64,000 nucleotides of DNA from IMG/VR virus record IMGVR_UViG_3300031760_000001, positions 128,001 to 192,000 of that record, one strand, 5' to 3'. Positions 1 through 64,000 of this stretch are shown piece after piece (the first letter of the stretch is position 1; each line of letters opens with the position of its first letter). Position numbers and translations under genes: made by a program. The DNA comes from a virus (Duplodnaviria > Caudoviricetes). Under the pieces are notes generated by a model, which did no database searches, had not been told where the DNA came from, and saw only the letters and a program-made list of their open reading frames with translations.

Positions 1-1
1 C

Positions 2-2182
2 TTCTATGTCAATCATGATTTGATTTCCGTTCTTATCAATAGCTTGAATTTGTTTACCGTTAACGGACTCATCCATTCCTGGTTTAGGTGGAACTGATTT
101 ATATTTACTGGCTTTTGCAACCCACTCTTTTGTATAAGGGGTCTGTACCTTTGACATTTTCATACCAGTAAATGTAGTTGTCATATTCCCTGGTGTTATC
201 CTGTGTTCAACCTTTATAATCATATAAGTACCCCTGAACATCGGAACATTCATTAACTGGAAATACATAAGAGGTTGGATTTGGGCATCACCCATCATTT
301 CAATAGTAACTAAATAAGAATAGGCTTGATACACTGAATATATATCCTGACCATAGAATGTTATGTTATGTCTTTCACTGTTACCTTTATTTGCTATATA
401 TGCCTCAGCCCGAACAACTTGTTCTGTGACACTGAAGTTATCCATAGTGATTTGTATGTTCTTCCAAAGTGAATTGTTCTGTCTTGAATAAGCAACGCCA
501 AATGCTGGGACTTTATACCCCATTCTAGCATTTGATGTCAATCGAACCATGTCATATTCGTTATCGTTATATTTAAAAATCGATGGAGCGGCTCCAATAC
601 CTTCTTCAAATGACCATATATCAAAAGAATCATGGATAAAATTGGTTCGGTCAACTGTATCAAGTTTATTAGCCCCATGTGTATAAACAACTGTGAATTT
701 ATTTGCATCTTCTGCATCACATACTTGATTTTGTGGTAACGGTGTGAAAATGTCTTTCATATTTTGCACCATATTTATCTCTTTATTTACACCACGCCTA
801 TCTATTTCAGCAAAATTCACATTATCTGGGAAATTGAAAAGCATACACATATGTTTAGCAGCCACACCGCCTAAATAAGATATTGTGGACCTACCTAAAT
901 ATGTCTGAACATTGTCTTGGTTATTATAAAAATCATATAAAACTTTACAGTTCAATTTCAAAACATCATAAATGTTATTATAAAAACTGTCAATAAAAAC
1001 AAAATTATTATCAAAAAAGTTCTCAACATTGAACATATTCAAACTATTACCAGCCTTGCTGTTGTAATAATTGCAAAGCCATCTATCCCATATATTTTTT
1101 AATGTGTGGTATATCTCACACTTAAAATCCCTGACATCTTTATCCTCTACATCAACCTTTTCATCAATAGCTTGTTGTTCAACAATTATTTTACCACATG
1201 CTGTCAGCATTTCATTAAATCCTTGAAAATAATTTTTCAAAGTATTTTTCTTAATGCCGTTAGGATTTGAATCCATACTCGGTATTGTCACCAGTAAATA
1301 CTCATTGTCATAAATTAGTTTGTATATATTACTTATCATATTTTCATCTGTAAAATATGTAAATAATAAATCGAAAGCAATGTAACCAAACTTATAATTA
1401 TTTCTAAAATTAGATAATGTAAATTTTTGAGTACCGAATTGCATGCCACCCATCAATGCATTGGTAACATCCCCAATTGTAGTAATTCTTTCTAAATCTT
1501 TAAGACTAGTGAGTTCATTGATTATTGTTTTTATATCTGTACCAGTCAAATCGGTTTCTCTATTATTAACTATTTTCTTTAATTCACAACATCTTTTAAC
1601 TTCCTGAAAACCGTTATTAACAAATTCCTCAAATAGTTCTAATAATTTATTTTCTATTACACTGTCATTATTAACTTTTAAAAAGTTATCAAGTTTGTTA
1701 TAATCTGTATCTACTCCACCAATACCAGATGTGATAAAAAATGAGTAAGTATCTTTATCGTTTTCACATAATAACACACAATCATTTTCTGGATATAAAT
1801 AACACAAATCATTACCTTCTTTATAAAGTATCGGGTCTTTGTGATTTTTTTCGATGTATTTTTTTCGCCACAATATTCCACCTAAAAACAATAAATAACC
1901 ATACGGAATGGTTTCAATACCACCAATTGGATTTTTTCTATTAAAGCAGGTAAATTCATCTTTAATATTATAAGTAAAAGGTAATGTATGTAAAAACAAC
2001 AGACATTTACATTTATCTCTTCTACCATCCTCTTGCTCTGTTTCTGGTATTTGATTCTGTATGTAATATATTGAATGTGAGAATAAATTAACCGATTTAT
2101 ATACTGTGCTTGTACCATTATAACTTGCAAGGACAGGGCAATCGTGTACATATAATATTTCATTTGAATTATTATCTGCCAT
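2..2182 (-). CDS. Baseplate hub-like protein (gp27/Mu gp44-type C-terminal region), 3' end runs off the window; missing from the ORF track
   Basis: ATG at 2182 overlaps the TAA of the upstream ORF (TAATG). I translated both ends by hand: MADNNSNEILYVHDCPVL... and ...YSYLVTIEMMGDAQIQPLMYFQLMNVPMFRGTYMIIKVEHRITPGNMTTTFTG, which resembles the C-terminus of contractile-tail hub proteins. The middle was not read codon by codon. Confidence 0.7.
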   Translation of the reverse strand, partial: MADNNSNEILYVHDCPVLASYNGTSTVYKSVNLFSHSIYYIQNQIPETEQEDGRRDKCKCLLFLHTLPFTYNIKDEFTCFNRKNPIGGIETIPYGYLLFLGGILWRKKYIEKNHKDPILYKEGNDLCYLYPENDCVLLCENDKDTYSFFITSGIGGVDTDYNKLDNFLKVNNDSVIENKLLELFEEFVNNGFQEVKRCCELKKIVNNRETDLTGTDIKTIINELTSLKDLERITTIGDVTNALMGGMQFGTQKFTLSNFRNNYKFGYIAFDLLFTYFTDENMISNIYKLIYDNEYLLVTIPSMDSNPNGIKKNTLKNYFQGFNEMLTACGKIIVEQQAIDEKVDVEDKDVRDFKCEIYHTLKNIWDRWLCNYYNSKAGNSLNMFNVENFFDNNFVFIDSFYNNIYDVLKLNCKVLYDFYNNQDNVQTYLGRSTISYLGGVAAKHMCMLFNFPDNVNFAEIDRRGVNKEINMVQNMKDIFTPLPQNQVCDAEDANKFTVVYTHGANKLDTVDRTNFIHDSFDIWSFEEGIGAAPSIFKYNDNEYDMVRLTSNARMGYKVPAFGVAYSRQNNSLWKNIQITMDNFSVTEQVVRAEAYIANKGNSERHNITFYGQDIYSVYQAYSYLVTIEMMGDAQIQPLMYFQLMNVPMFRGTYMIIKVEHRITPGNMTTTFTGMKMSKVQTPYTKEWVAKASKYKSVPPKPGMDESVNGKQIQAIDKNGNQIMIDIE

Positions 2183-5064
2183 TAGTGTAGGTATTTTTGA
2201 ATATTATTTAATTTATTTATATCTGACAAAGACACATCATTAATTTTATTAATATCAATTTGGTATGTGCGTATTGTTTTATTATAATCACTGTATTTTA
2301 TAAAACTTGCCCAAGCAGTCTCATGATATATTTCATATCTGGCTTTATCAACTAATACACAATTTTTTAAAATGTTAACATATTCTTTTGATAATTTTTT
2401 ACCAATCTTTACATTTCCTTTAGTAAAATCATTATACAAATTTTGTATTATATTAACCATATTTGTGTCAAATAAACCAAATTGGTTTGTTTTATTGTAT
2501 TTGGAAACTTTGGTATTTGTTGAACCATTAACTATGAACGTGTTTGCGCTTTCTGGATACCTTGGCGTTATATTTTCATTTTCGTCAATATTATATTCAG
2601 CTTGTATTGGATTCGAATTTTGTATTGAACGTACTGAAGACACAGGAATAAATTCCAAATCAGATAACTTGGTTGTTATATAATTATATTTCAAATAATC
2701 TTTATCTTTAATAGGGATAAATATAGGGTGTCTTCCGTTATATCTATGAGTAAACTCATATTCGTATTGTGTTTGATTACTCAAAAACGCATCTTCACCA
2801 ACAGTTGAATTATATAAATATGCCCCTAAATCAGGGATAGTGTTTAATTTTGATACAATCCCATTACCACTAGCCTCATTTTTAGCAAAAATATAAGCAT
2901 TATATTCTCCCCATTTTTTTGCGTTTTCTGGATTTATGTCACTATCTTGTAAAATATGTAACGTAATCTCAGCTTGAAGAGCGATAAATAACAAAGCGCC
3001 ATCCACAGTATCATATGCGTATCCTGGTATATCATAAATAAATGTAAATGGATTAAAATCTTTATTATTGTAACTACCTGTTTGTGTATTAAACGTACCT
3101 AAAGTATCACCATTACCACTCCCATCATTAATAGCAGCTTTATATATTTCATCAACCATTCTTTTCTCAACCCAATGACCCCTGAAATCACCTATCCATA
3201 CATCTTTAACAATATCATTTGAATGTTGTGGGTCATTACCGTTAAGGTCGTTGTCAGCTTCAGCCGTTGTGTTATATCCCTTGTACACAGCAGGAAATGG
3301 TGGAACACCTTTAGAAAACGTATCTGAAGGTGCGTCTGTTGATAAATCTAAGCTTTTTATACCTAATAATTCTGGTTTTCGCCTACCAGCATCAATATCT
3401 TTATAGATTTGCTGTACTGATTCGTTAAAAAACGCAACAAATGTTTCCAAATGACACATCACCATTTTATAGAATCTTCCGATATACGGAAGTACCTGTA
3501 TTTTTTGCATCATCCAGTCTTGACTATTGGATTCTAGGTTATACAATAGATTTGTATATTCATTATTCAATTGTAAAATTTTATTATTAAGTTCAGCTTC
3601 ACCTCCACCAAAAGTAATTACATTTGCAAATGTATAAAATTTATTTTTTAGTGTAAACCATAATCTTTTACTTAATTCTGTATATAATTTTGAAGCAACA
3701 CTTTCCGTTATTGTATACGTTTCATTATTGTAAAATTTATTTAATTGGGCTCCAACCGCTGATAAATTACTATCTAACAATTTATCCTTTTGGGTATTAG
3801 ATTCTGTTGAAACTAATATTTCTGTATCATTATTCACAAAATTTGTAAACAATACATCACCACTAACCCAATCAGTATCGTTACTTGTTACAAAATTGGG
3901 TATAATATCTGATGAAATACCACCACTATCAGATGAATATGATGCATTATAAGTTTCAACAAGTTTTTTAATTTCATTACGTTGATTACATATATCCTGT
4001 GTAACACGGTATCTGTTACTATTGTTAAATATTATAAAAACACTTTCACTGTCACTATCTGTGCAATCAATAGTATATACACTTTCAAAAGTGTTTTTAA
4101 GGTTATTCTGAAACTCCAATAAACTGGTTTTTATTTCATTTAGTAAGTTTATCTGTTGTTGAATACCTGTTAATACTGTTGCCTTTGTATTGTTACCCTC
4201 TAATAAATCAGTATTACCATCGGTCTTTGCCATTTCACTTTTAATAGCTTCAAAAAATTCATATAATGGTCTGGGTTTTGCTCCATTATTATCCAACGCC
4301 CATTTCTCAGAATTAACATGTTCATTCCAATATTTTCCACCAAAAACTGTTTTTGGCGCATAAACCAACAAACTAAATGGAATATCACCAAGAAGTCCAT
4401 ATTCATAACCAATAAATTGAACTGTTATTTCAAAATTACCTGTCTGGGAATTGAAATTACCGTTAAAACTGCTACAAGTTAATTGAAAAGTAACTGGTTT
4501 ACCATAGAAACCTTTCACTTGTAATTTAAACTTTGGATAAGGAAATGATACAAAACAAGCATAAAAATTGTCTATAATTTTGTTTTCCTTGTCTCTGGAC
4601 AGATTTTTCAATTGTCCGTATTCATCATGTGTTGCCTCTTCCCTGCCAAAAAAACCGCCACCACGTATATCAATGAATTTTATCGTAACCTGTGGTGACT
4701 GATAGTTTACAAAATTAATATCTATATTTTCAATTTGCAACCCCTCGATTATTGTACGGTCTTTTATCTCACTATAATCAATATTAGTATAATCAGTTGT
4801 TAAAAAATTATAATCACCAATTTCCTTTCCACTAAAAAACGAATGATTACCGTCTGCACTAGTTAAATTCCATGATATATAAAAATTGTTATTATTACCA
4901 CTTTGCTGATATGTGTCTTTATTAGCACGAGTACTTCCCTCAACAATCAAATTACACCATATAGTGAAATCAGTATAATCTGGTGTTAAAGGTACACCGT
5001 TTATATTACCCCTTACATCATTGGGGTCAACATAACATATTCTATTGCCTTTACCGTATTCCAT
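2182..5064 (-). CDS. Large baseplate/tail protein (probable N-terminal part of the hub)
   Basis: 960-aa ORF with a beta-rich N-terminus (LQIENIDINF..QSPQVTIKFIDIRG...YPKFKLQVKGFYGKPVTFQL...GNFEITVQFIGY); lies within the baseplate cluster. Confidence 0.6.
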   Translation of the reverse strand: MEYGKGNRICYVDPNDVRGNINGVPLTPDYTDFTIWCNLIVEGSTRANKDTYQQSGNNNNFYISWNLTSADGNHSFFSGKEIGDYNFLTTDYTNIDYSEIKDRTIIEGLQIENIDINFVNYQSPQVTIKFIDIRGGGFFGREEATHDEYGQLKNLSRDKENKIIDNFYACFVSFPYPKFKLQVKGFYGKPVTFQLTCSSFNGNFNSQTGNFEITVQFIGYEYGLLGDIPFSLLVYAPKTVFGGKYWNEHVNSEKWALDNNGAKPRPLYEFFEAIKSEMAKTDGNTDLLEGNNTKATVLTGIQQQINLLNEIKTSLLEFQNNLKNTFESVYTIDCTDSDSESVFIIFNNSNRYRVTQDICNQRNEIKKLVETYNASYSSDSGGISSDIIPNFVTSNDTDWVSGDVLFTNFVNNDTEILVSTESNTQKDKLLDSNLSAVGAQLNKFYNNETYTITESVASKLYTELSKRLWFTLKNKFYTFANVITFGGGEAELNNKILQLNNEYTNLLYNLESNSQDWMMQKIQVLPYIGRFYKMVMCHLETFVAFFNESVQQIYKDIDAGRRKPELLGIKSLDLSTDAPSDTFSKGVPPFPAVYKGYNTTAEADNDLNGNDPQHSNDIVKDVWIGDFRGHWVEKRMVDEIYKAAINDGSGNGDTLGTFNTQTGSYNNKDFNPFTFIYDIPGYAYDTVDGALLFIALQAEITLHILQDSDINPENAKKWGEYNAYIFAKNEASGNGIVSKLNTIPDLGAYLYNSTVGEDAFLSNQTQYEYEFTHRYNGRHPIFIPIKDKDYLKYNYITTKLSDLEFIPVSSVRSIQNSNPIQAEYNIDENENITPRYPESANTFIVNGSTNTKVSKYNKTNQFGLFDTNMVNIIQNLYNDFTKGNVKIGKKLSKEYVNILKNCVLVDKARYEIYHETAWASFIKYSDYNKTIRTYQIDINKINDVSLSDINKLNNIQKYLH

Positions 5065-5066
5065 GA

Positions 5067-5390
5067 TTAATCTGTATGTTCATTTAACCAAATATTAAGT
5101 GAGCTTTCATATCTCGAAATTGCTGAATCCAACGGATAAGGTATTCTCAATTCAATACCGCTTGGTATTGAGAATTCAAAACCGCTGTATTCTGGGTTTG
5201 CTTGCAATATTAACCAAGCATAATTTGGGTCACCATAATATTTGTATGACAACATATCCATCCTCATCCTGGATTTATCATATGTTACATATATATCACT
5301 GGCAACATTTGGTATCTTGGCAAACGGCACTCTTGCAAATACCTGACCATCTTTAATTAATTTACTGTAACGATTATAATATTCTGCCAT
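5067..5390 (-). CDS. Baseplate wedge protein, LysM-like (T4 gp53 / P2 gpX-like)
   Basis: RMDMLSYKYYGDPNYAWLILQANP...IPSGIELRIP motif; 107 aa. Confidence 0.8.
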   Translation of the reverse strand: MAEYYNRYSKLIKDGQVFARVPFAKIPNVASDIYVTYDKSRMRMDMLSYKYYGDPNYAWLILQANPEYSGFEFSIPSGIELRIPYPLDSAISRYESSLNIWLNEHTD

Positions 5391-5436
5391 AATACTTATT
5401 ATTATATATAATATAATTATTTATACAATAAAAAAC

Positions 5437-5460
5437 AAGGGGGTTATTCATCACCCCCTT
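5437..5460 (-). terminator. Intrinsic terminator after the PRTase gene
   Basis: AAGGGGGT...ACCCCCTT stem overlapping the stop codon, followed by a T-tract on the minus strand. Confidence 0.55.
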
Positions 5461-6080
5461 TTTTCATTTTCTTTATATAAACGCCGTCTTTTCGGATATA
5501 TACTCCTGATGACATCATATGAATTGTTCTTCGGGTTCTCAACTGCCCCTAACGTAAGCAACCAGGCATCAACTCCATAAACTTGTTTAATTACATCTTT
5601 CGCTTGTTCATATGTTGCTCCACTGTCAATAACATTGTCAATTAAAATGACATTCCTTGCTGACTGTAGCATATTTTTTACATTATCATCATTAACAACT
5701 TGAAATTCAAGGTTGATTTTAGACACATCAACACCCATTTTCTTCTGTTTGTACAACATTTCCCTTGGTTTACTGGACAATATATCCAAAACTTTTGATT
5801 TCGTCCGTTTGGCTATGAAATTTGCTAATTTAAGTGTGTATGTCGCATACCCGTTATGTGACGGTATTGGTATCAGAACTGAATTCACTGGTACGTATTT
5901 CATCATTATCAATGAAGCCTGGTCAATTGCGTCAATGTCACCATCCTTGACACCATGTGCCAAAGCTCTTACTGAACCATAGCTAGCGCCAAGACAAGCA
6001 CTTGTCTCATTCAACACCGATTTGACAATTTCGGTTATCAATTGGTGTAACCTAGATTCGGAAATTAACATTTTTTTCAT
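5451..6080 (-). CDS. Type I phosphoribosyltransferase (ComF-like) with N-terminal targeting-like peptide
   Basis: VLIPIPSH and the PRPP-binding loop VILIDNVIDSGAT; N-terminus MKKMLISESRLHQLITEIVKSVLNE. Confidence 0.75.
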   Translation of the reverse strand: MKKMLISESRLHQLITEIVKSVLNETSACLGASYGSVRALAHGVKDGDIDAIDQASLIMMKYVPVNSVLIPIPSHNGYATYTLKLANFIAKRTKSKVLDILSSKPREMLYKQKKMGVDVSKINLEFQVVNDDNVKNMLQSARNVILIDNVIDSGATYEQAKDVIKQVYGVDAWLLTLGAVENPKNNSYDVIRSIYPKRRRLYKENEKRG

Positions 6081-9000
6081 TATTTAATAACATCAGAATA
6101 TTTTGGTTTTAGAATGTCAGGTGTTGTGTCATAATTCTTAGCTAAATAAGCGTATGACTTCTTAGTATCAACATCGTCATTACCAGCTCCACCCATTGTT
6201 GCCCAATTGGTTGGTTGATATTCAACTCTGTCAGCCCTGTTATCATAAAATGATGTATTAGCATAATAGTTGAATGACATAGCATTCTGTAATCTCTGGA
6301 CAGGACCAGTGATGTCACCCCCACCGATAAACTTAAATGAAATATTAACTTTACATAACATCGGTTGTACCCCATTACCCTCTGGATTCAAATCCCATTG
6401 TAATCCCTCTGAAACATTATAATCAAATGTAATATTGTCAATTACAATCATTTGATAATAAAAGTCACCAAGTCTCAATACACAATATGGTGGTCTACCG
6501 AATGCCAAGTTGTTAGCTGTCCTACCATTTAAATCTGACATGGTTTTAGTATTACCCTGTCTTGTACACTGTTGCAAGAAAGTACATCTAGCGTTGAAAC
6601 CCTCTGGTGTCATTGAATGAAAAGCTGGATTGAAATATTTCAATTTTTTCTGAAGTTTCTCGAACATAAGAGGATGGTCTATTTCATATTGTTTGTAAAA
6701 ATAATATTCCTGGTCATACCTTATCTTGTTTAGTTCACTACTTCTAGGCATTACACCATTATTACCATTAATAAGATAACACCCTTGAATTAACATACCG
6801 TCACCCCTATCAACCCAAAGTTCGTCAGAACAATCTTTAAATGGAGAATATCTGTCTTTATTCAAAACCATATTTTCATCATTCGGGGCATCACAGACAT
6901 CCCTTTCTCCCGATTTATCTTTAACTCTTGTTATACAATCCAACAATCTGTATAAAATTACATAAGTTCTAAGTTTTGTTATATTTTCAAGTGTTGTCTT
7001 TTTCTGTTCTAACATAGTAATCATGTAGTTATTTTCATCTGAAGAAAATTTTATAGGGGGTGCTGGTGTTGGATTATTAGGGTCACTTTCTGGTTCCAAC
7101 CGACTACTTGTTACAGCCAAACTCATTCCATCCTCCACTTGTTCAGCGAGATTATTAGTTTTTCCATATTTCCAGATACAGGAAAATTCATCCCCCCTAT
7201 TATCAGAATTGTTATCGATAATAAATTCCTTATATTTGTCTTTGTCATCATCAGTATCTTTTATTCCAAGTATACTCTTTAAAGTTTCATTAACACTTTT
7301 ACATAATAAAGCCGCAACTTTCTTAACAATAGCCATCAATTCCCAATTAAATGTATATTGGTAAGTTTCAGCATCTGGTATTACCTCCCAATCGTCAAGC
7401 GAAAACTCTATTTCTGGATTATATGGATAATCTTCTTTTAATTTATAATATAAATTAAAATTTTCACCTTCAAATACATTCATACAAATATCATCCTTTT
7501 TATATGGATATAAACCGTCATATTTTCCTGTTGGGTTTGTTTTACTACATACAATACCATCTAGAGCATCAACTAAATTATTACTCCATATATACATATC
7601 AACCCATCGAGGGGTACGTTGTTTACGATAATAACTGTTTCTAATTTTTTCAGCTTCAGGACTCGTATCACTAGTATTATAATATTCACCACTACATACA
7701 GAAACATTTTCATTAAATTCATCATACCATAAATCTGTAATATCATCAACCTTTTCCCACTCGGATTCTACCCATTTACCTCGTGTTGTTGCTGTGCTTG
7801 AAATACATTTATATACATCATCATCTTTTGTTACATAATCATTTTTCATATATTGCTTTAAAATCTTCCAATTTTCGATTATAGTAAAACAGTTTCCACC
7901 TGAAGGACTTTTTACTAATTCAGGATTTTGAAAACCTACACATAATTTAAATTCAGTATAATATTTATCATCAACTAGATGTTCACTATAATAAATGTAG
8001 CCAACATCAATATGACCATCTGAACTTGAAATAGCATCCCATGATTCATCAATATAAAGGTATGGAAGTGGTTTTAAATTTTCAACAATATTGTCACGTG
8101 TTATTAAATCCCATTTAGTTTCATCGAAATCATGATATCTAATATATTTTTCCTCAAAATTAGTTAAACAGGTATAATAAACCTCATTGTCATTATCATC
8201 CTTTTTCATTACAATATCACCTACATTATAATATTGTCTCAAATCTGTTATATTCAAAAATTTATCATAATCCCATTCACCACGGTATACAGTATCATCC
8301 TTTAAAACATACAAACCATTATCTTTCCAATAAGCAGCTTCTTTACTATAACTAAATATACCATCATATACATATTGAACTGGTCTTACGTCATTTGAAT
8401 AATCAAGACCTTCTATGTAAAAGCCAAATCCAACACATTCAGGCGTTGTGGTTTTAGATATATTAACATTATCATAATCGCCACGGTATTTTGGACTGGT
8501 TTTAATGAATGACTGTTTTTCTGGTTCAAACAATCGGTCTTTGAATATATTCAACAATGTGGTGTCAGTTATCGGGGTATCTGTTTTGGTACCATCATCA
8601 TAATTGTTATTTGTTTTAGCCTCTTGTGTAAAATATTCAATTATCTTGTCTTTTGAATAAATATGCCACATAGTACCATCTGGCTGTAATACACTATCCA
8701 TCCAAGTAAAACCTTTATATACTGGATGACCGTTTTCTGATTCAATTTCCTCAATGGTTGTTGTTGTTTTTTCAACCGTTTCAGATGTACTGAATTCCAT
8801 TGTACACTCAGCACGTCTATTAATTTTAGCCTCTCTTGAACTAACACTTCCTTTATCAGCCTTATTTTTAAATTGTATAACCTGTGCTGAAGTATCTGCA
8901 ACATCACTTGGGTCGATTTTAATATCATTCCATTGTGTATAACTTTTAAGCCAACTAATTATTGTGGTTGCTCTATCTTTAACCAATTGTTCATTACTTT

Positions 9001-11104
9001 TTTGATTGCCATGTGTTGTAGCGGTACCTTTACAGGATATCCTAGTTAATGTTTGTTCTTTAAAAATTTTATATATATTATTAACTCTTTGGTCATTTAC
9101 TCCTAAATTAATTAAACTTTTGGATATACTATTGTCTACTTTTCCTGTTTTTAACAAATAAAACGCTGCAGCAACCTCAGCTAACGTATAAGTGTTCTCA
9201 TCAACTAAATTATTATTCAACTTGTAATTCAAATTGTAGTTTTTACTATCACTATAATTTGCACTACCTAATTTTTCGCTCTTATTCCTATTATCAACCC
9301 TGTATTTAAAATTACCCATTTGTATATCACTAGTTAATTTAACAGATGATATACCGTGGTCTTCATCACCTGTCATTTCATAACCCTTATATTTGGTTGT
9401 GTCTGTATATAATGTATTAATATCTTTATCATTTAACGCAATATCACCACTACTGTTTTTTTGTGTATAATGACCAAACAACAGATACATTATAGCATCA
9501 ACAGTTGAATTATTCTTTTTGTTTGAATATCTATCATCACGTCCAGAATAATCATTAGGGAAAAAAACGTTGAATTTAACTATAGTCGGTTTAGTAACAT
9601 TTTCTTGTTCTTGTTTTGTCACTACTCTTGTGTCTTTATCAGGTTTTACTATTGGTGGGTTTAAATTTATATATTCATCAGTTAAATATGTCGGTGTTGT
9701 ATGTAAACCACCAGTCATATCATTCTTATTGTCAACATCACCATCAAAACAACCAGCAAAATACCTCAGATAATCATTTTCAGCATTACCGTTTGCCCTA
9801 TCTTTTCCCTTGTTTTCCACAGCATCATCATTGTCAGTCCACCAACTGGCATAGTCAACAGAAGACGGATGGTCTGTCAACATAAGGAAACTCAAATTAC
9901 CTGTCCTTTCTGAATTGACATATGTGTACACAGGCTCACCCCTACCAATGAACTCATTGGAATTCCATTTTGCTGAAGCAGTTTCCTGTATCTGTATGTC
10001 ATATGGCGGAAACCACATAATCCTACCCCCGAATGGTCCCCTCTGCTCCCAGGACAACGCTTGTTCAAATGAATAAGGGTCATAATCCTTCCAAGCAAGA
10101 TTCTCAATTGAAAACATACAAGATTTGGTATGTATGTTTTTATTTTCGCCACCCAAATATTTAGGAGTTATATTAACAAGATTGGTTCCAGTGCCCTTTG
10201 GGTCAAGGACTGAATTCTGTCTTCTTCTGTCCTGATTATGTTTACTTCTCCAGGCATAGTCGTAATTCTCTCCATTAACTCCATATTCAGTCAAATCCTT
10301 ATGATGTCCATCGCCAACAAGTTTATTATCCTTATCATAGGTTTCAATCCCCCAAAAGAAATTTTCCCATGTGTTGATATCACCATTAGCACCCCTTATT
10401 GTCTTTTCAAAATTATCATATTTGTAATGATGTGTCCATACCCTACAATATGGGTCATCATATCCGTTTCTTGAATAAGGAGTACCACCATCAACAACTT
10501 CCTTTCTCAATAAGTTCCTACCATGTGATTCACCAAACTGTTTTGTACCAACCTGACCGTTATAATCAACACCATTGGTGTGAAACTGTGAAATAATAGT
10601 TTTTAGTTTATTATTACGCATCAGTCTCTTGGTCTTATATAAAATGGAATTCTTGTCTGTGTATTTACCAGTGAAATTAACCTGGTCATCCTTGATATTG
10701 TCATCATCTAAATACAAATTCTTGTTTTCACCACCAGCCTTCTGTATGCGAGTTGTCATCTCACCCATCTTTGAACCATCGTGTGCGTCAGTGACAAATT
10801 CCATATAGTTGGTACCCTTGGTATAACTTGGATAGAAAGCAGGGGTAGCGGTAGCATCACCGTCACCGTTACGATAGGCATTCTCACCGACAGTGTTCAA
10901 CGTGATTACCCTCTCATAAGCATTACGCATCATATGGAGGGTCATAAAATCATGATTCATTTTATTGAAATTACCGATGTTGGTTGATGTCAGTTCCACC
11001 TTCAACCCCCTGGCTATTGTCATTGCCGTATTGATTGTCATATCACGGAGAACTTCACCGAAGCTTCCCAATGAACCGCTTCCTATGTCATCATAACTTG
11101 CCAT
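6080..11104 (-). CDS. Large baseplate/tube-initiator-like virion protein with OmpA-like and CBM-like insertions
   Basis: 1674 aa. Tube-initiator-like segments GRIMWFPPYD...WNSNEFIGRGEPVYTYVNSERTGNLSF and AFGRPPYCVLRLGDFY...WDLNPEGNGVQPM; OmpA-like KGTATTHG..SNEQLVKDRA...INRRAE. Confidence 0.6.
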   Translation of the reverse strand: MASYDDIGSGSLGSFGEVLRDMTINTAMTIARGLKVELTSTNIGNFNKMNHDFMTLHMMRNAYERVITLNTVGENAYRNGDGDATATPAFYPSYTKGTNYMEFVTDAHDGSKMGEMTTRIQKAGGENKNLYLDDDNIKDDQVNFTGKYTDKNSILYKTKRLMRNNKLKTIISQFHTNGVDYNGQVGTKQFGESHGRNLLRKEVVDGGTPYSRNGYDDPYCRVWTHHYKYDNFEKTIRGANGDINTWENFFWGIETYDKDNKLVGDGHHKDLTEYGVNGENYDYAWRSKHNQDRRRQNSVLDPKGTGTNLVNITPKYLGGENKNIHTKSCMFSIENLAWKDYDPYSFEQALSWEQRGPFGGRIMWFPPYDIQIQETASAKWNSNEFIGRGEPVYTYVNSERTGNLSFLMLTDHPSSVDYASWWTDNDDAVENKGKDRANGNAENDYLRYFAGCFDGDVDNKNDMTGGLHTTPTYLTDEYINLNPPIVKPDKDTRVVTKQEQENVTKPTIVKFNVFFPNDYSGRDDRYSNKKNNSTVDAIMYLLFGHYTQKNSSGDIALNDKDINTLYTDTTKYKGYEMTGDEDHGISSVKLTSDIQMGNFKYRVDNRNKSEKLGSANYSDSKNYNLNYKLNNNLVDENTYTLAEVAAAFYLLKTGKVDNSISKSLINLGVNDQRVNNIYKIFKEQTLTRISCKGTATTHGNQKSNEQLVKDRATTIISWLKSYTQWNDIKIDPSDVADTSAQVIQFKNKADKGSVSSREAKINRRAECTMEFSTSETVEKTTTTIEEIESENGHPVYKGFTWMDSVLQPDGTMWHIYSKDKIIEYFTQEAKTNNNYDDGTKTDTPITDTTLLNIFKDRLFEPEKQSFIKTSPKYRGDYDNVNISKTTTPECVGFGFYIEGLDYSNDVRPVQYVYDGIFSYSKEAAYWKDNGLYVLKDDTVYRGEWDYDKFLNITDLRQYYNVGDIVMKKDDNDNEVYYTCLTNFEEKYIRYHDFDETKWDLITRDNIVENLKPLPYLYIDESWDAISSSDGHIDVGYIYYSEHLVDDKYYTEFKLCVGFQNPELVKSPSGGNCFTIIENWKILKQYMKNDYVTKDDDVYKCISSTATTRGKWVESEWEKVDDITDLWYDEFNENVSVCSGEYYNTSDTSPEAEKIRNSYYRKQRTPRWVDMYIWSNNLVDALDGIVCSKTNPTGKYDGLYPYKKDDICMNVFEGENFNLYYKLKEDYPYNPEIEFSLDDWEVIPDAETYQYTFNWELMAIVKKVAALLCKSVNETLKSILGIKDTDDDKDKYKEFIIDNNSDNRGDEFSCIWKYGKTNNLAEQVEDGMSLAVTSSRLEPESDPNNPTPAPPIKFSSDENNYMITMLEQKKTTLENITKLRTYVILYRLLDCITRVKDKSGERDVCDAPNDENMVLNKDRYSPFKDCSDELWVDRGDGMLIQGCYLINGNNGVMPRSSELNKIRYDQEYYFYKQYEIDHPLMFEKLQKKLKYFNPAFHSMTPEGFNARCTFLQQCTRQGNTKTMSDLNGRTANNLAFGRPPYCVLRLGDFYYQMIVIDNITFDYNVSEGLQWDLNPEGNGVQPMLCKVNISFKFIGGGDITGPVQRLQNAMSFNYYANTSFYDNRADRVEYQPTNWATMGGAGNDDVDTKKSYAYLAKNYDTTPDILKPKYSDVIK

Positions 11105-11153
11105 TATATGAAATATCTGTTAACTATATTATATATATTATCTATATTGTTTT

Positions 11154-14100
11154 TTATATATAATAAATATTATTTTCACTTTTTCCGTTGGCTTTTATAT
11201 TACCAGCCCTAAACGCTAATGCTAATGTTTGTATGAATTTACCTGGATTATTTCTAAACTCTGTGTTCATCATATCAATATTATATGTTGCACCATTAAG
11301 TTTAAATTCCACACTACCTCCAAGATTAACATTAACATCATTTGATTGGGCGTTATTTTTTGATAATAAAGCATATAACCCTGGTATAAGAACTTGCAAT
11401 ATTTTATCTATTGGACCGTTAGGCATTGCTGCTAAATATTGGTCAGTATTAGCCGTCCTGACATTAAATCTACCGTCATTTATTGACCTCACATTACTTG
11501 CACCTGATATAATACCACCATTTGTATTTCCAACACCATCTTTAGTACCCCGTGGTCTCCAGAATGTATAACTGTCTCTTAACCACACTGATGTAGTATC
11601 GTTAAAAGGTATTCTTGATTGTCCTTGAGCTTCAGCCATTTCATCTAAACTTCTATCCAGTCTATGTAGTAGCTCAGATATTTGACTTTGACGAGTTACT
11701 GTAACTTCTTCTTCACCATTTAATATATGTGCCACTCTTGACATTACAGGGTCATTTTTATATGTATTATATAAGTTTTCTATTAATTTATCACGTTTAG
11801 TTTTATCTTCTTCATTAGTTATTGCAGCTATTGAAGCTACCAATTCACCCATTTTATTTATACCACCCTCTTCTAAAGCTTGTAGAATGTTTTTTTCAGC
11901 TTCACTTATAATACCAATCTGTGCAATATTTTTTTTAACAGTATTTCTATAATCTTCAATTAATGGTTGATTATTGTTAATAAAGTCTAATGTTGTTTGT
12001 GCTTCAACTGCCGCTATATCAGCAGTTTCCAGCATTGATTTACCTAATTCAGATATATATGTCTGACTACTAAGTAATTTGTTTTGTGTTTGAATATTTT
12101 TATCAGAAGCTTCTTTTGCAAGAGGATATAGCATACTACCAGCAACTGCTTGAAAATATTTAACACTTATTTCTTCAAGTTCAACCATGCTTCTAGTATT
12201 TTTAGCAATATCAATCAAACTATCCTTTTCATTATTTGGTAATAATATTCTAGCACGTTGTTTATCGGTCATATTAGCAATATCCTCCATCTTCATAGGA
12301 CCGTTTATTGTTTTAACTTTCCATGATAATGTTTTATTATCCCATTCAGCCCTGTTGCCAATTTCAGCTCTAGTATCTTTATCTAAATTAAATCCACTTA
12401 AAACTTTATCTATCATACCTTGTTTACGATTCTGACGAATTATGTCACGTGCTTCGCCTTGGTCCATTCCTAATATCTTCGCACGTTCATTAATCATCTT
12501 GTTTTCAAACCAATCATCAAAAACAAACTCACCTGTCTCTGCATCAAACCTAGGATTTATATCACTGAATATTGCAGCCATTCTCTTAGCCATATCACCA
12601 ACATCTGCACCAGCATCATACATCATTCCAAACGGGTCTGAATATGTTGCAGCCGCACCACCCAACACCTGTAATTTAGCCGATGTCTCAAGTACGTCAC
12701 TTAATGAACCATTGACCAATTTATCAGCAAAGGATGTAGCTGTGCTCAGATTGAAACGTGTCTGTTGTGCCCACTTACTCAATTCCATCATATTTTTAAG
12801 GCCACCTTTGAAATTGTATTTTTGTGCCAGTTTAAGATTGTTAGTTAAATCTTTAGCAAATTTAGTTGTTGATAACCCCATTTTAGTAATAGTATGATAC
12901 ATGTTGGTAAACATTTTATAACTAGTATCCATTGAAACATTAAAGATGTTCATAGTACCCATTAAACCAGCAACTTCACCCTGTGATATTCCAAAAGTCC
13001 TTGACATTGCTGTCATTTGGTTGTAGTTATCTCCTGTCAACAATAAACTTCTACTTGAATTATTAACAAAACTATCTTGCATTGATTTCATTTCTTCCCC
13101 TGTAATACCAAAAATTCTAGCAGTTTGAATTGCGGTCTTACGCATTGCTGAAGCAAATTTATCACCACTATATCCGAAAGTTAAACCAAGGTTTCTATAA
13201 ATTTTATCACTTGTTCTGATATTATCATTAAGTGCATCAGCCGCCTCATCTATACCATCAACGAGTTTTTTTACTTTATCAATAACTTGTGTAATATTTC
13301 CCATTAATGTTTTGAAAATTTCATTTTCCTGTTTCTTTTTAGATAAATTAAAATCTTTATAAGCTGTGTCTATTGCTGTTTGGGTTTCTATAACATTAGC
13401 ACTTATATTCGTTACAGCCCCAACAATTGCACCAACCATTAACCCCATTGGACCAAACAAAGCTCCAACACCCATGGCAACATTACCAACACCTTTTATT
13501 AAAGATGAACTTGCACCAGATACTTCCTTTTCCTGTTTAATCATTCGTTCAGTTTCAGCTACATTGAATTCCCTCATAGCCATCTGAGTCTGGGTAAACA
13601 ATTTAATTCTAGCCGCTGCCTCAGTTTTAGCCCCCTGTCTTAAACTCCTAGCAGCTTCGGTAGCTGTTTTAGTAGTAAATGCCGTTATTGTTGTTACTAC
13701 ATTATCAGCCACAACATTAGTCATTTCCATGTTAGCTTGGAATATTTTTTGGGTCTGGTCAAATAAATTTTTCCGTTCCTGTAAAGCTGATTTCTTATAT
13801 GCAACATCAATATCAACACCAGCTTTAATGCTTTGGGTTATTCCTGAAACAATATTAGTAATCTCCTTCATCAAATCAGCAAAACCCATTGCAATATCTT
13901 TTTTAGAGATACCAAATTGAACTCTTTCTTGTTCGTCACTTAAGTCTTTAATTTTTTTTCTAACACTTCTCTTGTTAGAATATTTACTATTTCTTAAGTC
14001 TTCAATTTGTCTTTGTAAATCATCTATTTTATCTTGTTTACTTTGTTTAGATAAATTGTTAAAATATTCACGCCTAGCATCTTTATCAATAGGTTTAGTG

Positions 14101-14210
14101 AAATCACCAATATTTCTACCTTGACTATCATAATTAGGTACTTTATTAAATCCTTCGGCGATTCCCTTTATTATTGATTCTTTTAAATCTTTTAATTGTT
14201 CATCAGTCAT
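11154..14210 (-). CDS. Tail tape measure protein
   Basis: 1018 aa, helical and A/G/M-rich, with a hydrophobic GVGALFGPMGLMVGAIVGAV stretch; canonical position after the gp26-like gene. Confidence 0.8.
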   Translation of the reverse strand: MTDEQLKDLKESIIKGIAEGFNKVPNYDSQGRNIGDFTKPIDKDARREYFNNLSKQSKQDKIDDLQRQIEDLRNSKYSNKRSVRKKIKDLSDEQERVQFGISKKDIAMGFADLMKEITNIVSGITQSIKAGVDIDVAYKKSALQERKNLFDQTQKIFQANMEMTNVVADNVVTTITAFTTKTATEAARSLRQGAKTEAAARIKLFTQTQMAMREFNVAETERMIKQEKEVSGASSSLIKGVGNVAMGVGALFGPMGLMVGAIVGAVTNISANVIETQTAIDTAYKDFNLSKKKQENEIFKTLMGNITQVIDKVKKLVDGIDEAADALNDNIRTSDKIYRNLGLTFGYSGDKFASAMRKTAIQTARIFGITGEEMKSMQDSFVNNSSRSLLLTGDNYNQMTAMSRTFGISQGEVAGLMGTMNIFNVSMDTSYKMFTNMYHTITKMGLSTTKFAKDLTNNLKLAQKYNFKGGLKNMMELSKWAQQTRFNLSTATSFADKLVNGSLSDVLETSAKLQVLGGAAATYSDPFGMMYDAGADVGDMAKRMAAIFSDINPRFDAETGEFVFDDWFENKMINERAKILGMDQGEARDIIRQNRKQGMIDKVLSGFNLDKDTRAEIGNRAEWDNKTLSWKVKTINGPMKMEDIANMTDKQRARILLPNNEKDSLIDIAKNTRSMVELEEISVKYFQAVAGSMLYPLAKEASDKNIQTQNKLLSSQTYISELGKSMLETADIAAVEAQTTLDFINNNQPLIEDYRNTVKKNIAQIGIISEAEKNILQALEEGGINKMGELVASIAAITNEEDKTKRDKLIENLYNTYKNDPVMSRVAHILNGEEEVTVTRQSQISELLHRLDRSLDEMAEAQGQSRIPFNDTTSVWLRDSYTFWRPRGTKDGVGNTNGGIISGASNVRSINDGRFNVRTANTDQYLAAMPNGPIDKILQVLIPGLYALLSKNNAQSNDVNVNLGGSVEFKLNGATYNIDMMNTEFRNNPGKFIQTLALAFRAGNIKANGKSENNIYYI

Positions 14211-14257
14211 CTTGAATACATATATTTACTTAAATATAAATAGAAAAAAGACAACTT

Positions 14258-14434
14258 TTATGTTGTCTTTCTCTTCATTTCCTCATTTTCCTCCTCAATC
14301 ATCTTGTTATGTACATTTATCAAGTCTCTCCTGAACATCACAGGCATATCATACAATTCATTAAACGGTATTTTCAAATTTTTATGTACACTGTAAAGTT
14401 CAGTTTGTAAATTTTTCTCATAATTATCATACAT
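14258..14434 (-). CDS. Small tail-assembly chaperone-like protein (58 aa)
   Basis: ATG at 14434 overlaps the end of the gp26-like gene; LKIPFNELYDMPVMFRR resembles the small ORFs that precede tape measure genes. Confidence 0.6.
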   Translation of the reverse strand: MYDNYEKNLQTELYSVHKNLKIPFNELYDMPVMFRRDLINVHNKMIEEENEEMKRKTT

Positions 14435-16013
14435 TAACGAAAATAGTTTCTCCGATTGATAGAAAGGTGTCAAAAGAGCCACCTCCCATTGACTCAGGAA
14501 TTGGAATTGTTATATTAAGGTCTACACCTGGTACATTTTCATTTGTATATTTTCTATATTCAATAGCATCTTTTGCTCTCATATTTTCAATATATCCCTT
14601 GATAAATTCCCTATCTTCATTTCCATTGACTGACATTGTTTGAGCAACCATCCTGTCAGTGATATATGTTGAATAAACCTCCTGTTCAGCTTCATCTGAA
14701 TTAAAATTAACTTTAAGGCACCAGTTTTTAACAAGTTTCAAAGCCTCAATAACTTCATCTTTATCATTATTATCCAACCCGTTAATATATTCAATTGATT
14801 TATTCATATTTTCAACAATACTAGACCTTTGAATAATATCTTGCGCCAACATATTGTTTTTAATTAAGTTAGTCTCTTCACCGTATGTTAAAATCTTAAA
14901 TTTAAGTTCATCACCACTAACAGTTGTGTATTTAAACCAACCATTTTCATCACCTTTCAAATTGAAATCAAGGAATTTTACATCAGATAAGTCAACAGTA
15001 CTCTGAATTTCCTCACCCTGATATGTTGCTACAATAGGATATTCACTTCCATAGGCAGTTGCACGTAACCAAATTGCAATAGCATCTCTATCACCTTTAC
15101 ACAAATCCTTAACTCTAATTGATTTATCTAAAATTTTACGTTCAAGAATAATATCAATCATACTGCCATTTTCATACATATTACGGGAAGTAATAAGGTT
15201 TTCATCAGCCGCAGTTAAATAAGCCACTGGAATATTACCTTTCTTATGTGAATAACACTCACCCTTTGATGGTAAAGGAATAACATCATATTGTACATAA
15301 CTTGGAACATCCCTTGGGTCGAAGTCTTCACAAAACTTAATATCAGTTGGTTTATTCATTAGTTTAACTTCACTAACAACTTCTTTAACTGTATTTTCTT
15401 CCTTTTCAAATGCTTTGTTAACATCACCATCATCACCTATAGGTTTTCCAAGGTCTTCCAGAGGAATGTCATCAAACGTCTCGCCAATTGGCTCCAGTGT
15501 AATGTCACCAGCATTCGGTGCAATGATTTCCTCAGGCGGTACATCATTCATAACCTCAACCTTTTCAACATCCTTTGTCTTTGAATTAATTTTTTTAAGT
15601 TTTTCGGTTAATTCAGCCAACTTTGACTTTGGTTTGGCTGCTGTCTTAGCCACATTCTTAACTTCATTTGTTATATCTTTCTTATGAAGTTCCTCGTCAC
15701 TCTTGCCCTGTCTTTTCAGACGGTCATAATAAGCCTTTTCCTCTTTCGGGTTAACTTTATTGTAAGGCTTTGACTCAACCTCACGCTTGCTGGCACCAAG
15801 ATATGACTGGGCACGTTCAAGATTCTGTTCCTTTGCTATGTCAATATCGCCAAGAAGCTGTTCAGTGGTATCGCTATCCTCACCATATCTTTCAATAATG
15901 TTTGCCTTTGCAGCCTCAAGCATTTCATTTGATGCTCTTAATTGGGCAATTTGTTTGTCCCTAAGTTTTCTTTTTGCGTTCAACGCTCTCTGTTGTTCTT
16001 CTTTTGTAGGCAT
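14427..16013 (-). CDS. Baseplate hub assembly protein, T4 gp26-like, with long N-terminal extension
   Basis: YDVIPLPSKGECY...VAYLTAADENLITS...DLCKGDRDAIAIWLRATAYG. Confidence 0.7.
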   Translation of the reverse strand: MPTKEEQQRALNAKRKLRDKQIAQLRASNEMLEAAKANIIERYGEDSDTTEQLLGDIDIAKEQNLERAQSYLGASKREVESKPYNKVNPKEEKAYYDRLKRQGKSDEELHKKDITNEVKNVAKTAAKPKSKLAELTEKLKKINSKTKDVEKVEVMNDVPPEEIIAPNAGDITLEPIGETFDDIPLEDLGKPIGDDGDVNKAFEKEENTVKEVVSEVKLMNKPTDIKFCEDFDPRDVPSYVQYDVIPLPSKGECYSHKKGNIPVAYLTAADENLITSRNMYENGSMIDIILERKILDKSIRVKDLCKGDRDAIAIWLRATAYGSEYPIVATYQGEEIQSTVDLSDVKFLDFNLKGDENGWFKYTTVSGDELKFKILTYGEETNLIKNNMLAQDIIQRSSIVENMNKSIEYINGLDNNDKDEVIEALKLVKNWCLKVNFNSDEAEQEVYSTYITDRMVAQTMSVNGNEDREFIKGYIENMRAKDAIEYRKYTNENVPGVDLNITIPIPESMGGGSFDTFLSIGETIFVNV

Positions 16014-16015
16014 GT

Positions 16016-16645
16016 TTATTCACGGTTTTTTAAAAAAATTATTTCATCAACCAAAAATGCAAATGTGTGGTTGTTCACTATGTCAATCATCTTGGTATCT
16101 TTAAGCAATGCGCTTGACTTGTTTCCTGGAAATTCAAGTTTAAGGTCTCTTTTTGTAAAACCAGTTATCTTTTCCTCGTCGGTCATTTCAACACAATTGT
16201 TGATTTTGCTTGTCTCACGAATCCAACCCTTAATTTCAGGTTCAAGTTCCTCGTTCTTTTCAAATATAGGTAATTGAAGGTCGATAATGAACATTTCACC
16301 GTTCTTGTAATAATTAATAAGGTCTTCGATATAGATTTCCTTGTTATCCATATCCCTAACAATCGCTTTGGTATCGGTGAAGTACACATTCTGTTGTTTG
16401 TAATTTGTCTTTTCCTTTTCACCCTCGTTGTTTATAGCCAAATTCTGACCCATCCTGTGGATATTCCTGTCAATGACTGGTTTGTATTTCTTGTAGACGG
16501 AAACCATTTTCTTTTCATAATCCTGTTTCATTTTTTTCCATTGGATTACGGATTCCTCAGTACCGTCGAAAACAAACTCCTTGCTACAGTCGAAATCGTG
16601 GTCTGGGTCTGAATAATTGTATGGCACTTTCAATATTGCTTCCAT
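16016..16645 (-). CDS. Hypothetical protein
   Basis: 209-aa ORF ending 2 nt before the next gene's start. Confidence 0.6.
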   Translation of the reverse strand: MEAILKVPYNYSDPDHDFDCSKEFVFDGTEESVIQWKKMKQDYEKKMVSVYKKYKPVIDRNIHRMGQNLAINNEGEKEKTNYKQQNVYFTDTKAIVRDMDNKEIYIEDLINYYKNGEMFIIDLQLPIFEKNEELEPEIKGWIRETSKINNCVEMTDEEKITGFTKRDLKLEFPGNKSSALLKDTKMIDIVNNHTFAFLVDEIIFLKNRE

Positions 16646-16710
16646 AATATTATACTTTGTTTATTCATTAATATATACATAAAACAGTAAAAATATCAAA
16701 TAAAATTAAA

Positions 16711-17292
16711 TTAATGCGGTTTTCTTTTATTTTCCTTTATCCTTTTTTTCTTGTATCCCTCTCCCAGGTATTTGTATAGTTCGTCAAAAACTTTTTTCGG
16801 ATTATTCCTTATGTCATATTCCCAAATTCTCAATAACGGCATACCGTGTAATCCACTCCACCTGTCTTTGATAAAATCCACCACTTTATTGTGTTTCTGC
16901 ATCGGGTTCAATTTCCTTTCATTAACAACACGCGGGTCTGAATGATAGAATCCTCCGTCAACTTCAATCAGGAAACTAATAGGAACATTCTGCCCTTCCT
17001 GTTTTATGCAAGTGATTCCGTCTTTTTCCTCCATAATAAAATTCACATCATTATATGAAGTGACAGCAAAATCAAAAAACCTGCCGATATCTTTCGCCTC
17101 ATATTGGTATATATATTTCACATCCAATTTATCGAGAAAATCCCTGGCAAAATCAAGTTCAAGTTTTGATGTACCGTATTTCTGTTTTGCTGTGCGTTTT
17201 ACAGCACGTCCTTTCGGTCCTTTGACCAACTTCACTTTTCTTTCGTTTTTAATAGGAACAGCATTGGATTTTTTTATTGGTTGTGACTTCAT
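16711..17292 (-). CDS. Vsr/DUF559-like PD-(D/E)xK endonuclease
   Basis: FFDFAV...LIEVDGGFYHSDP...D.IKDRW...GMPLLRIWEYDI; basic N-terminus. Confidence 0.75.
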   Translation of the reverse strand: MKSQPIKKSNAVPIKNERKVKLVKGPKGRAVKRTAKQKYGTSKLELDFARDFLDKLDVKYIYQYEAKDIGRFFDFAVTSYNDVNFIMEEKDGITCIKQEGQNVPISFLIEVDGGFYHSDPRVVNERKLNPMQKHNKVVDFIKDRWSGLHGMPLLRIWEYDIRNNPKKVFDELYKYLGEGYKKKRIKENKRKPH

Positions 17293-17336
17293 TTTTCTAT
17301 TTTTTTAAATAATTAGTCATTTTTTTAAAAGTCATA

Positions 17337-17343
17337 TATTTAT
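17337..17343 (+). promoter_or_regulatory. TATTTAT late-type promoter motif
   Basis: Same 7-mer recurs shortly upstream of most virion genes on the coding strand (see findings). Confidence 0.55.
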
Positions 17344-17380
17344 TAATATATAATAAAAGAATTTAAAGTACTTTAATAAT

Positions 17381-17797
17381 ATGGCTAATAAAAATGATTC
17401 AAAACAACTCATTTCTGAAATGAAAGAAATGTTGAACAAGTCAAGTAAAAGAAAAATGACTTTGGAAGGACTTGTTTATGGTGAAGATGGTGAGGAAATG
17501 ATGAATGACCAGATGGGTGCACCTGCACCAGAAAGTAATGCCCCAACGCCTGGAGCACCAGAACAACAGGGACAGATGCAGGGACAGGCACAGATGCCTG
17601 GCATGGAAAACAAAGAACCAAACGCACTTGACGGTGACCCAGAAATTACCAAACTCATAACCAACATCCGTGTACAGACACTTGAAGGTTTGAGAAGGCT
17701 TGCCGAGACACCTGAAAGCCCACAATATGATTTATTGAAAAAAATATTCCTTTTGGTTGACAAGGCTGTTGAAGATAAAGTTGACCCAGAAAAATAA
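17381..17797 (+). CDS. Hypothetical virion/scaffold-like protein with Q/M/P-rich linker
   Basis: 138 aa; preceded by TATTTAT; low-complexity middle. Confidence 0.6.
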   Translation: MANKNDSKQLISEMKEMLNKSSKRKMTLEGLVYGEDGEEMMNDQMGAPAPESNAPTPGAPEQQGQMQGQAQMPGMENKEPNALDGDPEITKLITNIRVQTLEGLRRLAETPESPQYDLLKKIFLLVDKAVEDKVDPEK

Positions 17798-17806
17798 TTT
17801 TCAATA

Positions 17807-17813
17807 TATTTAT
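17807..17813 (+). promoter_or_regulatory. TATTTAT late-type promoter motif upstream of the tail tube gene
   Basis: ATATTTATTA about 30 nt before ATG 17845. Confidence 0.55.
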
Positions 17814-17844
17814 TATTAAATAAAAATTAAATTTAAAGAGAGAT

Positions 17845-18333
17845 ATGTCTGATTTGTTAATTAAAGCTCCTGTAACTTATGAGTTATTGAGAAAAAATAG
17901 ATTTTTGCTTAGATTCCCTTCTGACTTGGGAATTCAGGAATGGTGGGTTCTCAGTTGTTCACGTCCTGGTATCACCCAGACTTCAGTTGAAATTCCTTTT
18001 ATGAACACCAGCAACTACGTTGTAGGTCGTTACAACTGGGAAGAAATCAATGTTACATTGCGTGACCCTATTGGACCATCAGCATCACAGGCTGTAATGG
18101 AATGGGTACGTTTGCACTCAGAATCAGTGACTGGTCGTCAAGGTTACGCTGTTGCTTACAAGAGAGACCTTATTCTTGAAATGCTTGACCCAACAGGTAC
18201 AGCAGTTTCACAGTGGATTATCAAGGAAGCTTTCATCACATCCGCAAAATTCAGTGAATTGGATTACAGTGGTGATGATGTTGCAACTATTGACCTTACC
18301 TTACGTCCATTCTATTGTATATTAGCATTCTAA
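17845..18333 (+). CDS. Tail tube protein (T4 gp19-like)
   Basis: KNRFLLRFP...RPGI...EIPFMN...GRYNWEEINVTLRDPIGPSASQAVMEW...YKRDLILEMLDPTG...W...FSELDYS. Confidence 0.88.
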   Translation: MSDLLIKAPVTYELLRKNRFLLRFPSDLGIQEWWVLSCSRPGITQTSVEIPFMNTSNYVVGRYNWEEINVTLRDPIGPSASQAVMEWVRLHSESVTGRQGYAVAYKRDLILEMLDPTGTAVSQWIIKEAFITSAKFSELDYSGDDVATIDLTLRPFYCILAF

Positions 18334-18363
18334 AATTCTACTAAAATAATTATTTGTTCTCAT

Positions 18364-18402
18364 TCAACATGTTTTTTTTAAGAACATGTTGATTTTTTTT
18401 TA
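18364..18402 (+). terminator. Intrinsic terminator
   Basis: TCAACATGTT...AACATGTTGA stem followed by a long T run. Confidence 0.75.
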
Positions 18403-18447
18403 TACTGTATTATATTATTAATATAATAAATAAAAACAATTGTTTAT

Positions 18448-19098
18448 ATGGTAGATGATAAAATAAAAGAAATATTAATTAAACCATCCTCAGATAAGGA
18501 TGTGTTGGAACGATGGAAAAAAATTGGATTGACACAAGGTCTTAAAGATGAAATAGAACTTAAAGTCGCATGGGCATATGAAAATATGGCCCAGGCTCTA
18601 TGTTTAGACAAAAATTTTTATAGTAATTGGTTTATTTCTAAACATGATTGGTTTGTAGATGTTATTTTCCCAATTATTCGCCGAACAATGTGTGAATATT
18701 ACGAAAAACATAACGAAATTAAGTCAATTGAAACAAATGATTATTTCGAATTCTTCAAAAACCACACATTATCTGATATAATCAACAACGATTATTGGAA
18801 TTATGATGACACCTACGAAGAAATTAATGACACTAAAGAAAATATTATTGAGGCAAAACATATTTTCAGCAAAATTTTCGAAGTTATTGATGAAAATACA
18901 AAATTAATTGATTTCAATTTTCGTGAAATTGATATGAATGATATTAACGAAAGGTTGGAAAAAGAAAATCCAGAAAATGCAAGTCATCCAGAAGATAAAT
19001 ACAATGAAAGACGTTATTCATGTATAACAATAGATACTGAAGCTGTGTTTGTTGCCATGATTACTGAAATTATTATAAAAGAAATATTTGAAAAATAA
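18448..19098 (+). CDS. Protein resembling only the N-terminal region of a gp23-type major capsid protein
   Basis: LERWKKIGLTQGL...KVAWAYENMAQAL...VIFPIIRR matches the W..L..EGL...A..(F/Y)ENQ...P.VRR pattern of gp23 N-termini; the rest is unrelated. Confidence 0.5.
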   Translation: MVDDKIKEILIKPSSDKDVLERWKKIGLTQGLKDEIELKVAWAYENMAQALCLDKNFYSNWFISKHDWFVDVIFPIIRRTMCEYYEKHNEIKSIETNDYFEFFKNHTLSDIINNDYWNYDDTYEEINDTKENIIEAKHIFSKIFEVIDENTKLIDFNFREIDMNDINERLEKENPENASHPEDKYNERRYSCITIDTEAVFVAMITEIIIKEIFEK

Positions 19099-19116
19099 AC
19101 AATAACCGACAGCAAT

Positions 19117-19150
19117 AAAAAAGCCCTGCATTTTGCAGGGCTTTTCTTTT
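19117..19150. terminator. Bidirectional intrinsic terminator between convergent genes
   Basis: AAAAAAGCCCTGCA-TTT-TGCAGGGCTTTTCTTTT. Confidence 0.85.
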
Positions 19151-19166
19151 ATGTGTGTTACATTGA

Positions 19167-22100
19167 TTAGTTCCATTGTACTCCGCTCGGAGTTACTGAC
19201 AATGTGATATCGATGTATTCAAGAATCTGAGTAGGTTTGATGTGGATGATTGCAGGAAGTTCAAGTCTGTCTCTTGCCTCATCACTCTCATCAACCTCGA
19301 TGTAGTAGTCATAGATACCACGGTTCTTCTTAACCTCGTCAAGAACTGACCTGACACTGCTCTTGAATGAGTCAACAACTGTTTTGTCGTTAGGGTCAAA
19401 GATGAGACCGATGCAAGCATTCTGCAACAGATTCTTCAAGCGGATAAGAAGTCTTCTCTTAGAAATTCTGTTCATAATGTTGTCAGCAACCTGGAGGTTC
19501 TTGTCACCCCAGATTTTGTCACCCTCTTTTGCGAATGAGTTGATAAAGTTGATTCTTCCCTCATAAAGAGTGTCCTGTTCAGCAAGTTTAAGTTTGCGTT
19601 TTGGTTCAACGCCAGTGATGTCACCACGGTTCCAACCAGCCGAAGCGTACCAAGGATATTTAATATTGTCTGTATAAGCCATATTACGTACAACGTCAAG
19701 TGTTACAGGTAAATAAATGTATTGGTTATTTGAATCATCATAGTATTTTTCCCATGGATAATATGTACAAGCGTAGTTGGTGTCAATTTCACTTGTTTCA
19801 AGATTTGAAACAGCCTCATCTGGAGTGTACATTTCAATTTTACTGTCACCAGCACCGAAAGGTTTGTCAGGTGTTGTAACAACATAAAGTGAATCACCAC
19901 GGTCTTCCTCGATAATGTCAATAATATCGTTTACAAGCAATGTCTGGTTAACATAGTCGATACCTGGGGTAGCGAATAAGTTAAGTGTAACGGTTTTAGG
20001 GTTATCCAACTGTTTGACACCAGCAAGGTATGCGTAGTAGTCTGAATTGATAATCTTAGTCTCACCGTCAAAACCATAAACTTCAGCGTCTTTCACATAT
20101 GAGAACATAGTACCGTCACCACTTATTTTGTTAACTGAACCTTTGTATTTGTTTACACGGAAATCGTCGTTGTTAGAACGTGAGGTTCTGTAGTAATCCC
20201 ATCCGTCCCAGCCGCCGTAGAAGCATACAGTGAATTTACGGTAAGCTTTGTCCTCGTAAATTGTACCTTCCATTACATCGTCAGTACCGATACGTGGTTC
20301 AATACCAGCGTCGGTTGTCTCAGCCATACTTACAGTCGACCAGGTATAACCAGTCACACCGTCAACGTCAACCACCTGTTTGTTTGTACCATCAGTTACA
20401 TAATAAACACCATTTTCTGGTTTTTCCTCAGGTTTACCATTAAGAATACGCGCATCCAAGTGGAAACAAGGAGTAAGATAATCTGGGTCATCATTGTAAG
20501 CCTCAACACCCTTGTATGAAAGAATGTCTTCGTCAATACCGATAAGGTCTGACATACCGAAGTACTGTTTCTTGATTCTTATCTCATCGTCAACAGTTGT
20601 ATTGAATTTTACATAAGGCTGTTTCAATGGGGTTGTAAGTTGCTCATTTGGATTAGCAAACTCATAAAGACCCAAACCATTGTAATTTCTCACTGGATAA
20701 CCAAGGAAACCACAAGGAATTGACTGCATTGTAATATCATCCTCGTTAATTTCAACAGTCACATAAGCTGACTGACTAACATAAGTCTCGTCAAGAGTAC
20801 CGATTCTAAGACCAAGGTAATTGCTTGTGCCTGGAACCAAAGAACATCTGGTATATCTCTCAATGATATTAGGATTCAAGTCAGTATCATAGAATGAACG
20901 AATAACAACATCAAATACACCACCGTCAGGGTCAATATTCTCAATTGATACCTTAACCTCGTTCACTGAGTTGTTACCATCTGAAATTGTGTGGAATCTG
21001 AACAATTTGTGAAGTTTGATATCCTCACCGCTACCTTTAACCTCAGATACAATCCAAGGAGTTGATGAATAACGGAAAGGTTCTTTATAGTTGTTCATAT
21101 CGAATGTGATTGGCATAACATCACCCTCATTGGCAGTGTCAGCATCTTCAAAATCTTTATAAACATAATACATATCATCAGAAGCGCATTTCACACAGTT
21201 ACGTAAAATGTAATCGTTTCTAACAACATCCCTGTCATAATTGTACATAAGCAGATATTCTGCCTTGTCACTGTATTCACCGTAGAAATATTCTTTCTTA
21301 CCTGTAGCAGGATTATTCCATGACATTACTGTATAGATGTGTCCGACAGAACCTAACTGTTCATTCCAAGTTGCACCATTGTCACTTGAAACACGAACTT
21401 TGATATTATTCTGTTTTGACTCTGAATAAGTATAAAGATAACGTTTCCTCAAATGTTTCTTAGACAGGTTACTTGCATCCAAAGTCAACAAATCATTGAC
21501 AGGAGCATGGTCTGGTACAATGTTTACACAAGGGAATTTAACTAACTCACTGTTAATTGCATTAATTTCACCAGCCATAATTAATTGTTCAAGTGCAACA
21601 TCATAAAGTTCCTCAACATAAATGTCAGCGTCACCAACCTCTGGGTCAGTACCGAGGACTTTGGTAATATAGTTTTTGTCACTTGGATTCAATGAAACTG
21701 AATATGAATGCTTAATAACATCATCAATACCACAAATATCACAACCCTTAATTGAGTCAACATTAATAGTAAATCTACCATAATTTGTCAAATCTGCATT
21801 GAAATCACCAGTCAATGTGTTATATCCTGGATTACAATCGTCATTAAGATTCAAAGTTGTACTTGGTACAAGCTCGACTTTCTTAGCATAATAATCAATA
21901 CCGTCATATTTGTAAACTGGATTGCCACATTCATCTTCACCGTCGATAACAGCTCTCTTGTGTTCACCACGTGAACGGAGAACACCAATTACAACATTGT
22001 CGTAACTTGCAGTGGTGTCTTCAATACAAACAGTACCAAGTTCATCAAGCATATAAAGATAACCTTTACCAGTTTCCTCAATGTGTGGGTTGTCGCTTAC

Positions 22101-23135
22101 TTCGTAATTTGAATAATAAGCAGACAATCTCTGTTTGTTAAAATCGTAAGCAGTGTCATAACTAATATCGTCATCAAGAACATTATCATCAAATACATTC
22201 TTTGGTAAAACAATGTATTTGTATGTTACGACACCTGTACTGGTAACCTCGTCAAATGCTTTTACCATTTTGATATTGTCCGTATAGGTATCGGTAACAT
22301 TAGGTGTATTATCATGTGTACTAGTATCACAATCATTAACACTGTAGATAATAGCAACTTGTCCCTGGTCATTTTTCTCATAAACCAACGATAATTTACC
22401 ACCAATAACACTAACACCGTCATTTGTGTATCCTAAGTCAATGACAGCAAATGAATTACCCCAATTTCTTAAATTAGCATAATCCCTTAAATTAGTAGCG
22501 GTTCCGAATTCTTTTTTCAATCCTTCTGGAAGACCATTGAACTGGTCATCAAAATTATCGTCGAAGTAATATACTTCCAAGCTTGTGTTTGCAGGTACAT
22601 CAGCAGCATAGACATTTGTTATTGAAGGTGGTTCTGTACCAGGAACAGGTTGTGGAACAGTTAAACTGATATTATTGACACCGTTGACATAATAACCATT
22701 CTCCTTTTTCATTCCTTCAACAAAAACATCATCAATCGGTTGAGCATCTATTGGTTGGTATGCATAACCAGTCTCGCAATCATGTTTCGTTGCAGTCAAA
22801 ACCCAAGCAGGACCAGCGTTTACACCTGACAAACCAAGAACTCTGACAACCTCAAGCTGTTTTGATTGTTTCAAATATTCCTGGGCTATGTATGGAAGCT
22901 CATATTTTGGGTATTGTGAACCACGGAATTTCTGTGTGTTTGTTCCTCCGAAATATGACTGGAATTCACGCCAATCCTCAATTGGAATTGGTTGGAAAGC
23001 AGGACCTTTTACAGTTTCACCTGAAAGTCCCAAAGTAGTGATACCCAAAGACTGTGTTGAGTAATCAACAACAGTTTCCTTGTAGTATATACCAGGACTT
23101 GCATGTGTTCTTCTTGTATTATTTCTTTTAGCCAT
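19167..23135 (-). CDS. Tail sheath protein (gp18-like) with large insertions
   Basis: N-terminal SPGIYYKE...GETVKGPAFQP...FQSYFGG; C-terminal LFATPGID, YYPW, PWYASAGWNRG, DTLYEGRIN, IWGDKNL, RISKRRLL, RGIYDY, IKPTQILEYI. Confidence 0.92.
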   Translation of the reverse strand: MAKRNNTRRTHASPGIYYKETVVDYSTQSLGITTLGLSGETVKGPAFQPIPIEDWREFQSYFGGTNTQKFRGSQYPKYELPYIAQEYLKQSKQLEVVRVLGLSGVNAGPAWVLTATKHDCETGYAYQPIDAQPIDDVFVEGMKKENGYYVNGVNNISLTVPQPVPGTEPPSITNVYAADVPANTSLEVYYFDDNFDDQFNGLPEGLKKEFGTATNLRDYANLRNWGNSFAVIDLGYTNDGVSVIGGKLSLVYEKNDQGQVAIIYSVNDCDTSTHDNTPNVTDTYTDNIKMVKAFDEVTSTGVVTYKYIVLPKNVFDDNVLDDDISYDTAYDFNKQRLSAYYSNYEVSDNPHIEETGKGYLYMLDELGTVCIEDTTASYDNVVIGVLRSRGEHKRAVIDGEDECGNPVYKYDGIDYYAKKVELVPSTTLNLNDDCNPGYNTLTGDFNADLTNYGRFTINVDSIKGCDICGIDDVIKHSYSVSLNPSDKNYITKVLGTDPEVGDADIYVEELYDVALEQLIMAGEINAINSELVKFPCVNIVPDHAPVNDLLTLDASNLSKKHLRKRYLYTYSESKQNNIKVRVSSDNGATWNEQLGSVGHIYTVMSWNNPATGKKEYFYGEYSDKAEYLLMYNYDRDVVRNDYILRNCVKCASDDMYYVYKDFEDADTANEGDVMPITFDMNNYKEPFRYSSTPWIVSEVKGSGEDIKLHKLFRFHTISDGNNSVNEVKVSIENIDPDGGVFDVVIRSFYDTDLNPNIIERYTRCSLVPGTSNYLGLRIGTLDETYVSQSAYVTVEINEDDITMQSIPCGFLGYPVRNYNGLGLYEFANPNEQLTTPLKQPYVKFNTTVDDEIRIKKQYFGMSDLIGIDEDILSYKGVEAYNDDPDYLTPCFHLDARILNGKPEEKPENGVYYVTDGTNKQVVDVDGVTGYTWSTVSMAETTDAGIEPRIGTDDVMEGTIYEDKAYRKFTVCFYGGWDGWDYYRTSRSNNDDFRVNKYKGSVNKISGDGTMFSYVKDAEVYGFDGETKIINSDYYAYLAGVKQLDNPKTVTLNLFATPGIDYVNQTLLVNDIIDIIEEDRGDSLYVVTTPDKPFGAGDSKIEMYTPDEAVSNLETSEIDTNYACTYYPWEKYYDDSNNQYIYLPVTLDVVRNMAYTDNIKYPWYASAGWNRGDITGVEPKRKLKLAEQDTLYEGRINFINSFAKEGDKIWGDKNLQVADNIMNRISKRRLLIRLKNLLQNACIGLIFDPNDKTVVDSFKSSVRSVLDEVKKNRGIYDYYIEVDESDEARDRLELPAIIHIKPTQILEYIDITLSVTPSGVQWN

Positions 23136-23165
23136 ATTATTAAAATATTTTAATTATTATATATT

Positions 23166-23172
23166 ATAAATA
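23166..23172 (-). promoter_or_regulatory. TATTTAT late-type promoter motif upstream of the sheath gene
   Basis: Minus strand reads GATATTTATAA about 30 nt upstream of ATG 23135. Confidence 0.55.
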
Positions 23173-23191
23173 TCAGATAACAATCAAAAAG

Positions 23192-23566
23192 TTAAAATAA
23201 AGGCTCCAATTTTTCAATAATACTCAAATCAACAGCTGGTGTATTTTTATATTCTGTCTCATTTATACAATAAATATCGTCCCGTGTTATACCATATGTA
23301 TTGACCTCTATCAGGGAATTCAATATGACTTGGTATATCATTTTGTTGGTTTCACTAAGTTCACATCCCTCATTTTTTAGTTCGGGCAACAACTCAACCA
23401 TACGGTTTATGGTATAATCACTTATTTCGTTCAAGTGTTTCTTTAATTGAAACAGTTTAAAACCAACATTTATTGGATATTTAATATGTTCTTGAAATAG
23501 AACTTCAACAGCATCGTTCAACGCCAATATTTCTTCAACTCTTAAGGTTTTTGTTATTTCTTCCAT
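23192..23566 (-). CDS. Hypothetical protein
   Basis: ATG at 23566; the TTG start in the ORF track is part of the TTGTATATT upstream motif. Confidence 0.6.
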   Translation of the reverse strand: MEEITKTLRVEEILALNDAVEVLFQEHIKYPINVGFKLFQLKKHLNEISDYTINRMVELLPELKNEGCELSETNKMIYQVILNSLIEVNTYGITRDDIYCINETEYKNTPAVDLSIIEKLEPLF

Positions 23567-23605
23567 ATCATCAATATACAAAATAAATTGAAAAAAATAA
23601 AATTC

Positions 23606-23766
23606 CCTATAAGGTCCTTATATCTAAAGTCAATAATAATAATATATTTATTTTACTTATAGGTTCTTTATAACAAAAGTACTTTAGATATAAGGAAAAA
23701 AATTAAATATAATAAATATTTAATTTTTTTTTTGTACTTAAAATATAAGTACTTATAGCTATAAGT
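23606..23766. repeat. Cluster of inverted repeats/palindromes with 7 TATAAG/CTTATA cores (candidate origin)
   Basis: 16-bp IR at 23615-23630/23681-23696; 15-bp IR at 23696-23710/23716-23730; perfect palindromes at 23744-23757 and 23751-23766. Confidence 0.75.
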
Positions 23767-23788
23767 TATGGGAAAAAATCAAAAAAAG

Positions 23789-24811
23789 TTAAATCAAAAC
23801 TCCCTTGAATATAATTTCAGATGATTTTAATGTTATAGGTTTTACAAATTTGATGAATATTTCGTCGCCAGGTTTTATTGTTAACTTAGAATATATGTCA
23901 ACGTCTTCATCGTTTATCTTCATTGATATCTTGTTGGCGTTTTCTTTGTCAACAAAATTCAACTCCATCTTTTCATCCAGTTTGAAATTAACTTTAGAGA
24001 CATTTTTATTGAATTTTATATTCAATGTAAAATCCTTTTCCGAATCATCATCACAATCCATTGTAACCATTGTCTTGTCATACTGTTTCAGACTAGTTGT
24101 TACTTTTTTTCTTTTGGGTATTATATTTACTTTAATGTCATCCTTTGGTATAATATAAGCCATCAAAGTTATATCCATCGACTGGCTGTAAAATTTACGA
24201 CCGTCTATTGAATAATCTGATACATCACTTATATTGTCAAGTACCATAGGCATATAATGCCCGTTTACACACAAATAACATTGTTTTGATTCAAACAATT
24301 TGTTCACTTTTTGGTTAAAATCATTAAGATATTTGTATTTTCCTGTTACCAAAGTATACCTATACTTAACATCAACCTGAATAGGTTGACTCATTGATGT
24401 TATTTCATAACATTCAACACCAGTGTCATCAAGAATTTCTCTCATCAACACCGTGAATCGGTTATTTCCTGGTATATTGAATGCACCGCCTTGTAAAGTA
24501 CCCCAATTAGGGTTATTTTCCCTTGTTATGGTAAAAAAGTTCATTAAAAGATTACCATCAGCGTCATCATGACCCCATGTCTGTGAGAACTCACTGAATC
24601 TTTGACTACTGAAAAATGTAAAAGTGTTGAACATTTTTCCCTCTTCATCAACTAAAACAACATTGTTTTTGAAAAATTCGCAAAAAGTATGGTCAATATC
24701 TTCATATTCAACTGGATTTGGTACAATAGGAGCGTTTTTCAGTTCATTTTCCTGAAAAGACAGCCTCTTACCGTCACCATATTCCATTTTTCCCATGTTC
24801 AAACTTCTCAT
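23789..24811 (-). CDS. Tail completion/terminator protein (gp15-like)
   Basis: EDIDHTF...QRFSEFSQTW...QPIQVDVKY...LNDFNQKV...VNGHYMPMVL...ITLMAYII; adjacent to the head-closure gene. Start codon uncertain (24811 or 24796). Confidence 0.55.
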   Translation of the reverse strand: MRSLNMGKMEYGDGKRLSFQENELKNAPIVPNPVEYEDIDHTFCEFFKNNVVLVDEEGKMFNTFTFFSSQRFSEFSQTWGHDDADGNLLMNFFTITRENNPNWGTLQGGAFNIPGNNRFTVLMREILDDTGVECYEITSMSQPIQVDVKYRYTLVTGKYKYLNDFNQKVNKLFESKQCYLCVNGHYMPMVLDNISDVSDYSIDGRKFYSQSMDITLMAYIIPKDDIKVNIIPKRKKVTTSLKQYDKTMVTMDCDDDSEKDFTLNIKFNKNVSKVNFKLDEKMELNFVDKENANKISMKINDEDVDIYSKLTIKPGDEIFIKFVKPITLKSSEIIFKGVLI

Positions 24812-24827
24812 AATATACAGTTTTGTT

Positions 24828-25349
24828 TTATAAAGCTTTAAATTCAGCATCTGTAACTGGTGTTGCTTCAATCACTCTGAATCCAGTCTTATATGCACCA
24901 AGAACCAACTGGTTTGCTGTATTTACCTTACCATCATTGGTTACAACCCAATAATACATACGGTTTTCTTCAATCAGAACACCGATATAATCACCCCTTT
25001 TGATGTCAAAGTCATATTTTTCAAATGAAAGCAGGTTAATATAAACTTTAAGGTTACCGCTTATTGAATATACACCTGTCTGAGTCTTGTTTTCATAGGA
25101 TTTCAGTGTCTGGTCTTGTATTTCATAGAGACATGGTATTTCCACAGGCGGAAGAAAGTGTACAGTGGTATTTGCCTCTTTATATATGTCATTCACCTGG
25201 GTTGCTTTCCTGTCAACCTGGTAAACAACGACAGTCTGGTTAACATCCTCTTCCATATAACTTTCAACAAGCTCCATTTCCAGGTCAAAGTCTTCCTTGG
25301 AATAGAACATGTTGTTTCTTGTGACTGGTGTATATGTGTTGTTCGGCAT
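24828..25349 (-). CDS. Head closure/neck protein (gp14-like)
   Basis: YMEEDVNQTVVVYQVD...DIYKE...FLPPVEIPC...DIKRGDYIG...YWVV; preceded by TATTTAT at 25367-25373. Confidence 0.55.
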   Translation of the reverse strand: MPNNTYTPVTRNNMFYSKEDFDLEMELVESYMEEDVNQTVVVYQVDRKATQVNDIYKEANTTVHFLPPVEIPCLYEIQDQTLKSYENKTQTGVYSISGNLKVYINLLSFEKYDFDIKRGDYIGVLIEENRMYYWVVTNDGKVNTANQLVLGAYKTGFRVIEATPVTDAEFKAL

Positions 25350-25430
25350 AATATCAAGATTTTTATATAAATATCATTGGAATTGAAAAAAAGTTGTATA
25401 TTATTATCATGTTATATATATATTATATTT

Positions 25431-27338
25431 ATGGGAAAAAACAATACTGTAAGTAAAGCATACGAAATTCTGAAGACATATGACGGAACCAACAACCAAA
25501 TCCGTTATTACAAGTCGTTGTATGACAACAACAGGCTTATCCTTGAAGATTTTGGTGTGCAATATATATTAAACAATTATGACTATGAACCAATCGAGGT
25601 TAATAAGAATGTGAAGATAGCTCCAGAACTTGGTGAGGTTATAAAGGAGAAATTCAATCTGGATTTTATACCACCAAAAATACATATCACAAGAATTATC
25701 GGTGAAATGGGAGGCAGTTATCACGGTTATGTCAAGTCAAAAAGTGGTTCACAGTTACTTTATCTGAAAAAGAGATATATTCTCGATAAATTGGTTGACA
25801 TTGACTATAAGACACTAGATATTGATTTCAGTGTTTATGACAATATGCCGTCGGCACAGGGTAGAAAATTGAAAGAACACCAAAAAACTGGTGTAAAATT
25901 CCTTGTTGCTAACAAAAAGTGTGTTCTAGCTGACTCAATGGGTACTGGTAAAACCACAACATCAATTATTGCAGCCCTTGCTGGTGGTTATAAAAATATT
26001 CTTATAATCACAACCGCATCATTGAAGACTAGTTGGACTAAAGACCTTGTGTTATATGTACCGAAAGAAGATATAAACATTGTAAGTGGGTCGAAATGGA
26101 CTCCTGGTTCAAAATTCACTGTTATAAACTACGATATTATTGACAATTTCTACGAAGTTCCAATGGAACCTGTTTTTAATATTGAAAATATTTACGATGC
26201 CAAGGGAAATATTGTTGATACACTTAAAGTTCCTGTAATGGTTAAAGACAAAACTACAGGTAAATTGGTTCAAAAAATGCAGAAGTCAAGAAAAAAGGCT
26301 GATATACAGAAAGCGTTGGCTGAATCACCTTTGTTTTGGGAAAACTATGATTGTGTTATTATAGATGAAGCACAAAAATTGTCAAACAATACTTCAATTC
26401 GTTATAAAACTATTTATGATTTCCTGAGAAAATCAAATCCAAGGGCTATTTTCCTGTTAACTGGTACCCCATTAACCAATAGACCAATCAACCTTTACCA
26501 TATTCTTAAATTAATTGATGCCGACATTACCAGGGATTATAATTATTTTCTTAAACGGTATTGTGGTGGTGTTGAATTACAACTTAAAGACGGTAGAACT
26601 ATTATCAAACACGGTGATGCTACCAATTTGGATGAATTAAGGGAAAGAATCAAGGATATCTACATCAGAAGATTGGCTTCCGAAACAGGTGAAATGGTTG
26701 GAAAAACAGTTATTAGAAAATATTATGACCTTAATGAGAAACAAAGCATTGAATATGATAGGCTTTGGAACGAATACCAGAATGCACAGGAGAATATTGG
26801 TAAATATGACAGTGACCAATACCGCCAGTTGGTTGAGGGTATGCTTGTAAGACAATATCTTGCAAAAGAAATGACCAAGAATACCATTGATTTGGCTGAA
26901 GAATACATTGACAGTGGTGAAAAGGTTGTCATTATTACCTGTTTCCAGGAAGAAATGGATATTTTGAAAAAACACTTTGGCAAGTCCTGTGTTGTCTATA
27001 ACGGTAAGATGTTACCTAAACAGAAAGACAAAGCACAAGATGAATTTATGAACAATCCTAAGATTAAAGTGTTCATTGGACAAGTAATCGCTTGTGGTGT
27101 TGGACTTTCATTGCCAGTAAGTAAGACAATTATCTTTAATTCATATGATTGGGTTGCTGCTAACAACGCACAATGTGAAGATAGAATTTACCGTTTAACA
27201 CAGACCCGTGATGTTGAGTGTATTTACCAATTGTTTACAGATTCGATTAGTCAAGATATGTTCGATAAGGTTATTTATAAACAACTTATATCTAATCAAA
27301 TTATTAAGTCTGAGAAACAAAAAGAAGCTATAAAATAA
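25431..27338 (+). CDS. SNF2-family (SF2) DNA helicase
   Basis: LKEHQKTGV, LADSMGTGKT, IIDEAQ, LLTGTPLTNRP, GVGLSL, QCEDRIYR. Confidence 0.92.
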   Translation: MGKNNTVSKAYEILKTYDGTNNQIRYYKSLYDNNRLILEDFGVQYILNNYDYEPIEVNKNVKIAPELGEVIKEKFNLDFIPPKIHITRIIGEMGGSYHGYVKSKSGSQLLYLKKRYILDKLVDIDYKTLDIDFSVYDNMPSAQGRKLKEHQKTGVKFLVANKKCVLADSMGTGKTTTSIIAALAGGYKNILIITTASLKTSWTKDLVLYVPKEDINIVSGSKWTPGSKFTVINYDIIDNFYEVPMEPVFNIENIYDAKGNIVDTLKVPVMVKDKTTGKLVQKMQKSRKKADIQKALAESPLFWENYDCVIIDEAQKLSNNTSIRYKTIYDFLRKSNPRAIFLLTGTPLTNRPINLYHILKLIDADITRDYNYFLKRYCGGVELQLKDGRTIIKHGDATNLDELRERIKDIYIRRLASETGEMVGKTVIRKYYDLNEKQSIEYDRLWNEYQNAQENIGKYDSDQYRQLVEGMLVRQYLAKEMTKNTIDLAEEYIDSGEKVVIITCFQEEMDILKKHFGKSCVVYNGKMLPKQKDKAQDEFMNNPKIKVFIGQVIACGVGLSLPVSKTIIFNSYDWVAANNAQCEDRIYRLTQTRDVECIYQLFTDSISQDMFDKVIYKQLISNQIIKSEKQKEAIK

Positions 27339-27399
27339 AAATCCAAACTATTTATAAATAAATAATATAACTTGGGTAATAAAAAATAATATAAATAGT

Positions 27400-28344
27400 A
27401 TGGCAAAGAAAAAGACAAAAGAACAATTTATTTCAGAGGCTGTGTTAATACATGGAAATAAATATGATTATAGTAAATTCAACTATCAAAATGCTCATTA
27501 TAAAAGTATAATTATATGTCCAGAACATGGTGAATTCTGGCAAACGCCACATGAACATATTAGTGGTAAACAAGGATGTCCTAAATGTGGAATTAAAAAA
27601 TGTACAGAAATACATACTAGTAACACTCAGGAATTCATTGAAAAGGCTAAACAAATACACGGTGATAAATATGATTATTCAAAAGTCGAATATATAAATA
27701 ATCACACGAAAGTATGTATAATATGTCCTGAACATGGTGAATTTTGGCAAATACCAAATTCACATTTAAATGGGCATGGATGTCCAATATGTGCTCGTAA
27801 TTATTGTAGGTTAAATTATAATATTTTTATTGAAAGAGCTAATAAAATACATAATAATAGGTATACATATCCAGAATTCATATATAGAAATAATAAACAA
27901 TATATTGAAATTATATGCCCAACACACGGATTATTTAAACAAAAATTAAAAACACATTTAGAGGGGTGTGGGTGTCCAGAATGTTATAAAAGTACGTTGG
28001 AAAATAATATAAGAGAATTTTTGAAGGACAATAATATAGATTTTATAGAACAACAAATGTTTGATTGGTTAAAGTATAAAAATCCGCTTAAGTTAGATTT
28101 TTATTTACCAGACTATAATATAGCGATTGAATGTCAAGGTCAACAACATTATAAACCAATTAAATATTTTGGTGGTGAAGAAAAGTTATCTATAATAAAA
28201 GAACGAGATAAAATTAAAAAAGAATTATGTGAAAAAAACGGAATAAAAATTGTATATTATAGTAATAAGAAAAACACTTGTCATTGTAACATTGAAGACG
28301 TTTATTTAGATTTAGAATTATTATTTAAAGATAATATAAAATGA
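27400..28344 (+). mobile_element. Free-standing putative homing endonuclease (3 Zn-ribbon repeats + DUF559-like nuclease)
   Basis: Three repeats of HG.KY.YS...IICP.HG.F.Q....H..G.GCP.C, followed by LKLDFYLPDYNIAIECQGQQHY...RDKIKKELC. Confidence 0.8.
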
Positions 28345-28667
28345 GTGAAGATATAACCAAAAGATTCTTAATCAACAATGATGATACTGGCAGGTTCATT
28401 GTCAAGTCAATGAAAACTGGCAAAACGTATTTCGTCGAGGCTCTTGACAGCGATGAACTAACAAAATGGGGTGATTATAACCCAGCGACAAAAAGATTTG
28501 AAACTGAAAACTACGGTCAGAAATACAAAGGAAGTATAAAACCTGAGGAATCGATGATTACCGAGGAAAACGGTTTCACTAACATTCATACAATCGGTGT
28601 AGGTGTTTCACCTATGGATTATATCAACAAAATCGATAATGAATATTATGAAAAAATGCAAAAATAA
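28341..28667 (+). CDS. Hypothetical protein
   Basis: 108 aa; ATGA overlap with the upstream gene. Confidence 0.65.
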   Translation: MSEDITKRFLINNDDTGRFIVKSMKTGKTYFVEALDSDELTKWGDYNPATKRFETENYGQKYKGSIKPEESMITEENGFTNIHTIGVGVSPMDYINKIDNEYYEKMQK

Positions 28668-28819
28668 TGGATACATTGGATTGTAAAAAATGTTATGAAG
28701 AATACCCAGACAGGGCTAAATTATGTGATGAATGTAAAGCTGATACTTTATGCGTAGCTTTTAAAATGTGGTATTACAAAACTTTCAAAAATAATGAGTT
28801 TATTCACAAAAACCAATGA
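28667..28819 (+). CDS. Small Cys-rich protein (50 aa), not in the ORF track
   Basis: MDTLDCKKCYEEYPDRAKLCDECKADTLC...; translationally coupled at both ends (TAATG, ATGA). Confidence 0.6.
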   Translation: MDTLDCKKCYEEYPDRAKLCDECKADTLCVAFKMWYYKTFKNNEFIHKNQ

Positions 28820-29409
28820 CTGGATATGAATTCCAAGAAAAATATGGAAAATATCTTACGGAAGCTAAAAAAGACGAAGACGAGGCTGCAAAAGTGATTG
28901 AAAACGCATTCGGTGGCAAATGTTATCACACCACACCAGAAATTGATGTGAAATGCCACACTGATTTAATTTGGGAATCACCTAAAGGTTATTTGTGTGC
29001 AATAGATAAAAAGGCTCCAAAGAAAATAAGCAGAAGTGATACAAAAGCAAGTAAATTTGCTGAGTGGTTTGAGGTACAGAATGTGAACGGTGACCCAGGT
29101 AGTGCAACACCAATGGTTAAAAATCTCGCTAAATACGGTATTATGATTTCAAGTAGTCATGATTATATTATGCAGGAAGCAGGTGATTCATATTTATTCC
29201 TCCAGAGATACAAATTAATGGAACTAATTAAGGAAAACACCGACTTGGAACATCCAGTTCACAAGAACCCCAAAAAACCGTATATTGCATATCAAAGGGA
29301 AAACAGGAAAGACATCATAGTTTTGGTGCCAATTGAAGATTTGGATAAAATTAAACATTTCGGTATTTATAAAAATTTATTGGAAGATAAAAAAGAAAAA
29401 TATAATTAA
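28816..29409 (+). CDS. PD-(D/E)xK nuclease-like protein
   Basis: EIDVKCHTDLIW...AIDKKAPKK...WFEVQNVNGDPG. Confidence 0.55.
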   Translation: MTGYEFQEKYGKYLTEAKKDEDEAAKVIENAFGGKCYHTTPEIDVKCHTDLIWESPKGYLCAIDKKAPKKISRSDTKASKFAEWFEVQNVNGDPGSATPMVKNLAKYGIMISSSHDYIMQEAGDSYLFLQRYKLMELIKENTDLEHPVHKNPKKPYIAYQRENRKDIIVLVPIEDLDKIKHFGIYKNLLEDKKEKYN

Positions 29410-29411
29410 TT

Positions 29412-29837
29412 ATGGCATTTGATGAATTGAAAGTTGAGGAAATAAACACGGTTGTGTATGTAAAGAACCTTGGTACTGAGATAGACGGTACCAATATATA
29501 CCACTTTTATCTTTCAAGTAACCCTGACGAGGTTTTTGCTGAAGGATGGGGTGATATTCCAGCCTGTAATGTTCCAAGAAAGTTAATAGATTTGGATGAA
29601 TCTATGTATGAACATGTAGTTGAGGTTAAAACTGATATTGTGTTGGATTTGGCACAGAATTGCTGTTGTTTTTCAATGCAGGATTCAAGGGATAACATAA
29701 TAGCCTTAGCTTATGAGAACCTTGACAACGCAGAAGAATACCCAGACCCAAGGATAATAATCCATTTTGGTGACAATATTGATAGTGTTGAAGAAATGTT
29801 TGCTAAGAGAGATGTTGTCTTAAAGTATCTTGATTAA
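29412..29837 (+). CDS. Hypothetical protein
   Basis: 141-aa ORF in an operon. Confidence 0.65.
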   Translation: MAFDELKVEEINTVVYVKNLGTEIDGTNIYHFYLSSNPDEVFAEGWGDIPACNVPRKLIDLDESMYEHVVEVKTDIVLDLAQNCCCFSMQDSRDNIIALAYENLDNAEEYPDPRIIIHFGDNIDSVEEMFAKRDVVLKYLD

Positions 29838-29876
29838 TTTAAAACGAAATTATATATTAATATTAAATTTATAAAA

Positions 29877-30470
29877 ATGAATACATATTTCACAATAAAT
29901 GGAACGCCTTATGAGCGTAGATGTTTTAGTAATAAAGAGGTTGCTACAGAGGTACTTCCGCGTTTATATGGAAGAGCAATCGAAAAATTGACTTATGGTG
30001 AATTGAATATTATCACTAATATGTTAAATTATGGTTGGACTTTGTTACCGCGATATAATGAGGATTTTATTGATGATGGTGTTGGTAACATGTATTTAAA
30101 CCCAGATTATTCATGGTTTACTTTATGGTGTGATGATGAGACTGATTTACATCAGTATACTTGTAAAATTACTTATGATACCAACCTTGTTAGGTTATAT
30201 GATGACCAACGTTTAGTTGCTACATTTATGACTATCGATGATATGTTTAAGTGTATGAAACAACTTGAAAAAACAGAACCGATTAAAATTAATAGGTATA
30301 CTAATACAAATATCGATAAAAATTTGGAAAGTTTTGATATTTATGGTATTGATGACGAAATATTTCAAAAAAAGACAGAGGTTTTTGAAAATATAGATAA
30401 TACTGACATTGATTTTAAATTAGACACAGATAAGTGTTATGAAATAAAACTTAAAAAAGCTGAAGAATAA
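29877..30470 (+). CDS. Hypothetical protein
   Basis: 197-aa ORF. Confidence 0.6.
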   Translation: MNTYFTINGTPYERRCFSNKEVATEVLPRLYGRAIEKLTYGELNIITNMLNYGWTLLPRYNEDFIDDGVGNMYLNPDYSWFTLWCDDETDLHQYTCKITYDTNLVRLYDDQRLVATFMTIDDMFKCMKQLEKTEPIKINRYTNTNIDKNLESFDIYGIDDEIFQKKTEVFENIDNTDIDFKLDTDKCYEIKLKKAEE

Positions 30471-30471
30471 T

Positions 30472-30888
30472 ATGCATATCAATGATAAACTAAAAGACTA
30501 TGTTCCATATGAACAAATGTCTGACTATGAAAAACGACAAGTGGACATGCTTGTTGAACAATATAAAAATGGTTCGTTAAACAGTGATTATGGTGGTATA
30601 TCGCATAACGATGTTGACCGTTTCATCAATACCAGATTAAATCTTGAAGAAATGCACCGCATTAATGAAAAAATCATAGAGGGTGAAAAATCAAAGAATT
30701 ATGAAGCCAATGAAATGAGATATCAGCTTTTTGAGGATAGATGGAAAAATGGTTTCTATGGAAACGATAGGCGTGAAATTCCAAGTAAAGAGGATAGTTC
30801 AGAAGTAAAACAACTTAAGGATGAAGTAAAGTCTCTTAAAGGTGACATTAATGAACTGAAAGAACTGTTAAAGGAAAAACTTAAATAA
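30472..30888 (+). CDS. Hypothetical protein with C-terminal coiled coil
   Basis: EVKQLKDEVKSLKGDINELKELLKEKL heptads. Confidence 0.6.
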   Translation: MHINDKLKDYVPYEQMSDYEKRQVDMLVEQYKNGSLNSDYGGISHNDVDRFINTRLNLEEMHRINEKIIEGEKSKNYEANEMRYQLFEDRWKNGFYGNDRREIPSKEDSSEVKQLKDEVKSLKGDINELKELLKEKLK

Positions 30889-30926
30889 GACCGTGTGGAG
30901 GAAGTTTCTAATATATGAATAACAGA

Positions 30927-30952
30927 AAAGGGTGTCAAAATTGACACCCTTT
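30927..30952. terminator. Bidirectional terminator between convergent genes
   Basis: AAAGGGTGTCAA-AA-TTGACACCCTTT. Confidence 0.8.
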
Positions 30953-30975
30953 ATTATTTTACTTAACCTGAAAGG

Positions 30976-31587
30976 TTATTTTTTTAAATTTTCATTAATA
31001 TAGTTACTAACTATTCTATCTACCATTTCTTCCATTGCTTGATTCTGTGGTTGTTGATTAGCTGGAGGATTTGATATACTCTGAGTGAAAGACTGTGGTT
31101 GTTGTTGAGGTTGCTGTTGCTGTGGTTGTTGCTGATTACCACCACTAATTTTATTTATAAGATTTTGACTTCTTGTATTTTTTGCTTGTTGTGTTGTATT
31201 TTGCGCTGTATTATAATTATTTTGTGCATTAGTAGCATTTTGACCTGCAGATTGAACAGCTTTCTGAATCTGTGCAATTAACATATTCAAACCCTGTTTA
31301 ATATTAAAGTCACCATATCTTTGTTGCATATTATTAAGATATGCTAAATCTTTTTGACTAGCGTTTGTAATTTGTTTATTGGTTTTATTAGCTGTACGCA
31401 TGGTTTGTTTTGCTTGTTTTTGTGCTTCTTTAGCGTTCTGAACACCAGCATCGTTTCTATAATTACTATAGGCTTGTTTTGCACCTCTGAACATATCGCC
31501 AAAGAATCCTTCATTCATGTTTTCATTGATTGCCCTAACAACCATATCTCTTAACTGACTTTCAGTTATAGTAATATTTTGTTTCAT
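30976..31587 (-). CDS. Q/N-rich putative internal virion protein with targeting-like peptide
   Basis: MKQNITITESQLRDMVVRAINENMNE; QQQPQQQQPQQQPQ; TATTTAT at 31622-31628. Confidence 0.6.
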   Translation of the reverse strand: MKQNITITESQLRDMVVRAINENMNEGFFGDMFRGAKQAYSNYRNDAGVQNAKEAQKQAKQTMRTANKTNKQITNASQKDLAYLNNMQQRYGDFNIKQGLNMLIAQIQKAVQSAGQNATNAQNNYNTAQNTTQQAKNTRSQNLINKISGGNQQQPQQQQPQQQPQSFTQSISNPPANQQPQNQAMEEMVDRIVSNYINENLKK

Positions 31588-31643
31588 ATTGTTATAATAT
31601 ATTTTAATTCATTATTCTATTATAAATATCATTCAATTTTAAA

Positions 31644-32819
31644 TTATTTTATATAAATTCCTAAAGGAACTGCACGTCTTATTTCTATCAAATTCTTTAC
31701 TAAACCAGCCTGTTTCTCCATTTGGTCATATGGACTTAATCTGGTTAATCTTTCAGTCAATGCTGTCATTGCCTCTTTTTTCTCATTCTGACCGAATGTT
31801 ATCAACATATTGTAGTCCATTGTTAGATTGCTTGCAACCATATTAATGTTACCTGAGAATTTACCTCTAACAAAACCGAGTGTTTCAGCAGCCTCACCAA
31901 CAAGCAATTGTCTGACGATTGTTTTTGACGGGTCATTCAGGAAAGCAAAATCCATTTTACTTAAAGGTATCTGGTCAGGTGACAAAAGGACATCACTGCC
32001 ACTTCCGCCAAGCAAACCGCCGTTTACCAGCAAATCATCACATTCTTCCTGACTTTTGTTTGATGTGTCATAGTAAGTATACCAACAATATGCAGGATGT
32101 CTGCGACCGAATCCACCCATTTTTTCAAACCTGCCACCAGGGACAGACTCAAGATGAATCAAGTGTGTTCCGTCAGGTCCTGCCGTTACCTTGTAAACCA
32201 AGTCACAGCCAAGGAATTTATTTTTTTCCTTCATATCAGCCGAAACCAAGGCAACATCATAAAGAGGCATTGCATACAATCCACCGAAACCAGCACCAGC
32301 CATACCAGCGAAAGCAGCACCACCACCCAAACCAAGTTGACCGATTACACTTCCGCCAAAGCCAGCTGTAATACCACCGTAATTGGCAAATAATGCGGGG
32401 TCAGTTGTCGGGTTTGTAACATAAAGGACTTTGTTGATTTCCCTACCAGCTGGAATTACATAAACCTGTCTGCCTGGTTCAATTTCAAAAAAATCTTTTT
32501 TCAACTCCCAAGGACCACGTTGCTGCAGACCAACTTCTTTTGAAAAATAATATGAAAACTCCTTTGACATATCTAGGGTTCTGACAGATAAAGCCCAAGC
32601 CCAGTCAGCGTTTGTCATTGAACTTAACCCTGTTTTACCATATAACGATGCCCAGTTGCTCTCGATAATGAAGTTCTGAATCTTTTCAGAATAGTTTCTC
32701 TGTGCAATTTCTAGTAAACTGCACAACATTTCATCAGTAAGTTCAACTTTACGGATTGGGGCACCCAATTTATGTCTCACTAATTCAAATAATTCTTTTT
32801 TTTCGTTGTCGATTATCAT
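31644..32819 (-). CDS. Neck/head-tail adaptor protein (T4 gp13-like)
   Basis: LFELVRHKLGAPIRKVELTDEML...GRQVYVIP...ETLGFVRGKFSG...LTMDYNML...VPLGIYI. Confidence 0.75.
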   Translation of the reverse strand: MIIDNEKKELFELVRHKLGAPIRKVELTDEMLCSLLEIAQRNYSEKIQNFIIESNWASLYGKTGLSSMTNADWAWALSVRTLDMSKEFSYYFSKEVGLQQRGPWELKKDFFEIEPGRQVYVIPAGREINKVLYVTNPTTDPALFANYGGITAGFGGSVIGQLGLGGGAAFAGMAGAGFGGLYAMPLYDVALVSADMKEKNKFLGCDLVYKVTAGPDGTHLIHLESVPGGRFEKMGGFGRRHPAYCWYTYYDTSNKSQEECDDLLVNGGLLGGSGSDVLLSPDQIPLSKMDFAFLNDPSKTIVRQLLVGEAAETLGFVRGKFSGNINMVASNLTMDYNMLITFGQNEKKEAMTALTERLTRLSPYDQMEKQAGLVKNLIEIRRAVPLGIYIK

Positions 32820-32844
32820 AATCTTCGTGCAATTTATTATAATT

Positions 32845-32886
32845 ATAAATATTTATTGTTATAATAATTTAATGTATTATATTTAT
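32845..32886. promoter_or_regulatory. Divergent promoter region: palindromic ATAAATATTTAT plus a second TATTTAT
   Basis: 32845-32856 reads TATTTAT on both strands between divergent genes; another copy at 32880-32886. Confidence 0.55.
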
Positions 32887-32891
32887 ATAAT

Positions 32892-33296
32892 ATGGCACAG
32901 TATTTTTCTATAAATAGAGGCTCCGAACTACCGAAATTGCGTGTAGAACTTATTCAGGACGGTAAAACCGACTTCCGTAAATTCTATCTTGCAATTCAGG
33001 CAGCTGACTCTGTATCCTTTACTATGACAAACCTTGAAACTGGTATCAAAAAGATTGCCAAGGCACCAGCTGAGGTTGTCTATGATGAAAATTCTGGTTG
33101 TGAGGAAAGGTATCTTCTCCAATACACTTGGAAAAAGAGGGATACAAATGAAAGTGGTACCTTTATAGGTCATTTCCATATCAATTTCAATGACCAGGTT
33201 GTCGCTGACGGTATGGTTTTCCCAAAGGGTGAATTGATTGTGCCGATTGAAGAAGATATTGTAATAATCGTGAAAGACTCTTGTATAAAAAAATGA
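32892..33296 (+). CDS. BppU N-terminal-like Ig-fold virion protein
   Basis: FSINRGSELPKLRVEL...VSFTM...LQYTWKKRDTNESGTFIGHFHINF...LIVP. Confidence 0.6.
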   Translation: MAQYFSINRGSELPKLRVELIQDGKTDFRKFYLAIQAADSVSFTMTNLETGIKKIAKAPAEVVYDENSGCEERYLLQYTWKKRDTNESGTFIGHFHINFNDQVVADGMVFPKGELIVPIEEDIVIIVKDSCIKK

Positions 33297-35623
33297 ACAT
33301 AAATGAGGTTATAAATAAAATTGTTAGAAAGTTGTTAAACGAAACATATTTTAACACCGATTCTGTATCAGGACCGTATAAAGCTAACCGTACTATACAG
33401 TTGTTACATGACTATATAAATTCATTTCCACCACGTACAAGCAATTTTGTCATACCATATGTAAATTTAAATCCTAAACAGAAAAATATTTTAGCTTTAA
33501 TTGCTGAATGTAATGGAACTACACTTCAAAAAGTTCTTGATACTGTATATTACAGATATGCAAAAGTTAAAACAACAAAAGACATTGCCATTGTTCCAGA
33601 TGATTTTCTAGGTGAATTCTTAACAGCTGACACAAGGGAAAATGTTTATGTGACACAAGGCGAAAGAGACTCAGAAGCACAATTTGGTATGGCTTTAGTT
33701 GTTGGCAAATATTTAAACGATTTCAGAAACAGAATTGATTATGTACATTTTATTAAATATCTTAGTAAAGCATTAATAAAGTCTTATATAACCTGTATTG
33801 AGTCGCAATTAAAAAACCGTGTTGACTCACCATTAAGAAGTGACTTGTTCTTACCTACTGCTGGTAATAGTGTGTCATATAATGATGCTTTTAAAAATCA
33901 AGAAGAAAATATTTTACAAACAATACTTAATGATAAAAATATACGTTTAAAACCACAGGAAAGAACTATATTGCAAGCCTTTATGGAAGTTTGTGGTTCT
34001 AGTTTAAGTCCTGAAAACCTGGAAGCTTTGGCTGATTACCATGATACCAGAATAGCTAAAGGCAGCGATGGCAAATACGCTAAAGAAACCCAAGTGATAT
34101 ACAAAGAAATATCTGAAAGAACTGGAGTACCTCCTATTACTGTTGCAAAAGTGTTAAGTGGTATAATTAGCCAACTTAAAAAAAGTAAATATTCTAATTA
34201 TAACTGGAATTCTAATTTAAACATAGTTTCACCAAATGCACAACAGCCAGAACAAATTACCAACAACGTTCCTACTACACAACCAAAACAGGCTACTAAT
34301 AGAGTACCTAATCCACAGCAGACTTTCACACAAAAAATAACAAAAGCTGCTCCAGTTCAACAGCAGCCAACACAAAAACTAAGACCTAAAAAGAAACCAA
34401 ATAATTATACTATTAGTGGTGCCACACCAACCGATAATTATACCACTATGACTGAATCGAATAATAAAATCCAAAATAAAAACAAAATGAGAAAAAAAAT
34501 ACAATTAACCGAAAGTGTATTGAAACAAATGATTATCCGTGCAATTAACGAATCATTATATGAAGTAGGTAAACCAGTAAGCGCTTGGGAAAGCATTAAA
34601 AATTGGGCTTTTGCTGTTAGAAATGGAGCAGACCCAATTCATTGTAAGGAATTTAATGATTTTTATAAAATAATTATTGAAAACCCTTATTGTGAAAACG
34701 CTGTAAAAATGGGGTTTGCTTATGAAAGTAAAAATCAGAGTACTGTTGGTGGTAATACAACACTGAATATTGATAAAATGTTTGCAGTAACACCAAAAAT
34801 CGCTAGCGATGTTCTTACTGATTTTCTTACTGGCGAGAACTGCGTGGTAACAGATTTTCATACGAAAGATGGTGAAACTGTTGCTACAAAACCAGACTCA
34901 TTCGTCGGTGATAATGTGATTAAATGTGCAAAAGCTGCATTAAATGGTGAGACAAGCGACTTTTTCAATGTTCTTTGCAAACAACTTAGAACTTACGGTG
35001 CCCACTATTGTAGAAAACATTATGGCGAATTGTCAATGCAATGGGGTCTGGGTGCACAACAAATCGGTGGTGATAAATCAAATGCACTTGAAGATGAAGA
35101 AGATAGTGATTACACGGAAGATTTCAATGAACCAGGAAAAGATATTGAAATAGACGCTGGCAACAAGGTTGAAAGAGACCCATATTCAGGCGAAGAAGTT
35201 GACGACTCAAACGTTGGTTTTGATAAAGCGGCTGATGTAACTTCAGTTAAAAATGACTATGACGCACGTATGGTCAGACAACTTAGAAAAATCATTAACG
35301 ACCCACAAACCACTTTAGCACCACAAGAGAAAAAGGTTTTAAAGGCTATAATCTATATCAAATCACATGGCGTTAGTGACGACAGACTTGAGAAAATGCA
35401 AGGTGCATCTGAAACCCAGCAAAGACTAATATTATACGACCAAGTGGGAGAAATGCTTGGAATGCCTGTTATTAATGTCCAAAGAAGTATTTCATCTGCT
35501 ATTAGTAAAGCTAGACAAAGTAAACTAGCTAAAATGAATAATGTTGATGAACAAAGAAAGCAAAAACTCAATCAACTTATCAATGAGGTAATCAGAAAAG
35601 TTATGAAAAAATATTTAGGATAA
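33293..35623 (+). CDS. Tandem sigma-region-4/HTH-like protein with three targeting-like peptides
   Basis: ATG 33293 overlaps the upstream TGA. Two homologous halves end in L.PQE..(I/V)L.A and ETQ...Y..(I/V).E..G.P.I.V....S..IS....SK. Confidence 0.55.
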   Translation: MNINEVINKIVRKLLNETYFNTDSVSGPYKANRTIQLLHDYINSFPPRTSNFVIPYVNLNPKQKNILALIAECNGTTLQKVLDTVYYRYAKVKTTKDIAIVPDDFLGEFLTADTRENVYVTQGERDSEAQFGMALVVGKYLNDFRNRIDYVHFIKYLSKALIKSYITCIESQLKNRVDSPLRSDLFLPTAGNSVSYNDAFKNQEENILQTILNDKNIRLKPQERTILQAFMEVCGSSLSPENLEALADYHDTRIAKGSDGKYAKETQVIYKEISERTGVPPITVAKVLSGIISQLKKSKYSNYNWNSNLNIVSPNAQQPEQITNNVPTTQPKQATNRVPNPQQTFTQKITKAAPVQQQPTQKLRPKKKPNNYTISGATPTDNYTTMTESNNKIQNKNKMRKKIQLTESVLKQMIIRAINESLYEVGKPVSAWESIKNWAFAVRNGADPIHCKEFNDFYKIIIENPYCENAVKMGFAYESKNQSTVGGNTTLNIDKMFAVTPKIASDVLTDFLTGENCVVTDFHTKDGETVATKPDSFVGDNVIKCAKAALNGETSDFFNVLCKQLRTYGAHYCRKHYGELSMQWGLGAQQIGGDKSNALEDEEDSDYTEDFNEPGKDIEIDAGNKVERDPYSGEEVDDSNVGFDKAADVTSVKNDYDARMVRQLRKIINDPQTTLAPQEKKVLKAIIYIKSHGVSDDRLEKMQGASETQQRLILYDQVGEMLGMPVINVQRSISSAISKARQSKLAKMNNVDEQRKQKLNQLINEVIRKVMKKYLG

Positions 35624-35648
35624 AACCTTGAAATATAAAACAACAATT

Positions 35649-35678
35649 AAACGGGACTTTTTTAGTTCCGTTTTTTTT
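35649..35678 (+). terminator. Intrinsic terminator
   Basis: AAACGGGACT-TTTTT-AGTTCCGTTT followed by T run. Confidence 0.75.
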
Positions 35679-35782
35679 ATCCATTTCAATAAAATTTGTA
35701 TATTTATAATTAAGAAATTCATATATGATGTCTATTCAATAGACTTAACTATATGTTATAATTAATTAAAATATAACTTATT

Positions 35783-38700
35783 ATGTCAGAATTAAAAAGA
35801 GCTAAAAAAGCCTCTAACGAGGAGGTTGATGCCTTTTTGAAAGGCTCAGACCCACAGGAACATATCATTAAAATCGAGTGTGGGTACGACGATTCCAAAG
35901 CCACGGTTATATGGCGTGACGAAAATTTCCAAAAACATTATTCTTTACAAAATTTTTATCCTTTCTGTTGGGCAAAACAGGAGGCTGGCAGACTTATGTT
36001 CGGTGGTGACCGAACCAAACTGAAACTGGAAATGGTTAACAGGGGTATAAGCTGCAAGGGTCTGACTGTTGCTAATGAAAACGGCGAAGTTCCTGAACGA
36101 ATGGCAAACGGATACCGTGTCCTGTTTTATGCAACAAGACCGATGTCCAATAAGGAGTTCAGTAAGTTTTTCGATGATGCAAAAGTTCCTCTCAAACCGA
36201 AAGAGCGTGACAAAACTTACGGTAAAAATTTATATAAAACCTGTGCGCCTAATGAACAGTTTATGATTGCAACAGGCAAACGTTTGTTCAAAGGATATGA
36301 GTCATATGATGATTTGCTGCGTATGCAATTCGATATTGAGACCACTGGTCTTGATAAAAAACACGATTTGATTGACCAGATTGGTGTCCGCACAAACAAG
36401 GGTTTTGAAAAAATTATACAGGTTGATGGTGACACTGTTGATGAAAAACTTGAAAACGGTAGAAAAGCCATTAACGAAATGTTTGATGATATTGACGAGA
36501 TTGACCCAGATGTTATAGCTGGATATAACAGTGAGGATTTCGATTTCGAGTTTTACGATGTCTTCCTAAGAGAACATTTTGGTGTGGAAATGGTAGATGA
36601 AACCAAACGCAGGACGCTTAAAAACGGTTGCTATAAAAAGAAACAACAATCTGTCCTTAAACTTGGTGGTGAAATGGAATATTATTATCCAACCGTTATC
36701 TGGGGTAAACATATTACTGACTGTCTATTTTCAGTTAGACGTGCACAAGCGCTTGACTCAAATATGAAAAAGGCTACCCTTAAATATGTGACCAAGTATT
36801 CAAAAATCAATAAGAAAAACCGTGTATACGTACCTGGTAAGATAATTACAGAGACATGGAATATTACAGAACCAGTATTTGCTTTTAATAATAATAACGG
36901 CGATTGGTATCGTGTAACAGAAAATCACCCACTGAAAGATGGATATGAAATGCAAACTGGTCGTTATATTGTGCAACGTTATTTGCTTGATGATATCTGG
37001 GAAACTGACAAGGTTGAATTACGTTACAATGAATCTAACTTCCTTGTGGGTAAAATGCTTCCAGTCAATTTTGAGCGTATGTGTACAATGGGTACCGCCA
37101 CTATCTGGAAGTATATTATGATGGCTTGGTCTTATGAACATGATTTGGCAATTCCATTAGAGACCAGTTCACGCTCATTCACTGGCGGTCTTTCGCGTTT
37201 GTTGACTGTCGGTTATATTCCAAACGTACAGAAACTTGACTATAACTCACTTTATCCGTCAATTATTCTTTCATTTGGTATTAAGTCGCCTATTGACATT
37301 TCTGGTGCTATGCCAGCTATGTTGGAATATATTCTTACCCAACGTGAGTATTTCAAGGGTTTGAAGGGTGATTACGGTAAACAGGCTAAGAAATATGGTA
37401 AACAATATGATGAAGAAGTTGAACAGCTTCGTCAGATTGAGGAATATATGGGGTTGGATGATAATGCCTTTGCTGTTGCAATTGCAAACAATGACCATTT
37501 AAGATTACTTAAAGAAAAACAGGAAGAAGCTTCAGCCCTTTCAACCAGGAATGACAAAATGCAGTTGCCTCTTAAGATTACTGGTAACGCTTATTTCGGT
37601 TCATTCGGTTCTGGTGGTGGCGTGTTTCCATGGTCTGATATTGACTGTGCTGAGGAAACCACTTGCTGTGGTCGTCAAATGCTTAGACTTATGTTGAAGT
37701 GGTTCACTGATTTAGGTTATCAGGGTATTGTTTGTGATACGGATGGTATGAACTTCAAACAACCTCCACAATTCAGATATACAGAGGAAAATCCGTATAT
37801 ATCCCCAGGTCTTAACCGTAATACCAAGAAAGGCGAGAAATATGTTGGTCCTTGGGCTGATTTGGCTGAGTTTAATGACTTGTTCATGCGTGTTAAGAAC
37901 GGTCTTGACATTGATGAGTTTGTTCCGTCATCCTGTTACTTGGCACGTAAAAATTATATGGACTTGCTTGATGTTGAAAAACAGACGGTGAAATTGGTTG
38001 GTAATACAATCAAGTCAAAGAAAATGCCAATCTATATTGAGAAATTCGTTGATGATGTTGTACGTGACCTTTTGAACGACCGTGGATATGAATATTTGGA
38101 AAAATATTATAATAAGATTGAAGAAATTTACAATCTGCGTATTCCTTTGAAGGACATTGCCACTGTTGGTAAAATCAAAACCAGTATCGAGGATTATAAA
38201 AAGAACTGTAACGAAAGAACTAAATCTGGCTCCAAGAAAGCTAGACAGGCTTGGTACGAGTTGGCAATCAAACACGGTCTTGATGTTCATATGGGTGATT
38301 CCATCTATTATATCAACACTGGTACCAAGAAGGGTGATTCAGATGTGAAACGTGTGACACATTATTATGAAATGATTAACGGAGTTAAAACCGATGTCAC
38401 CAAAAAATATGAAAAAGAGTGGAACGCACTTAAAAAACAGACTAAACTTGGTGATGCTGAAGCTCGTGCAAAGGTGTGGGATGAAACGGGTTCAAAACCC
38501 AAAGCGTTGAACCTTGAAAATTTCATCAAACGAAATTATCCAGATGTTTGGGATGAGGACGAAATTATCTTCAACTGTGTAATGCTTCCAAACAGTGTTG
38601 TTGAGGATGAAGAGGACCATTTCTGTGACGATGATTTTGAATACAATGTTGCAAAATACATTGAAATGTTCAACAACCGAATCAAACCGCACCTCGTCTG

Positions 38701-39292
38701 TTTTGACAAGAAAATCCGAATGAAACAGGTGGTGAACAAAAAAGGTGAACTTGTCGAGGAAAACAATATTATCATCACAAACCCGAAAGACAGGAAACAG
38801 TTTACCAGAGAGGAAACCAAACTTGTTTCAGGCCAACCATACAAGGAATCAGACCAGGATACATATGAACAGCTTATGACAATGGAAGACAAGGAAATTC
38901 GTTTCTGGATTTCCGTTGACAAGGAACCAGTCTACTGGCGTGAATGTGGTATGGATTGGGAACAAATCAAGAAGGAATACCTTGAACGCATGGAAATGCT
39001 TAAACGCGACGGCATCAGGGAAGAGGTTGAAGAATATGAGAAAATCATCAAGGGTGTTTCAGAATCGGATATTGACGCTTTGATTGTGGATGGAGTCATT
39101 CCTGAGGGTATTCTTGAATTCTGTGATTTCGATGCCGCCACTGGTGCATTTGTGTCAAAGAAATGGAATATAAAAATCGGAAGTATTTACGATATGCTTG
39201 ATGAAAATTTTGGTACTGAAACCGATGATGATGAGGAAGATTTGCAGAAAATATTCAATATGAAACCAATGGATGTTGAAATGTTGCAATAA
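35783..39292 (+). CDS. polB: Family B DNA polymerase with 3'-5' exonuclease
   Basis: ExoI FDIETTG, ExoII GYNSEDFDF, ExoIII YLLDD, motif A LDYNSLYPSII, motif B KITGNAYFG, motif C CDTDG. Confidence 0.95.
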   Translation: MSELKRAKKASNEEVDAFLKGSDPQEHIIKIECGYDDSKATVIWRDENFQKHYSLQNFYPFCWAKQEAGRLMFGGDRTKLKLEMVNRGISCKGLTVANENGEVPERMANGYRVLFYATRPMSNKEFSKFFDDAKVPLKPKERDKTYGKNLYKTCAPNEQFMIATGKRLFKGYESYDDLLRMQFDIETTGLDKKHDLIDQIGVRTNKGFEKIIQVDGDTVDEKLENGRKAINEMFDDIDEIDPDVIAGYNSEDFDFEFYDVFLREHFGVEMVDETKRRTLKNGCYKKKQQSVLKLGGEMEYYYPTVIWGKHITDCLFSVRRAQALDSNMKKATLKYVTKYSKINKKNRVYVPGKIITETWNITEPVFAFNNNNGDWYRVTENHPLKDGYEMQTGRYIVQRYLLDDIWETDKVELRYNESNFLVGKMLPVNFERMCTMGTATIWKYIMMAWSYEHDLAIPLETSSRSFTGGLSRLLTVGYIPNVQKLDYNSLYPSIILSFGIKSPIDISGAMPAMLEYILTQREYFKGLKGDYGKQAKKYGKQYDEEVEQLRQIEEYMGLDDNAFAVAIANNDHLRLLKEKQEEASALSTRNDKMQLPLKITGNAYFGSFGSGGGVFPWSDIDCAEETTCCGRQMLRLMLKWFTDLGYQGIVCDTDGMNFKQPPQFRYTEENPYISPGLNRNTKKGEKYVGPWADLAEFNDLFMRVKNGLDIDEFVPSSCYLARKNYMDLLDVEKQTVKLVGNTIKSKKMPIYIEKFVDDVVRDLLNDRGYEYLEKYYNKIEEIYNLRIPLKDIATVGKIKTSIEDYKKNCNERTKSGSKKARQAWYELAIKHGLDVHMGDSIYYINTGTKKGDSDVKRVTHYYEMINGVKTDVTKKYEKEWNALKKQTKLGDAEARAKVWDETGSKPKALNLENFIKRNYPDVWDEDEIIFNCVMLPNSVVEDEEDHFCDDDFEYNVAKYIEMFNNRIKPHLVCFDKKIRMKQVVNKKGELVEENNIIITNPKDRKQFTREETKLVSGQPYKESDQDTYEQLMTMEDKEIRFWISVDKEPVYWRECGMDWEQIKKEYLERMEMLKRDGIREEVEEYEKIIKGVSESDIDALIVDGVIPEGILEFCDFDAATGAFVSKKWNIKIGSIYDMLDENFGTETDDDEEDLQKIFNMKPMDVEMLQ

Positions 39293-39293
39293 G

Positions 39294-39324
39294 AAAAAGG
39301 AGGCTAATAAAAGCCTCCTTTTTT
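39294..39324. terminator. Bidirectional terminator
   Basis: AAAAAGGAGGCT-AATAAA-AGCCTCCTTTTTT-type stem between convergent genes. Confidence 0.85.
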
Positions 39325-39349
39325 GTTTTAATATTTGCTAAGTAAATTA

Positions 39350-40084
39350 TTAGTTATTTGGTACAGGCTGTTTACCTGCAATGCCTTCACGTTCGTCGCT
39401 TTCAGGAACAACCGTGTAAACAGGAACTGTTCTTAGAGTACCGTTGTCTGGCGATGACATGTCTTTAACCATGTAGGTGTATTCACCATCCAATACTGAC
39501 TTATATCCTTTACACACAAAATTGGTGTCGTTGCCTTCAGCATAGTTGTCAGCTGGGTCGAAACCTACGAATGTACCACCAGTCACATAGATATGTGCGG
39601 TTCCAGCTGTTCTGTTGGCATCATACAGATTTAAAAGGAAGTTTCTACCGTAAGGGTATTTCTCAGCTTCCTTTTCTGACTGTGTTCTCTGGTTAGGGTC
39701 AGGCTGGCCAAAAAACCAACCGCCGTTGATAATGCAATCACCTTTACAAACATAGACAACACTTGATGGGGCCGTGTAATTGCCACCGTTGATAGTCAAT
39801 TTACCAGTGATGCCTTCACCAGCAACTCTTTCAATTGTGCCGTCTTCGTGTATAATATGATTTTTCATATCACCGACAGTGATAGCCTGTGAATAATTGT
39901 CATGTGAATTGAACTGGTCTTTAGTGATATTTGAATAAGTATCAACACCGCCAGTAGTACCGTTGAAAACAGCTATTGATTCAACACCAACCAAAGCCCA
40001 AGGATATGAATTCAAAATACTGTTGGTTGACCAAACTTTATCTCCGAAATTAATTGTTACGTTGTTTTTTAAAATGTTTGCCAT
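39350..40084 (-). CDS. Beta-helix-like surface/fibre-tip protein
   Basis: LTINGGNY, CIINGGWF, IYVTGGTFVGFDPADNYAEGNDTNFV repeats typical of beta-solenoid adhesin C-termini. Confidence 0.55.
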   Translation of the reverse strand: MANILKNNVTINFGDKVWSTNSILNSYPWALVGVESIAVFNGTTGGVDTYSNITKDQFNSHDNYSQAITVGDMKNHIIHEDGTIERVAGEGITGKLTINGGNYTAPSSVVYVCKGDCIINGGWFFGQPDPNQRTQSEKEAEKYPYGRNFLLNLYDANRTAGTAHIYVTGGTFVGFDPADNYAEGNDTNFVCKGYKSVLDGEYTYMVKDMSSPDNGTLRTVPVYTVVPESDEREGIAGKQPVPNN

Positions 40085-40101
40085 ATCTTGTTCCTCCAGT
40101 A

Positions 40102-41202
40102 TTAGTTGTTATTAGTAATAATTAATGAATCAGGTACATTTGAATTGTTACCGATAGTTACATTGTCACCCTGGTTGTTGACATTGTCAGCAACTGATTG
40201 TGAACTGACCTCGTAAGAAACCCAGGTAAGTCTCTCTTCAATGTACTTCTGGACATCAGCAACCGTGGCAATACCGTCAACAAATGCGGTTGAAGTCTCA
40301 TCCATGACATTGCCGTGGCCAGTCTTGAACGTACCGTATTTGACACCGATTGTGACATCAGCATCCTCACGTGTGGCTTCAACAAACTGGTTGTCTTTGT
40401 TTTCTTTGACTTCAACTTTAGCAACCAAATTCTCAATTGGGGCGGTTTGTTTCAGATTCTGATAATCTTCAGTGTATTGAATTCTTTCAGGGTCATCTTC
40501 TGGCTTTGTTAAATCTTCTGTTGCATAGACAACTTTATCTGGTTCTTCCTCACCATTAGTGTATTCAATAGAAGTTATTTCACCAGTCTCTGGGTCTTTT
40601 GTGATAACTTTCTCTGTATGGATTGTTTCCACCTTCGTCGGGTCACCAGTCTCTGGGTCTCTTTCAGTAACATGCTCGATTGTATATGCACCGTTAAGAA
40701 GAACATCCTGGATTTCTTTGATGGTATCAAGGGTTTTTTCAAGTTCCTCTGGGTCAATGGTACCAAGGATTTCCTCTTTAACTTTTTGAACAGTTCTTAC
40801 GGTAGCAAGTGGGTTGATAACACCATTGTCACTGTAAACACCATCGATTTTAACTACGAAATTGTTGTCACCTTTGTAAATCTTACCATCATTCTCTCCT
40901 GCATTACCTTTACCTTGACCGATATTGGCAATCAAAAGTTCTGATGTCTCATTTTCTGTGTCAACAGTGATTTCTGCCTGTGCATATTCAGCAACGCGCA
41001 TAGCCTCACGGAATTGTTCAAGCGTTGACACGCGATTAAGCAATTCTTGTAAGCCAGCATCCGAAAAACCGAAGGTTTGACCGTCGACATAAATCTCCTG
41101 ACATGCACCATTAAATACAACTAGGCCAGGGGTTTCGATTGACATCTGACAACCAATTTCATGTGTAAACTGACCGTACTTAAATTGAATTTTTGTAGCC
41201 AT
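40102..41202 (-). CDS. Fibre-like virion protein, paralog of 41309-43867
   Basis: Shares EYAQA, DG.Y....LAT..TV and a C-terminal Y.(D/E)..x.W..YE motif; LDTIKEIQD neck motif. Confidence 0.6.
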   Translation of the reverse strand: MATKIQFKYGQFTHEIGCQMSIETPGLVVFNGACQEIYVDGQTFGFSDAGLQELLNRVSTLEQFREAMRVAEYAQAEITVDTENETSELLIANIGQGKGNAGENDGKIYKGDNNFVVKIDGVYSDNGVINPLATVRTVQKVKEEILGTIDPEELEKTLDTIKEIQDVLLNGAYTIEHVTERDPETGDPTKVETIHTEKVITKDPETGEITSIEYTNGEEEPDKVVYATEDLTKPEDDPERIQYTEDYQNLKQTAPIENLVAKVEVKENKDNQFVEATREDADVTIGVKYGTFKTGHGNVMDETSTAFVDGIATVADVQKYIEERLTWVSYEVSSQSVADNVNNQGDNVTIGNNSNVPDSLIITNNN

Positions 41203-41261
41203 GAATTATGATTTGTTTTAAATATTATTATCTGTTTGTTTATTTTATTTGGTGGGGGATG

Positions 41262-41287
41262 AATCCCGTGATTTTACTCACGGGATT
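41262..41287. other. GC-rich stem-loop in the intergenic region (no U-tract on the coding strand)
   Basis: AATCCCGTGA-TTTTAC-TCACGGGATT. Confidence 0.6.
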
Positions 41288-41308
41288 TCCTTTCCACTTG
41301 TTTATTTA

Positions 41309-43867
41309 TTATTCATACTCTTCCCAGCACATTGCTGATTTGTCATCAACATAGCTCTTGATAGCAGCAATGTCAGCACCAGTTACAGCACCAGCCTGAG
41401 CAGCAGCACTTGAACCAGCAGCTAAGTTAGCACTTGCACCAGTTGCACCACCAGCCTGTTCTGAAGGCGTATATGTAACACCTGCTGAAACATTGGTTAC
41501 AACAACGTCAGTAATTTTACCATTGGTTTCAACAACCTCAACAGTAGCAACAGCATCATCGTCTGAAGTTATGTCAGCGCCAAGGCCATTAATAGCATTA
41601 GTTACAGTTGACTGGGTAGCCAGTTTATTAGTTGAGTCGTCATAAGTACCATCAACAACAATGGTTGTATCCTGTGCACTTGCACTTGCGCCAATGAGAC
41701 CATCTGCTTCTTTGATACCCTTAATGGTAATTGAAGTCTGTCCAGTTGTTGTGGTTGTATCAACTGTTGCTTGAGCATATTCATCAACATCAAGGTCACT
41801 TACAACATTACTTACCTTATCATCAACATAATTCTTAATTGGGGTGATAGCATTACTATTCAAAAGACCCTCATTACCACTTGCAACACTAAGGTCTGGA
41901 CCAGTTGAACCTGAAGTAGCTGTATAAGTAACAGTTGATTGGGTTACTTCAACACCAACGGTCTGGTTGTTGTTAGTCTTTGTTCCAATAGTTGTGGTAA
42001 CATATGTACCGTCTTTACCTTTACTGATTGACTGAAGTGCGCTATTTGCATTGGTGATAGCGGTTTTCAAATCAGAAGCTGATACCTGATAATTAGCACC
42101 ATCAACAGTTGAAGTAACACTAACTTCTTTATTACCACTACCAAAGACAAGGTAATCATCGGTCAAAGTATCGCCAGCGGTTACCATTGTGTCGGTTTCA
42201 CGCTCGATGATTGTACAGTTAGAAGCGGTCAAAGTAACAGGGTCTGATGAAGTGGCTCCTTTATAAACAATCATGTCACCAGCCTCAACTGAGGTTGTAC
42301 CGATTGTGATTGGACCAGCTGCAAGATAGATATCACCAGAACGGATATCACCTGTACTAGTGTTAACTGGTGCGGTTGTAGTATTAATGTCACCATTGTA
42401 ACGCATACCACCAACCAATGAATCAACTCTACCATCCAATTCGTCGATAGCAGCCTGTACATCAGTAGCGGTCATACCAGAAGTTGTATTGGTATAACTT
42501 ACATCAGCAGCAGCACCAGTTGTGGCGACTTTTGCAAACTGTAATTCAGTGTCACCAGTACCCTGAGCAATTTTACCATCGGTTTCAGAAACACCCTTGA
42601 AGGTAAGTTTTGCACCAGTTGAACTTGTAGCAGCAGTATAATCTACGGCTTGTACGTCGTTTTGGGTATCAAGAGTCTCAACAACATTGTGAACAAATTC
42701 AGTTGTTGCAACATTGGTTGTGTCATCGCTTGTTGTCTGGGTTGTTGCAGTAATAACGCCAGCATTATCAACAGCTAAACCTGCACCACCAATAGCGTCA
42801 ATAGCGGTAGTTACTGTTGATTTGGTAGCAATCTTGTTGGTCTCAGCATTATAAGTACCGTCAAGGCTGATTGTGGTTGAACCACCGTCTTTAATTTTAC
42901 CATTCTCCTGCTGAACTGCATTGATTGTGATTGTTGAACCACTGATTGAAGCGGCACCTTTATCTTCGGCAACATCAAGAGCATTAATAGCCTCGGTTAC
43001 TGTTGATTTGGTAGCAATCTTGTTGTCGGTTGCATTATAAGTGCCATCAACGACAATGTTAGCAATCTTGTTTGAAACTATGGTTGTGTCATTGATTTTC
43101 ACATCGTCAACTTTACCAGCTTTAGTTGCTACATAGTCATCCAAATCAATCAAAGCTTCTTTAACGCTTTTATCATCTTTGATAATTTTTAATGAATCAG
43201 CGCTTAAATCAAGTGACATATCCTGTTCAAGACCGACTGAATTTGCAACAGCAGTGAAAGCTTCCTGGGTTACTTGTTCGTTTGCAATAACCTCATCAGC
43301 TAAACGAGCAACTTTCTTGTCGAGCTTATCGATATCACTATCGAGTGTATCGCCAGCCGCAATTGTATTGTCAGTAACAACTGTAGTCCAAGTCGATGAA
43401 AGGTGGTCAGTGTCATAAACAGCACCTGTTGCAGCACCTTTGTGTGTGTTGGTATGGATAGCGGTATCAAGAGCCTTGTCAGCGTTTACAAGGTTTGTAG
43501 CACTGGTTAAGTAGTTAGTTCCAGTGTAATCAAGGGTGTCATGGTTATCACCAGTTAAACCCATTTTAGTGTAAATCTGGTTGAAAACAGCCATCGTTTG
43601 TGATGCACTTGCAACATCACTGAAATTCAAAGTTTGGGTTGTAGCAGTACCTGCATTGTCATAATGGGTAATCGTTAATACATTGTTAGAAAATGTAACA
43701 TCGTTAGCACCTTTAATGACAAGTTTAGGTGTTTGACCACCAATCCAAAGTTCTCTAACGTCCACAAGATAAATAACTGCACCCTCAACAGCTTTCGCTG
43801 ATGTGATTTTGGTTGCAGATTCTGTAGAGTTGTTAAATTTGTAAAATTTAATACCAGTACTAGTCAT
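41309..43867 (-). CDS. T/A/D-rich fibre/filament virion protein with internal repeats
   Basis: 852 aa; three DGTY(N/D)...NK(I/L)AT.STVT.AI.A repeats; ATDVQAAIDEL; GGMRYNGDI...GDIY...VEAGDMIVY. Confidence 0.65.
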   Translation of the reverse strand: MTSTGIKFYKFNNSTESATKITSAKAVEGAVIYLVDVRELWIGGQTPKLVIKGANDVTFSNNVLTITHYDNAGTATTQTLNFSDVASASQTMAVFNQIYTKMGLTGDNHDTLDYTGTNYLTSATNLVNADKALDTAIHTNTHKGAATGAVYDTDHLSSTWTTVVTDNTIAAGDTLDSDIDKLDKKVARLADEVIANEQVTQEAFTAVANSVGLEQDMSLDLSADSLKIIKDDKSVKEALIDLDDYVATKAGKVDDVKINDTTIVSNKIANIVVDGTYNATDNKIATKSTVTEAINALDVAEDKGAASISGSTITINAVQQENGKIKDGGSTTISLDGTYNAETNKIATKSTVTTAIDAIGGAGLAVDNAGVITATTQTTSDDTTNVATTEFVHNVVETLDTQNDVQAVDYTAATSSTGAKLTFKGVSETDGKIAQGTGDTELQFAKVATTGAAADVSYTNTTSGMTATDVQAAIDELDGRVDSLVGGMRYNGDINTTTAPVNTSTGDIRSGDIYLAAGPITIGTTSVEAGDMIVYKGATSSDPVTLTASNCTIIERETDTMVTAGDTLTDDYLVFGSGNKEVSVTSTVDGANYQVSASDLKTAITNANSALQSISKGKDGTYVTTTIGTKTNNNQTVGVEVTQSTVTYTATSGSTGPDLSVASGNEGLLNSNAITPIKNYVDDKVSNVVSDLDVDEYAQATVDTTTTTGQTSITIKGIKEADGLIGASASAQDTTIVVDGTYDDSTNKLATQSTVTNAINGLGADITSDDDAVATVEVVETNGKITDVVVTNVSAGVTYTPSEQAGGATGASANLAAGSSAAAQAGAVTGADIAAIKSYVDDKSAMCWEEYE
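42810..43025. repeat. Exact 30-bp direct repeat within the fibre gene
   Basis: GTTACTGTTGATTTGGTAGCAATCTTGTTG at 42810-42839 and 42996-43025. Confidence 0.9.
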
Positions 43868-43907
43868 AATTTTTAAATTTTGTTTTATTGTTTATTATTA
43901 TATTCAT

Positions 43908-44492
43908 TTATTCTTGGGAAAATTCTCCCCAAATAGTCATTATACATCCATTTTCATCCAAACCAATCGTATCACCGTCATATTTCACAACAAGCCTGTC
44001 ATGTTCATCAGTACCCAATCCATCACCAATTTTGATAACAAGCATACCGTCTTCATCTTTGTCAAATTCCTTTGAATTGTCTATGATATGTTCAATTATA
44101 GTTGCTGGTTGGACATCTTCCTTAAGTTGATTTACATTGTTGTTCAGTTTGATGATGCTTTTCCTTACACATTCAAGTTTGTTAATCAGATATCTGATTG
44201 ACAAACCATCCTTGTTGGTTCTCATGTAGTTGGTGCTGTCTGGGTGCACTTTTACACTGACAGTGTTTCCAACTTTCTGCACACCGTTTGTATATATCAA
44301 CTCATCCGTTGTTGACCCCTTGCGTTTTGGTCTATCAGGATTTGGGGTTGGTTTATCTGGCACTTGTGGAGTGTCACCGTCATCACAAGGATGCGGTGTT
44401 GGATATGTCTTCACAGAATCAGCTGGTTTGTTATCAGCAGGTTCTGGTGTAGTATGATTAGTTCTTTTTATTCTAGAGTCAGATTTATTCAT
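43908..44492 (-). CDS. Short fibre-like virion protein
   Basis: IKIGDGLGTDEHDRLVVKYDGDTIGLDENG (beta-spiral-like); C-terminal IWGEF; TATTTAT at 44514-44520. Confidence 0.55.
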   Translation of the reverse strand: MNKSDSRIKRTNHTTPEPADNKPADSVKTYPTPHPCDDGDTPQVPDKPTPNPDRPKRKGSTTDELIYTNGVQKVGNTVSVKVHPDSTNYMRTNKDGLSIRYLINKLECVRKSIIKLNNNVNQLKEDVQPATIIEHIIDNSKEFDKDEDGMLVIKIGDGLGTDEHDRLVVKYDGDTIGLDENGCIMTIWGEFSQE

Positions 44493-44568
44493 TACTAAAC
44501 ACGTTTATTACATATAAATATTAATAAAATAAAAAAATCCCCCATATTTTGGATGATTATTTAAAAAA

Positions 44569-45207
44569 TTAATCTACAATTTCAATAAACACGTTTTCCT
44601 GGTCGATTACGTGTGGGTTATTCTCTTTTGTCACCACTTTGACAACCATATGTTTTTTCTGGAACCACCTGCAAATGAAGAATTTTTTTGGCGGGTCTAC
44701 AGTTTCTTTCTTTGTTGATACAACAACGGTTTTTTCTGATTTGACCCTTGAATCGGCTGCAATCTGATTTGGGTATTGCAAATGGAGGTTTGTCTGAATC
44801 CATTCATCGCCCATCACAGTGTCCAGAACAAAATTCGGTTCCTTGAAAATCGTGTCAGATACATACACAGTGTCTTTTTTCTGGAATTCTGTTTCAAGCC
44901 ACATCAGTTGTTTTAATTGGTTATCCTTAATTTTCAATTCTTTCCTGGCTTCATTAAGTTTAATCATAATTGAGTCGCCGTAATATTCAAGTTGTTCTGC
45001 TTTCAATTTGAACATATTTGATTCAGCTTTCTGTTTATCCAACTGTAAAGCATATGCCTTGTTGTTCTCGACAGCCTGTTTCCATTTTTCCTCATAAGTG
45101 TTGTATCTGTTGATGAAGATTATGGCGGTAACCACAGCTGCCGCCAATAAACACAACCAGATTAATCTCTCTTTTGTGAAAATCTTTCCTAAAAACTTTT
45201 TAATCAT
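44569..45207 (-). CDS. Membrane-anchored coiled-coil protein (spanin-like, family common in Bacteroidota phages)
   Basis: N-terminal TM helix (LIWLCLLAAAVVTAIIFI), coiled coil, C-terminal PKKFFICRWFQKKH...NPH. Confidence 0.55.
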   Translation of the reverse strand: MIKKFLGKIFTKERLIWLCLLAAAVVTAIIFINRYNTYEEKWKQAVENNKAYALQLDKQKAESNMFKLKAEQLEYYGDSIMIKLNEARKELKIKDNQLKQLMWLETEFQKKDTVYVSDTIFKEPNFVLDTVMGDEWIQTNLHLQYPNQIAADSRVKSEKTVVVSTKKETVDPPKKFFICRWFQKKHMVVKVVTKENNPHVIDQENVFIEIVD

Positions 45208-45257
45208 AATTTCTTATATTTTATATATTATAATCATTAAATAAATACAATTTAAAT

Positions 45258-45284
45258 AAAAAAGCGGACAAATATTGCCCGCTT
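45258..45284 (-). terminator. Intrinsic terminator
   Basis: AAGCGGACAA...TTGCCCGCTT stem; the A-run on the plus strand gives a U-tract on the minus strand. Confidence 0.55.
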
Positions 45285-45306
45285 ATGAATATTCTTTATT
45301 TTACGT

Positions 45307-47088
45307 TTATTCACTCACAACCGTGATTGTAACACTTACAACTGTGTTGTCGAATTTAATCTTGAATACCTGTGTTGGGTCAGCCTGGTAAGCTGCGACT
45401 ATTGCGGTAACCAATGAAACTGGTTGGGTGCAAGGAACGCCGATTTCCTTGTAATTACTACCTTTGTTGTCACCCTCATCATCCCAATCATAGTATTTGT
45501 ATTCAAACCTGATTGGTTCCACTTTGTTTGTACGGTACAAACCACCGAGCAAACGAGCGAAATCGTTCATAATATTTCTGCCACCTTCTCCGATGTCCGC
45601 AATGTTGATTGTATAGTTGATTAAATCTTCACCAAATTCAAATTCACCTTTGTATATGTATTCTGGGTCATATTGGTAAGCATAAGCCTCTTCAAATTTG
45701 GTTTGTACTGGTTTATGGTAATTGGTAACCATAACAGCTAATTCTTCAACCTCCCTTTCAAGGTTTGCAACTCTCTCGGTAAGTGATTCAAGTGTGCTGT
45801 TATCATTAATTGGTGTTACAATACCGTTTTTAATATAACACAATTCATCGGTTGATTTCAATATGAATGATGAATATTCATCAATTGAGTATTTCAACCA
45901 ATTCTCACCATCCCATTCATTAATGAAAGGTTTTGTTATGAATGAAGCGTCACCCTTGAATGAATTGTTGTTTTCTGTGTCATAGTCAAGGTTTGCGGTA
46001 ATCCACATCTTGCTTTTACCGTTTGCCGAACGCATGACACTTACAGGGTAAATTGTACCAAGAATCTTATCAGCACTGACAGCTTCAGCACCATCAATTT
46101 CCTTAACAAGTCTGATTGAACTGTATATTGCGTTGTCGATTAATGTCTGGTAAACCTGACCGCTTCTTGGTCCAGTTTTCTGGAACTGTTTTACCCAAGC
46201 CTGTGTATCATGCTCAGTCAAAGGTTTTCCCATTGTGCTGGTATTACACCAGAAACTAGCCTTTTCATCCCTGAAACTGACTGATTTTTCATCATCGTCA
46301 AATACATAACCACAGAATTCAAGACCAAAATTAGGTGAACCTTTCAATTCAACGCCAGCTTTCTGTCCAAGCCATTTACTTGGCATTGGTTTGTTATGGT
46401 CTCTGTAAACTGGTTTCTCGAAATAGTTCAATATATCGCCCCAGTCATATTTTGAAGCGATTTTCCAACCATTGCCCTCTTCTTCCAAAGCAGTCATTAC
46501 ATCGAAAATACCGTCAAAATTGTAGAATCTGCCGATATTGTCAATTGTTTCGTAAGTAATGTATCTATCACCAATGACAGCCTCTTCTGGAAGTTCATCA
46601 ACAACATCGTTGACTGGTTTTACCATACCGCTTCTCTGTGAATTGGCGATTGACAAAGGAGCCTCCAATGAACCGTCACCTGTCAAAGTGTTGTCGGTGT
46701 AAATACAATAGTCTTTAAGTAACTCTGCAACATCATTCAATGTAAGGAATCCCTCAACTTTAAGTGGTTCATGGTCACAGTCGTTGATACAAACTGTCAT
46801 AATGCCAGTTTCCTGGTCATAGTCAAAACTGAGACTTTCAATGTAATCATTGAAAATATTGTCACTTTCAATTGTAGAACCATTTACAAGATTGATAACC
46901 AATCTTTTTCCATCCTCAGAAACACTTATTGAATCTATATCACGTCCTTCCAAGACAAAAAAGTTGCTGTCAACTTCATCACCAGTCAGACTGTCGAATT
47001 TAGTTACATCAACATCTTCGAAATAATGGTAATTCTCTGGCAATTTGTAATATGTGATTTTTTGATATTTGTCACTGTTTGCGCTCAT
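45307..47088 (-). CDS. Virion/receptor-binding-like protein with FISUMP (Fibrobacter succinogenes major paralogous) domain
   Basis: GRFYNF, GWKIASKYDW, AGVELK, ASFWCNT, SIRLVK, MWITANLDY; TDNTLTGDGSLEAPLSI fibre motif. Confidence 0.65.
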   Translation of the reverse strand: MSANSDKYQKITYYKLPENYHYFEDVDVTKFDSLTGDEVDSNFFVLEGRDIDSISVSEDGKRLVINLVNGSTIESDNIFNDYIESLSFDYDQETGIMTVCINDCDHEPLKVEGFLTLNDVAELLKDYCIYTDNTLTGDGSLEAPLSIANSQRSGMVKPVNDVVDELPEEAVIGDRYITYETIDNIGRFYNFDGIFDVMTALEEEGNGWKIASKYDWGDILNYFEKPVYRDHNKPMPSKWLGQKAGVELKGSPNFGLEFCGYVFDDDEKSVSFRDEKASFWCNTSTMGKPLTEHDTQAWVKQFQKTGPRSGQVYQTLIDNAIYSSIRLVKEIDGAEAVSADKILGTIYPVSVMRSANGKSKMWITANLDYDTENNNSFKGDASFITKPFINEWDGENWLKYSIDEYSSFILKSTDELCYIKNGIVTPINDNSTLESLTERVANLEREVEELAVMVTNYHKPVQTKFEEAYAYQYDPEYIYKGEFEFGEDLINYTINIADIGEGGRNIMNDFARLLGGLYRTNKVEPIRFEYKYYDWDDEGDNKGSNYKEIGVPCTQPVSLVTAIVAAYQADPTQVFKIKFDNTVVSVTITVVSE

Positions 47089-47128
47089 TTTATTAATTTG
47101 GTATTATTCTTTATTATTATATAAATAT

Positions 47129-48763
47129 TTATTTCTTCAAAATAAGAGACCGTTCAAAACGGGTATTCGCTAAAATTTTTGTAAAATCCTGGTTACAAGA
47201 ATAGAATTTAAATGATTTGATATATCCAGTGAAACTTCCACCGAATTCCTTTTCCAGGAAAAGAACATATTCTGGCAAATCCTTGTAGTTCTCATATACA
47301 ACATCAGCAAGACCTTGTGTACCACCTCCAAGTGATATGTTGTAAGGAACACCTTCTTGTTTTTCATATATGTCATTTAAAGCTCTTAAGTTAATCATTG
47401 GTAGTTCCTTCGAATACAGAACCAGTTTACCGTTTACATATATTACAAGTCTCATATAGTCATTTGACCTGATATATCCGAAATCTGTTATTCCGTATTT
47501 TACAACAGGCAGAATCCTCACGTCAATCGTGCTCCATTCATCATAAGGTACCAGCCCTGGAAATGACCATTCGGTTTCAATTGAATATTTGTCCTCATTT
47601 GAACAATCTTTTATCATATACTTGTATCCAACTGAGCCGTCTGGTTTAACCTGGAATGATATTGCGTTGTTGTACAAATCACCTAAGATGTTGTAATCAG
47701 CGTTTGATTCCTGCTGGAGTTCCTTGATTGTCCTGGCTGTATATCCACCTTTTGCTCTGTTCATTATAATGAAATAGTTTTCAGTTGAAAGATGTTTCTG
47801 CATTTCAATAACCTCTGGGTCGTCGAAGTGACCCATAGTTGCCTTGTATCCCTCTTTGGTACGGTTATATGTAATGAATTTGTTGTTGGTTTCCAAAACT
47901 TCAATCTGTTCATTGAGTGATATACCGCTTGCGGTTTCGGTTTCCGTGTTGTCTTTCGGGTCAACATAATATTTCCACCATTTGTTTTCAGCCCTTGTAC
48001 CCATGTAGAAGAATGTTCCTGCGTTATCTGGGTAAACATCGTTAAGGGTTGGCAAAGGGAAATCGTTAAGATAACCGTCGCTGTTGTAATTCTGTCCGAA
48101 ATATGATTTCTCAATGTCACTGTCACCGTCCCAACCGTCGCTGTTATATTCAATAACTGAATATTTCTCCTTTTTCATGTGATAGTCACTTTTGAACGGT
48201 TCTGGTTTCAATGTAAATTCAAGACAAATACCATCACCAAGTTCTGTCGGGAGAATATTGTAGTTACATCCGTTTCCTGTTTTGAAGAATCCCTGAAAAA
48301 AGCCGCCATCCAGTTTTGCAACTCTCATATCATCCTCTTTCACGAAACTGGAATCATATCGGTATATCTTGTTGTTACCGACAGCCTTGTTCAAATGGAG
48401 TCTTAAATCATCAGCATCCAATACAAGTTTGCTGTTGGTATACAACTCATTGAATTCCTCTTCGGTTATGGTGTCTTTATCATAAGTAATTAAACCGTTG
48501 TCAACACCAGTTAAACCTATATTGTTAAGTTCCACACCGTTGTTGACTGCTTCATCCCACACATAACCTGGCAACGACACCAGTTCAGAATCACCTATAC
48601 ATTCATCGAATGTTGTGTCTATATATGCAGCAAGACAATCTTCCTGTAAACCGTCCTTTATATCGCCACCAGCCTGGGATTCATACAAATGCATATCCCA
48701 ATAGTCAGACTTGGAAGTCTTTAATTTGAATACTGGTCTGTTATGGTTGAAAATATTGCCCAT
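47129..48763 (-). CDS. ConA/LamG-like lectin-fold virion protein
   Basis: GICLEFTLKP...EWSTIDVRI...LVIYVNGKL...ISLGGG...FTGYIKSFKFY. Confidence 0.55.
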   Translation of the reverse strand: MGNIFNHNRPVFKLKTSKSDYWDMHLYESQAGGDIKDGLQEDCLAAYIDTTFDECIGDSELVSLPGYVWDEAVNNGVELNNIGLTGVDNGLITYDKDTITEEEFNELYTNSKLVLDADDLRLHLNKAVGNNKIYRYDSSFVKEDDMRVAKLDGGFFQGFFKTGNGCNYNILPTELGDGICLEFTLKPEPFKSDYHMKKEKYSVIEYNSDGWDGDSDIEKSYFGQNYNSDGYLNDFPLPTLNDVYPDNAGTFFYMGTRAENKWWKYYVDPKDNTETETASGISLNEQIEVLETNNKFITYNRTKEGYKATMGHFDDPEVIEMQKHLSTENYFIIMNRAKGGYTARTIKELQQESNADYNILGDLYNNAISFQVKPDGSVGYKYMIKDCSNEDKYSIETEWSFPGLVPYDEWSTIDVRILPVVKYGITDFGYIRSNDYMRLVIYVNGKLVLYSKELPMINLRALNDIYEKQEGVPYNISLGGGTQGLADVVYENYKDLPEYVLFLEKEFGGSFTGYIKSFKFYSCNQDFTKILANTRFERSLILKK

Positions 48764-48780
48764 TATTTTTAAATGTATTA

Positions 48781-48800
48781 TATTTATAAATATATAAATA
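48781..48800. promoter_or_regulatory. Divergent promoter region with TATTTAT on both strands
   Basis: TATTTATAAATATATAAATA between divergent ATGs at 48763 and 48808. Confidence 0.55.
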
Positions 48801-48807
48801 TGCTAAA

Positions 48808-49053
48808 ATGAAAAGTAAAATAATTAAACTCAGTGAAGCACAGTATAAACAGCTGATAAATGAAGACTATCCATTTTCATATCTCGGAAATGAATCTTCA
48901 GATACAAATCATGCTAGTGAGGTAGGTGCTAATGTGCCGTATGATTCACCTGATATTGAACCTGAGCCAACTGATGCTGACAAAATCAGCCACACATTAA
49001 GTAATAACTCCTGGTGGAACAGACACTATGGATTCAACGGATATTGTCGATAA
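48808..49053 (+). CDS. Small protein with targeting-like peptide
   Basis: MKSKIIKLSEAQYKQLINE. Confidence 0.65.
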   Translation: MKSKIIKLSEAQYKQLINEDYPFSYLGNESSDTNHASEVGANVPYDSPDIEPEPTDADKISHTLSNNSWWNRHYGFNGYCR

Positions 49054-49055
49054 AC

Positions 49056-50333
49056 ATGATACATTTTATAACAGAGGGTGGTAACGGAAACAAAGAATTA
49101 AAGACTCACCGCTGGTTTCTTCCAGACGGTGTACGCCACCATTTGGAAAAAGTCAGGGATGACAATAAAAAGGAAGAATTATCTAAAAACCATACCACAA
49201 AGGAGGCTTGGGACCACTTGGAGTTTATTCTTAACAGTGAGAAAGGTATCGCTTATAACGAAATGAAACGTATCAAAAACTGGTTTGACAAAAATTACAA
49301 CGCCACCAAAACAAAACAATATGAATTGTATGGTGGAAACATAATGAAGACTTGGGTTGAAAACCAGTTGAACAGCGCCACCCTGTATGTGAAAAAACAC
49401 AAGGAGGCACAACGTGCTATGGGTAAGGAAAACGCTTTCATAAAACCGCATGAAGCTGACAGGCAGAACACAGTATCAAAAGTTGATTCAAAAGTGCCTA
49501 CTTATAATCCAGCTACATTGAACAAACAAAACCGTCTTAAAGAATTATCAGATTTACATGAAAATAAGGTTATTGTTCTGGATGAATCACAGAGAATGAC
49601 CTTAAAGGAAGTGTTGAGCAATAAAATCAGAAGTGATTTTTTCCAGGAATTGGACACTTATGCTTCTGTTGAGGATTACGGTGATTGTTTCAAACTTTGC
49701 AGACAATATCTAGATTATGCGATAGGAAGAGGTTCATCCAGGGCGGTGTTTCAATTGGATGATGAAAAAGTCCTTAAATTAGCTATGAGTGAACAGGGTA
49801 TAGCTCAAAATAAGGCTGAAATAGACGCTTATCGAAAAACCACAAAATATAAAGACCTGTTCCCACGGATATTTAGCGTTGGCTATAATAACACTTATTT
49901 TATTACGGAGTATGTTTTACCATTAAATATATTATCTGGTTCACCACAGGGTGATAACTATGTTGATGATATATATAACTGTTTAGGTGTTTCAGAAAAT
50001 GAATATATGAAATTAACAGAAATCATTAAAAATAATACATTTGATAATAATGGCACTCTTAAAATGGAAGACCTTAAGGTAATGCCATTTGAAGGTACTA
50101 ACATGAGTGTATATGATTTCTTGAATATGAAAATGAAAGAAAATGCAAATTTTAATTTACTAATGCAATATCTACTTGATAATCCTAATTTGGCAGGTGA
50201 ATCATTCAAACAGCCAAATATGGGAATGACTAAGAGAAACGGAAAGGCCTGGATAGTTATTTTGGATAACGGATGGGACGGTGACGTTGCTCAGTTATAC
50301 AATTATCCTAATTTCGGTAAATTAAATGTTTAA
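49056..50333 (+). CDS. Two-domain protein with C-terminal protein-kinase-like domain
   Basis: G-loop IGRGSSRAVF, VLKLA, QNKAE, FITEYV, PNMG, ILDNG; ATG 49056 follows the upstream stop. Confidence 0.65.
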   Translation: MIHFITEGGNGNKELKTHRWFLPDGVRHHLEKVRDDNKKEELSKNHTTKEAWDHLEFILNSEKGIAYNEMKRIKNWFDKNYNATKTKQYELYGGNIMKTWVENQLNSATLYVKKHKEAQRAMGKENAFIKPHEADRQNTVSKVDSKVPTYNPATLNKQNRLKELSDLHENKVIVLDESQRMTLKEVLSNKIRSDFFQELDTYASVEDYGDCFKLCRQYLDYAIGRGSSRAVFQLDDEKVLKLAMSEQGIAQNKAEIDAYRKTTKYKDLFPRIFSVGYNNTYFITEYVLPLNILSGSPQGDNYVDDIYNCLGVSENEYMKLTEIIKNNTFDNNGTLKMEDLKVMPFEGTNMSVYDFLNMKMKENANFNLLMQYLLDNPNLAGESFKQPNMGMTKRNGKAWIVILDNGWDGDVAQLYNYPNFGKLNV

Positions 50334-50376
50334 ATAAACTATTTATTATAATAATAAGATATTAATACTATATAAA

Positions 50377-50751
50377 ATGAGAAGTTGTCTTGAAATTTAT
50401 TCAATGGATGCGCGTCACGTAATGGAAACACGCAGTGACTATACAAGAGTTAACCAATATTCAGAAACACACCCAGATGCTCTTGCTACTGGTGACAGAC
50501 AAGGTAAGGGTACTGGTCATGCAGGACATGGACACTGGTTGCCTCATTGCACATCACAAATCGGGGTTTTTGATTATTCAAACTTTGATACAGCAATAAC
50601 AAGCCATGCTGGTAACGATATGGATAATGAAGCCAGAAATATAGCTTTGACTAGAAGTTTGTACGGTCCTACAAATGCTTATAACCAGGGTGCAAATGCT
50701 GTTGACACCTCAATGAATGTGCTTGAAGGTCAGTTTGTTTTAATTGATTAA
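50377..50751 (+). CDS. Hypothetical (probable virion) protein
   Basis: 124 aa; TATTTAT at 50340-50346. Confidence 0.6.
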   Translation: MRSCLEIYSMDARHVMETRSDYTRVNQYSETHPDALATGDRQGKGTGHAGHGHWLPHCTSQIGVFDYSNFDTAITSHAGNDMDNEARNIALTRSLYGPTNAYNQGANAVDTSMNVLEGQFVLID

Positions 50752-50764
50752 AAAATGAATTAAT

Positions 50765-51688
50765 ATGGTCTTCGGCGGGTTGTTGGAACAGATATTGCTT
50801 AACGAATCAGCTTCTGTTGAGAATGTTGTAAAGGCTATGGATAACCATTCCAAGGTCATTATCAACTATCATAGTAACGGTGATGACAAGAATACTGGAA
50901 CACGTGTTATTGAGCCGATTACATATGGTCTGACAAAGGCTGGTAATCCTGTTATACGTGCATATCAACCATACGGTGACACAACCACCAGGACTCCTGG
51001 ATGGAAAATGTTCAGACTGGACAGGATTTCGTATTGGGAAGAGACAAAGGAAAAATTCTACAACGTTCCAAGTGTACCAGGACAAGAAGCAAACCTTGAC
51101 GGTGACGAAACAATGGCAACAGTCATCAAGTCATTCAGAAGCACAATGGGTAATGATGCGACAAACGGCGTGAATGTTGGTCCAAAGACAAAGGAGAAAG
51201 TGTATGCCAGAACATCAGGTGATGATACAGTCCAACTTGGAGCTCGAAACCTTAAAAGCCAGCAAAAGGGTATCAAGGCTGACATTGACAATAACAGGAA
51301 AGCCAATTCAAGTTTCAATATGTATACTAGCGGTACACAGGATGAAAAAGGTCCAAGAATCCCAGGTCAGAGTTACAAACCGAAAACAAACGGTTCAACT
51401 GAAGACGTTGACCCGAAAGAACTGGAAAGAGCAAGGGCACAGGTCAAATATGACACACCAGACGTTGACAACAAACTCAGTGACAAATACTGGAGTGACT
51501 ATGAACGCACATTAAGTCAGGAGGAACAAGACCAGATTGATATGGATATGAGAGATATGAATCGTCCAGACAGGAATATGAAGAGACGTGACGATAGATG
51601 GCAGTCCTCAACCGACAGTGGTTTCAAAAACAGGAAAGATTCAGGAAACAGAATATTATATAACATGGATAAAGAAAATAACAAATAA
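50765..51688 (+). CDS. Stand-alone WYL-domain protein with disordered C-terminus
   Basis: VIINY...GTRVIEPITYG...IRAYQ...GWKMFRLDRI. Confidence 0.8.
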   Translation: MVFGGLLEQILLNESASVENVVKAMDNHSKVIINYHSNGDDKNTGTRVIEPITYGLTKAGNPVIRAYQPYGDTTTRTPGWKMFRLDRISYWEETKEKFYNVPSVPGQEANLDGDETMATVIKSFRSTMGNDATNGVNVGPKTKEKVYARTSGDDTVQLGARNLKSQQKGIKADIDNNRKANSSFNMYTSGTQDEKGPRIPGQSYKPKTNGSTEDVDPKELERARAQVKYDTPDVDNKLSDKYWSDYERTLSQEEQDQIDMDMRDMNRPDRNMKRRDDRWQSSTDSGFKNRKDSGNRILYNMDKENNK

Positions 51689-51804
51689 AATAAATTAATA
51701 TAACGCAGACAATTTACCAATAAATGGAGGAGAAAATTGGTAAAAGTTAATAATTTTGATTTTTAATAAATCAAACATATATTAAATGATATAAGATTTA
51801 TATT

Positions 51805-52548
51805 ATGGCAAACGCAAAAAATTTATTAGATGCTGCAAAAAAACAGAAACAAAACGGTTCAAAACCCGCAGGGGCACAGAAACAACCCAGGCAAATGTTA
51901 CAGGAAGCATTTGTCTCAACTGATTTGAATGCCCTTGAAAATATGTATTTCAATCCACAGGAACAGAATAATGACCCCCTAAACGAGGCGTATGAGGTAT
52001 ATCCAAACGGTCAAAAACGTAAAGTGTATGACCCAGAGGAAGATATGAAAGAACTTGCATCATTCAACGTAAGCCAGGCAACATCAAAAATGCCAAAGGC
52101 TATCCTTGAGTCAATGATAAGAAACCCTTTGAATATGCCAACTGACCACATAGAGACAAGTGGCGACATTATGGATGAAGCACTACAGAACCGTACAATG
52201 GATATCCTTGACAAACTTGAAGCCAGGGATAGACAGGGTAAACCAACACAACAAAGGCAACAGCCACAGTCAGTCTATAATCAGCAAAGTTTGAATAAAG
52301 ACATTGACTATAACCTGGGCTCAGATATTGACTACAAGAAAATTGCTCAAATAATTGAAGCTGTTGTTGACAAGAAACTTGGACAATATAAACAGGTTCT
52401 TTTGAATGAATCCAGAAACGGTGGTCAGAATGCACCTAAAGTGTCGTTTCTTAAATTAGGTGATACATTTACCTTTATGGATGATGCTAACAATGTTTAT
52501 GAGTGCAAGATGGTTTATAAAGGAAAAGGTAAAGTTAAACAGAATTAA
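51805..52548 (+). CDS. Hypothetical Q-rich protein (possible scaffold/internal protein)
   Basis: LQE/LNE sites; KIAQIIEAVVDKKL...VLLNE. Confidence 0.6.
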   Translation: MANAKNLLDAAKKQKQNGSKPAGAQKQPRQMLQEAFVSTDLNALENMYFNPQEQNNDPLNEAYEVYPNGQKRKVYDPEEDMKELASFNVSQATSKMPKAILESMIRNPLNMPTDHIETSGDIMDEALQNRTMDILDKLEARDRQGKPTQQRQQPQSVYNQQSLNKDIDYNLGSDIDYKKIAQIIEAVVDKKLGQYKQVLLNESRNGGQNAPKVSFLKLGDTFTFMDDANNVYECKMVYKGKGKVKQN

Positions 52549-52590
52549 TACATAATCACTTTAGTTTTTTATTTTTATTATATTAATCGG

Positions 52591-52623
52591 ATGAATCGCT
52601 GGGAAGCGGTTCATTTTTTTTTT
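52591..52623 (+). terminator. Intrinsic terminator
   Basis: ATGAATCGCT-GGGA-AGCGGTTCAT followed by a long T run. Confidence 0.8.
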
Positions 52624-52650
52624 ACATGAAAATTTTTGTATATTATATAT

Positions 52651-53688
52651 ATGAGAATTCTAATTATAAATGCAGTTGAATGGCCGTTTAATGAAAACAG
52701 TCTAATTATAGCAGGTCTTGGTGGAAGCGAAACTTGGTGTGTTCAATTAGCAGAAGCTTTTAACAGAAAAAAACAAGATGTGACAGTTTTATGTTGTTGT
52801 GAAACACACCAAACACATTCAGGGGTGAAATATATAAATTATTATGAAATAAATAACGTACTTTCACAACAAAAATTTGATTTGATAATAATCAGTAGAC
52901 ATTATTCAAATTTATTGAGTGGGATTGATTATTATAAAACATCCGATAATGTTTTTATCCAAGCCCATGATTATGTTATTTCAGGTGACGATATAGATAA
53001 AATTAAAACTTTCCCTTGTTTCAAAGGCGTTTCAACTTTATCAGCTTACCAAGAAAGAAGTATTCATGCAAATTGTCATGTTGATTGGCGATATATGGTC
53101 AGAGTTGGTAACGGTATTGATTCAAATCTGTTTGAAAATTTGGATTTAAATCCAAATAACAAAAGATTGTTATTCAGTAGTAATCCATTAAGGGGTGGAT
53201 ATATTCTAAAAGATATTGTCATTCCAAAATTGATTAATAATGGTGTTGATACTGGTGTTGATTTTTGCTCGTATGACACAACTGTTGTAGAGCAAAACGA
53301 ATACACAAATGTTCTCGGAAGTCTGTCAAAAGAATCTCTATATAAAGAAATGTCCAATCGTTACTGTTGGTTTTATCCTGGGGTATTCAATGAAACGTTT
53401 TGTATTTCAATGATTGAAAATATTATGTGTGGAAATGATATAATAGCCCCATTGACTTATGGATTATCCTCTGTTATTGAACCGTTTGTAAATGACGTAA
53501 CAATGAAACACCGTTTTGATACTACTGAAGATGAATTCTGGATGGCGGTGGATGAAGCAAGTAATAGAATTAATGAATCGTTCTGTAATTACGAAAAAGG
53601 TGAAGAGTTAAGAAAAGAACTTAAAAACTACATATTGTCCAATTATACATGGGACATAATTGCAGATAAATGGTTGAAATTGATTTAA
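52651..53688 (+). CDS. Glycosyltransferase, GT-B fold (GT4-like)
   Basis: GLGGSETWCVQLAEAF, GNGID, LLFSSNPLRG, YPGVFNETFCISMIE, YTWDIIADKW. Confidence 0.88.
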   Translation: MRILIINAVEWPFNENSLIIAGLGGSETWCVQLAEAFNRKKQDVTVLCCCETHQTHSGVKYINYYEINNVLSQQKFDLIIISRHYSNLLSGIDYYKTSDNVFIQAHDYVISGDDIDKIKTFPCFKGVSTLSAYQERSIHANCHVDWRYMVRVGNGIDSNLFENLDLNPNNKRLLFSSNPLRGGYILKDIVIPKLINNGVDTGVDFCSYDTTVVEQNEYTNVLGSLSKESLYKEMSNRYCWFYPGVFNETFCISMIENIMCGNDIIAPLTYGLSSVIEPFVNDVTMKHRFDTTEDEFWMAVDEASNRINESFCNYEKGEELRKELKNYILSNYTWDIIADKWLKLI

Positions 53689-53716
53689 TATGTAAAAAAT
53701 TTTGTATATTAGAGGT

Positions 53717-54127
53717 ATGAGTAAGAATAGTCCATACATAAAAACCAAACTTCTTAAAAAACTTAAAAAAAGTGCAAGAAAAAGATATAAGTTTGAAGAA
53801 GTGTATACCAGAAACGAACAGCAACAGAGTGTACCTTTATATAGAGTCCTTGATACGATTTATGATTATGATGATTGTTATCGTGTTCAAAAAGAAACAA
53901 CCAATAAAGAAGAGGCTTGGAGTTTTTATTTATCAAAATACAGAGAGTTTATTTTTGAAAAATTAGACGACTATTACAAATATTGTAATAAAACGCCAAA
54001 AAGTATTCGTAAAAACCAAGAAACTAGATTGACTGCGGGTATAATTAGGCCAACAATTGATTTTCTTGTAAGGGATGAAAAAGTGATGTTAAAAATTAAA
54101 CAACAATCGAATAAAATTAAAATTTAA
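53717..54127 (+). CDS. Hypothetical basic protein
   Basis: ATG 53717 follows a TTGTATATT motif. Confidence 0.6.
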   Translation: MSKNSPYIKTKLLKKLKKSARKRYKFEEVYTRNEQQQSVPLYRVLDTIYDYDDCYRVQKETTNKEEAWSFYLSKYREFIFEKLDDYYKYCNKTPKSIRKNQETRLTAGIIRPTIDFLVRDEKVMLKIKQQSNKIKI

Positions 54128-54132
54128 ATCTT

Positions 54133-54756
54133 ATGTTAACAGAAGAAAAACTTAATGCAAATTACTTGAAATTTATCAATTACCTCCAGAAGTACAACTG
54201 CTACTCAGAGGATATGATGAAAGAACTTGGAGAAAAAATTAAATTGGCTCCTTATTCAATGGAGCGTGATATGGGTGGCGCTTATGATGGCGCTATGATT
54301 GATGTTACACTTAATACATTGTGTAAAATTGGTGCTCAGATTAATAACAATGCTATGGGTGCCAACGGTGGAGATAAAATTGCACACCCTTTGCTTGCTG
54401 TAAATAACAATATGCTCATGCGTGTGTTGCTTCTTATCAACATTGCAAAGGCTGAAATGTTTACTCCCAACAAAAGTGAGTGGCACAGAAAGAATCTTGG
54501 TCGAATGTATGAGTTTGTTGAAAACAAAACCAAACTTAAACTTGGTGCAAGAAGCCTTTATCTTTGTCAAAAGTACGGTATTCAACTTGAAGAGGAAGAG
54601 TTTGAGGCTTTCCTGACCATTGATAACCCAGATGACACTGGTGAGCGTTTCCAGTCACCTTTGTATACAATGGTTAAAGCAACCCAAATGTTTACTCTTG
54701 TTGAATTGAGACAGAAACAATTAGCTTTAAGTAAAACCGAAACACAAGAAATGTAA
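54133..54756 (+). CDS. HD-domain-like protein with degenerate active site
   Basis: APYS....GAYDGAMIDVTL and LLINIAKA align with APAS..HH...GGL..HSL and LLHDIGK; GARSLYL. Confidence 0.55.
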   Translation: MLTEEKLNANYLKFINYLQKYNCYSEDMMKELGEKIKLAPYSMERDMGGAYDGAMIDVTLNTLCKIGAQINNNAMGANGGDKIAHPLLAVNNNMLMRVLLLINIAKAEMFTPNKSEWHRKNLGRMYEFVENKTKLKLGARSLYLCQKYGIQLEEEEFEAFLTIDNPDDTGERFQSPLYTMVKATQMFTLVELRQKQLALSKTETQEM

Positions 54757-55070
54757 TGACTGAGTTAGAAAATATAATGGCTGAATGTTATCACCACAGT
54801 GCTGATAGAACCTTTCACTGGTGTGTTGAAAAACAGAAACCATGCACTTATCCAGATTGTAACATTTACAAAAAAAGAAAAACATTATCGGAAACGTTGA
54901 CTGAGCCAAAACCACTTGTTGGTTGTGTGAAATGTGGGAAAGAAATTGCAGGTCATATATACGGTAATATGTGCAGGGAAAGTGAAAGCTATTGTAAAGA
55001 ATGCTATGATAAACTAAGCCAGCAAGAAAAAGACTTATTAGACTGGCATTTTTCTTGTGATTGGTTTTAA
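54756..55070 (+). CDS. Cys-rich zinc-finger protein
   Basis: CVKCG...YCKECY plus N-terminal Cys residues. Confidence 0.6.
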   Translation: MTELENIMAECYHHSADRTFHWCVEKQKPCTYPDCNIYKKRKTLSETLTEPKPLVGCVKCGKEIAGHIYGNMCRESESYCKECYDKLSQQEKDLLDWHFSCDWF

Positions 55071-55091
55071 TAAAACAAAAAATTATATAAT

Positions 55092-55559
55092 ATGAATAAC
55101 CCTAAATTAAAAATATGTAATAAGTCACCACATGAGAATCCCAGTTATGCTAAACCTGGTGATAGTGGTATGGATTTAAGAGCATGGGTAACCAATGATG
55201 CACCGATAGCGATAGTATTAAAACCACTTGAACGTGCATTGATTCATACTGGTATCTATGTTGAAATACCTTATGGATATGAAATTCAAGTTAGACCTAA
55301 GAGTGGTCAGGCTTTGAAAAGAGGTTTAGTTGTACTTAATACCCCTGGAACGGTTGATGTGAATTATCGTGGTGAAATTTGTGTAATTGCAATCAATCTT
55401 TCAAATGAAGAGATTATAATTGAAGATGGTGAAAAGATTGCACAAATGGTGTTATGCCCAGTTCAGCATGAAGGTTTGGTTGATATAGAAGTTGTTGATG
55501 AAATTTCAACTGATACTGAACGAGGGTCTGGTGGATTCGGTCACACTGGTGTTCAATAA
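55092..55559 (+). CDS. dut: Trimeric dUTPase
   Basis: SGMDL, QVRPKSG, NTPGTVDVNYRGEI, KIAQMV, RGSGGFGHTG. Confidence 0.95.
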   Translation: MNNPKLKICNKSPHENPSYAKPGDSGMDLRAWVTNDAPIAIVLKPLERALIHTGIYVEIPYGYEIQVRPKSGQALKRGLVVLNTPGTVDVNYRGEICVIAINLSNEEIIIEDGEKIAQMVLCPVQHEGLVDIEVVDEISTDTERGSGGFGHTGVQ

Positions 55560-55581
55560 CTTTTAAATAATAATAAAAAAT

Positions 55582-55612
55582 AAAGCACTCTGATTTCAGG
55601 GTGCTTTTTTTT
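55582..55612 (+). terminator. Intrinsic terminator
   Basis: AAAGCACTCTGA-TT-TCAGGGTGCTTT followed by T run. Confidence 0.8.
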
Positions 55613-55678
55613 ATTTTTGTTTTTTTATCTATATTGTTATATATTAAGATTAAATAATAATATAAAACAGAATTTAAT

Positions 55679-56134
55679 ATGGGACTTTTAGATGATTACC
55701 AGAAAATGGTTGAAGAAGACGAAAAAAATTTGAATAACAACGCTCCAATGGACGGTCTTGAAATGACCGAGGAAGAAATGAAGGAATATGAAAAACGCCT
55801 TAATAAAATGCGTGAAGAAATCAAGAATAACGAGGATTGTGGGGTTGATTGTGAAAAAGCTTGGAATAAAGAAGTAAGACCTCTAGATAAATATAAAGAG
55901 GAAGATTTGAAAACTGATTATGTTAAGGTTACACCGATGGTTAAGAGAGCTTATTGCCCAGAATGTGGTAAAGAAATTATTAACCGTGGTCCTGTAATGT
56001 ACAATCCATTCAGTTTTGAGAAAACTTGCCCACATGTATGTGAGTGTGGTTGGAAGGGTGATTTGGAATATTCATACCCACGTGTTGTGTTTGTTACCGA
56101 GGATGGCACACAAATCGAGGCTTATGCAAAATAA
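55679..56134 (+). CDS. Zinc-ribbon protein
   Basis: CPECG...CECGW. Confidence 0.65.
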   Translation: MGLLDDYQKMVEEDEKNLNNNAPMDGLEMTEEEMKEYEKRLNKMREEIKNNEDCGVDCEKAWNKEVRPLDKYKEEDLKTDYVKVTPMVKRAYCPECGKEIINRGPVMYNPFSFEKTCPHVCECGWKGDLEYSYPRVVFVTEDGTQIEAYAK

Positions 56135-56152
56135 TTTGAAACAAATTTAAAT

Positions 56153-56758
56153 ATGACAATAGCAATTGACATTAATGATGTAATCAGGGATAATATGTTC
56201 CAGTTCAGGTACATTTACCAGAAATACATTGACAGTACTTTCGAAATTAACCTGGATGACATTGACACATACAATATGTTAGACCATTATCCTTTCGAGG
56301 ATGAAAGTGAACTTAACCAGTTCAAGTATCTTGACTACCCGTTTGAACTTTACGGTCGTGCCGAAGCTTGTGACAAGAGGCTTCCTTTCGCACTTAATGA
56401 TTATCTGGAAAAGACACTTAAAGACCTTGATGAGGTTCCTAATGTAATTTTGTTCTCGCCTTTTGAGATTGGTTTGACAATTCAGTCAACTTTTTCTTTC
56501 CTTTCAGCCAGGACAATCAGAGCCAGGGAAATTTATTTCCCGATTGACTCAATGACAATCTATGACCGTGCTGATGTCGTGATTACCGCACAGCCAAATC
56601 TTATTGAAAATTGCCCTGAGAACAAAACTGTCATCAAGGTTACCAAACCATATAACAAGGAAATTGAAACCAAATATTCATTTGATTCAATGATGGACAT
56701 TATCAATGACCCAAATGAAACACTTATTAAAATAATTGAAAATAAAATTGAAAAATAA
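56153..56758 (+). CDS. HAD-superfamily 5'(3')-nucleotidase-like protein
   Basis: N-terminal IAIDINDVIRD (motif I variant); C-terminal KPYN. Confidence 0.6.
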   Translation: MTIAIDINDVIRDNMFQFRYIYQKYIDSTFEINLDDIDTYNMLDHYPFEDESELNQFKYLDYPFELYGRAEACDKRLPFALNDYLEKTLKDLDEVPNVILFSPFEIGLTIQSTFSFLSARTIRAREIYFPIDSMTIYDRADVVITAQPNLIENCPENKTVIKVTKPYNKEIETKYSFDSMMDIINDPNETLIKIIENKIEK

Positions 56759-57144
56759 TGAATAGCAATTATTTGGAAATTGAAGGCAAATACTATGCCA
56801 TTGATATGGGTAAGGTTATTGAATTCATCAGTGAAAGTGAATCATCAACCCAGACTATAAACCAGTCATACGGCATACCTTTGACTGATGACGGAACTGT
56901 GGCTGGTGATATTAGGTTAATCAGTAAGGAAATTGCCGAAACAAAAGAATCGGTTGGTGAAAATATGTCTAACTTGAGATATTCAATGCTGACATATCTG
57001 TTGAATATTTTACTTTCACCACTATCGGACGGAAGTGGTAACGTTGTAGTGGCTGAAAGTATGAGAAGCTTGCATCTTGGACAGGTGATTTCATTTAACA
57101 CTCTGTTTGAGATGGGAATAATTTACGAAATTGAAAACAACTAA
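56758..57144 (+). CDS. Hypothetical protein
   Basis: 128 aa; translationally coupled at both ends. Confidence 0.65.
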   Translation: MNSNYLEIEGKYYAIDMGKVIEFISESESSTQTINQSYGIPLTDDGTVAGDIRLISKEIAETKESVGENMSNLRYSMLTYLLNILLSPLSDGSGNVVVAESMRSLHLGQVISFNTLFEMGIIYEIENN

Positions 57145-58316
57145 TGGCTACAAAAGAAGAAGCAATTAAGAGACTTGAAGATGAGATTAATAAATTAAAA
57201 AATAAGGATTTTAATATATTTTTCTTTACTGTTGACAGCAAAAACGTACCAAGCGGAAGTCTTGTGTATTCATACGAATTGGCTTTGTCGTTGAAGAAAC
57301 TTGGATATAATGTAACAATGTTGTATCAGTTGGAAAATGAAATGCATGATAGACAGAAAAAGAAATTGATTGAAAAGGGTACATATAACCCTATGGATGA
57401 TAACGTGTTCTGTGGTGTTGGTGACTGGATGGGTCAGGAATATGCAGACCTGCCACATTTGAACATTGCAAAGAAAAATGCATGGTCAGTATCACCATCG
57501 GATTTCCTTTTCATACCTGAAGCGTTTGCTAGTCTTATGTCACAGACTTATGTGTATAAAATCCCATGCCAACGATATGTTCTGTTATATAATTTTGATT
57601 ATGTTACGGATATGATACCTTTCGGTGCAAGCTGGATTAACTTTGGTATCAAGGATTGTGTCACAACCACCGATTTGCAAGCAAGGTTAATCGAGGATGT
57701 TATGCCTTATGTCAAAACAAATGTGATTAAACCATATATTCCAGAATATTTCCGTAAACCAGTCAAACCCAAAAACCTTGTTGTCAACGTTATTTCAAAA
57801 CGCCAGACAGATGTCAAGAAACTTATGAAGACTTTCTATTGGAAATATCCAGTGTATAAATTTGTTGCATTCAAAGACCTTAGGGGTATGACACGTGAAC
57901 ATTATGCTGATATGTTAAAAGAGGGTGCTATTACGGTATGGATTGACACAGAGACACCATTCGGTTTCGGTGCCCTTGAAGCAATGCGCTGTGACAACAT
58001 CGTAATCGGTAAACTTCCAGAGAATACACAAGAGTGGATGGTTGATGAGAACGATGAACTTCGTGACAATGTTATTTGGTTTGACAATATGACCGAACTT
58101 CCAGACCTTTTGGCTGATGTTGTAGGTTCCTGGATGCAGGATGAAATTCCACAGGTACTTTACACTGAAATGGAAAAGACCAACACAATGTACACCAAAA
58201 AGGAATGGGATGAAAATGTAGAGGTGTTCGTTAACCAAATGGTTGAAAGACGGCTCAACGAGTTCGAAGTATTCAAGAACAATATGTTTAATAAAGATAA
58301 AAAAGACGAAGAATAA
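57144..58316 (+). CDS. Glycosyltransferase, GT-B fold
   Basis: YELALSLKKLGYNV, FLFIPE, VWIDTETPFGFGALEAMRCDNIVIG. Confidence 0.8.
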   Translation: MATKEEAIKRLEDEINKLKNKDFNIFFFTVDSKNVPSGSLVYSYELALSLKKLGYNVTMLYQLENEMHDRQKKKLIEKGTYNPMDDNVFCGVGDWMGQEYADLPHLNIAKKNAWSVSPSDFLFIPEAFASLMSQTYVYKIPCQRYVLLYNFDYVTDMIPFGASWINFGIKDCVTTTDLQARLIEDVMPYVKTNVIKPYIPEYFRKPVKPKNLVVNVISKRQTDVKKLMKTFYWKYPVYKFVAFKDLRGMTREHYADMLKEGAITVWIDTETPFGFGALEAMRCDNIVIGKLPENTQEWMVDENDELRDNVIWFDNMTELPDLLADVVGSWMQDEIPQVLYTEMEKTNTMYTKKEWDENVEVFVNQMVERRLNEFEVFKNNMFNKDKKDEE

Positions 58317-59110
58317 TGAAAGACATTACTGTTATAATTCCAGTTCTAGAAGCTCAATTGGATTCAAATGAATTAGTAAACGCAGTTAACAGCGTAAAAG
58401 AGTGTCAAAAGTACTATAACGACGGCAAATTAAAAGTTCTTATTGTCGTTGAGAAAGTTGAAAATGGCTTTGATTATACGACTTTTGACGATATTAAGTA
58501 TAAGTATATTGTAAATGATAGTGGCAAATATGACTATTGTTCACAAATTAATTTTGGTGTAAAACATGTTGATACTGAATATTTCTCTATTCTTGAATAT
58601 GATGACTATTACACAAAGAAATGGTTCAAGATGTTCAATGACTATTACACAACCAATGAGAATGTAAGTGTGTTCCTCCCAATCAACGTGCTTCATAACG
58701 CAAAAACAAATGAACGTGAATTTGTAAACGACATTATCTGGTCAAGTGGTTTTGCCAATGAGATTGGCTACATCGACTTTGACTGTTTACAGGCAACTGC
58801 TTCATTCAATCTTACGGGCGGAATATTCAAAACGAGTGACTGGCTTGGTTACAAACCGTCTATTTCAATTGCTTTCAACTATGAATATCTTCTGAGAGCT
58901 ACAAAGAAAGAACAGAAAGTGTTCGTTATTCCAAAAGAGGGATATCATCATGAGATTTTCAAAGAGGGAAGTCTATCAGAATATTATTTGAACAATATTA
59001 GTGACGATGACAACGCTAAATGGTTTGAACTGGCTAAAAAGGAATATGCCTTTGACAAAGACAGAAACAAAGACATTGAGAATATAAATGATGAAGATGA
59101 GAAGAAATAA
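58316..59110 (+). CDS. Glycosyltransferase family 2 (GT-A)
   Basis: DITVIIPV, INFGV, YFSILEYDD. Confidence 0.85.
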   Translation: MKDITVIIPVLEAQLDSNELVNAVNSVKECQKYYNDGKLKVLIVVEKVENGFDYTTFDDIKYKYIVNDSGKYDYCSQINFGVKHVDTEYFSILEYDDYYTKKWFKMFNDYYTTNENVSVFLPINVLHNAKTNEREFVNDIIWSSGFANEIGYIDFDCLQATASFNLTGGIFKTSDWLGYKPSISIAFNYEYLLRATKKEQKVFVIPKEGYHHEIFKEGSLSEYYLNNISDDDNAKWFELAKKEYAFDKDRNKDIENINDEDEKK

Positions 59111-59917
59111 ATGGCTGACGAAACCGAAATTAAGGATTTAACCACAACAGGTGTCGAAGAGGCACCTGTTGTTGAATCTTTACCGAAAAAGAGGGGAAGA
59201 AAACCAAACCCCAATAAAAAGAATATGTATTTCTCAGAATATGAGGAAGACATATTCAAACAGTATTTAAACAGTGAGGATGAGGGATTCAGGAACAAAG
59301 TGTTCAATGAGGTTCTTTATCCAGTGTTCACCAAAATGGTTGAGTCTATTATACGCAGGTATATACTGTTTACACCTGGTGAGGATTTCCAGGATACTTT
59401 CAATGATGCAATGTCACACTTAATATCCAAAGTAAAGCATTTCAAGCCCGAAAAAAACAAGAAAGCGTTCTCATATTGCGGTACAATCTGTAAAAACTAC
59501 GCTTTACATAAGAGACAGAAAACACAAGACAAACTCCAAAAATATGTTTCATATGATGTGGTGTACAACGACATACACCCAGATATGAGGACAACTAATG
59601 ACCCAATGTTCGGTGATGTCAATTTCACTCAGTCAATTATGATTCGTTCAGCGGAGGAAATTAAAAAAATGGTAGATGATTCCAGTAGGTATAATTTGAA
59701 TGACTCGGATATAAAGGTTGGAATGGCTTTGGTTAATCTGCTTACCAATTGGGATGAAATATTTATGAATCTTGAATCCAAGAAATATAATAAAAGTGAG
59801 GTGGATTCCTTTATTAAAGAGACCACATTACTTTCAACCAAACAAATCAGGGATGCCAAGAAAAAATTTTCCAATGTATACTTTAAACTTAAAGAGCAAA
59901 TGTTAAATGAGGACTAA
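59111..59917 (+). CDS. Phage sigma factor (T4 gp55-like, probable late sigma)
   Basis: MYFS...KMVESIIRRY...HFKPEKNKKAFSYCGTICKNY resembles the region 2 (F.P....N.FAY.T.I..N) of gp55-like factors. Confidence 0.6.
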   Translation: MADETEIKDLTTTGVEEAPVVESLPKKRGRKPNPNKKNMYFSEYEEDIFKQYLNSEDEGFRNKVFNEVLYPVFTKMVESIIRRYILFTPGEDFQDTFNDAMSHLISKVKHFKPEKNKKAFSYCGTICKNYALHKRQKTQDKLQKYVSYDVVYNDIHPDMRTTNDPMFGDVNFTQSIMIRSAEEIKKMVDDSSRYNLNDSDIKVGMALVNLLTNWDEIFMNLESKKYNKSEVDSFIKETTLLSTKQIRDAKKKFSNVYFKLKEQMLNED

Positions 59918-59925
59918 TTATTATT

Positions 59926-60315
59926 ATGAGACAGTTGAAACAGTATAAATTAAAGGTAGATTCAAAGGAAAAGATTGAGGAACTTTTACAGGAAATCTAC
60001 AACGAGGCTTGCAAGAATATTGAGGAGGCTCAGAATGAAATCAACAAGATTAGTCATTCAACCGACCTCAACACCGAGATTATTGACGGCAAGGCAAAAT
60101 ATGCCAAAGCTATAAATGATTTTATTACAACAAAAGACAAGGCAATCGCAAGAAAATTCGAGATTGCCAAACTTTTGACTGAAATCATTAAATTCAACGG
60201 AAATGTCCAGCAAGCATTCACAGAAGGTGATGTCCCAGGTAATTGGGATGATATTGTTGTGACATCACCCAATATAGACAATAATAATGGACCTATTGAA
60301 TATACACTCAGATAA
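59926..60315 (+). CDS. Hypothetical helical protein
   Basis: 129-aa ORF in an operon. Confidence 0.6.
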   Translation: MRQLKQYKLKVDSKEKIEELLQEIYNEACKNIEEAQNEINKISHSTDLNTEIIDGKAKYAKAINDFITTKDKAIARKFEIAKLLTEIIKFNGNVQQAFTEGDVPGNWDDIVVTSPNIDNNNGPIEYTLR

Positions 60316-62405
60316 TGGCAACGGAACAGACCAAACAAGAGGCAATGAATAAACTAAATGGCGTTATTGCTGCTTTAAACAATTATCCTGATTTAAACAC
60401 CACTAACACTTTGTTTTCATATGACAAATCAACCAACCCAACTGATTTGCTTGTTGATTTTTTCAAGACAACCAAAGGATATGACTGGCTGATTATTGCT
60501 GTATCCAAGTTCATTGCTATAACAATTCCAGTGCTTGAACTGGCGGTCAAGGGTGTTCTGTTATCAAATATACGTACAATGCTGAGCTGTTCAACTAATC
60601 CACTTATAACGGAACAGATGATACAAGAGGGTGTGGTGTTCAACCTTAACAGGGTTGACATTTTCAATATGTTCAAATATTCACCACTTAACAAGAAAAA
60701 AGATAATCCAGGAAAATATTATTATTTCGGTTGTGACCCAGAGGATGGTATTGTTGATTTCACCGACTTAAAATATTCACGTGATTTCAATGCTGTTTTA
60801 TGGTATGCCAAAAATGCACCAGGTGAAAGAATTGCCTGGAGGCGTGAAGGCGATGTTGGTAAACCATATAATATATCCAAACGTGGTGTTGGTGAGATTG
60901 TAACTTGGACTAAACAAGTGAAAAGTAATGGTATTACAACAATACAATATAACGGAAGGTCTTCTGGACTAAGTAAAGCTGATGGTAGTGAAATGTTTGT
61001 CCAAGAACCGATTGAAAATTGTATACATGTTTTTATTGGATATTGTGTTCCAGAGAAAACTGGTGATAAAACCACTGAAATTGAGGCTTGTACAAAAAAA
61101 GTTTCATTATTTAATGAATTTTATGAGAAAATTGATGATTATTATAAAAAAATAAGACAAGGGAAAAGGTCACAAAAAAAAGATGCTTCTGACCGTGGGG
61201 CATCGGCTGAAGAATTAAACAATATTGAATTAATTGCTAAACAAGACAGGGAATTAATTGATAGAATAATATACGCTATTGATGGTATAAATAAAGACAA
61301 TCCTGCATCAACAGATACAGCAATTGAAGTTATACTTGGTGGTACAAGTTTCATTATACAGACATTACATGAAACAATCACCATACCAACTGAATTACTT
61401 GGTAGTAATAGAATGGAACAAAGAGCAAGAAAAGTGAATCTGCTTGATGAAGACAGTCATAAGATAACTTCTTTTCCTGACCCGAAATCAAATTACTATT
61501 ACAGACACCCGTTGTTTGAATGGAATACTGACTTTGTTATGTCAATGAAATTGTTTGATGAAAAGGTTGTTGCTGCAATGTTAATTGATGGTATAACTGG
61601 GTGTCTCAAAAACAGTGTGGATATTTCACTAACTTTCCAAATGCAGTTTATGCAGGAACAATTACATGAAATGATTAAAAAAGTAATTGAAACTGATGAG
61701 GGAGTTGTCAGCGACTGTTTTTTCTCATTTACCAATGATTCATATAATGCAATGTTGAATGAGGTTGAATTGAACAGGGCAAATTTACATAATCTCAACA
61801 ATCAAACTGTCAACACTATACCATCAGCCGATGAAGTTATGGCATCATTGAACACATTAAGTCATGATGCTTCAAAAGAAGAACTTACAAGTGCAATCAG
61901 TGGCTCGATATTCAGTGCTGTTGCGTGTTCAACTCCAATAGATAAGAAATTTGATTTAAATGTTGAGTATAATTTCGAATTCAATGCAAATATGTCCGTT
62001 ATGGATAAACTGCTTGAAATGTTGGTATACGCTATCGTCAATGTCATATTGCAACCAAAAGTCTATATATTGTTGATGACTAACCTGAAATTGCTTGGCG
62101 GTGAACCTAATTTTGATATATTCAAATTTATGCAACAGTTCAGAGATTTGATTGCTGATATTATAAAAACTGTCAGGGACAACATTCTTGAATATTTCAA
62201 GAATGAAATGATGGATATATTAAGTAATTTAACCAAGGATTTGGCGATAAAACTGACTTTGGAACAATATCAATACTACATAACACTGTTGACACATTGC
62301 ACCGATTGTTTTAAGGTACATGGAAATGAACTTGATTGGGTGCAAGATGATGTCAACTATGCTGATATATTAGAATTAAATCAAGAATTAAATCAAGAAT
62401 GTTAA
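60315..62405 (+). CDS. Hypothetical (probable virion/baseplate-associated) protein
   Basis: 696-aa ORF coupled to its neighbours, upstream of the spike gene. Confidence 0.6.
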   Translation: MATEQTKQEAMNKLNGVIAALNNYPDLNTTNTLFSYDKSTNPTDLLVDFFKTTKGYDWLIIAVSKFIAITIPVLELAVKGVLLSNIRTMLSCSTNPLITEQMIQEGVVFNLNRVDIFNMFKYSPLNKKKDNPGKYYYFGCDPEDGIVDFTDLKYSRDFNAVLWYAKNAPGERIAWRREGDVGKPYNISKRGVGEIVTWTKQVKSNGITTIQYNGRSSGLSKADGSEMFVQEPIENCIHVFIGYCVPEKTGDKTTEIEACTKKVSLFNEFYEKIDDYYKKIRQGKRSQKKDASDRGASAEELNNIELIAKQDRELIDRIIYAIDGINKDNPASTDTAIEVILGGTSFIIQTLHETITIPTELLGSNRMEQRARKVNLLDEDSHKITSFPDPKSNYYYRHPLFEWNTDFVMSMKLFDEKVVAAMLIDGITGCLKNSVDISLTFQMQFMQEQLHEMIKKVIETDEGVVSDCFFSFTNDSYNAMLNEVELNRANLHNLNNQTVNTIPSADEVMASLNTLSHDASKEELTSAISGSIFSAVACSTPIDKKFDLNVEYNFEFNANMSVMDKLLEMLVYAIVNVILQPKVYILLMTNLKLLGGEPNFDIFKFMQQFRDLIADIIKTVRDNILEYFKNEMMDILSNLTKDLAIKLTLEQYQYYITLLTHCTDCFKVHGNELDWVQDDVNYADILELNQELNQEC

Positions 62406-62406
62406 T

Positions 62407-62805
62407 ATGAAATGGGTAGAAAACATAACAAAAGCAATAAACACAACACTCAACTCATTGAGACCGCCAGTTATACCTATACCACCGATAATGTTGTTGT
62501 GTGAGATAATGGACAGACCTGGTTTGTCAGCAATAACACTGACATCAGCTGTCATAGCAAGACTTCCTGAGGCTGGTATTCCAACAGACGTGAATCCAGA
62601 TGGAACTGCCAATATGATTAACCAATATACCAGGATATTGTGTGAAGAAATTATAAAGGAATTCCAAAATCATGCGGTGGTAAACGGTGCTGTTGCTCCA
62701 GGAAGCATAAACATAACTGGTACAGGCACAGCTGCAGGTATTGCTCCAGTGGCTGTCACAGGTACAAATGTTTTGGCTAGTATTGTAAATTCAATTATCC
62801 GTTAA
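62407..62805 (+). CDS. Hypothetical protein (possible spike-associated)
   Basis: 132 aa; C-terminal APGSINITGTGTAAGIAPVAVTGTN. Confidence 0.55.
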   Translation: MKWVENITKAINTTLNSLRPPVIPIPPIMLLCEIMDRPGLSAITLTSAVIARLPEAGIPTDVNPDGTANMINQYTRILCEEIIKEFQNHAVVNGAVAPGSINITGTGTAAGIAPVAVTGTNVLASIVNSIIR

Positions 62806-62815
62806 AATATCTTAT

Positions 62816-62992
62816 ATGATGATGGAATATGAAAAAATGTCAAATAAAGAATTAAGTGATGAACTTACAACTCTTGAAGAAAGTTTCAATGAATATAAAA
62901 CTTTATTGGAAGAGATTTATACCAATATGTCCGAATTATCTGAAAAATATAATAACATTAAGGAAATCTTAGATAAACGAAATGGAAAATGA
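62816..62992 (+). CDS. Small coiled-coil protein (58 aa), not in the ORF track
   Basis: MMMEYEKMSNKELSDELTTLEESFNEYK...ILDKRNGK*; overlaps the start of the next gene. Confidence 0.55.
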   Translation: MMMEYEKMSNKELSDELTTLEESFNEYKTLLEEIYTNMSELSEKYNNIKEILDKRNGK

Positions 62993-63836
62993 ATATATAT
63001 TAAGGGAAGCTAAAGTTTACAGTGTTGATGATGAATATGACGGAATGCGTATCAAAGTACGCCTTGACGGTTTGGATGGGCATTTGAGTGATGATGAACT
63101 TCCATATTGTTTTCCGTTGTTACCTAAACTCATACACATAGCCCCAAAAGTTGGTGAAGCTGTTATTGTAATTCTCGGAAGATGTGGTGCAGCAACCAGC
63201 AACAGGTATTATATTGGTCCAATATTATCACAACCATATTACTACAAAGAGGAACTGTATGATTTAAGTGCATTGAATATGTTGTTAAACCGAAAAACAA
63301 CACCAATCCAGAAAGCAGAACGTGACCCATTGAATAACGGTACACTTCCTGATATTGAAGATATTGCACTTATTGGTAGGGAAAATGCAGACATTACATT
63401 AAAAACTAATGAAGTTAGGCTAAGATGTGGCTATAAATCCACCCCAAACGGTAAAGTTGAAGACCGCTTGCATTTTAATGAGATTAATCCAGCCTATATT
63501 CAAATGAAATACAAAAAAATGACCGATGAAAGGGGTAAGGAAATAAATAGTTTTGTTAATATTGTTGCTGACAAAATAAATTTAATGAATCATAATTTAC
63601 TAATAGACAGAACTGATGTAATTAATGAAGATGATTTAATGGATTTCATAAACAACAGTGGTCATCCGCTTGTGTATGGTGATGAGGTTGTTGCACTTCT
63701 GAAAGACATTCTGAATATAATACAAACACATACACATCCGTTTGCAATGTGTCCACCTAAGTTTGACAAGAGTGATTTGAAGGTGTTTGACACAAATTTG
63801 AATGCAATGTTGTCTGATACAGTAAGAATTAGTTAA
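62982..63836 (+). CDS. Baseplate central spike (gp5/gpV-like OB-fold)
   Basis: VYSVDDEYDGMRIKVR...LPYCFPLLP...PKVGEAVIV...RYYIG; C-terminal PLVYGD...THTHP metal-binding tip. Confidence 0.8.
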   Translation: MENEYILREAKVYSVDDEYDGMRIKVRLDGLDGHLSDDELPYCFPLLPKLIHIAPKVGEAVIVILGRCGAATSNRYYIGPILSQPYYYKEELYDLSALNMLLNRKTTPIQKAERDPLNNGTLPDIEDIALIGRENADITLKTNEVRLRCGYKSTPNGKVEDRLHFNEINPAYIQMKYKKMTDERGKEINSFVNIVADKINLMNHNLLIDRTDVINEDDLMDFINNSGHPLVYGDEVVALLKDILNIIQTHTHPFAMCPPKFDKSDLKVFDTNLNAMLSDTVRIS

Positions 63837-63840
63837 AAAA

Positions 63841-63862
63841 AACGCCACACATTTGTGGCGTT
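63841..63862. terminator. Hairpin after the spike gene
   Basis: AACGCCACA-CATT-TGTGGCGTT preceded by an A-run. Confidence 0.55.
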
Positions 63863-63892
63863 AACTATTTATATTATATATAATACAATATT

Positions 63893-64000
63893 ATGGCAAT
63901 CGTTACACATACATTTCTAGATAAAACAAACACCATTATTGAAGGTGAAAAGGTTAATTTGGGTATGAACCCTATACTTGAACTCTATTACGGTGTACCT
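63893..64000 (+). CDS. Partial CDS (5' end only)
   Basis: MAIVTHTFLDKTNTIIEGEKVNLGMNPILELYYGVP...; TATTTAT at 63866-63872. Confidence 0.6.
   Translation, partial: MAIVTHTFLDKTNTIIEGEKVNLGMNPILELYYGVP

Follow-up and report, generated by a model that had tools for sequence, protein, structure and literature searches.

Why should proteins of one phage that are otherwise unrelated carry the same short peptide, mostly at their N-termini? This question was raised by a 64,000-nucleotide stretch of viral DNA (the window; positions 128,001 to 192,000 of the IMG/VR record IMGVR_UViG_3300031760_000001), which was considered together with the whole 245-kb genome and its relatives. The genome encodes a Gp23 capsid protein, a gp20 portal, a T4-type terminase and a Peptidase_S77 protease, and its source is a giant T4-like phage of the gut or rumen. 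Capsid-protein identity to the closest cultured relative was no higher than 38%, and a near-identity DNA search among phage records gave no match.

A peptide shared by unrelated proteins

Iterated HMM searches of the genome yielded a motif of about 24 residues with the consensus K-[IV]-I-R-L-T-E-S-D-L-H-R-I-V-K-E-S-V-x-R-I-L-x-E, hereafter called the tag. Sixteen copies were found in 15 ORFs with E-values from 1e-10 to 2e-7, and the next match had an E-value of 0.35. The tag directly followed the start codon in 14 of the 16 copies (the tagged ORF at genome position 60704 starts with GTG), and degenerate copies were present at genome positions 195924-196559, 219171-219563 and 227506-229131. Apart from the tag, the carriers had no similarity to each other. 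The cargo consisted mostly of small proteins (median about 126 aa), many of them without a family, and also included a PRTase-fold enzyme, an EcoRI-type methyltransferase, a phage lysozyme with a membrane segment and a tandem sigma-like protein. In some carriers, e.g., the methyltransferase, the terminal Glu was missing. The methyltransferase and the membrane-segment lysozyme have obvious non-virion roles too, which counts against a packaging reading.

The tag is conserved as a peptide and not as DNA. Its Leu, Thr and Ser columns each used at least four different codons, with Ser encoded by both AGY and TCN, and identical residues shared the same codon in 0.51 of the pairs versus 0.42 expected from codon usage. 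Since synonymous codons are free at the conserved residues, a DNA-level repeat was rejected.

The tag was also widespread among relatives. A complete 401-kb relative contained 21 copies, and in a library of 1.84 billion representative proteins the tag was found in 11,429 clusters (clustered at 50% identity; E<=1e-3), many of them with 2-4 tags; the best matches were polyproteins with 2-4 tags, in which x-E-S often stood before the tag. The N-terminal position was kept in 81 of 89 non-redundant tags and in 97 (94%) of a set of 103 tags, the latter retrieved with a DNA pattern restricted to tag positions 1-11. The initial annotation, which had noticed the shared peptide on unrelated proteins and proposed an HMM scan of the whole genome and of related ones, was correct in all its coordinates, and the phenomenon proved larger than it had noted, sharply separated within the genome and clade-wide outside it. 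Its extended list of carriers did not hold, as the HMM searches gave no support to the WYL (50765), 247-aa (51805) and 138-aa (17381) proteins.

The tag is undescribed in Pfam, a full-text literature search for its motif strings returned chance matches only, and the Jug-phage paper is silent on a tag of this kind. Pfam and PHROGs searches of the carriers in the window gave almost no matches. Sequence searches of the PDB with the PRTase, sigma-like and kinase-like proteins and with the tag and scaffold profiles gave no significant match.

Tag carriers in the window

The PRTase-fold protein (gene at 5451-6080, minus strand) carries a full N-terminal tag at 6006..6080, which had an HMM domain E-value of 1.5e-7 and ends in V-L-N-E|T-S. 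Its fold was assigned by Foldseek (E 3.8e-5). In the AF2 model the tag forms a helix at residues 8-28 in front of a confidently modelled domain, and the pLDDT falls below 50 at residues 23-29, a low-confidence hinge exactly at the border between tag and domain. The border Glu was invariant in 28 orthologues; the length of the tag varied among orthologues by 4-residue steps and some had two tandem tags. The gene is coupled by TAATG to a 1674-aa gene, and the operon is headed by the promoter-like motif TATTTATA at 11162..11169 on the minus strand. The Q/N-rich 203-aa protein (gene at 30976-31587, minus strand) likewise has a full N-terminal tag (31510..31587; HMM E 1.5e-9), with TATTTATA at 31621-31628, 41 nt upstream of the gene.

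In the 776-aa sigma-like protein (33293-35623, plus strand) a full tag with its own Met was internal (34487..34564; HMM E 2.5e-9) and separated two homologous halves of 28% identity (E 1e-10). The nearest ESM-Atlas clusters, a lead only, were sigma-70 r2/r4 and HTH families (score 0.93). The initial annotation had placed three tags on this protein. Of these, the internal one was clear, the C-terminal one (35567..35611) was a half-tag limited to the helix part with a weak match among 272 proteins (half-tag HMM E 0.065), and the N-terminal MNINEV... was not significant. The operon of this gene and a 134-aa gene is headed by two copies of TATTTAT[AT] at 32850..32887 on the plus strand.

The 81-aa protein (48808-49053, plus strand) has a short form of the tag (48808..48864; HMM E 2.7e-8), which ends at the second hhxE site, L-I-N-E, and TATTTATA lies at 48781-48788, 27 nt upstream of the gene. 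A tag had also been proposed just before the domain of the kinase-like protein (ORF 49056-50333, plus strand; domain matching phrog_4301). No full tag was matched by HMM at this junction (49563..49610), and what remains is a degenerate tag-like version: a comparable hh[ST]E..h..h.E motif was found at the same domain border in five relatives, and in the relative G001 the kinase-like domain stands alone behind MKILLSESQF....

The tag and the phage head

In T4, the concept of a capsid-targeting sequence (CTS) and the cutting rule L/I-x-E of the prohead protease gp21 are established (PMC9026906). A gp21-family Peptidase_S77 prohead protease was present here at genome positions 209952-210698 on the minus strand (82.6 bits vs a cut-off of 27). 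The capsid protein has an L-[IL]-x-E|A site with variable P2, kept across 63 distinct relatives, at the position of the T4 gp23 site L-T-E|A as placed by aligned flanking blocks. The conservation of the tag likewise ended exactly at [LIVM]-x-E: in the 89 non-redundant tags it ended at E24, with three hhxE sites at E7, E16 and E24, and in the 103-tag set E24 was present in 86% and P3 was L, I, V or M in 96%. Across the two sets E24 ranged from 71 to 86% and a hydrophobic P3 from 82 to 96%. In a 484-kb phage a diverged tag again ended in L-x-E and the capsid protein again had L-L-K-E|A; since the same rule is kept there, co-variation between protease specificity and tag ending is not usable as a test. 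The co-occurrence of S77 protease and tag is confounded by phylogeny, and one 95%-complete tag-bearing record had no S77 match. [LI]-x-E is short and common in helices (964 in the genome vs about 775 expected), which counts against reading the tag as a cleavage tag, and the genome-wide density of [LI]-x-E per protein revealed no distinct set of substrates.

The promoter-like motif connects tagged genes with virion genes. When all 56 permutations of its letters were compared in the windows 10-60 nt upstream of genes, TATTTATA was the commonest (30 vs at most 17 for non-overlapping words), with a peak 24-44 nt before start codons. It was common to the capsid, portal and scaffold-like genes, and the earlier claim that the carriers lie behind the TATTTAT motif of virion genes was borne out as an enrichment, the motif preceding 10 of 16 tagged genes vs 40 of 256 others (Fisher p 6e-5). 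Moreover, two tagged genes, of 132 and 117 aa, lie between the portal and protease genes. Tagged cargo turns over fast between relatives: the tagged genes near the capsid gene had 0-2 orthologues in 80 syntenic relatives, vs 5-20 for most flanking genes, including those of the capsid, scaffold-like protein, protease and portal.

In profile comparison the tag resembles the N-terminal helix of the scaffold-like protein. It matched residues 28-49 of that protein with an hhalign score of 22.3 vs no more than 17.8 in any of 100 column shuffles, and this was the only match among 17 head-region families.

The capsid-address reading of the initial annotation is partly supported. All testable sequence-level predictions of a T4-style capsid-targeting propeptide (protease, capsid site, tag ending, promoter motif, portal-protease genes and turnover) agreed with it; homology to the T4 CTS did not appear. 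On balance, the tag is probably a T4-CTS-like propeptide for loading cargo. It would be a detachable N-terminal element, in which a short beta-strand (K-x-I-R-L-T) leads into an amphipathic helix, and would send late-expressed proteins into the prohead core, probably through mimicry of the N-terminal assembly element in the scaffold-like protein. Inside the prohead the gp21-type serine protease would cut after the [LIVM]-x-E sites within and at the end of the tag, freeing the cargo and dividing multi-tag polyproteins into modules. The cargo would then remain alongside the DNA, possibly to be ejected into the host, where the types of cargo suggest a possible role in host takeover or counter-defence. 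The more specific proposal, that the tag is a copy of the scaffold's own assembly element by which any protein could co-polymerise into the core, with the head protease cutting tags and polyprotein joints, is plausible and is put forward more tentatively.

An unlikely alternative is that the tag is a strand-plus-helix association module resembling half of a ribbon-helix-helix (RHH) domain, which pairs tagged proteins or binds a non-capsid partner such as a cytoplasmic complex or DNA-bound assembly; there would be no packaging role, and the terminal h-x-E would be helix chemistry. As in RHH domains of the RelB, omega and CopG type, a basic N-terminal beta-strand is followed by a helix, many proteins carry 2-4 tags, and a single-sequence AF2 model of a natural two-tag protein paired both tag strands, a hint of low confidence (pLDDT 63). 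The matches to RHH families in Pfam (RelB_like_antitoxin, Omega_Repress and DUF6290) were all below the family cut-offs, the best being RelB_like_antitoxin with 15.6 bits vs 27. A complete RHH domain is a strand-helix-helix unit of about 45 residues, and the conservation of the tag stops after one helix, so that the second helix is missing. No PDB sequence was matched, and rather than forming a repressor the tag is attached to enzymes and polyproteins. Such a module would also leave unexplained the N-terminal bias, the invariant border Glu behind tags of variable length, the link to virion promoters, the portal-protease location and the scaffold-like similarity, and it does not conflict with packaging. 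It is still less probable that the tag is no capsid address but a leader recognised by some other trans-acting factor of the clade, be it a chaperone, a modifying enzyme or a proteolytic timer (degron). The tagged genes are dispersed through the genome and had no candidate enzyme beside them, the tag has no typical modification site (Cys or a Ser/Thr cluster), and both its ending of the capsid maturation-site type and its scaffold-like match point to the head. Chance, low complexity or a repeat in the DNA (e.g., a mobile promoter and start cassette) in an AT-rich genome where many genes start with MKK was refuted by an E-value gap of six orders of magnitude, the codon variation, the internal copies and the clusters of the independent library.

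Should the tag indeed load proteins into the head, sequence alone would reveal what is packaged by an abundant, uncultured clade of phages of 350-410 kb, a proteome that is likely to include injected proteins. The more than 11,000 tagged clusters would form a catalogue of the proteins carried in the heads of giant gut and rumen phages, with the enzymes, methyltransferase and sigma-like factors as candidates for injection. Anti-defence and takeover factors would be expected to form just such a large, almost wholly unannotated and fast-evolving set. A further prospect is to use the tag as a handle that brings foreign proteins into these capsids, in the way already practised with the T4 CTS. Scaffold mimicry offers a concrete hypothesis for the mechanism of T4-type targeting, a point left unsettled in the T4 review (PMC9026906).

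Comparison with known systems

The T4 CTS is present on the internal proteins IPI, IPII, IPIII and Alt and is removed by gp21 (PMC9026906). In both systems an N-terminal tag ending in L/I-x-E sits on otherwise unrelated, mostly small and non-conserved proteins, a gp21-family protease is accompanied by a Gp23 capsid protein that has a site of this kind, and the cargo genes are hypervariable between relatives. The slot between portal and protease, which in T4 holds the core proteins gp67 and gp68, is filled here by the tagged 132-aa and 117-aa genes. However, a search of the T4 genome with the tag profile gave no match, and in sequence the tag is not homologous to the T4 CTS (MKTYQEFIAE). The tag is also longer (24-26 residues of strand plus helix vs 10 residues), contains three nested sites of the cutting type, occurs on 16-21 carriers per genome vs about 4 in T4, is found internally as a joint of polyproteins, and has a cargo including enzymes and a sigma-like protein. 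A further difference is its resemblance to the phage's own scaffold-like protein, and its packaging function is predicted from sequence.

In phiKZ-like giant phages, the cleavage logo of the prohead protease is S/A/G-x-E. These phages (proteases phiKZ gp175 and SPN3US gp245) are similar in that many head-internal proteins are cut after Glu by a gp21-related protease, in that propeptides have several redundant cleavage sites, and in the large mass of cargo (PMC9026906, PMC10052503). Their protease is only distantly related to gp21 and has its own logo (PMC9026906). They belong to another phage lineage, and a single portable tag shared among proteins is not known from them.

In the Dar system of phage P1, the methyltransferase/helicase DarB is packaged in the capsid, and a DNA-acting enzyme in the head protects the incoming DNA, to which the tagged EcoRI-type methyltransferase found here would be a parallel. 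Loading in that system (for the P1 virion, see PMC9024508) depends on ordered protein-protein dependencies and not on a common cleavable tag.

Occurrence of the tag in the genome and beyond

The hidden Markov model of the tag, a peptide of about 24 residues shared by otherwise unrelated proteins, was seeded with seven copies and iterated over the six-frame ORFs of the whole genome until it settled on 16 copies, spread over 15 ORFs and with domain E values of 1e-10 to 2e-7, sharply separated from the next match (E 0.35); more degenerate copies were located at genome 195924-196559, 219171-219563 and 227506-229131. All peptides listed in the initial annotation were found where it had placed them, and the scan of related genomes that it proposed also recovered the tag there. 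The WYL, 247-aa and 138-aa proteins, which it had listed as weaker matches, were not retained by either the iterated model or a half-tag model. An initiator codon immediately preceded the tag in 14 of the 16 copies (the ORF at genome 60704 starts with GTG and reads M-K-Q-I-I-K-L-T-E-S), the internal ones being the second copy in that ORF and the copy at window 34487. At the conserved Leu, Thr and Ser columns at least four codons were used, including both Ser codon families, and identical tag residues had the same codon at a frequency of 0.51, a slight excess over the 0.42 predicted by codon usage. Because the codons vary at conserved residues, selection acts on the peptide. Chance or a DNA repeat as the origin of the tag is excluded.

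In a library of 1.84 billion representative proteins, a profile built from 55 tags matched 11,429 clusters with E<=1e-3, of which 874 reached E<=1e-10. The top matches had 2-4 tags per protein, and among the best 150 proteins 131 copies were N-terminal and 185 internal; many of the internal ones had their own Met and x-E-S-[KR] just before. The 200-aa product of the ORF at genome 60102-60704 (minus strand, outside the window) carries a full tag at its N-terminus and another at residue 111, and is a small natural polyprotein resembling the multi-tag proteins that dominate these matches. The tag profile found zero copies in the genomes of T4 and RM378, Pfam had no model for the tag, and a full-text literature search for the motif returned nothing relevant.

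The record containing the window (244,784 bp, 36% G+C, completeness judged about 69%) has no near relative among deposited phages, the top capsid-protein identity being 38% (shared with an uncultured phage of 484 kb and with phages of Flavobacterium and Rhodothermus). Hundreds of relatives are present in IMG/VR, with capsid-protein identities of 50-89% for the best 80, and the complete genomes among those checked were 339 to 412 kb. A complete relative of 401 kb had 21 tag copies, and the 484-kb phage LR756508.1 had about ten diverged ones (M-R-L-T-E-+-K-L-+-+-I-V-K-E-E-I-x-+-V-L-x-E), with L-L-K-E|A again present in its capsid protein. A 317-kb, 95%-complete IMG/VR record with the tag had no Peptidase_S77 match at E<=1e-3; its protease may be diverged, split or absent, and a diverged or split protease has been reported in Jug phages (PMC12880540).

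Anatomy of the tag and its presumed cargo

The consensus of 89 non-redundant copies, taken from this genome and 80 relatives, was K-[IV]-I-R-L-T-E-S-D-L-H-R-I-V-K-E-S-V-[NK]-R-I-L-x-E, and beyond position 24 every residue was at or below 18%. Three hydrophobic-x-Glu sites lie within it, i.e., L-T-E at positions 5-7, [IV]-K-E at 14-16 and [LI]-x-E at 22-24, and short forms stop at the second site, for example in the 81-aa protein ending L-I-N-E. In an independent sample of 103 tags, fetched by a degenerate DNA pattern spanning positions 1-11 only, position 24 was Glu in 86% and position 22 was L/I/V/M in 96%; the tag was N-terminal in 94%, and the median protein length was 126 aa.

The tagged protein at window 5451-6080 (minus strand) was confirmed to have the PRTase fold initially assigned to it (adenine and hypoxanthine-guanine PRTases were matched by Foldseek with E 3.8e-5, and ComF was among the matches). 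In its AF2 model (28-sequence alignment, pLDDT 80) the tag is predicted as a helix at residues 8-28; confidence falls under 50 precisely over the V-L-N-E|T-S border (residues 23-29) and is high again in the enzyme domain behind. The border Glu was invariant in 28 orthologues, in which the tag varied in sequence, shifted in length by four-residue steps and was doubled in tandem in three.

Other tagged proteins included an EcoRI-type adenine methyltransferase (1e-90) and a phage lysozyme domain preceded by a Gly/Ala-rich hydrophobic segment; many tagged proteins were small and without any family. The 776-aa protein (window 33293-35623, plus strand) consists of two homologous halves (duplication E 1e-10) between which lie a linker rich in Gln, Pro and Thr and a full tag that has its own Met, an arrangement suggestive of a fusion of two genes or of a tandem that can be cleaved; the resemblance of the halves to sigma-70 r2/r4 is a lead only. 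The kinase-like protein (phrog_4301 domain), also proposed as a carrier, had no tag at the HMM level, although relatives keep a degenerate tag-like joint at the N-terminal border of the domain. Its ORF and orthologues start with a distinct seven-residue leader of T4-CTS size, M-[IL]-H-[FL]-[IL]-x-E|[GS] (window 49056-49076, plus strand), with a protease-type site at the end. In the WYL-domain protein (window 50765-51688, plus strand; 22.3 bits, just above the cut-off) the C-terminal half is long, charged and of low complexity, and there is no tag.

Links to the head and meaning of the tag

The head module is T4-like, with a Peptidase_S77 (gp21-type) protease of 248 aa (genome 209952-210698), a Gp23-family capsid protein (199301-201364), a gp20-type portal (213236-215287) and a T4-type large terminase (216074-217966), all on the minus strand. 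The stretch before the conserved mature N-terminus of the capsid protein read L-[IL]-x-E|A-T-A-S-D-N-S-G, P2 being variable, in 63 distinct clade sequences. The blocks on its flanks could be aligned to T4 gp23 (ENQ motif, V-x-x-x-V-R-R), which puts the site at the position of the T4 cut after L-T-E|A. The cleavage rule of gp21 is L/I-x-E (PMC9026906).

The tag profile also aligned to residues 28-49 of an acidic, scaffold-like protein of 562 aa, whose gene (genome 201426-203114, minus strand) lies just upstream of that of the capsid protein; the N-terminal domain of this scaffold-like protein terminates in [LI]-[LI]-x-E, with an acidic tract after it. The hhalign score was 22.3; 100 column shuffles gave 9.5 +/- 2.4 (maximum 17.8), and reversing the alignment gave 7.7. 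The P-value of 1e-4 is somewhat optimistic because the resemblance was spotted by eye before testing. None of the 17 head-region families compared scored above 15 besides this protein. Its conserved folded middle part (Y-K-x-x-D-G-E-Y-D-L-T, N-L-G-Y-T-D-N-Y-Q, G-V-P-K-G-T-x-K-P-W) lies between very acidic tracts, and it is more than a helical scaffold.

The TATTTAT-type, promoter-like motif TATTTATA was the commonest of 56 letter permutations 10-60 nt upstream of genes, peaking 24-44 nt before starts; it was found ahead of the capsid, scaffold-like and portal genes and of many large genes, which may be structural. Its initially proposed association with the carriers held: 10 of 16 tagged genes had it upstream versus 40 of 256 others (p 6e-5), as did 55 of 95 in relatives, and window carriers without their own copy sit in operons behind one (the PRTase after a 1674-aa gene, the sigma-like protein after a 134-aa gene). 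At window 25377-28344 (plus strand), a DNA helicase gene (phrog_62, 4.7e-86) precedes one for an HNH homing-type endonuclease (phrog_559, 1.6e-71), and the endonuclease gene has TATTTATA 51 nt upstream.

The minus-strand order portal, 311-aa, tagged 132-aa, 143-aa, tagged 117-aa, protease places two tagged genes where T4 has its core proteins gp67/gp68, and four further ones lie within 6 kb of capsid or portal genes. Most flanking genes, including capsid, scaffold-like, protease and portal, had 5-20 orthologues in 80 syntenic loci, and the tagged head-region genes had 0-2, with other tagged genes there in relatives; IP genes of T4 are poorly conserved (PMC9026906). Between the protease and scaffold-like genes (genome 203251-209832, minus strand), a 241-aa and a 1945-aa protein share nearly identical N-terminal 60 residues, possibly an anchor domain that decoration proteins have in common.

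The best-supported reading, which we consider on balance probable, is that the tag, like the CTS, is a propeptide that loads cargo and is cut by the head protease; it would likely dock by mimicking the scaffold. Every step beyond the existence of the tag and its protease-type end site is one that we infer. The main alternative, that this strand-plus-helix unit is an association module unconnected with packaging, draws on a weak ribbon-helix-helix resemblance (all such Pfam families were sub-threshold) and on a low-confidence model pairing two tags through their strands; we regard this alternative as unlikely. Such pairing could equally reflect docking of tags onto the scaffold-like protein at its M-x-K-x-I-R-S strand. 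A leader for another enzyme, or a degron, is more doubtful still.

As a cargo-loading propeptide, the tag would follow the principle of the T4 internal proteins, in which the 10-residue CTS of IPIII has been exploited to package foreign proteins (PMC9026906). Unlike the T4 CTS, to which it is non-homologous and which it exceeds more than twofold in length, the clade tag combines a defined secondary structure with nested cut-type sites, serves 16-21 genes per genome and also joins polyprotein modules.
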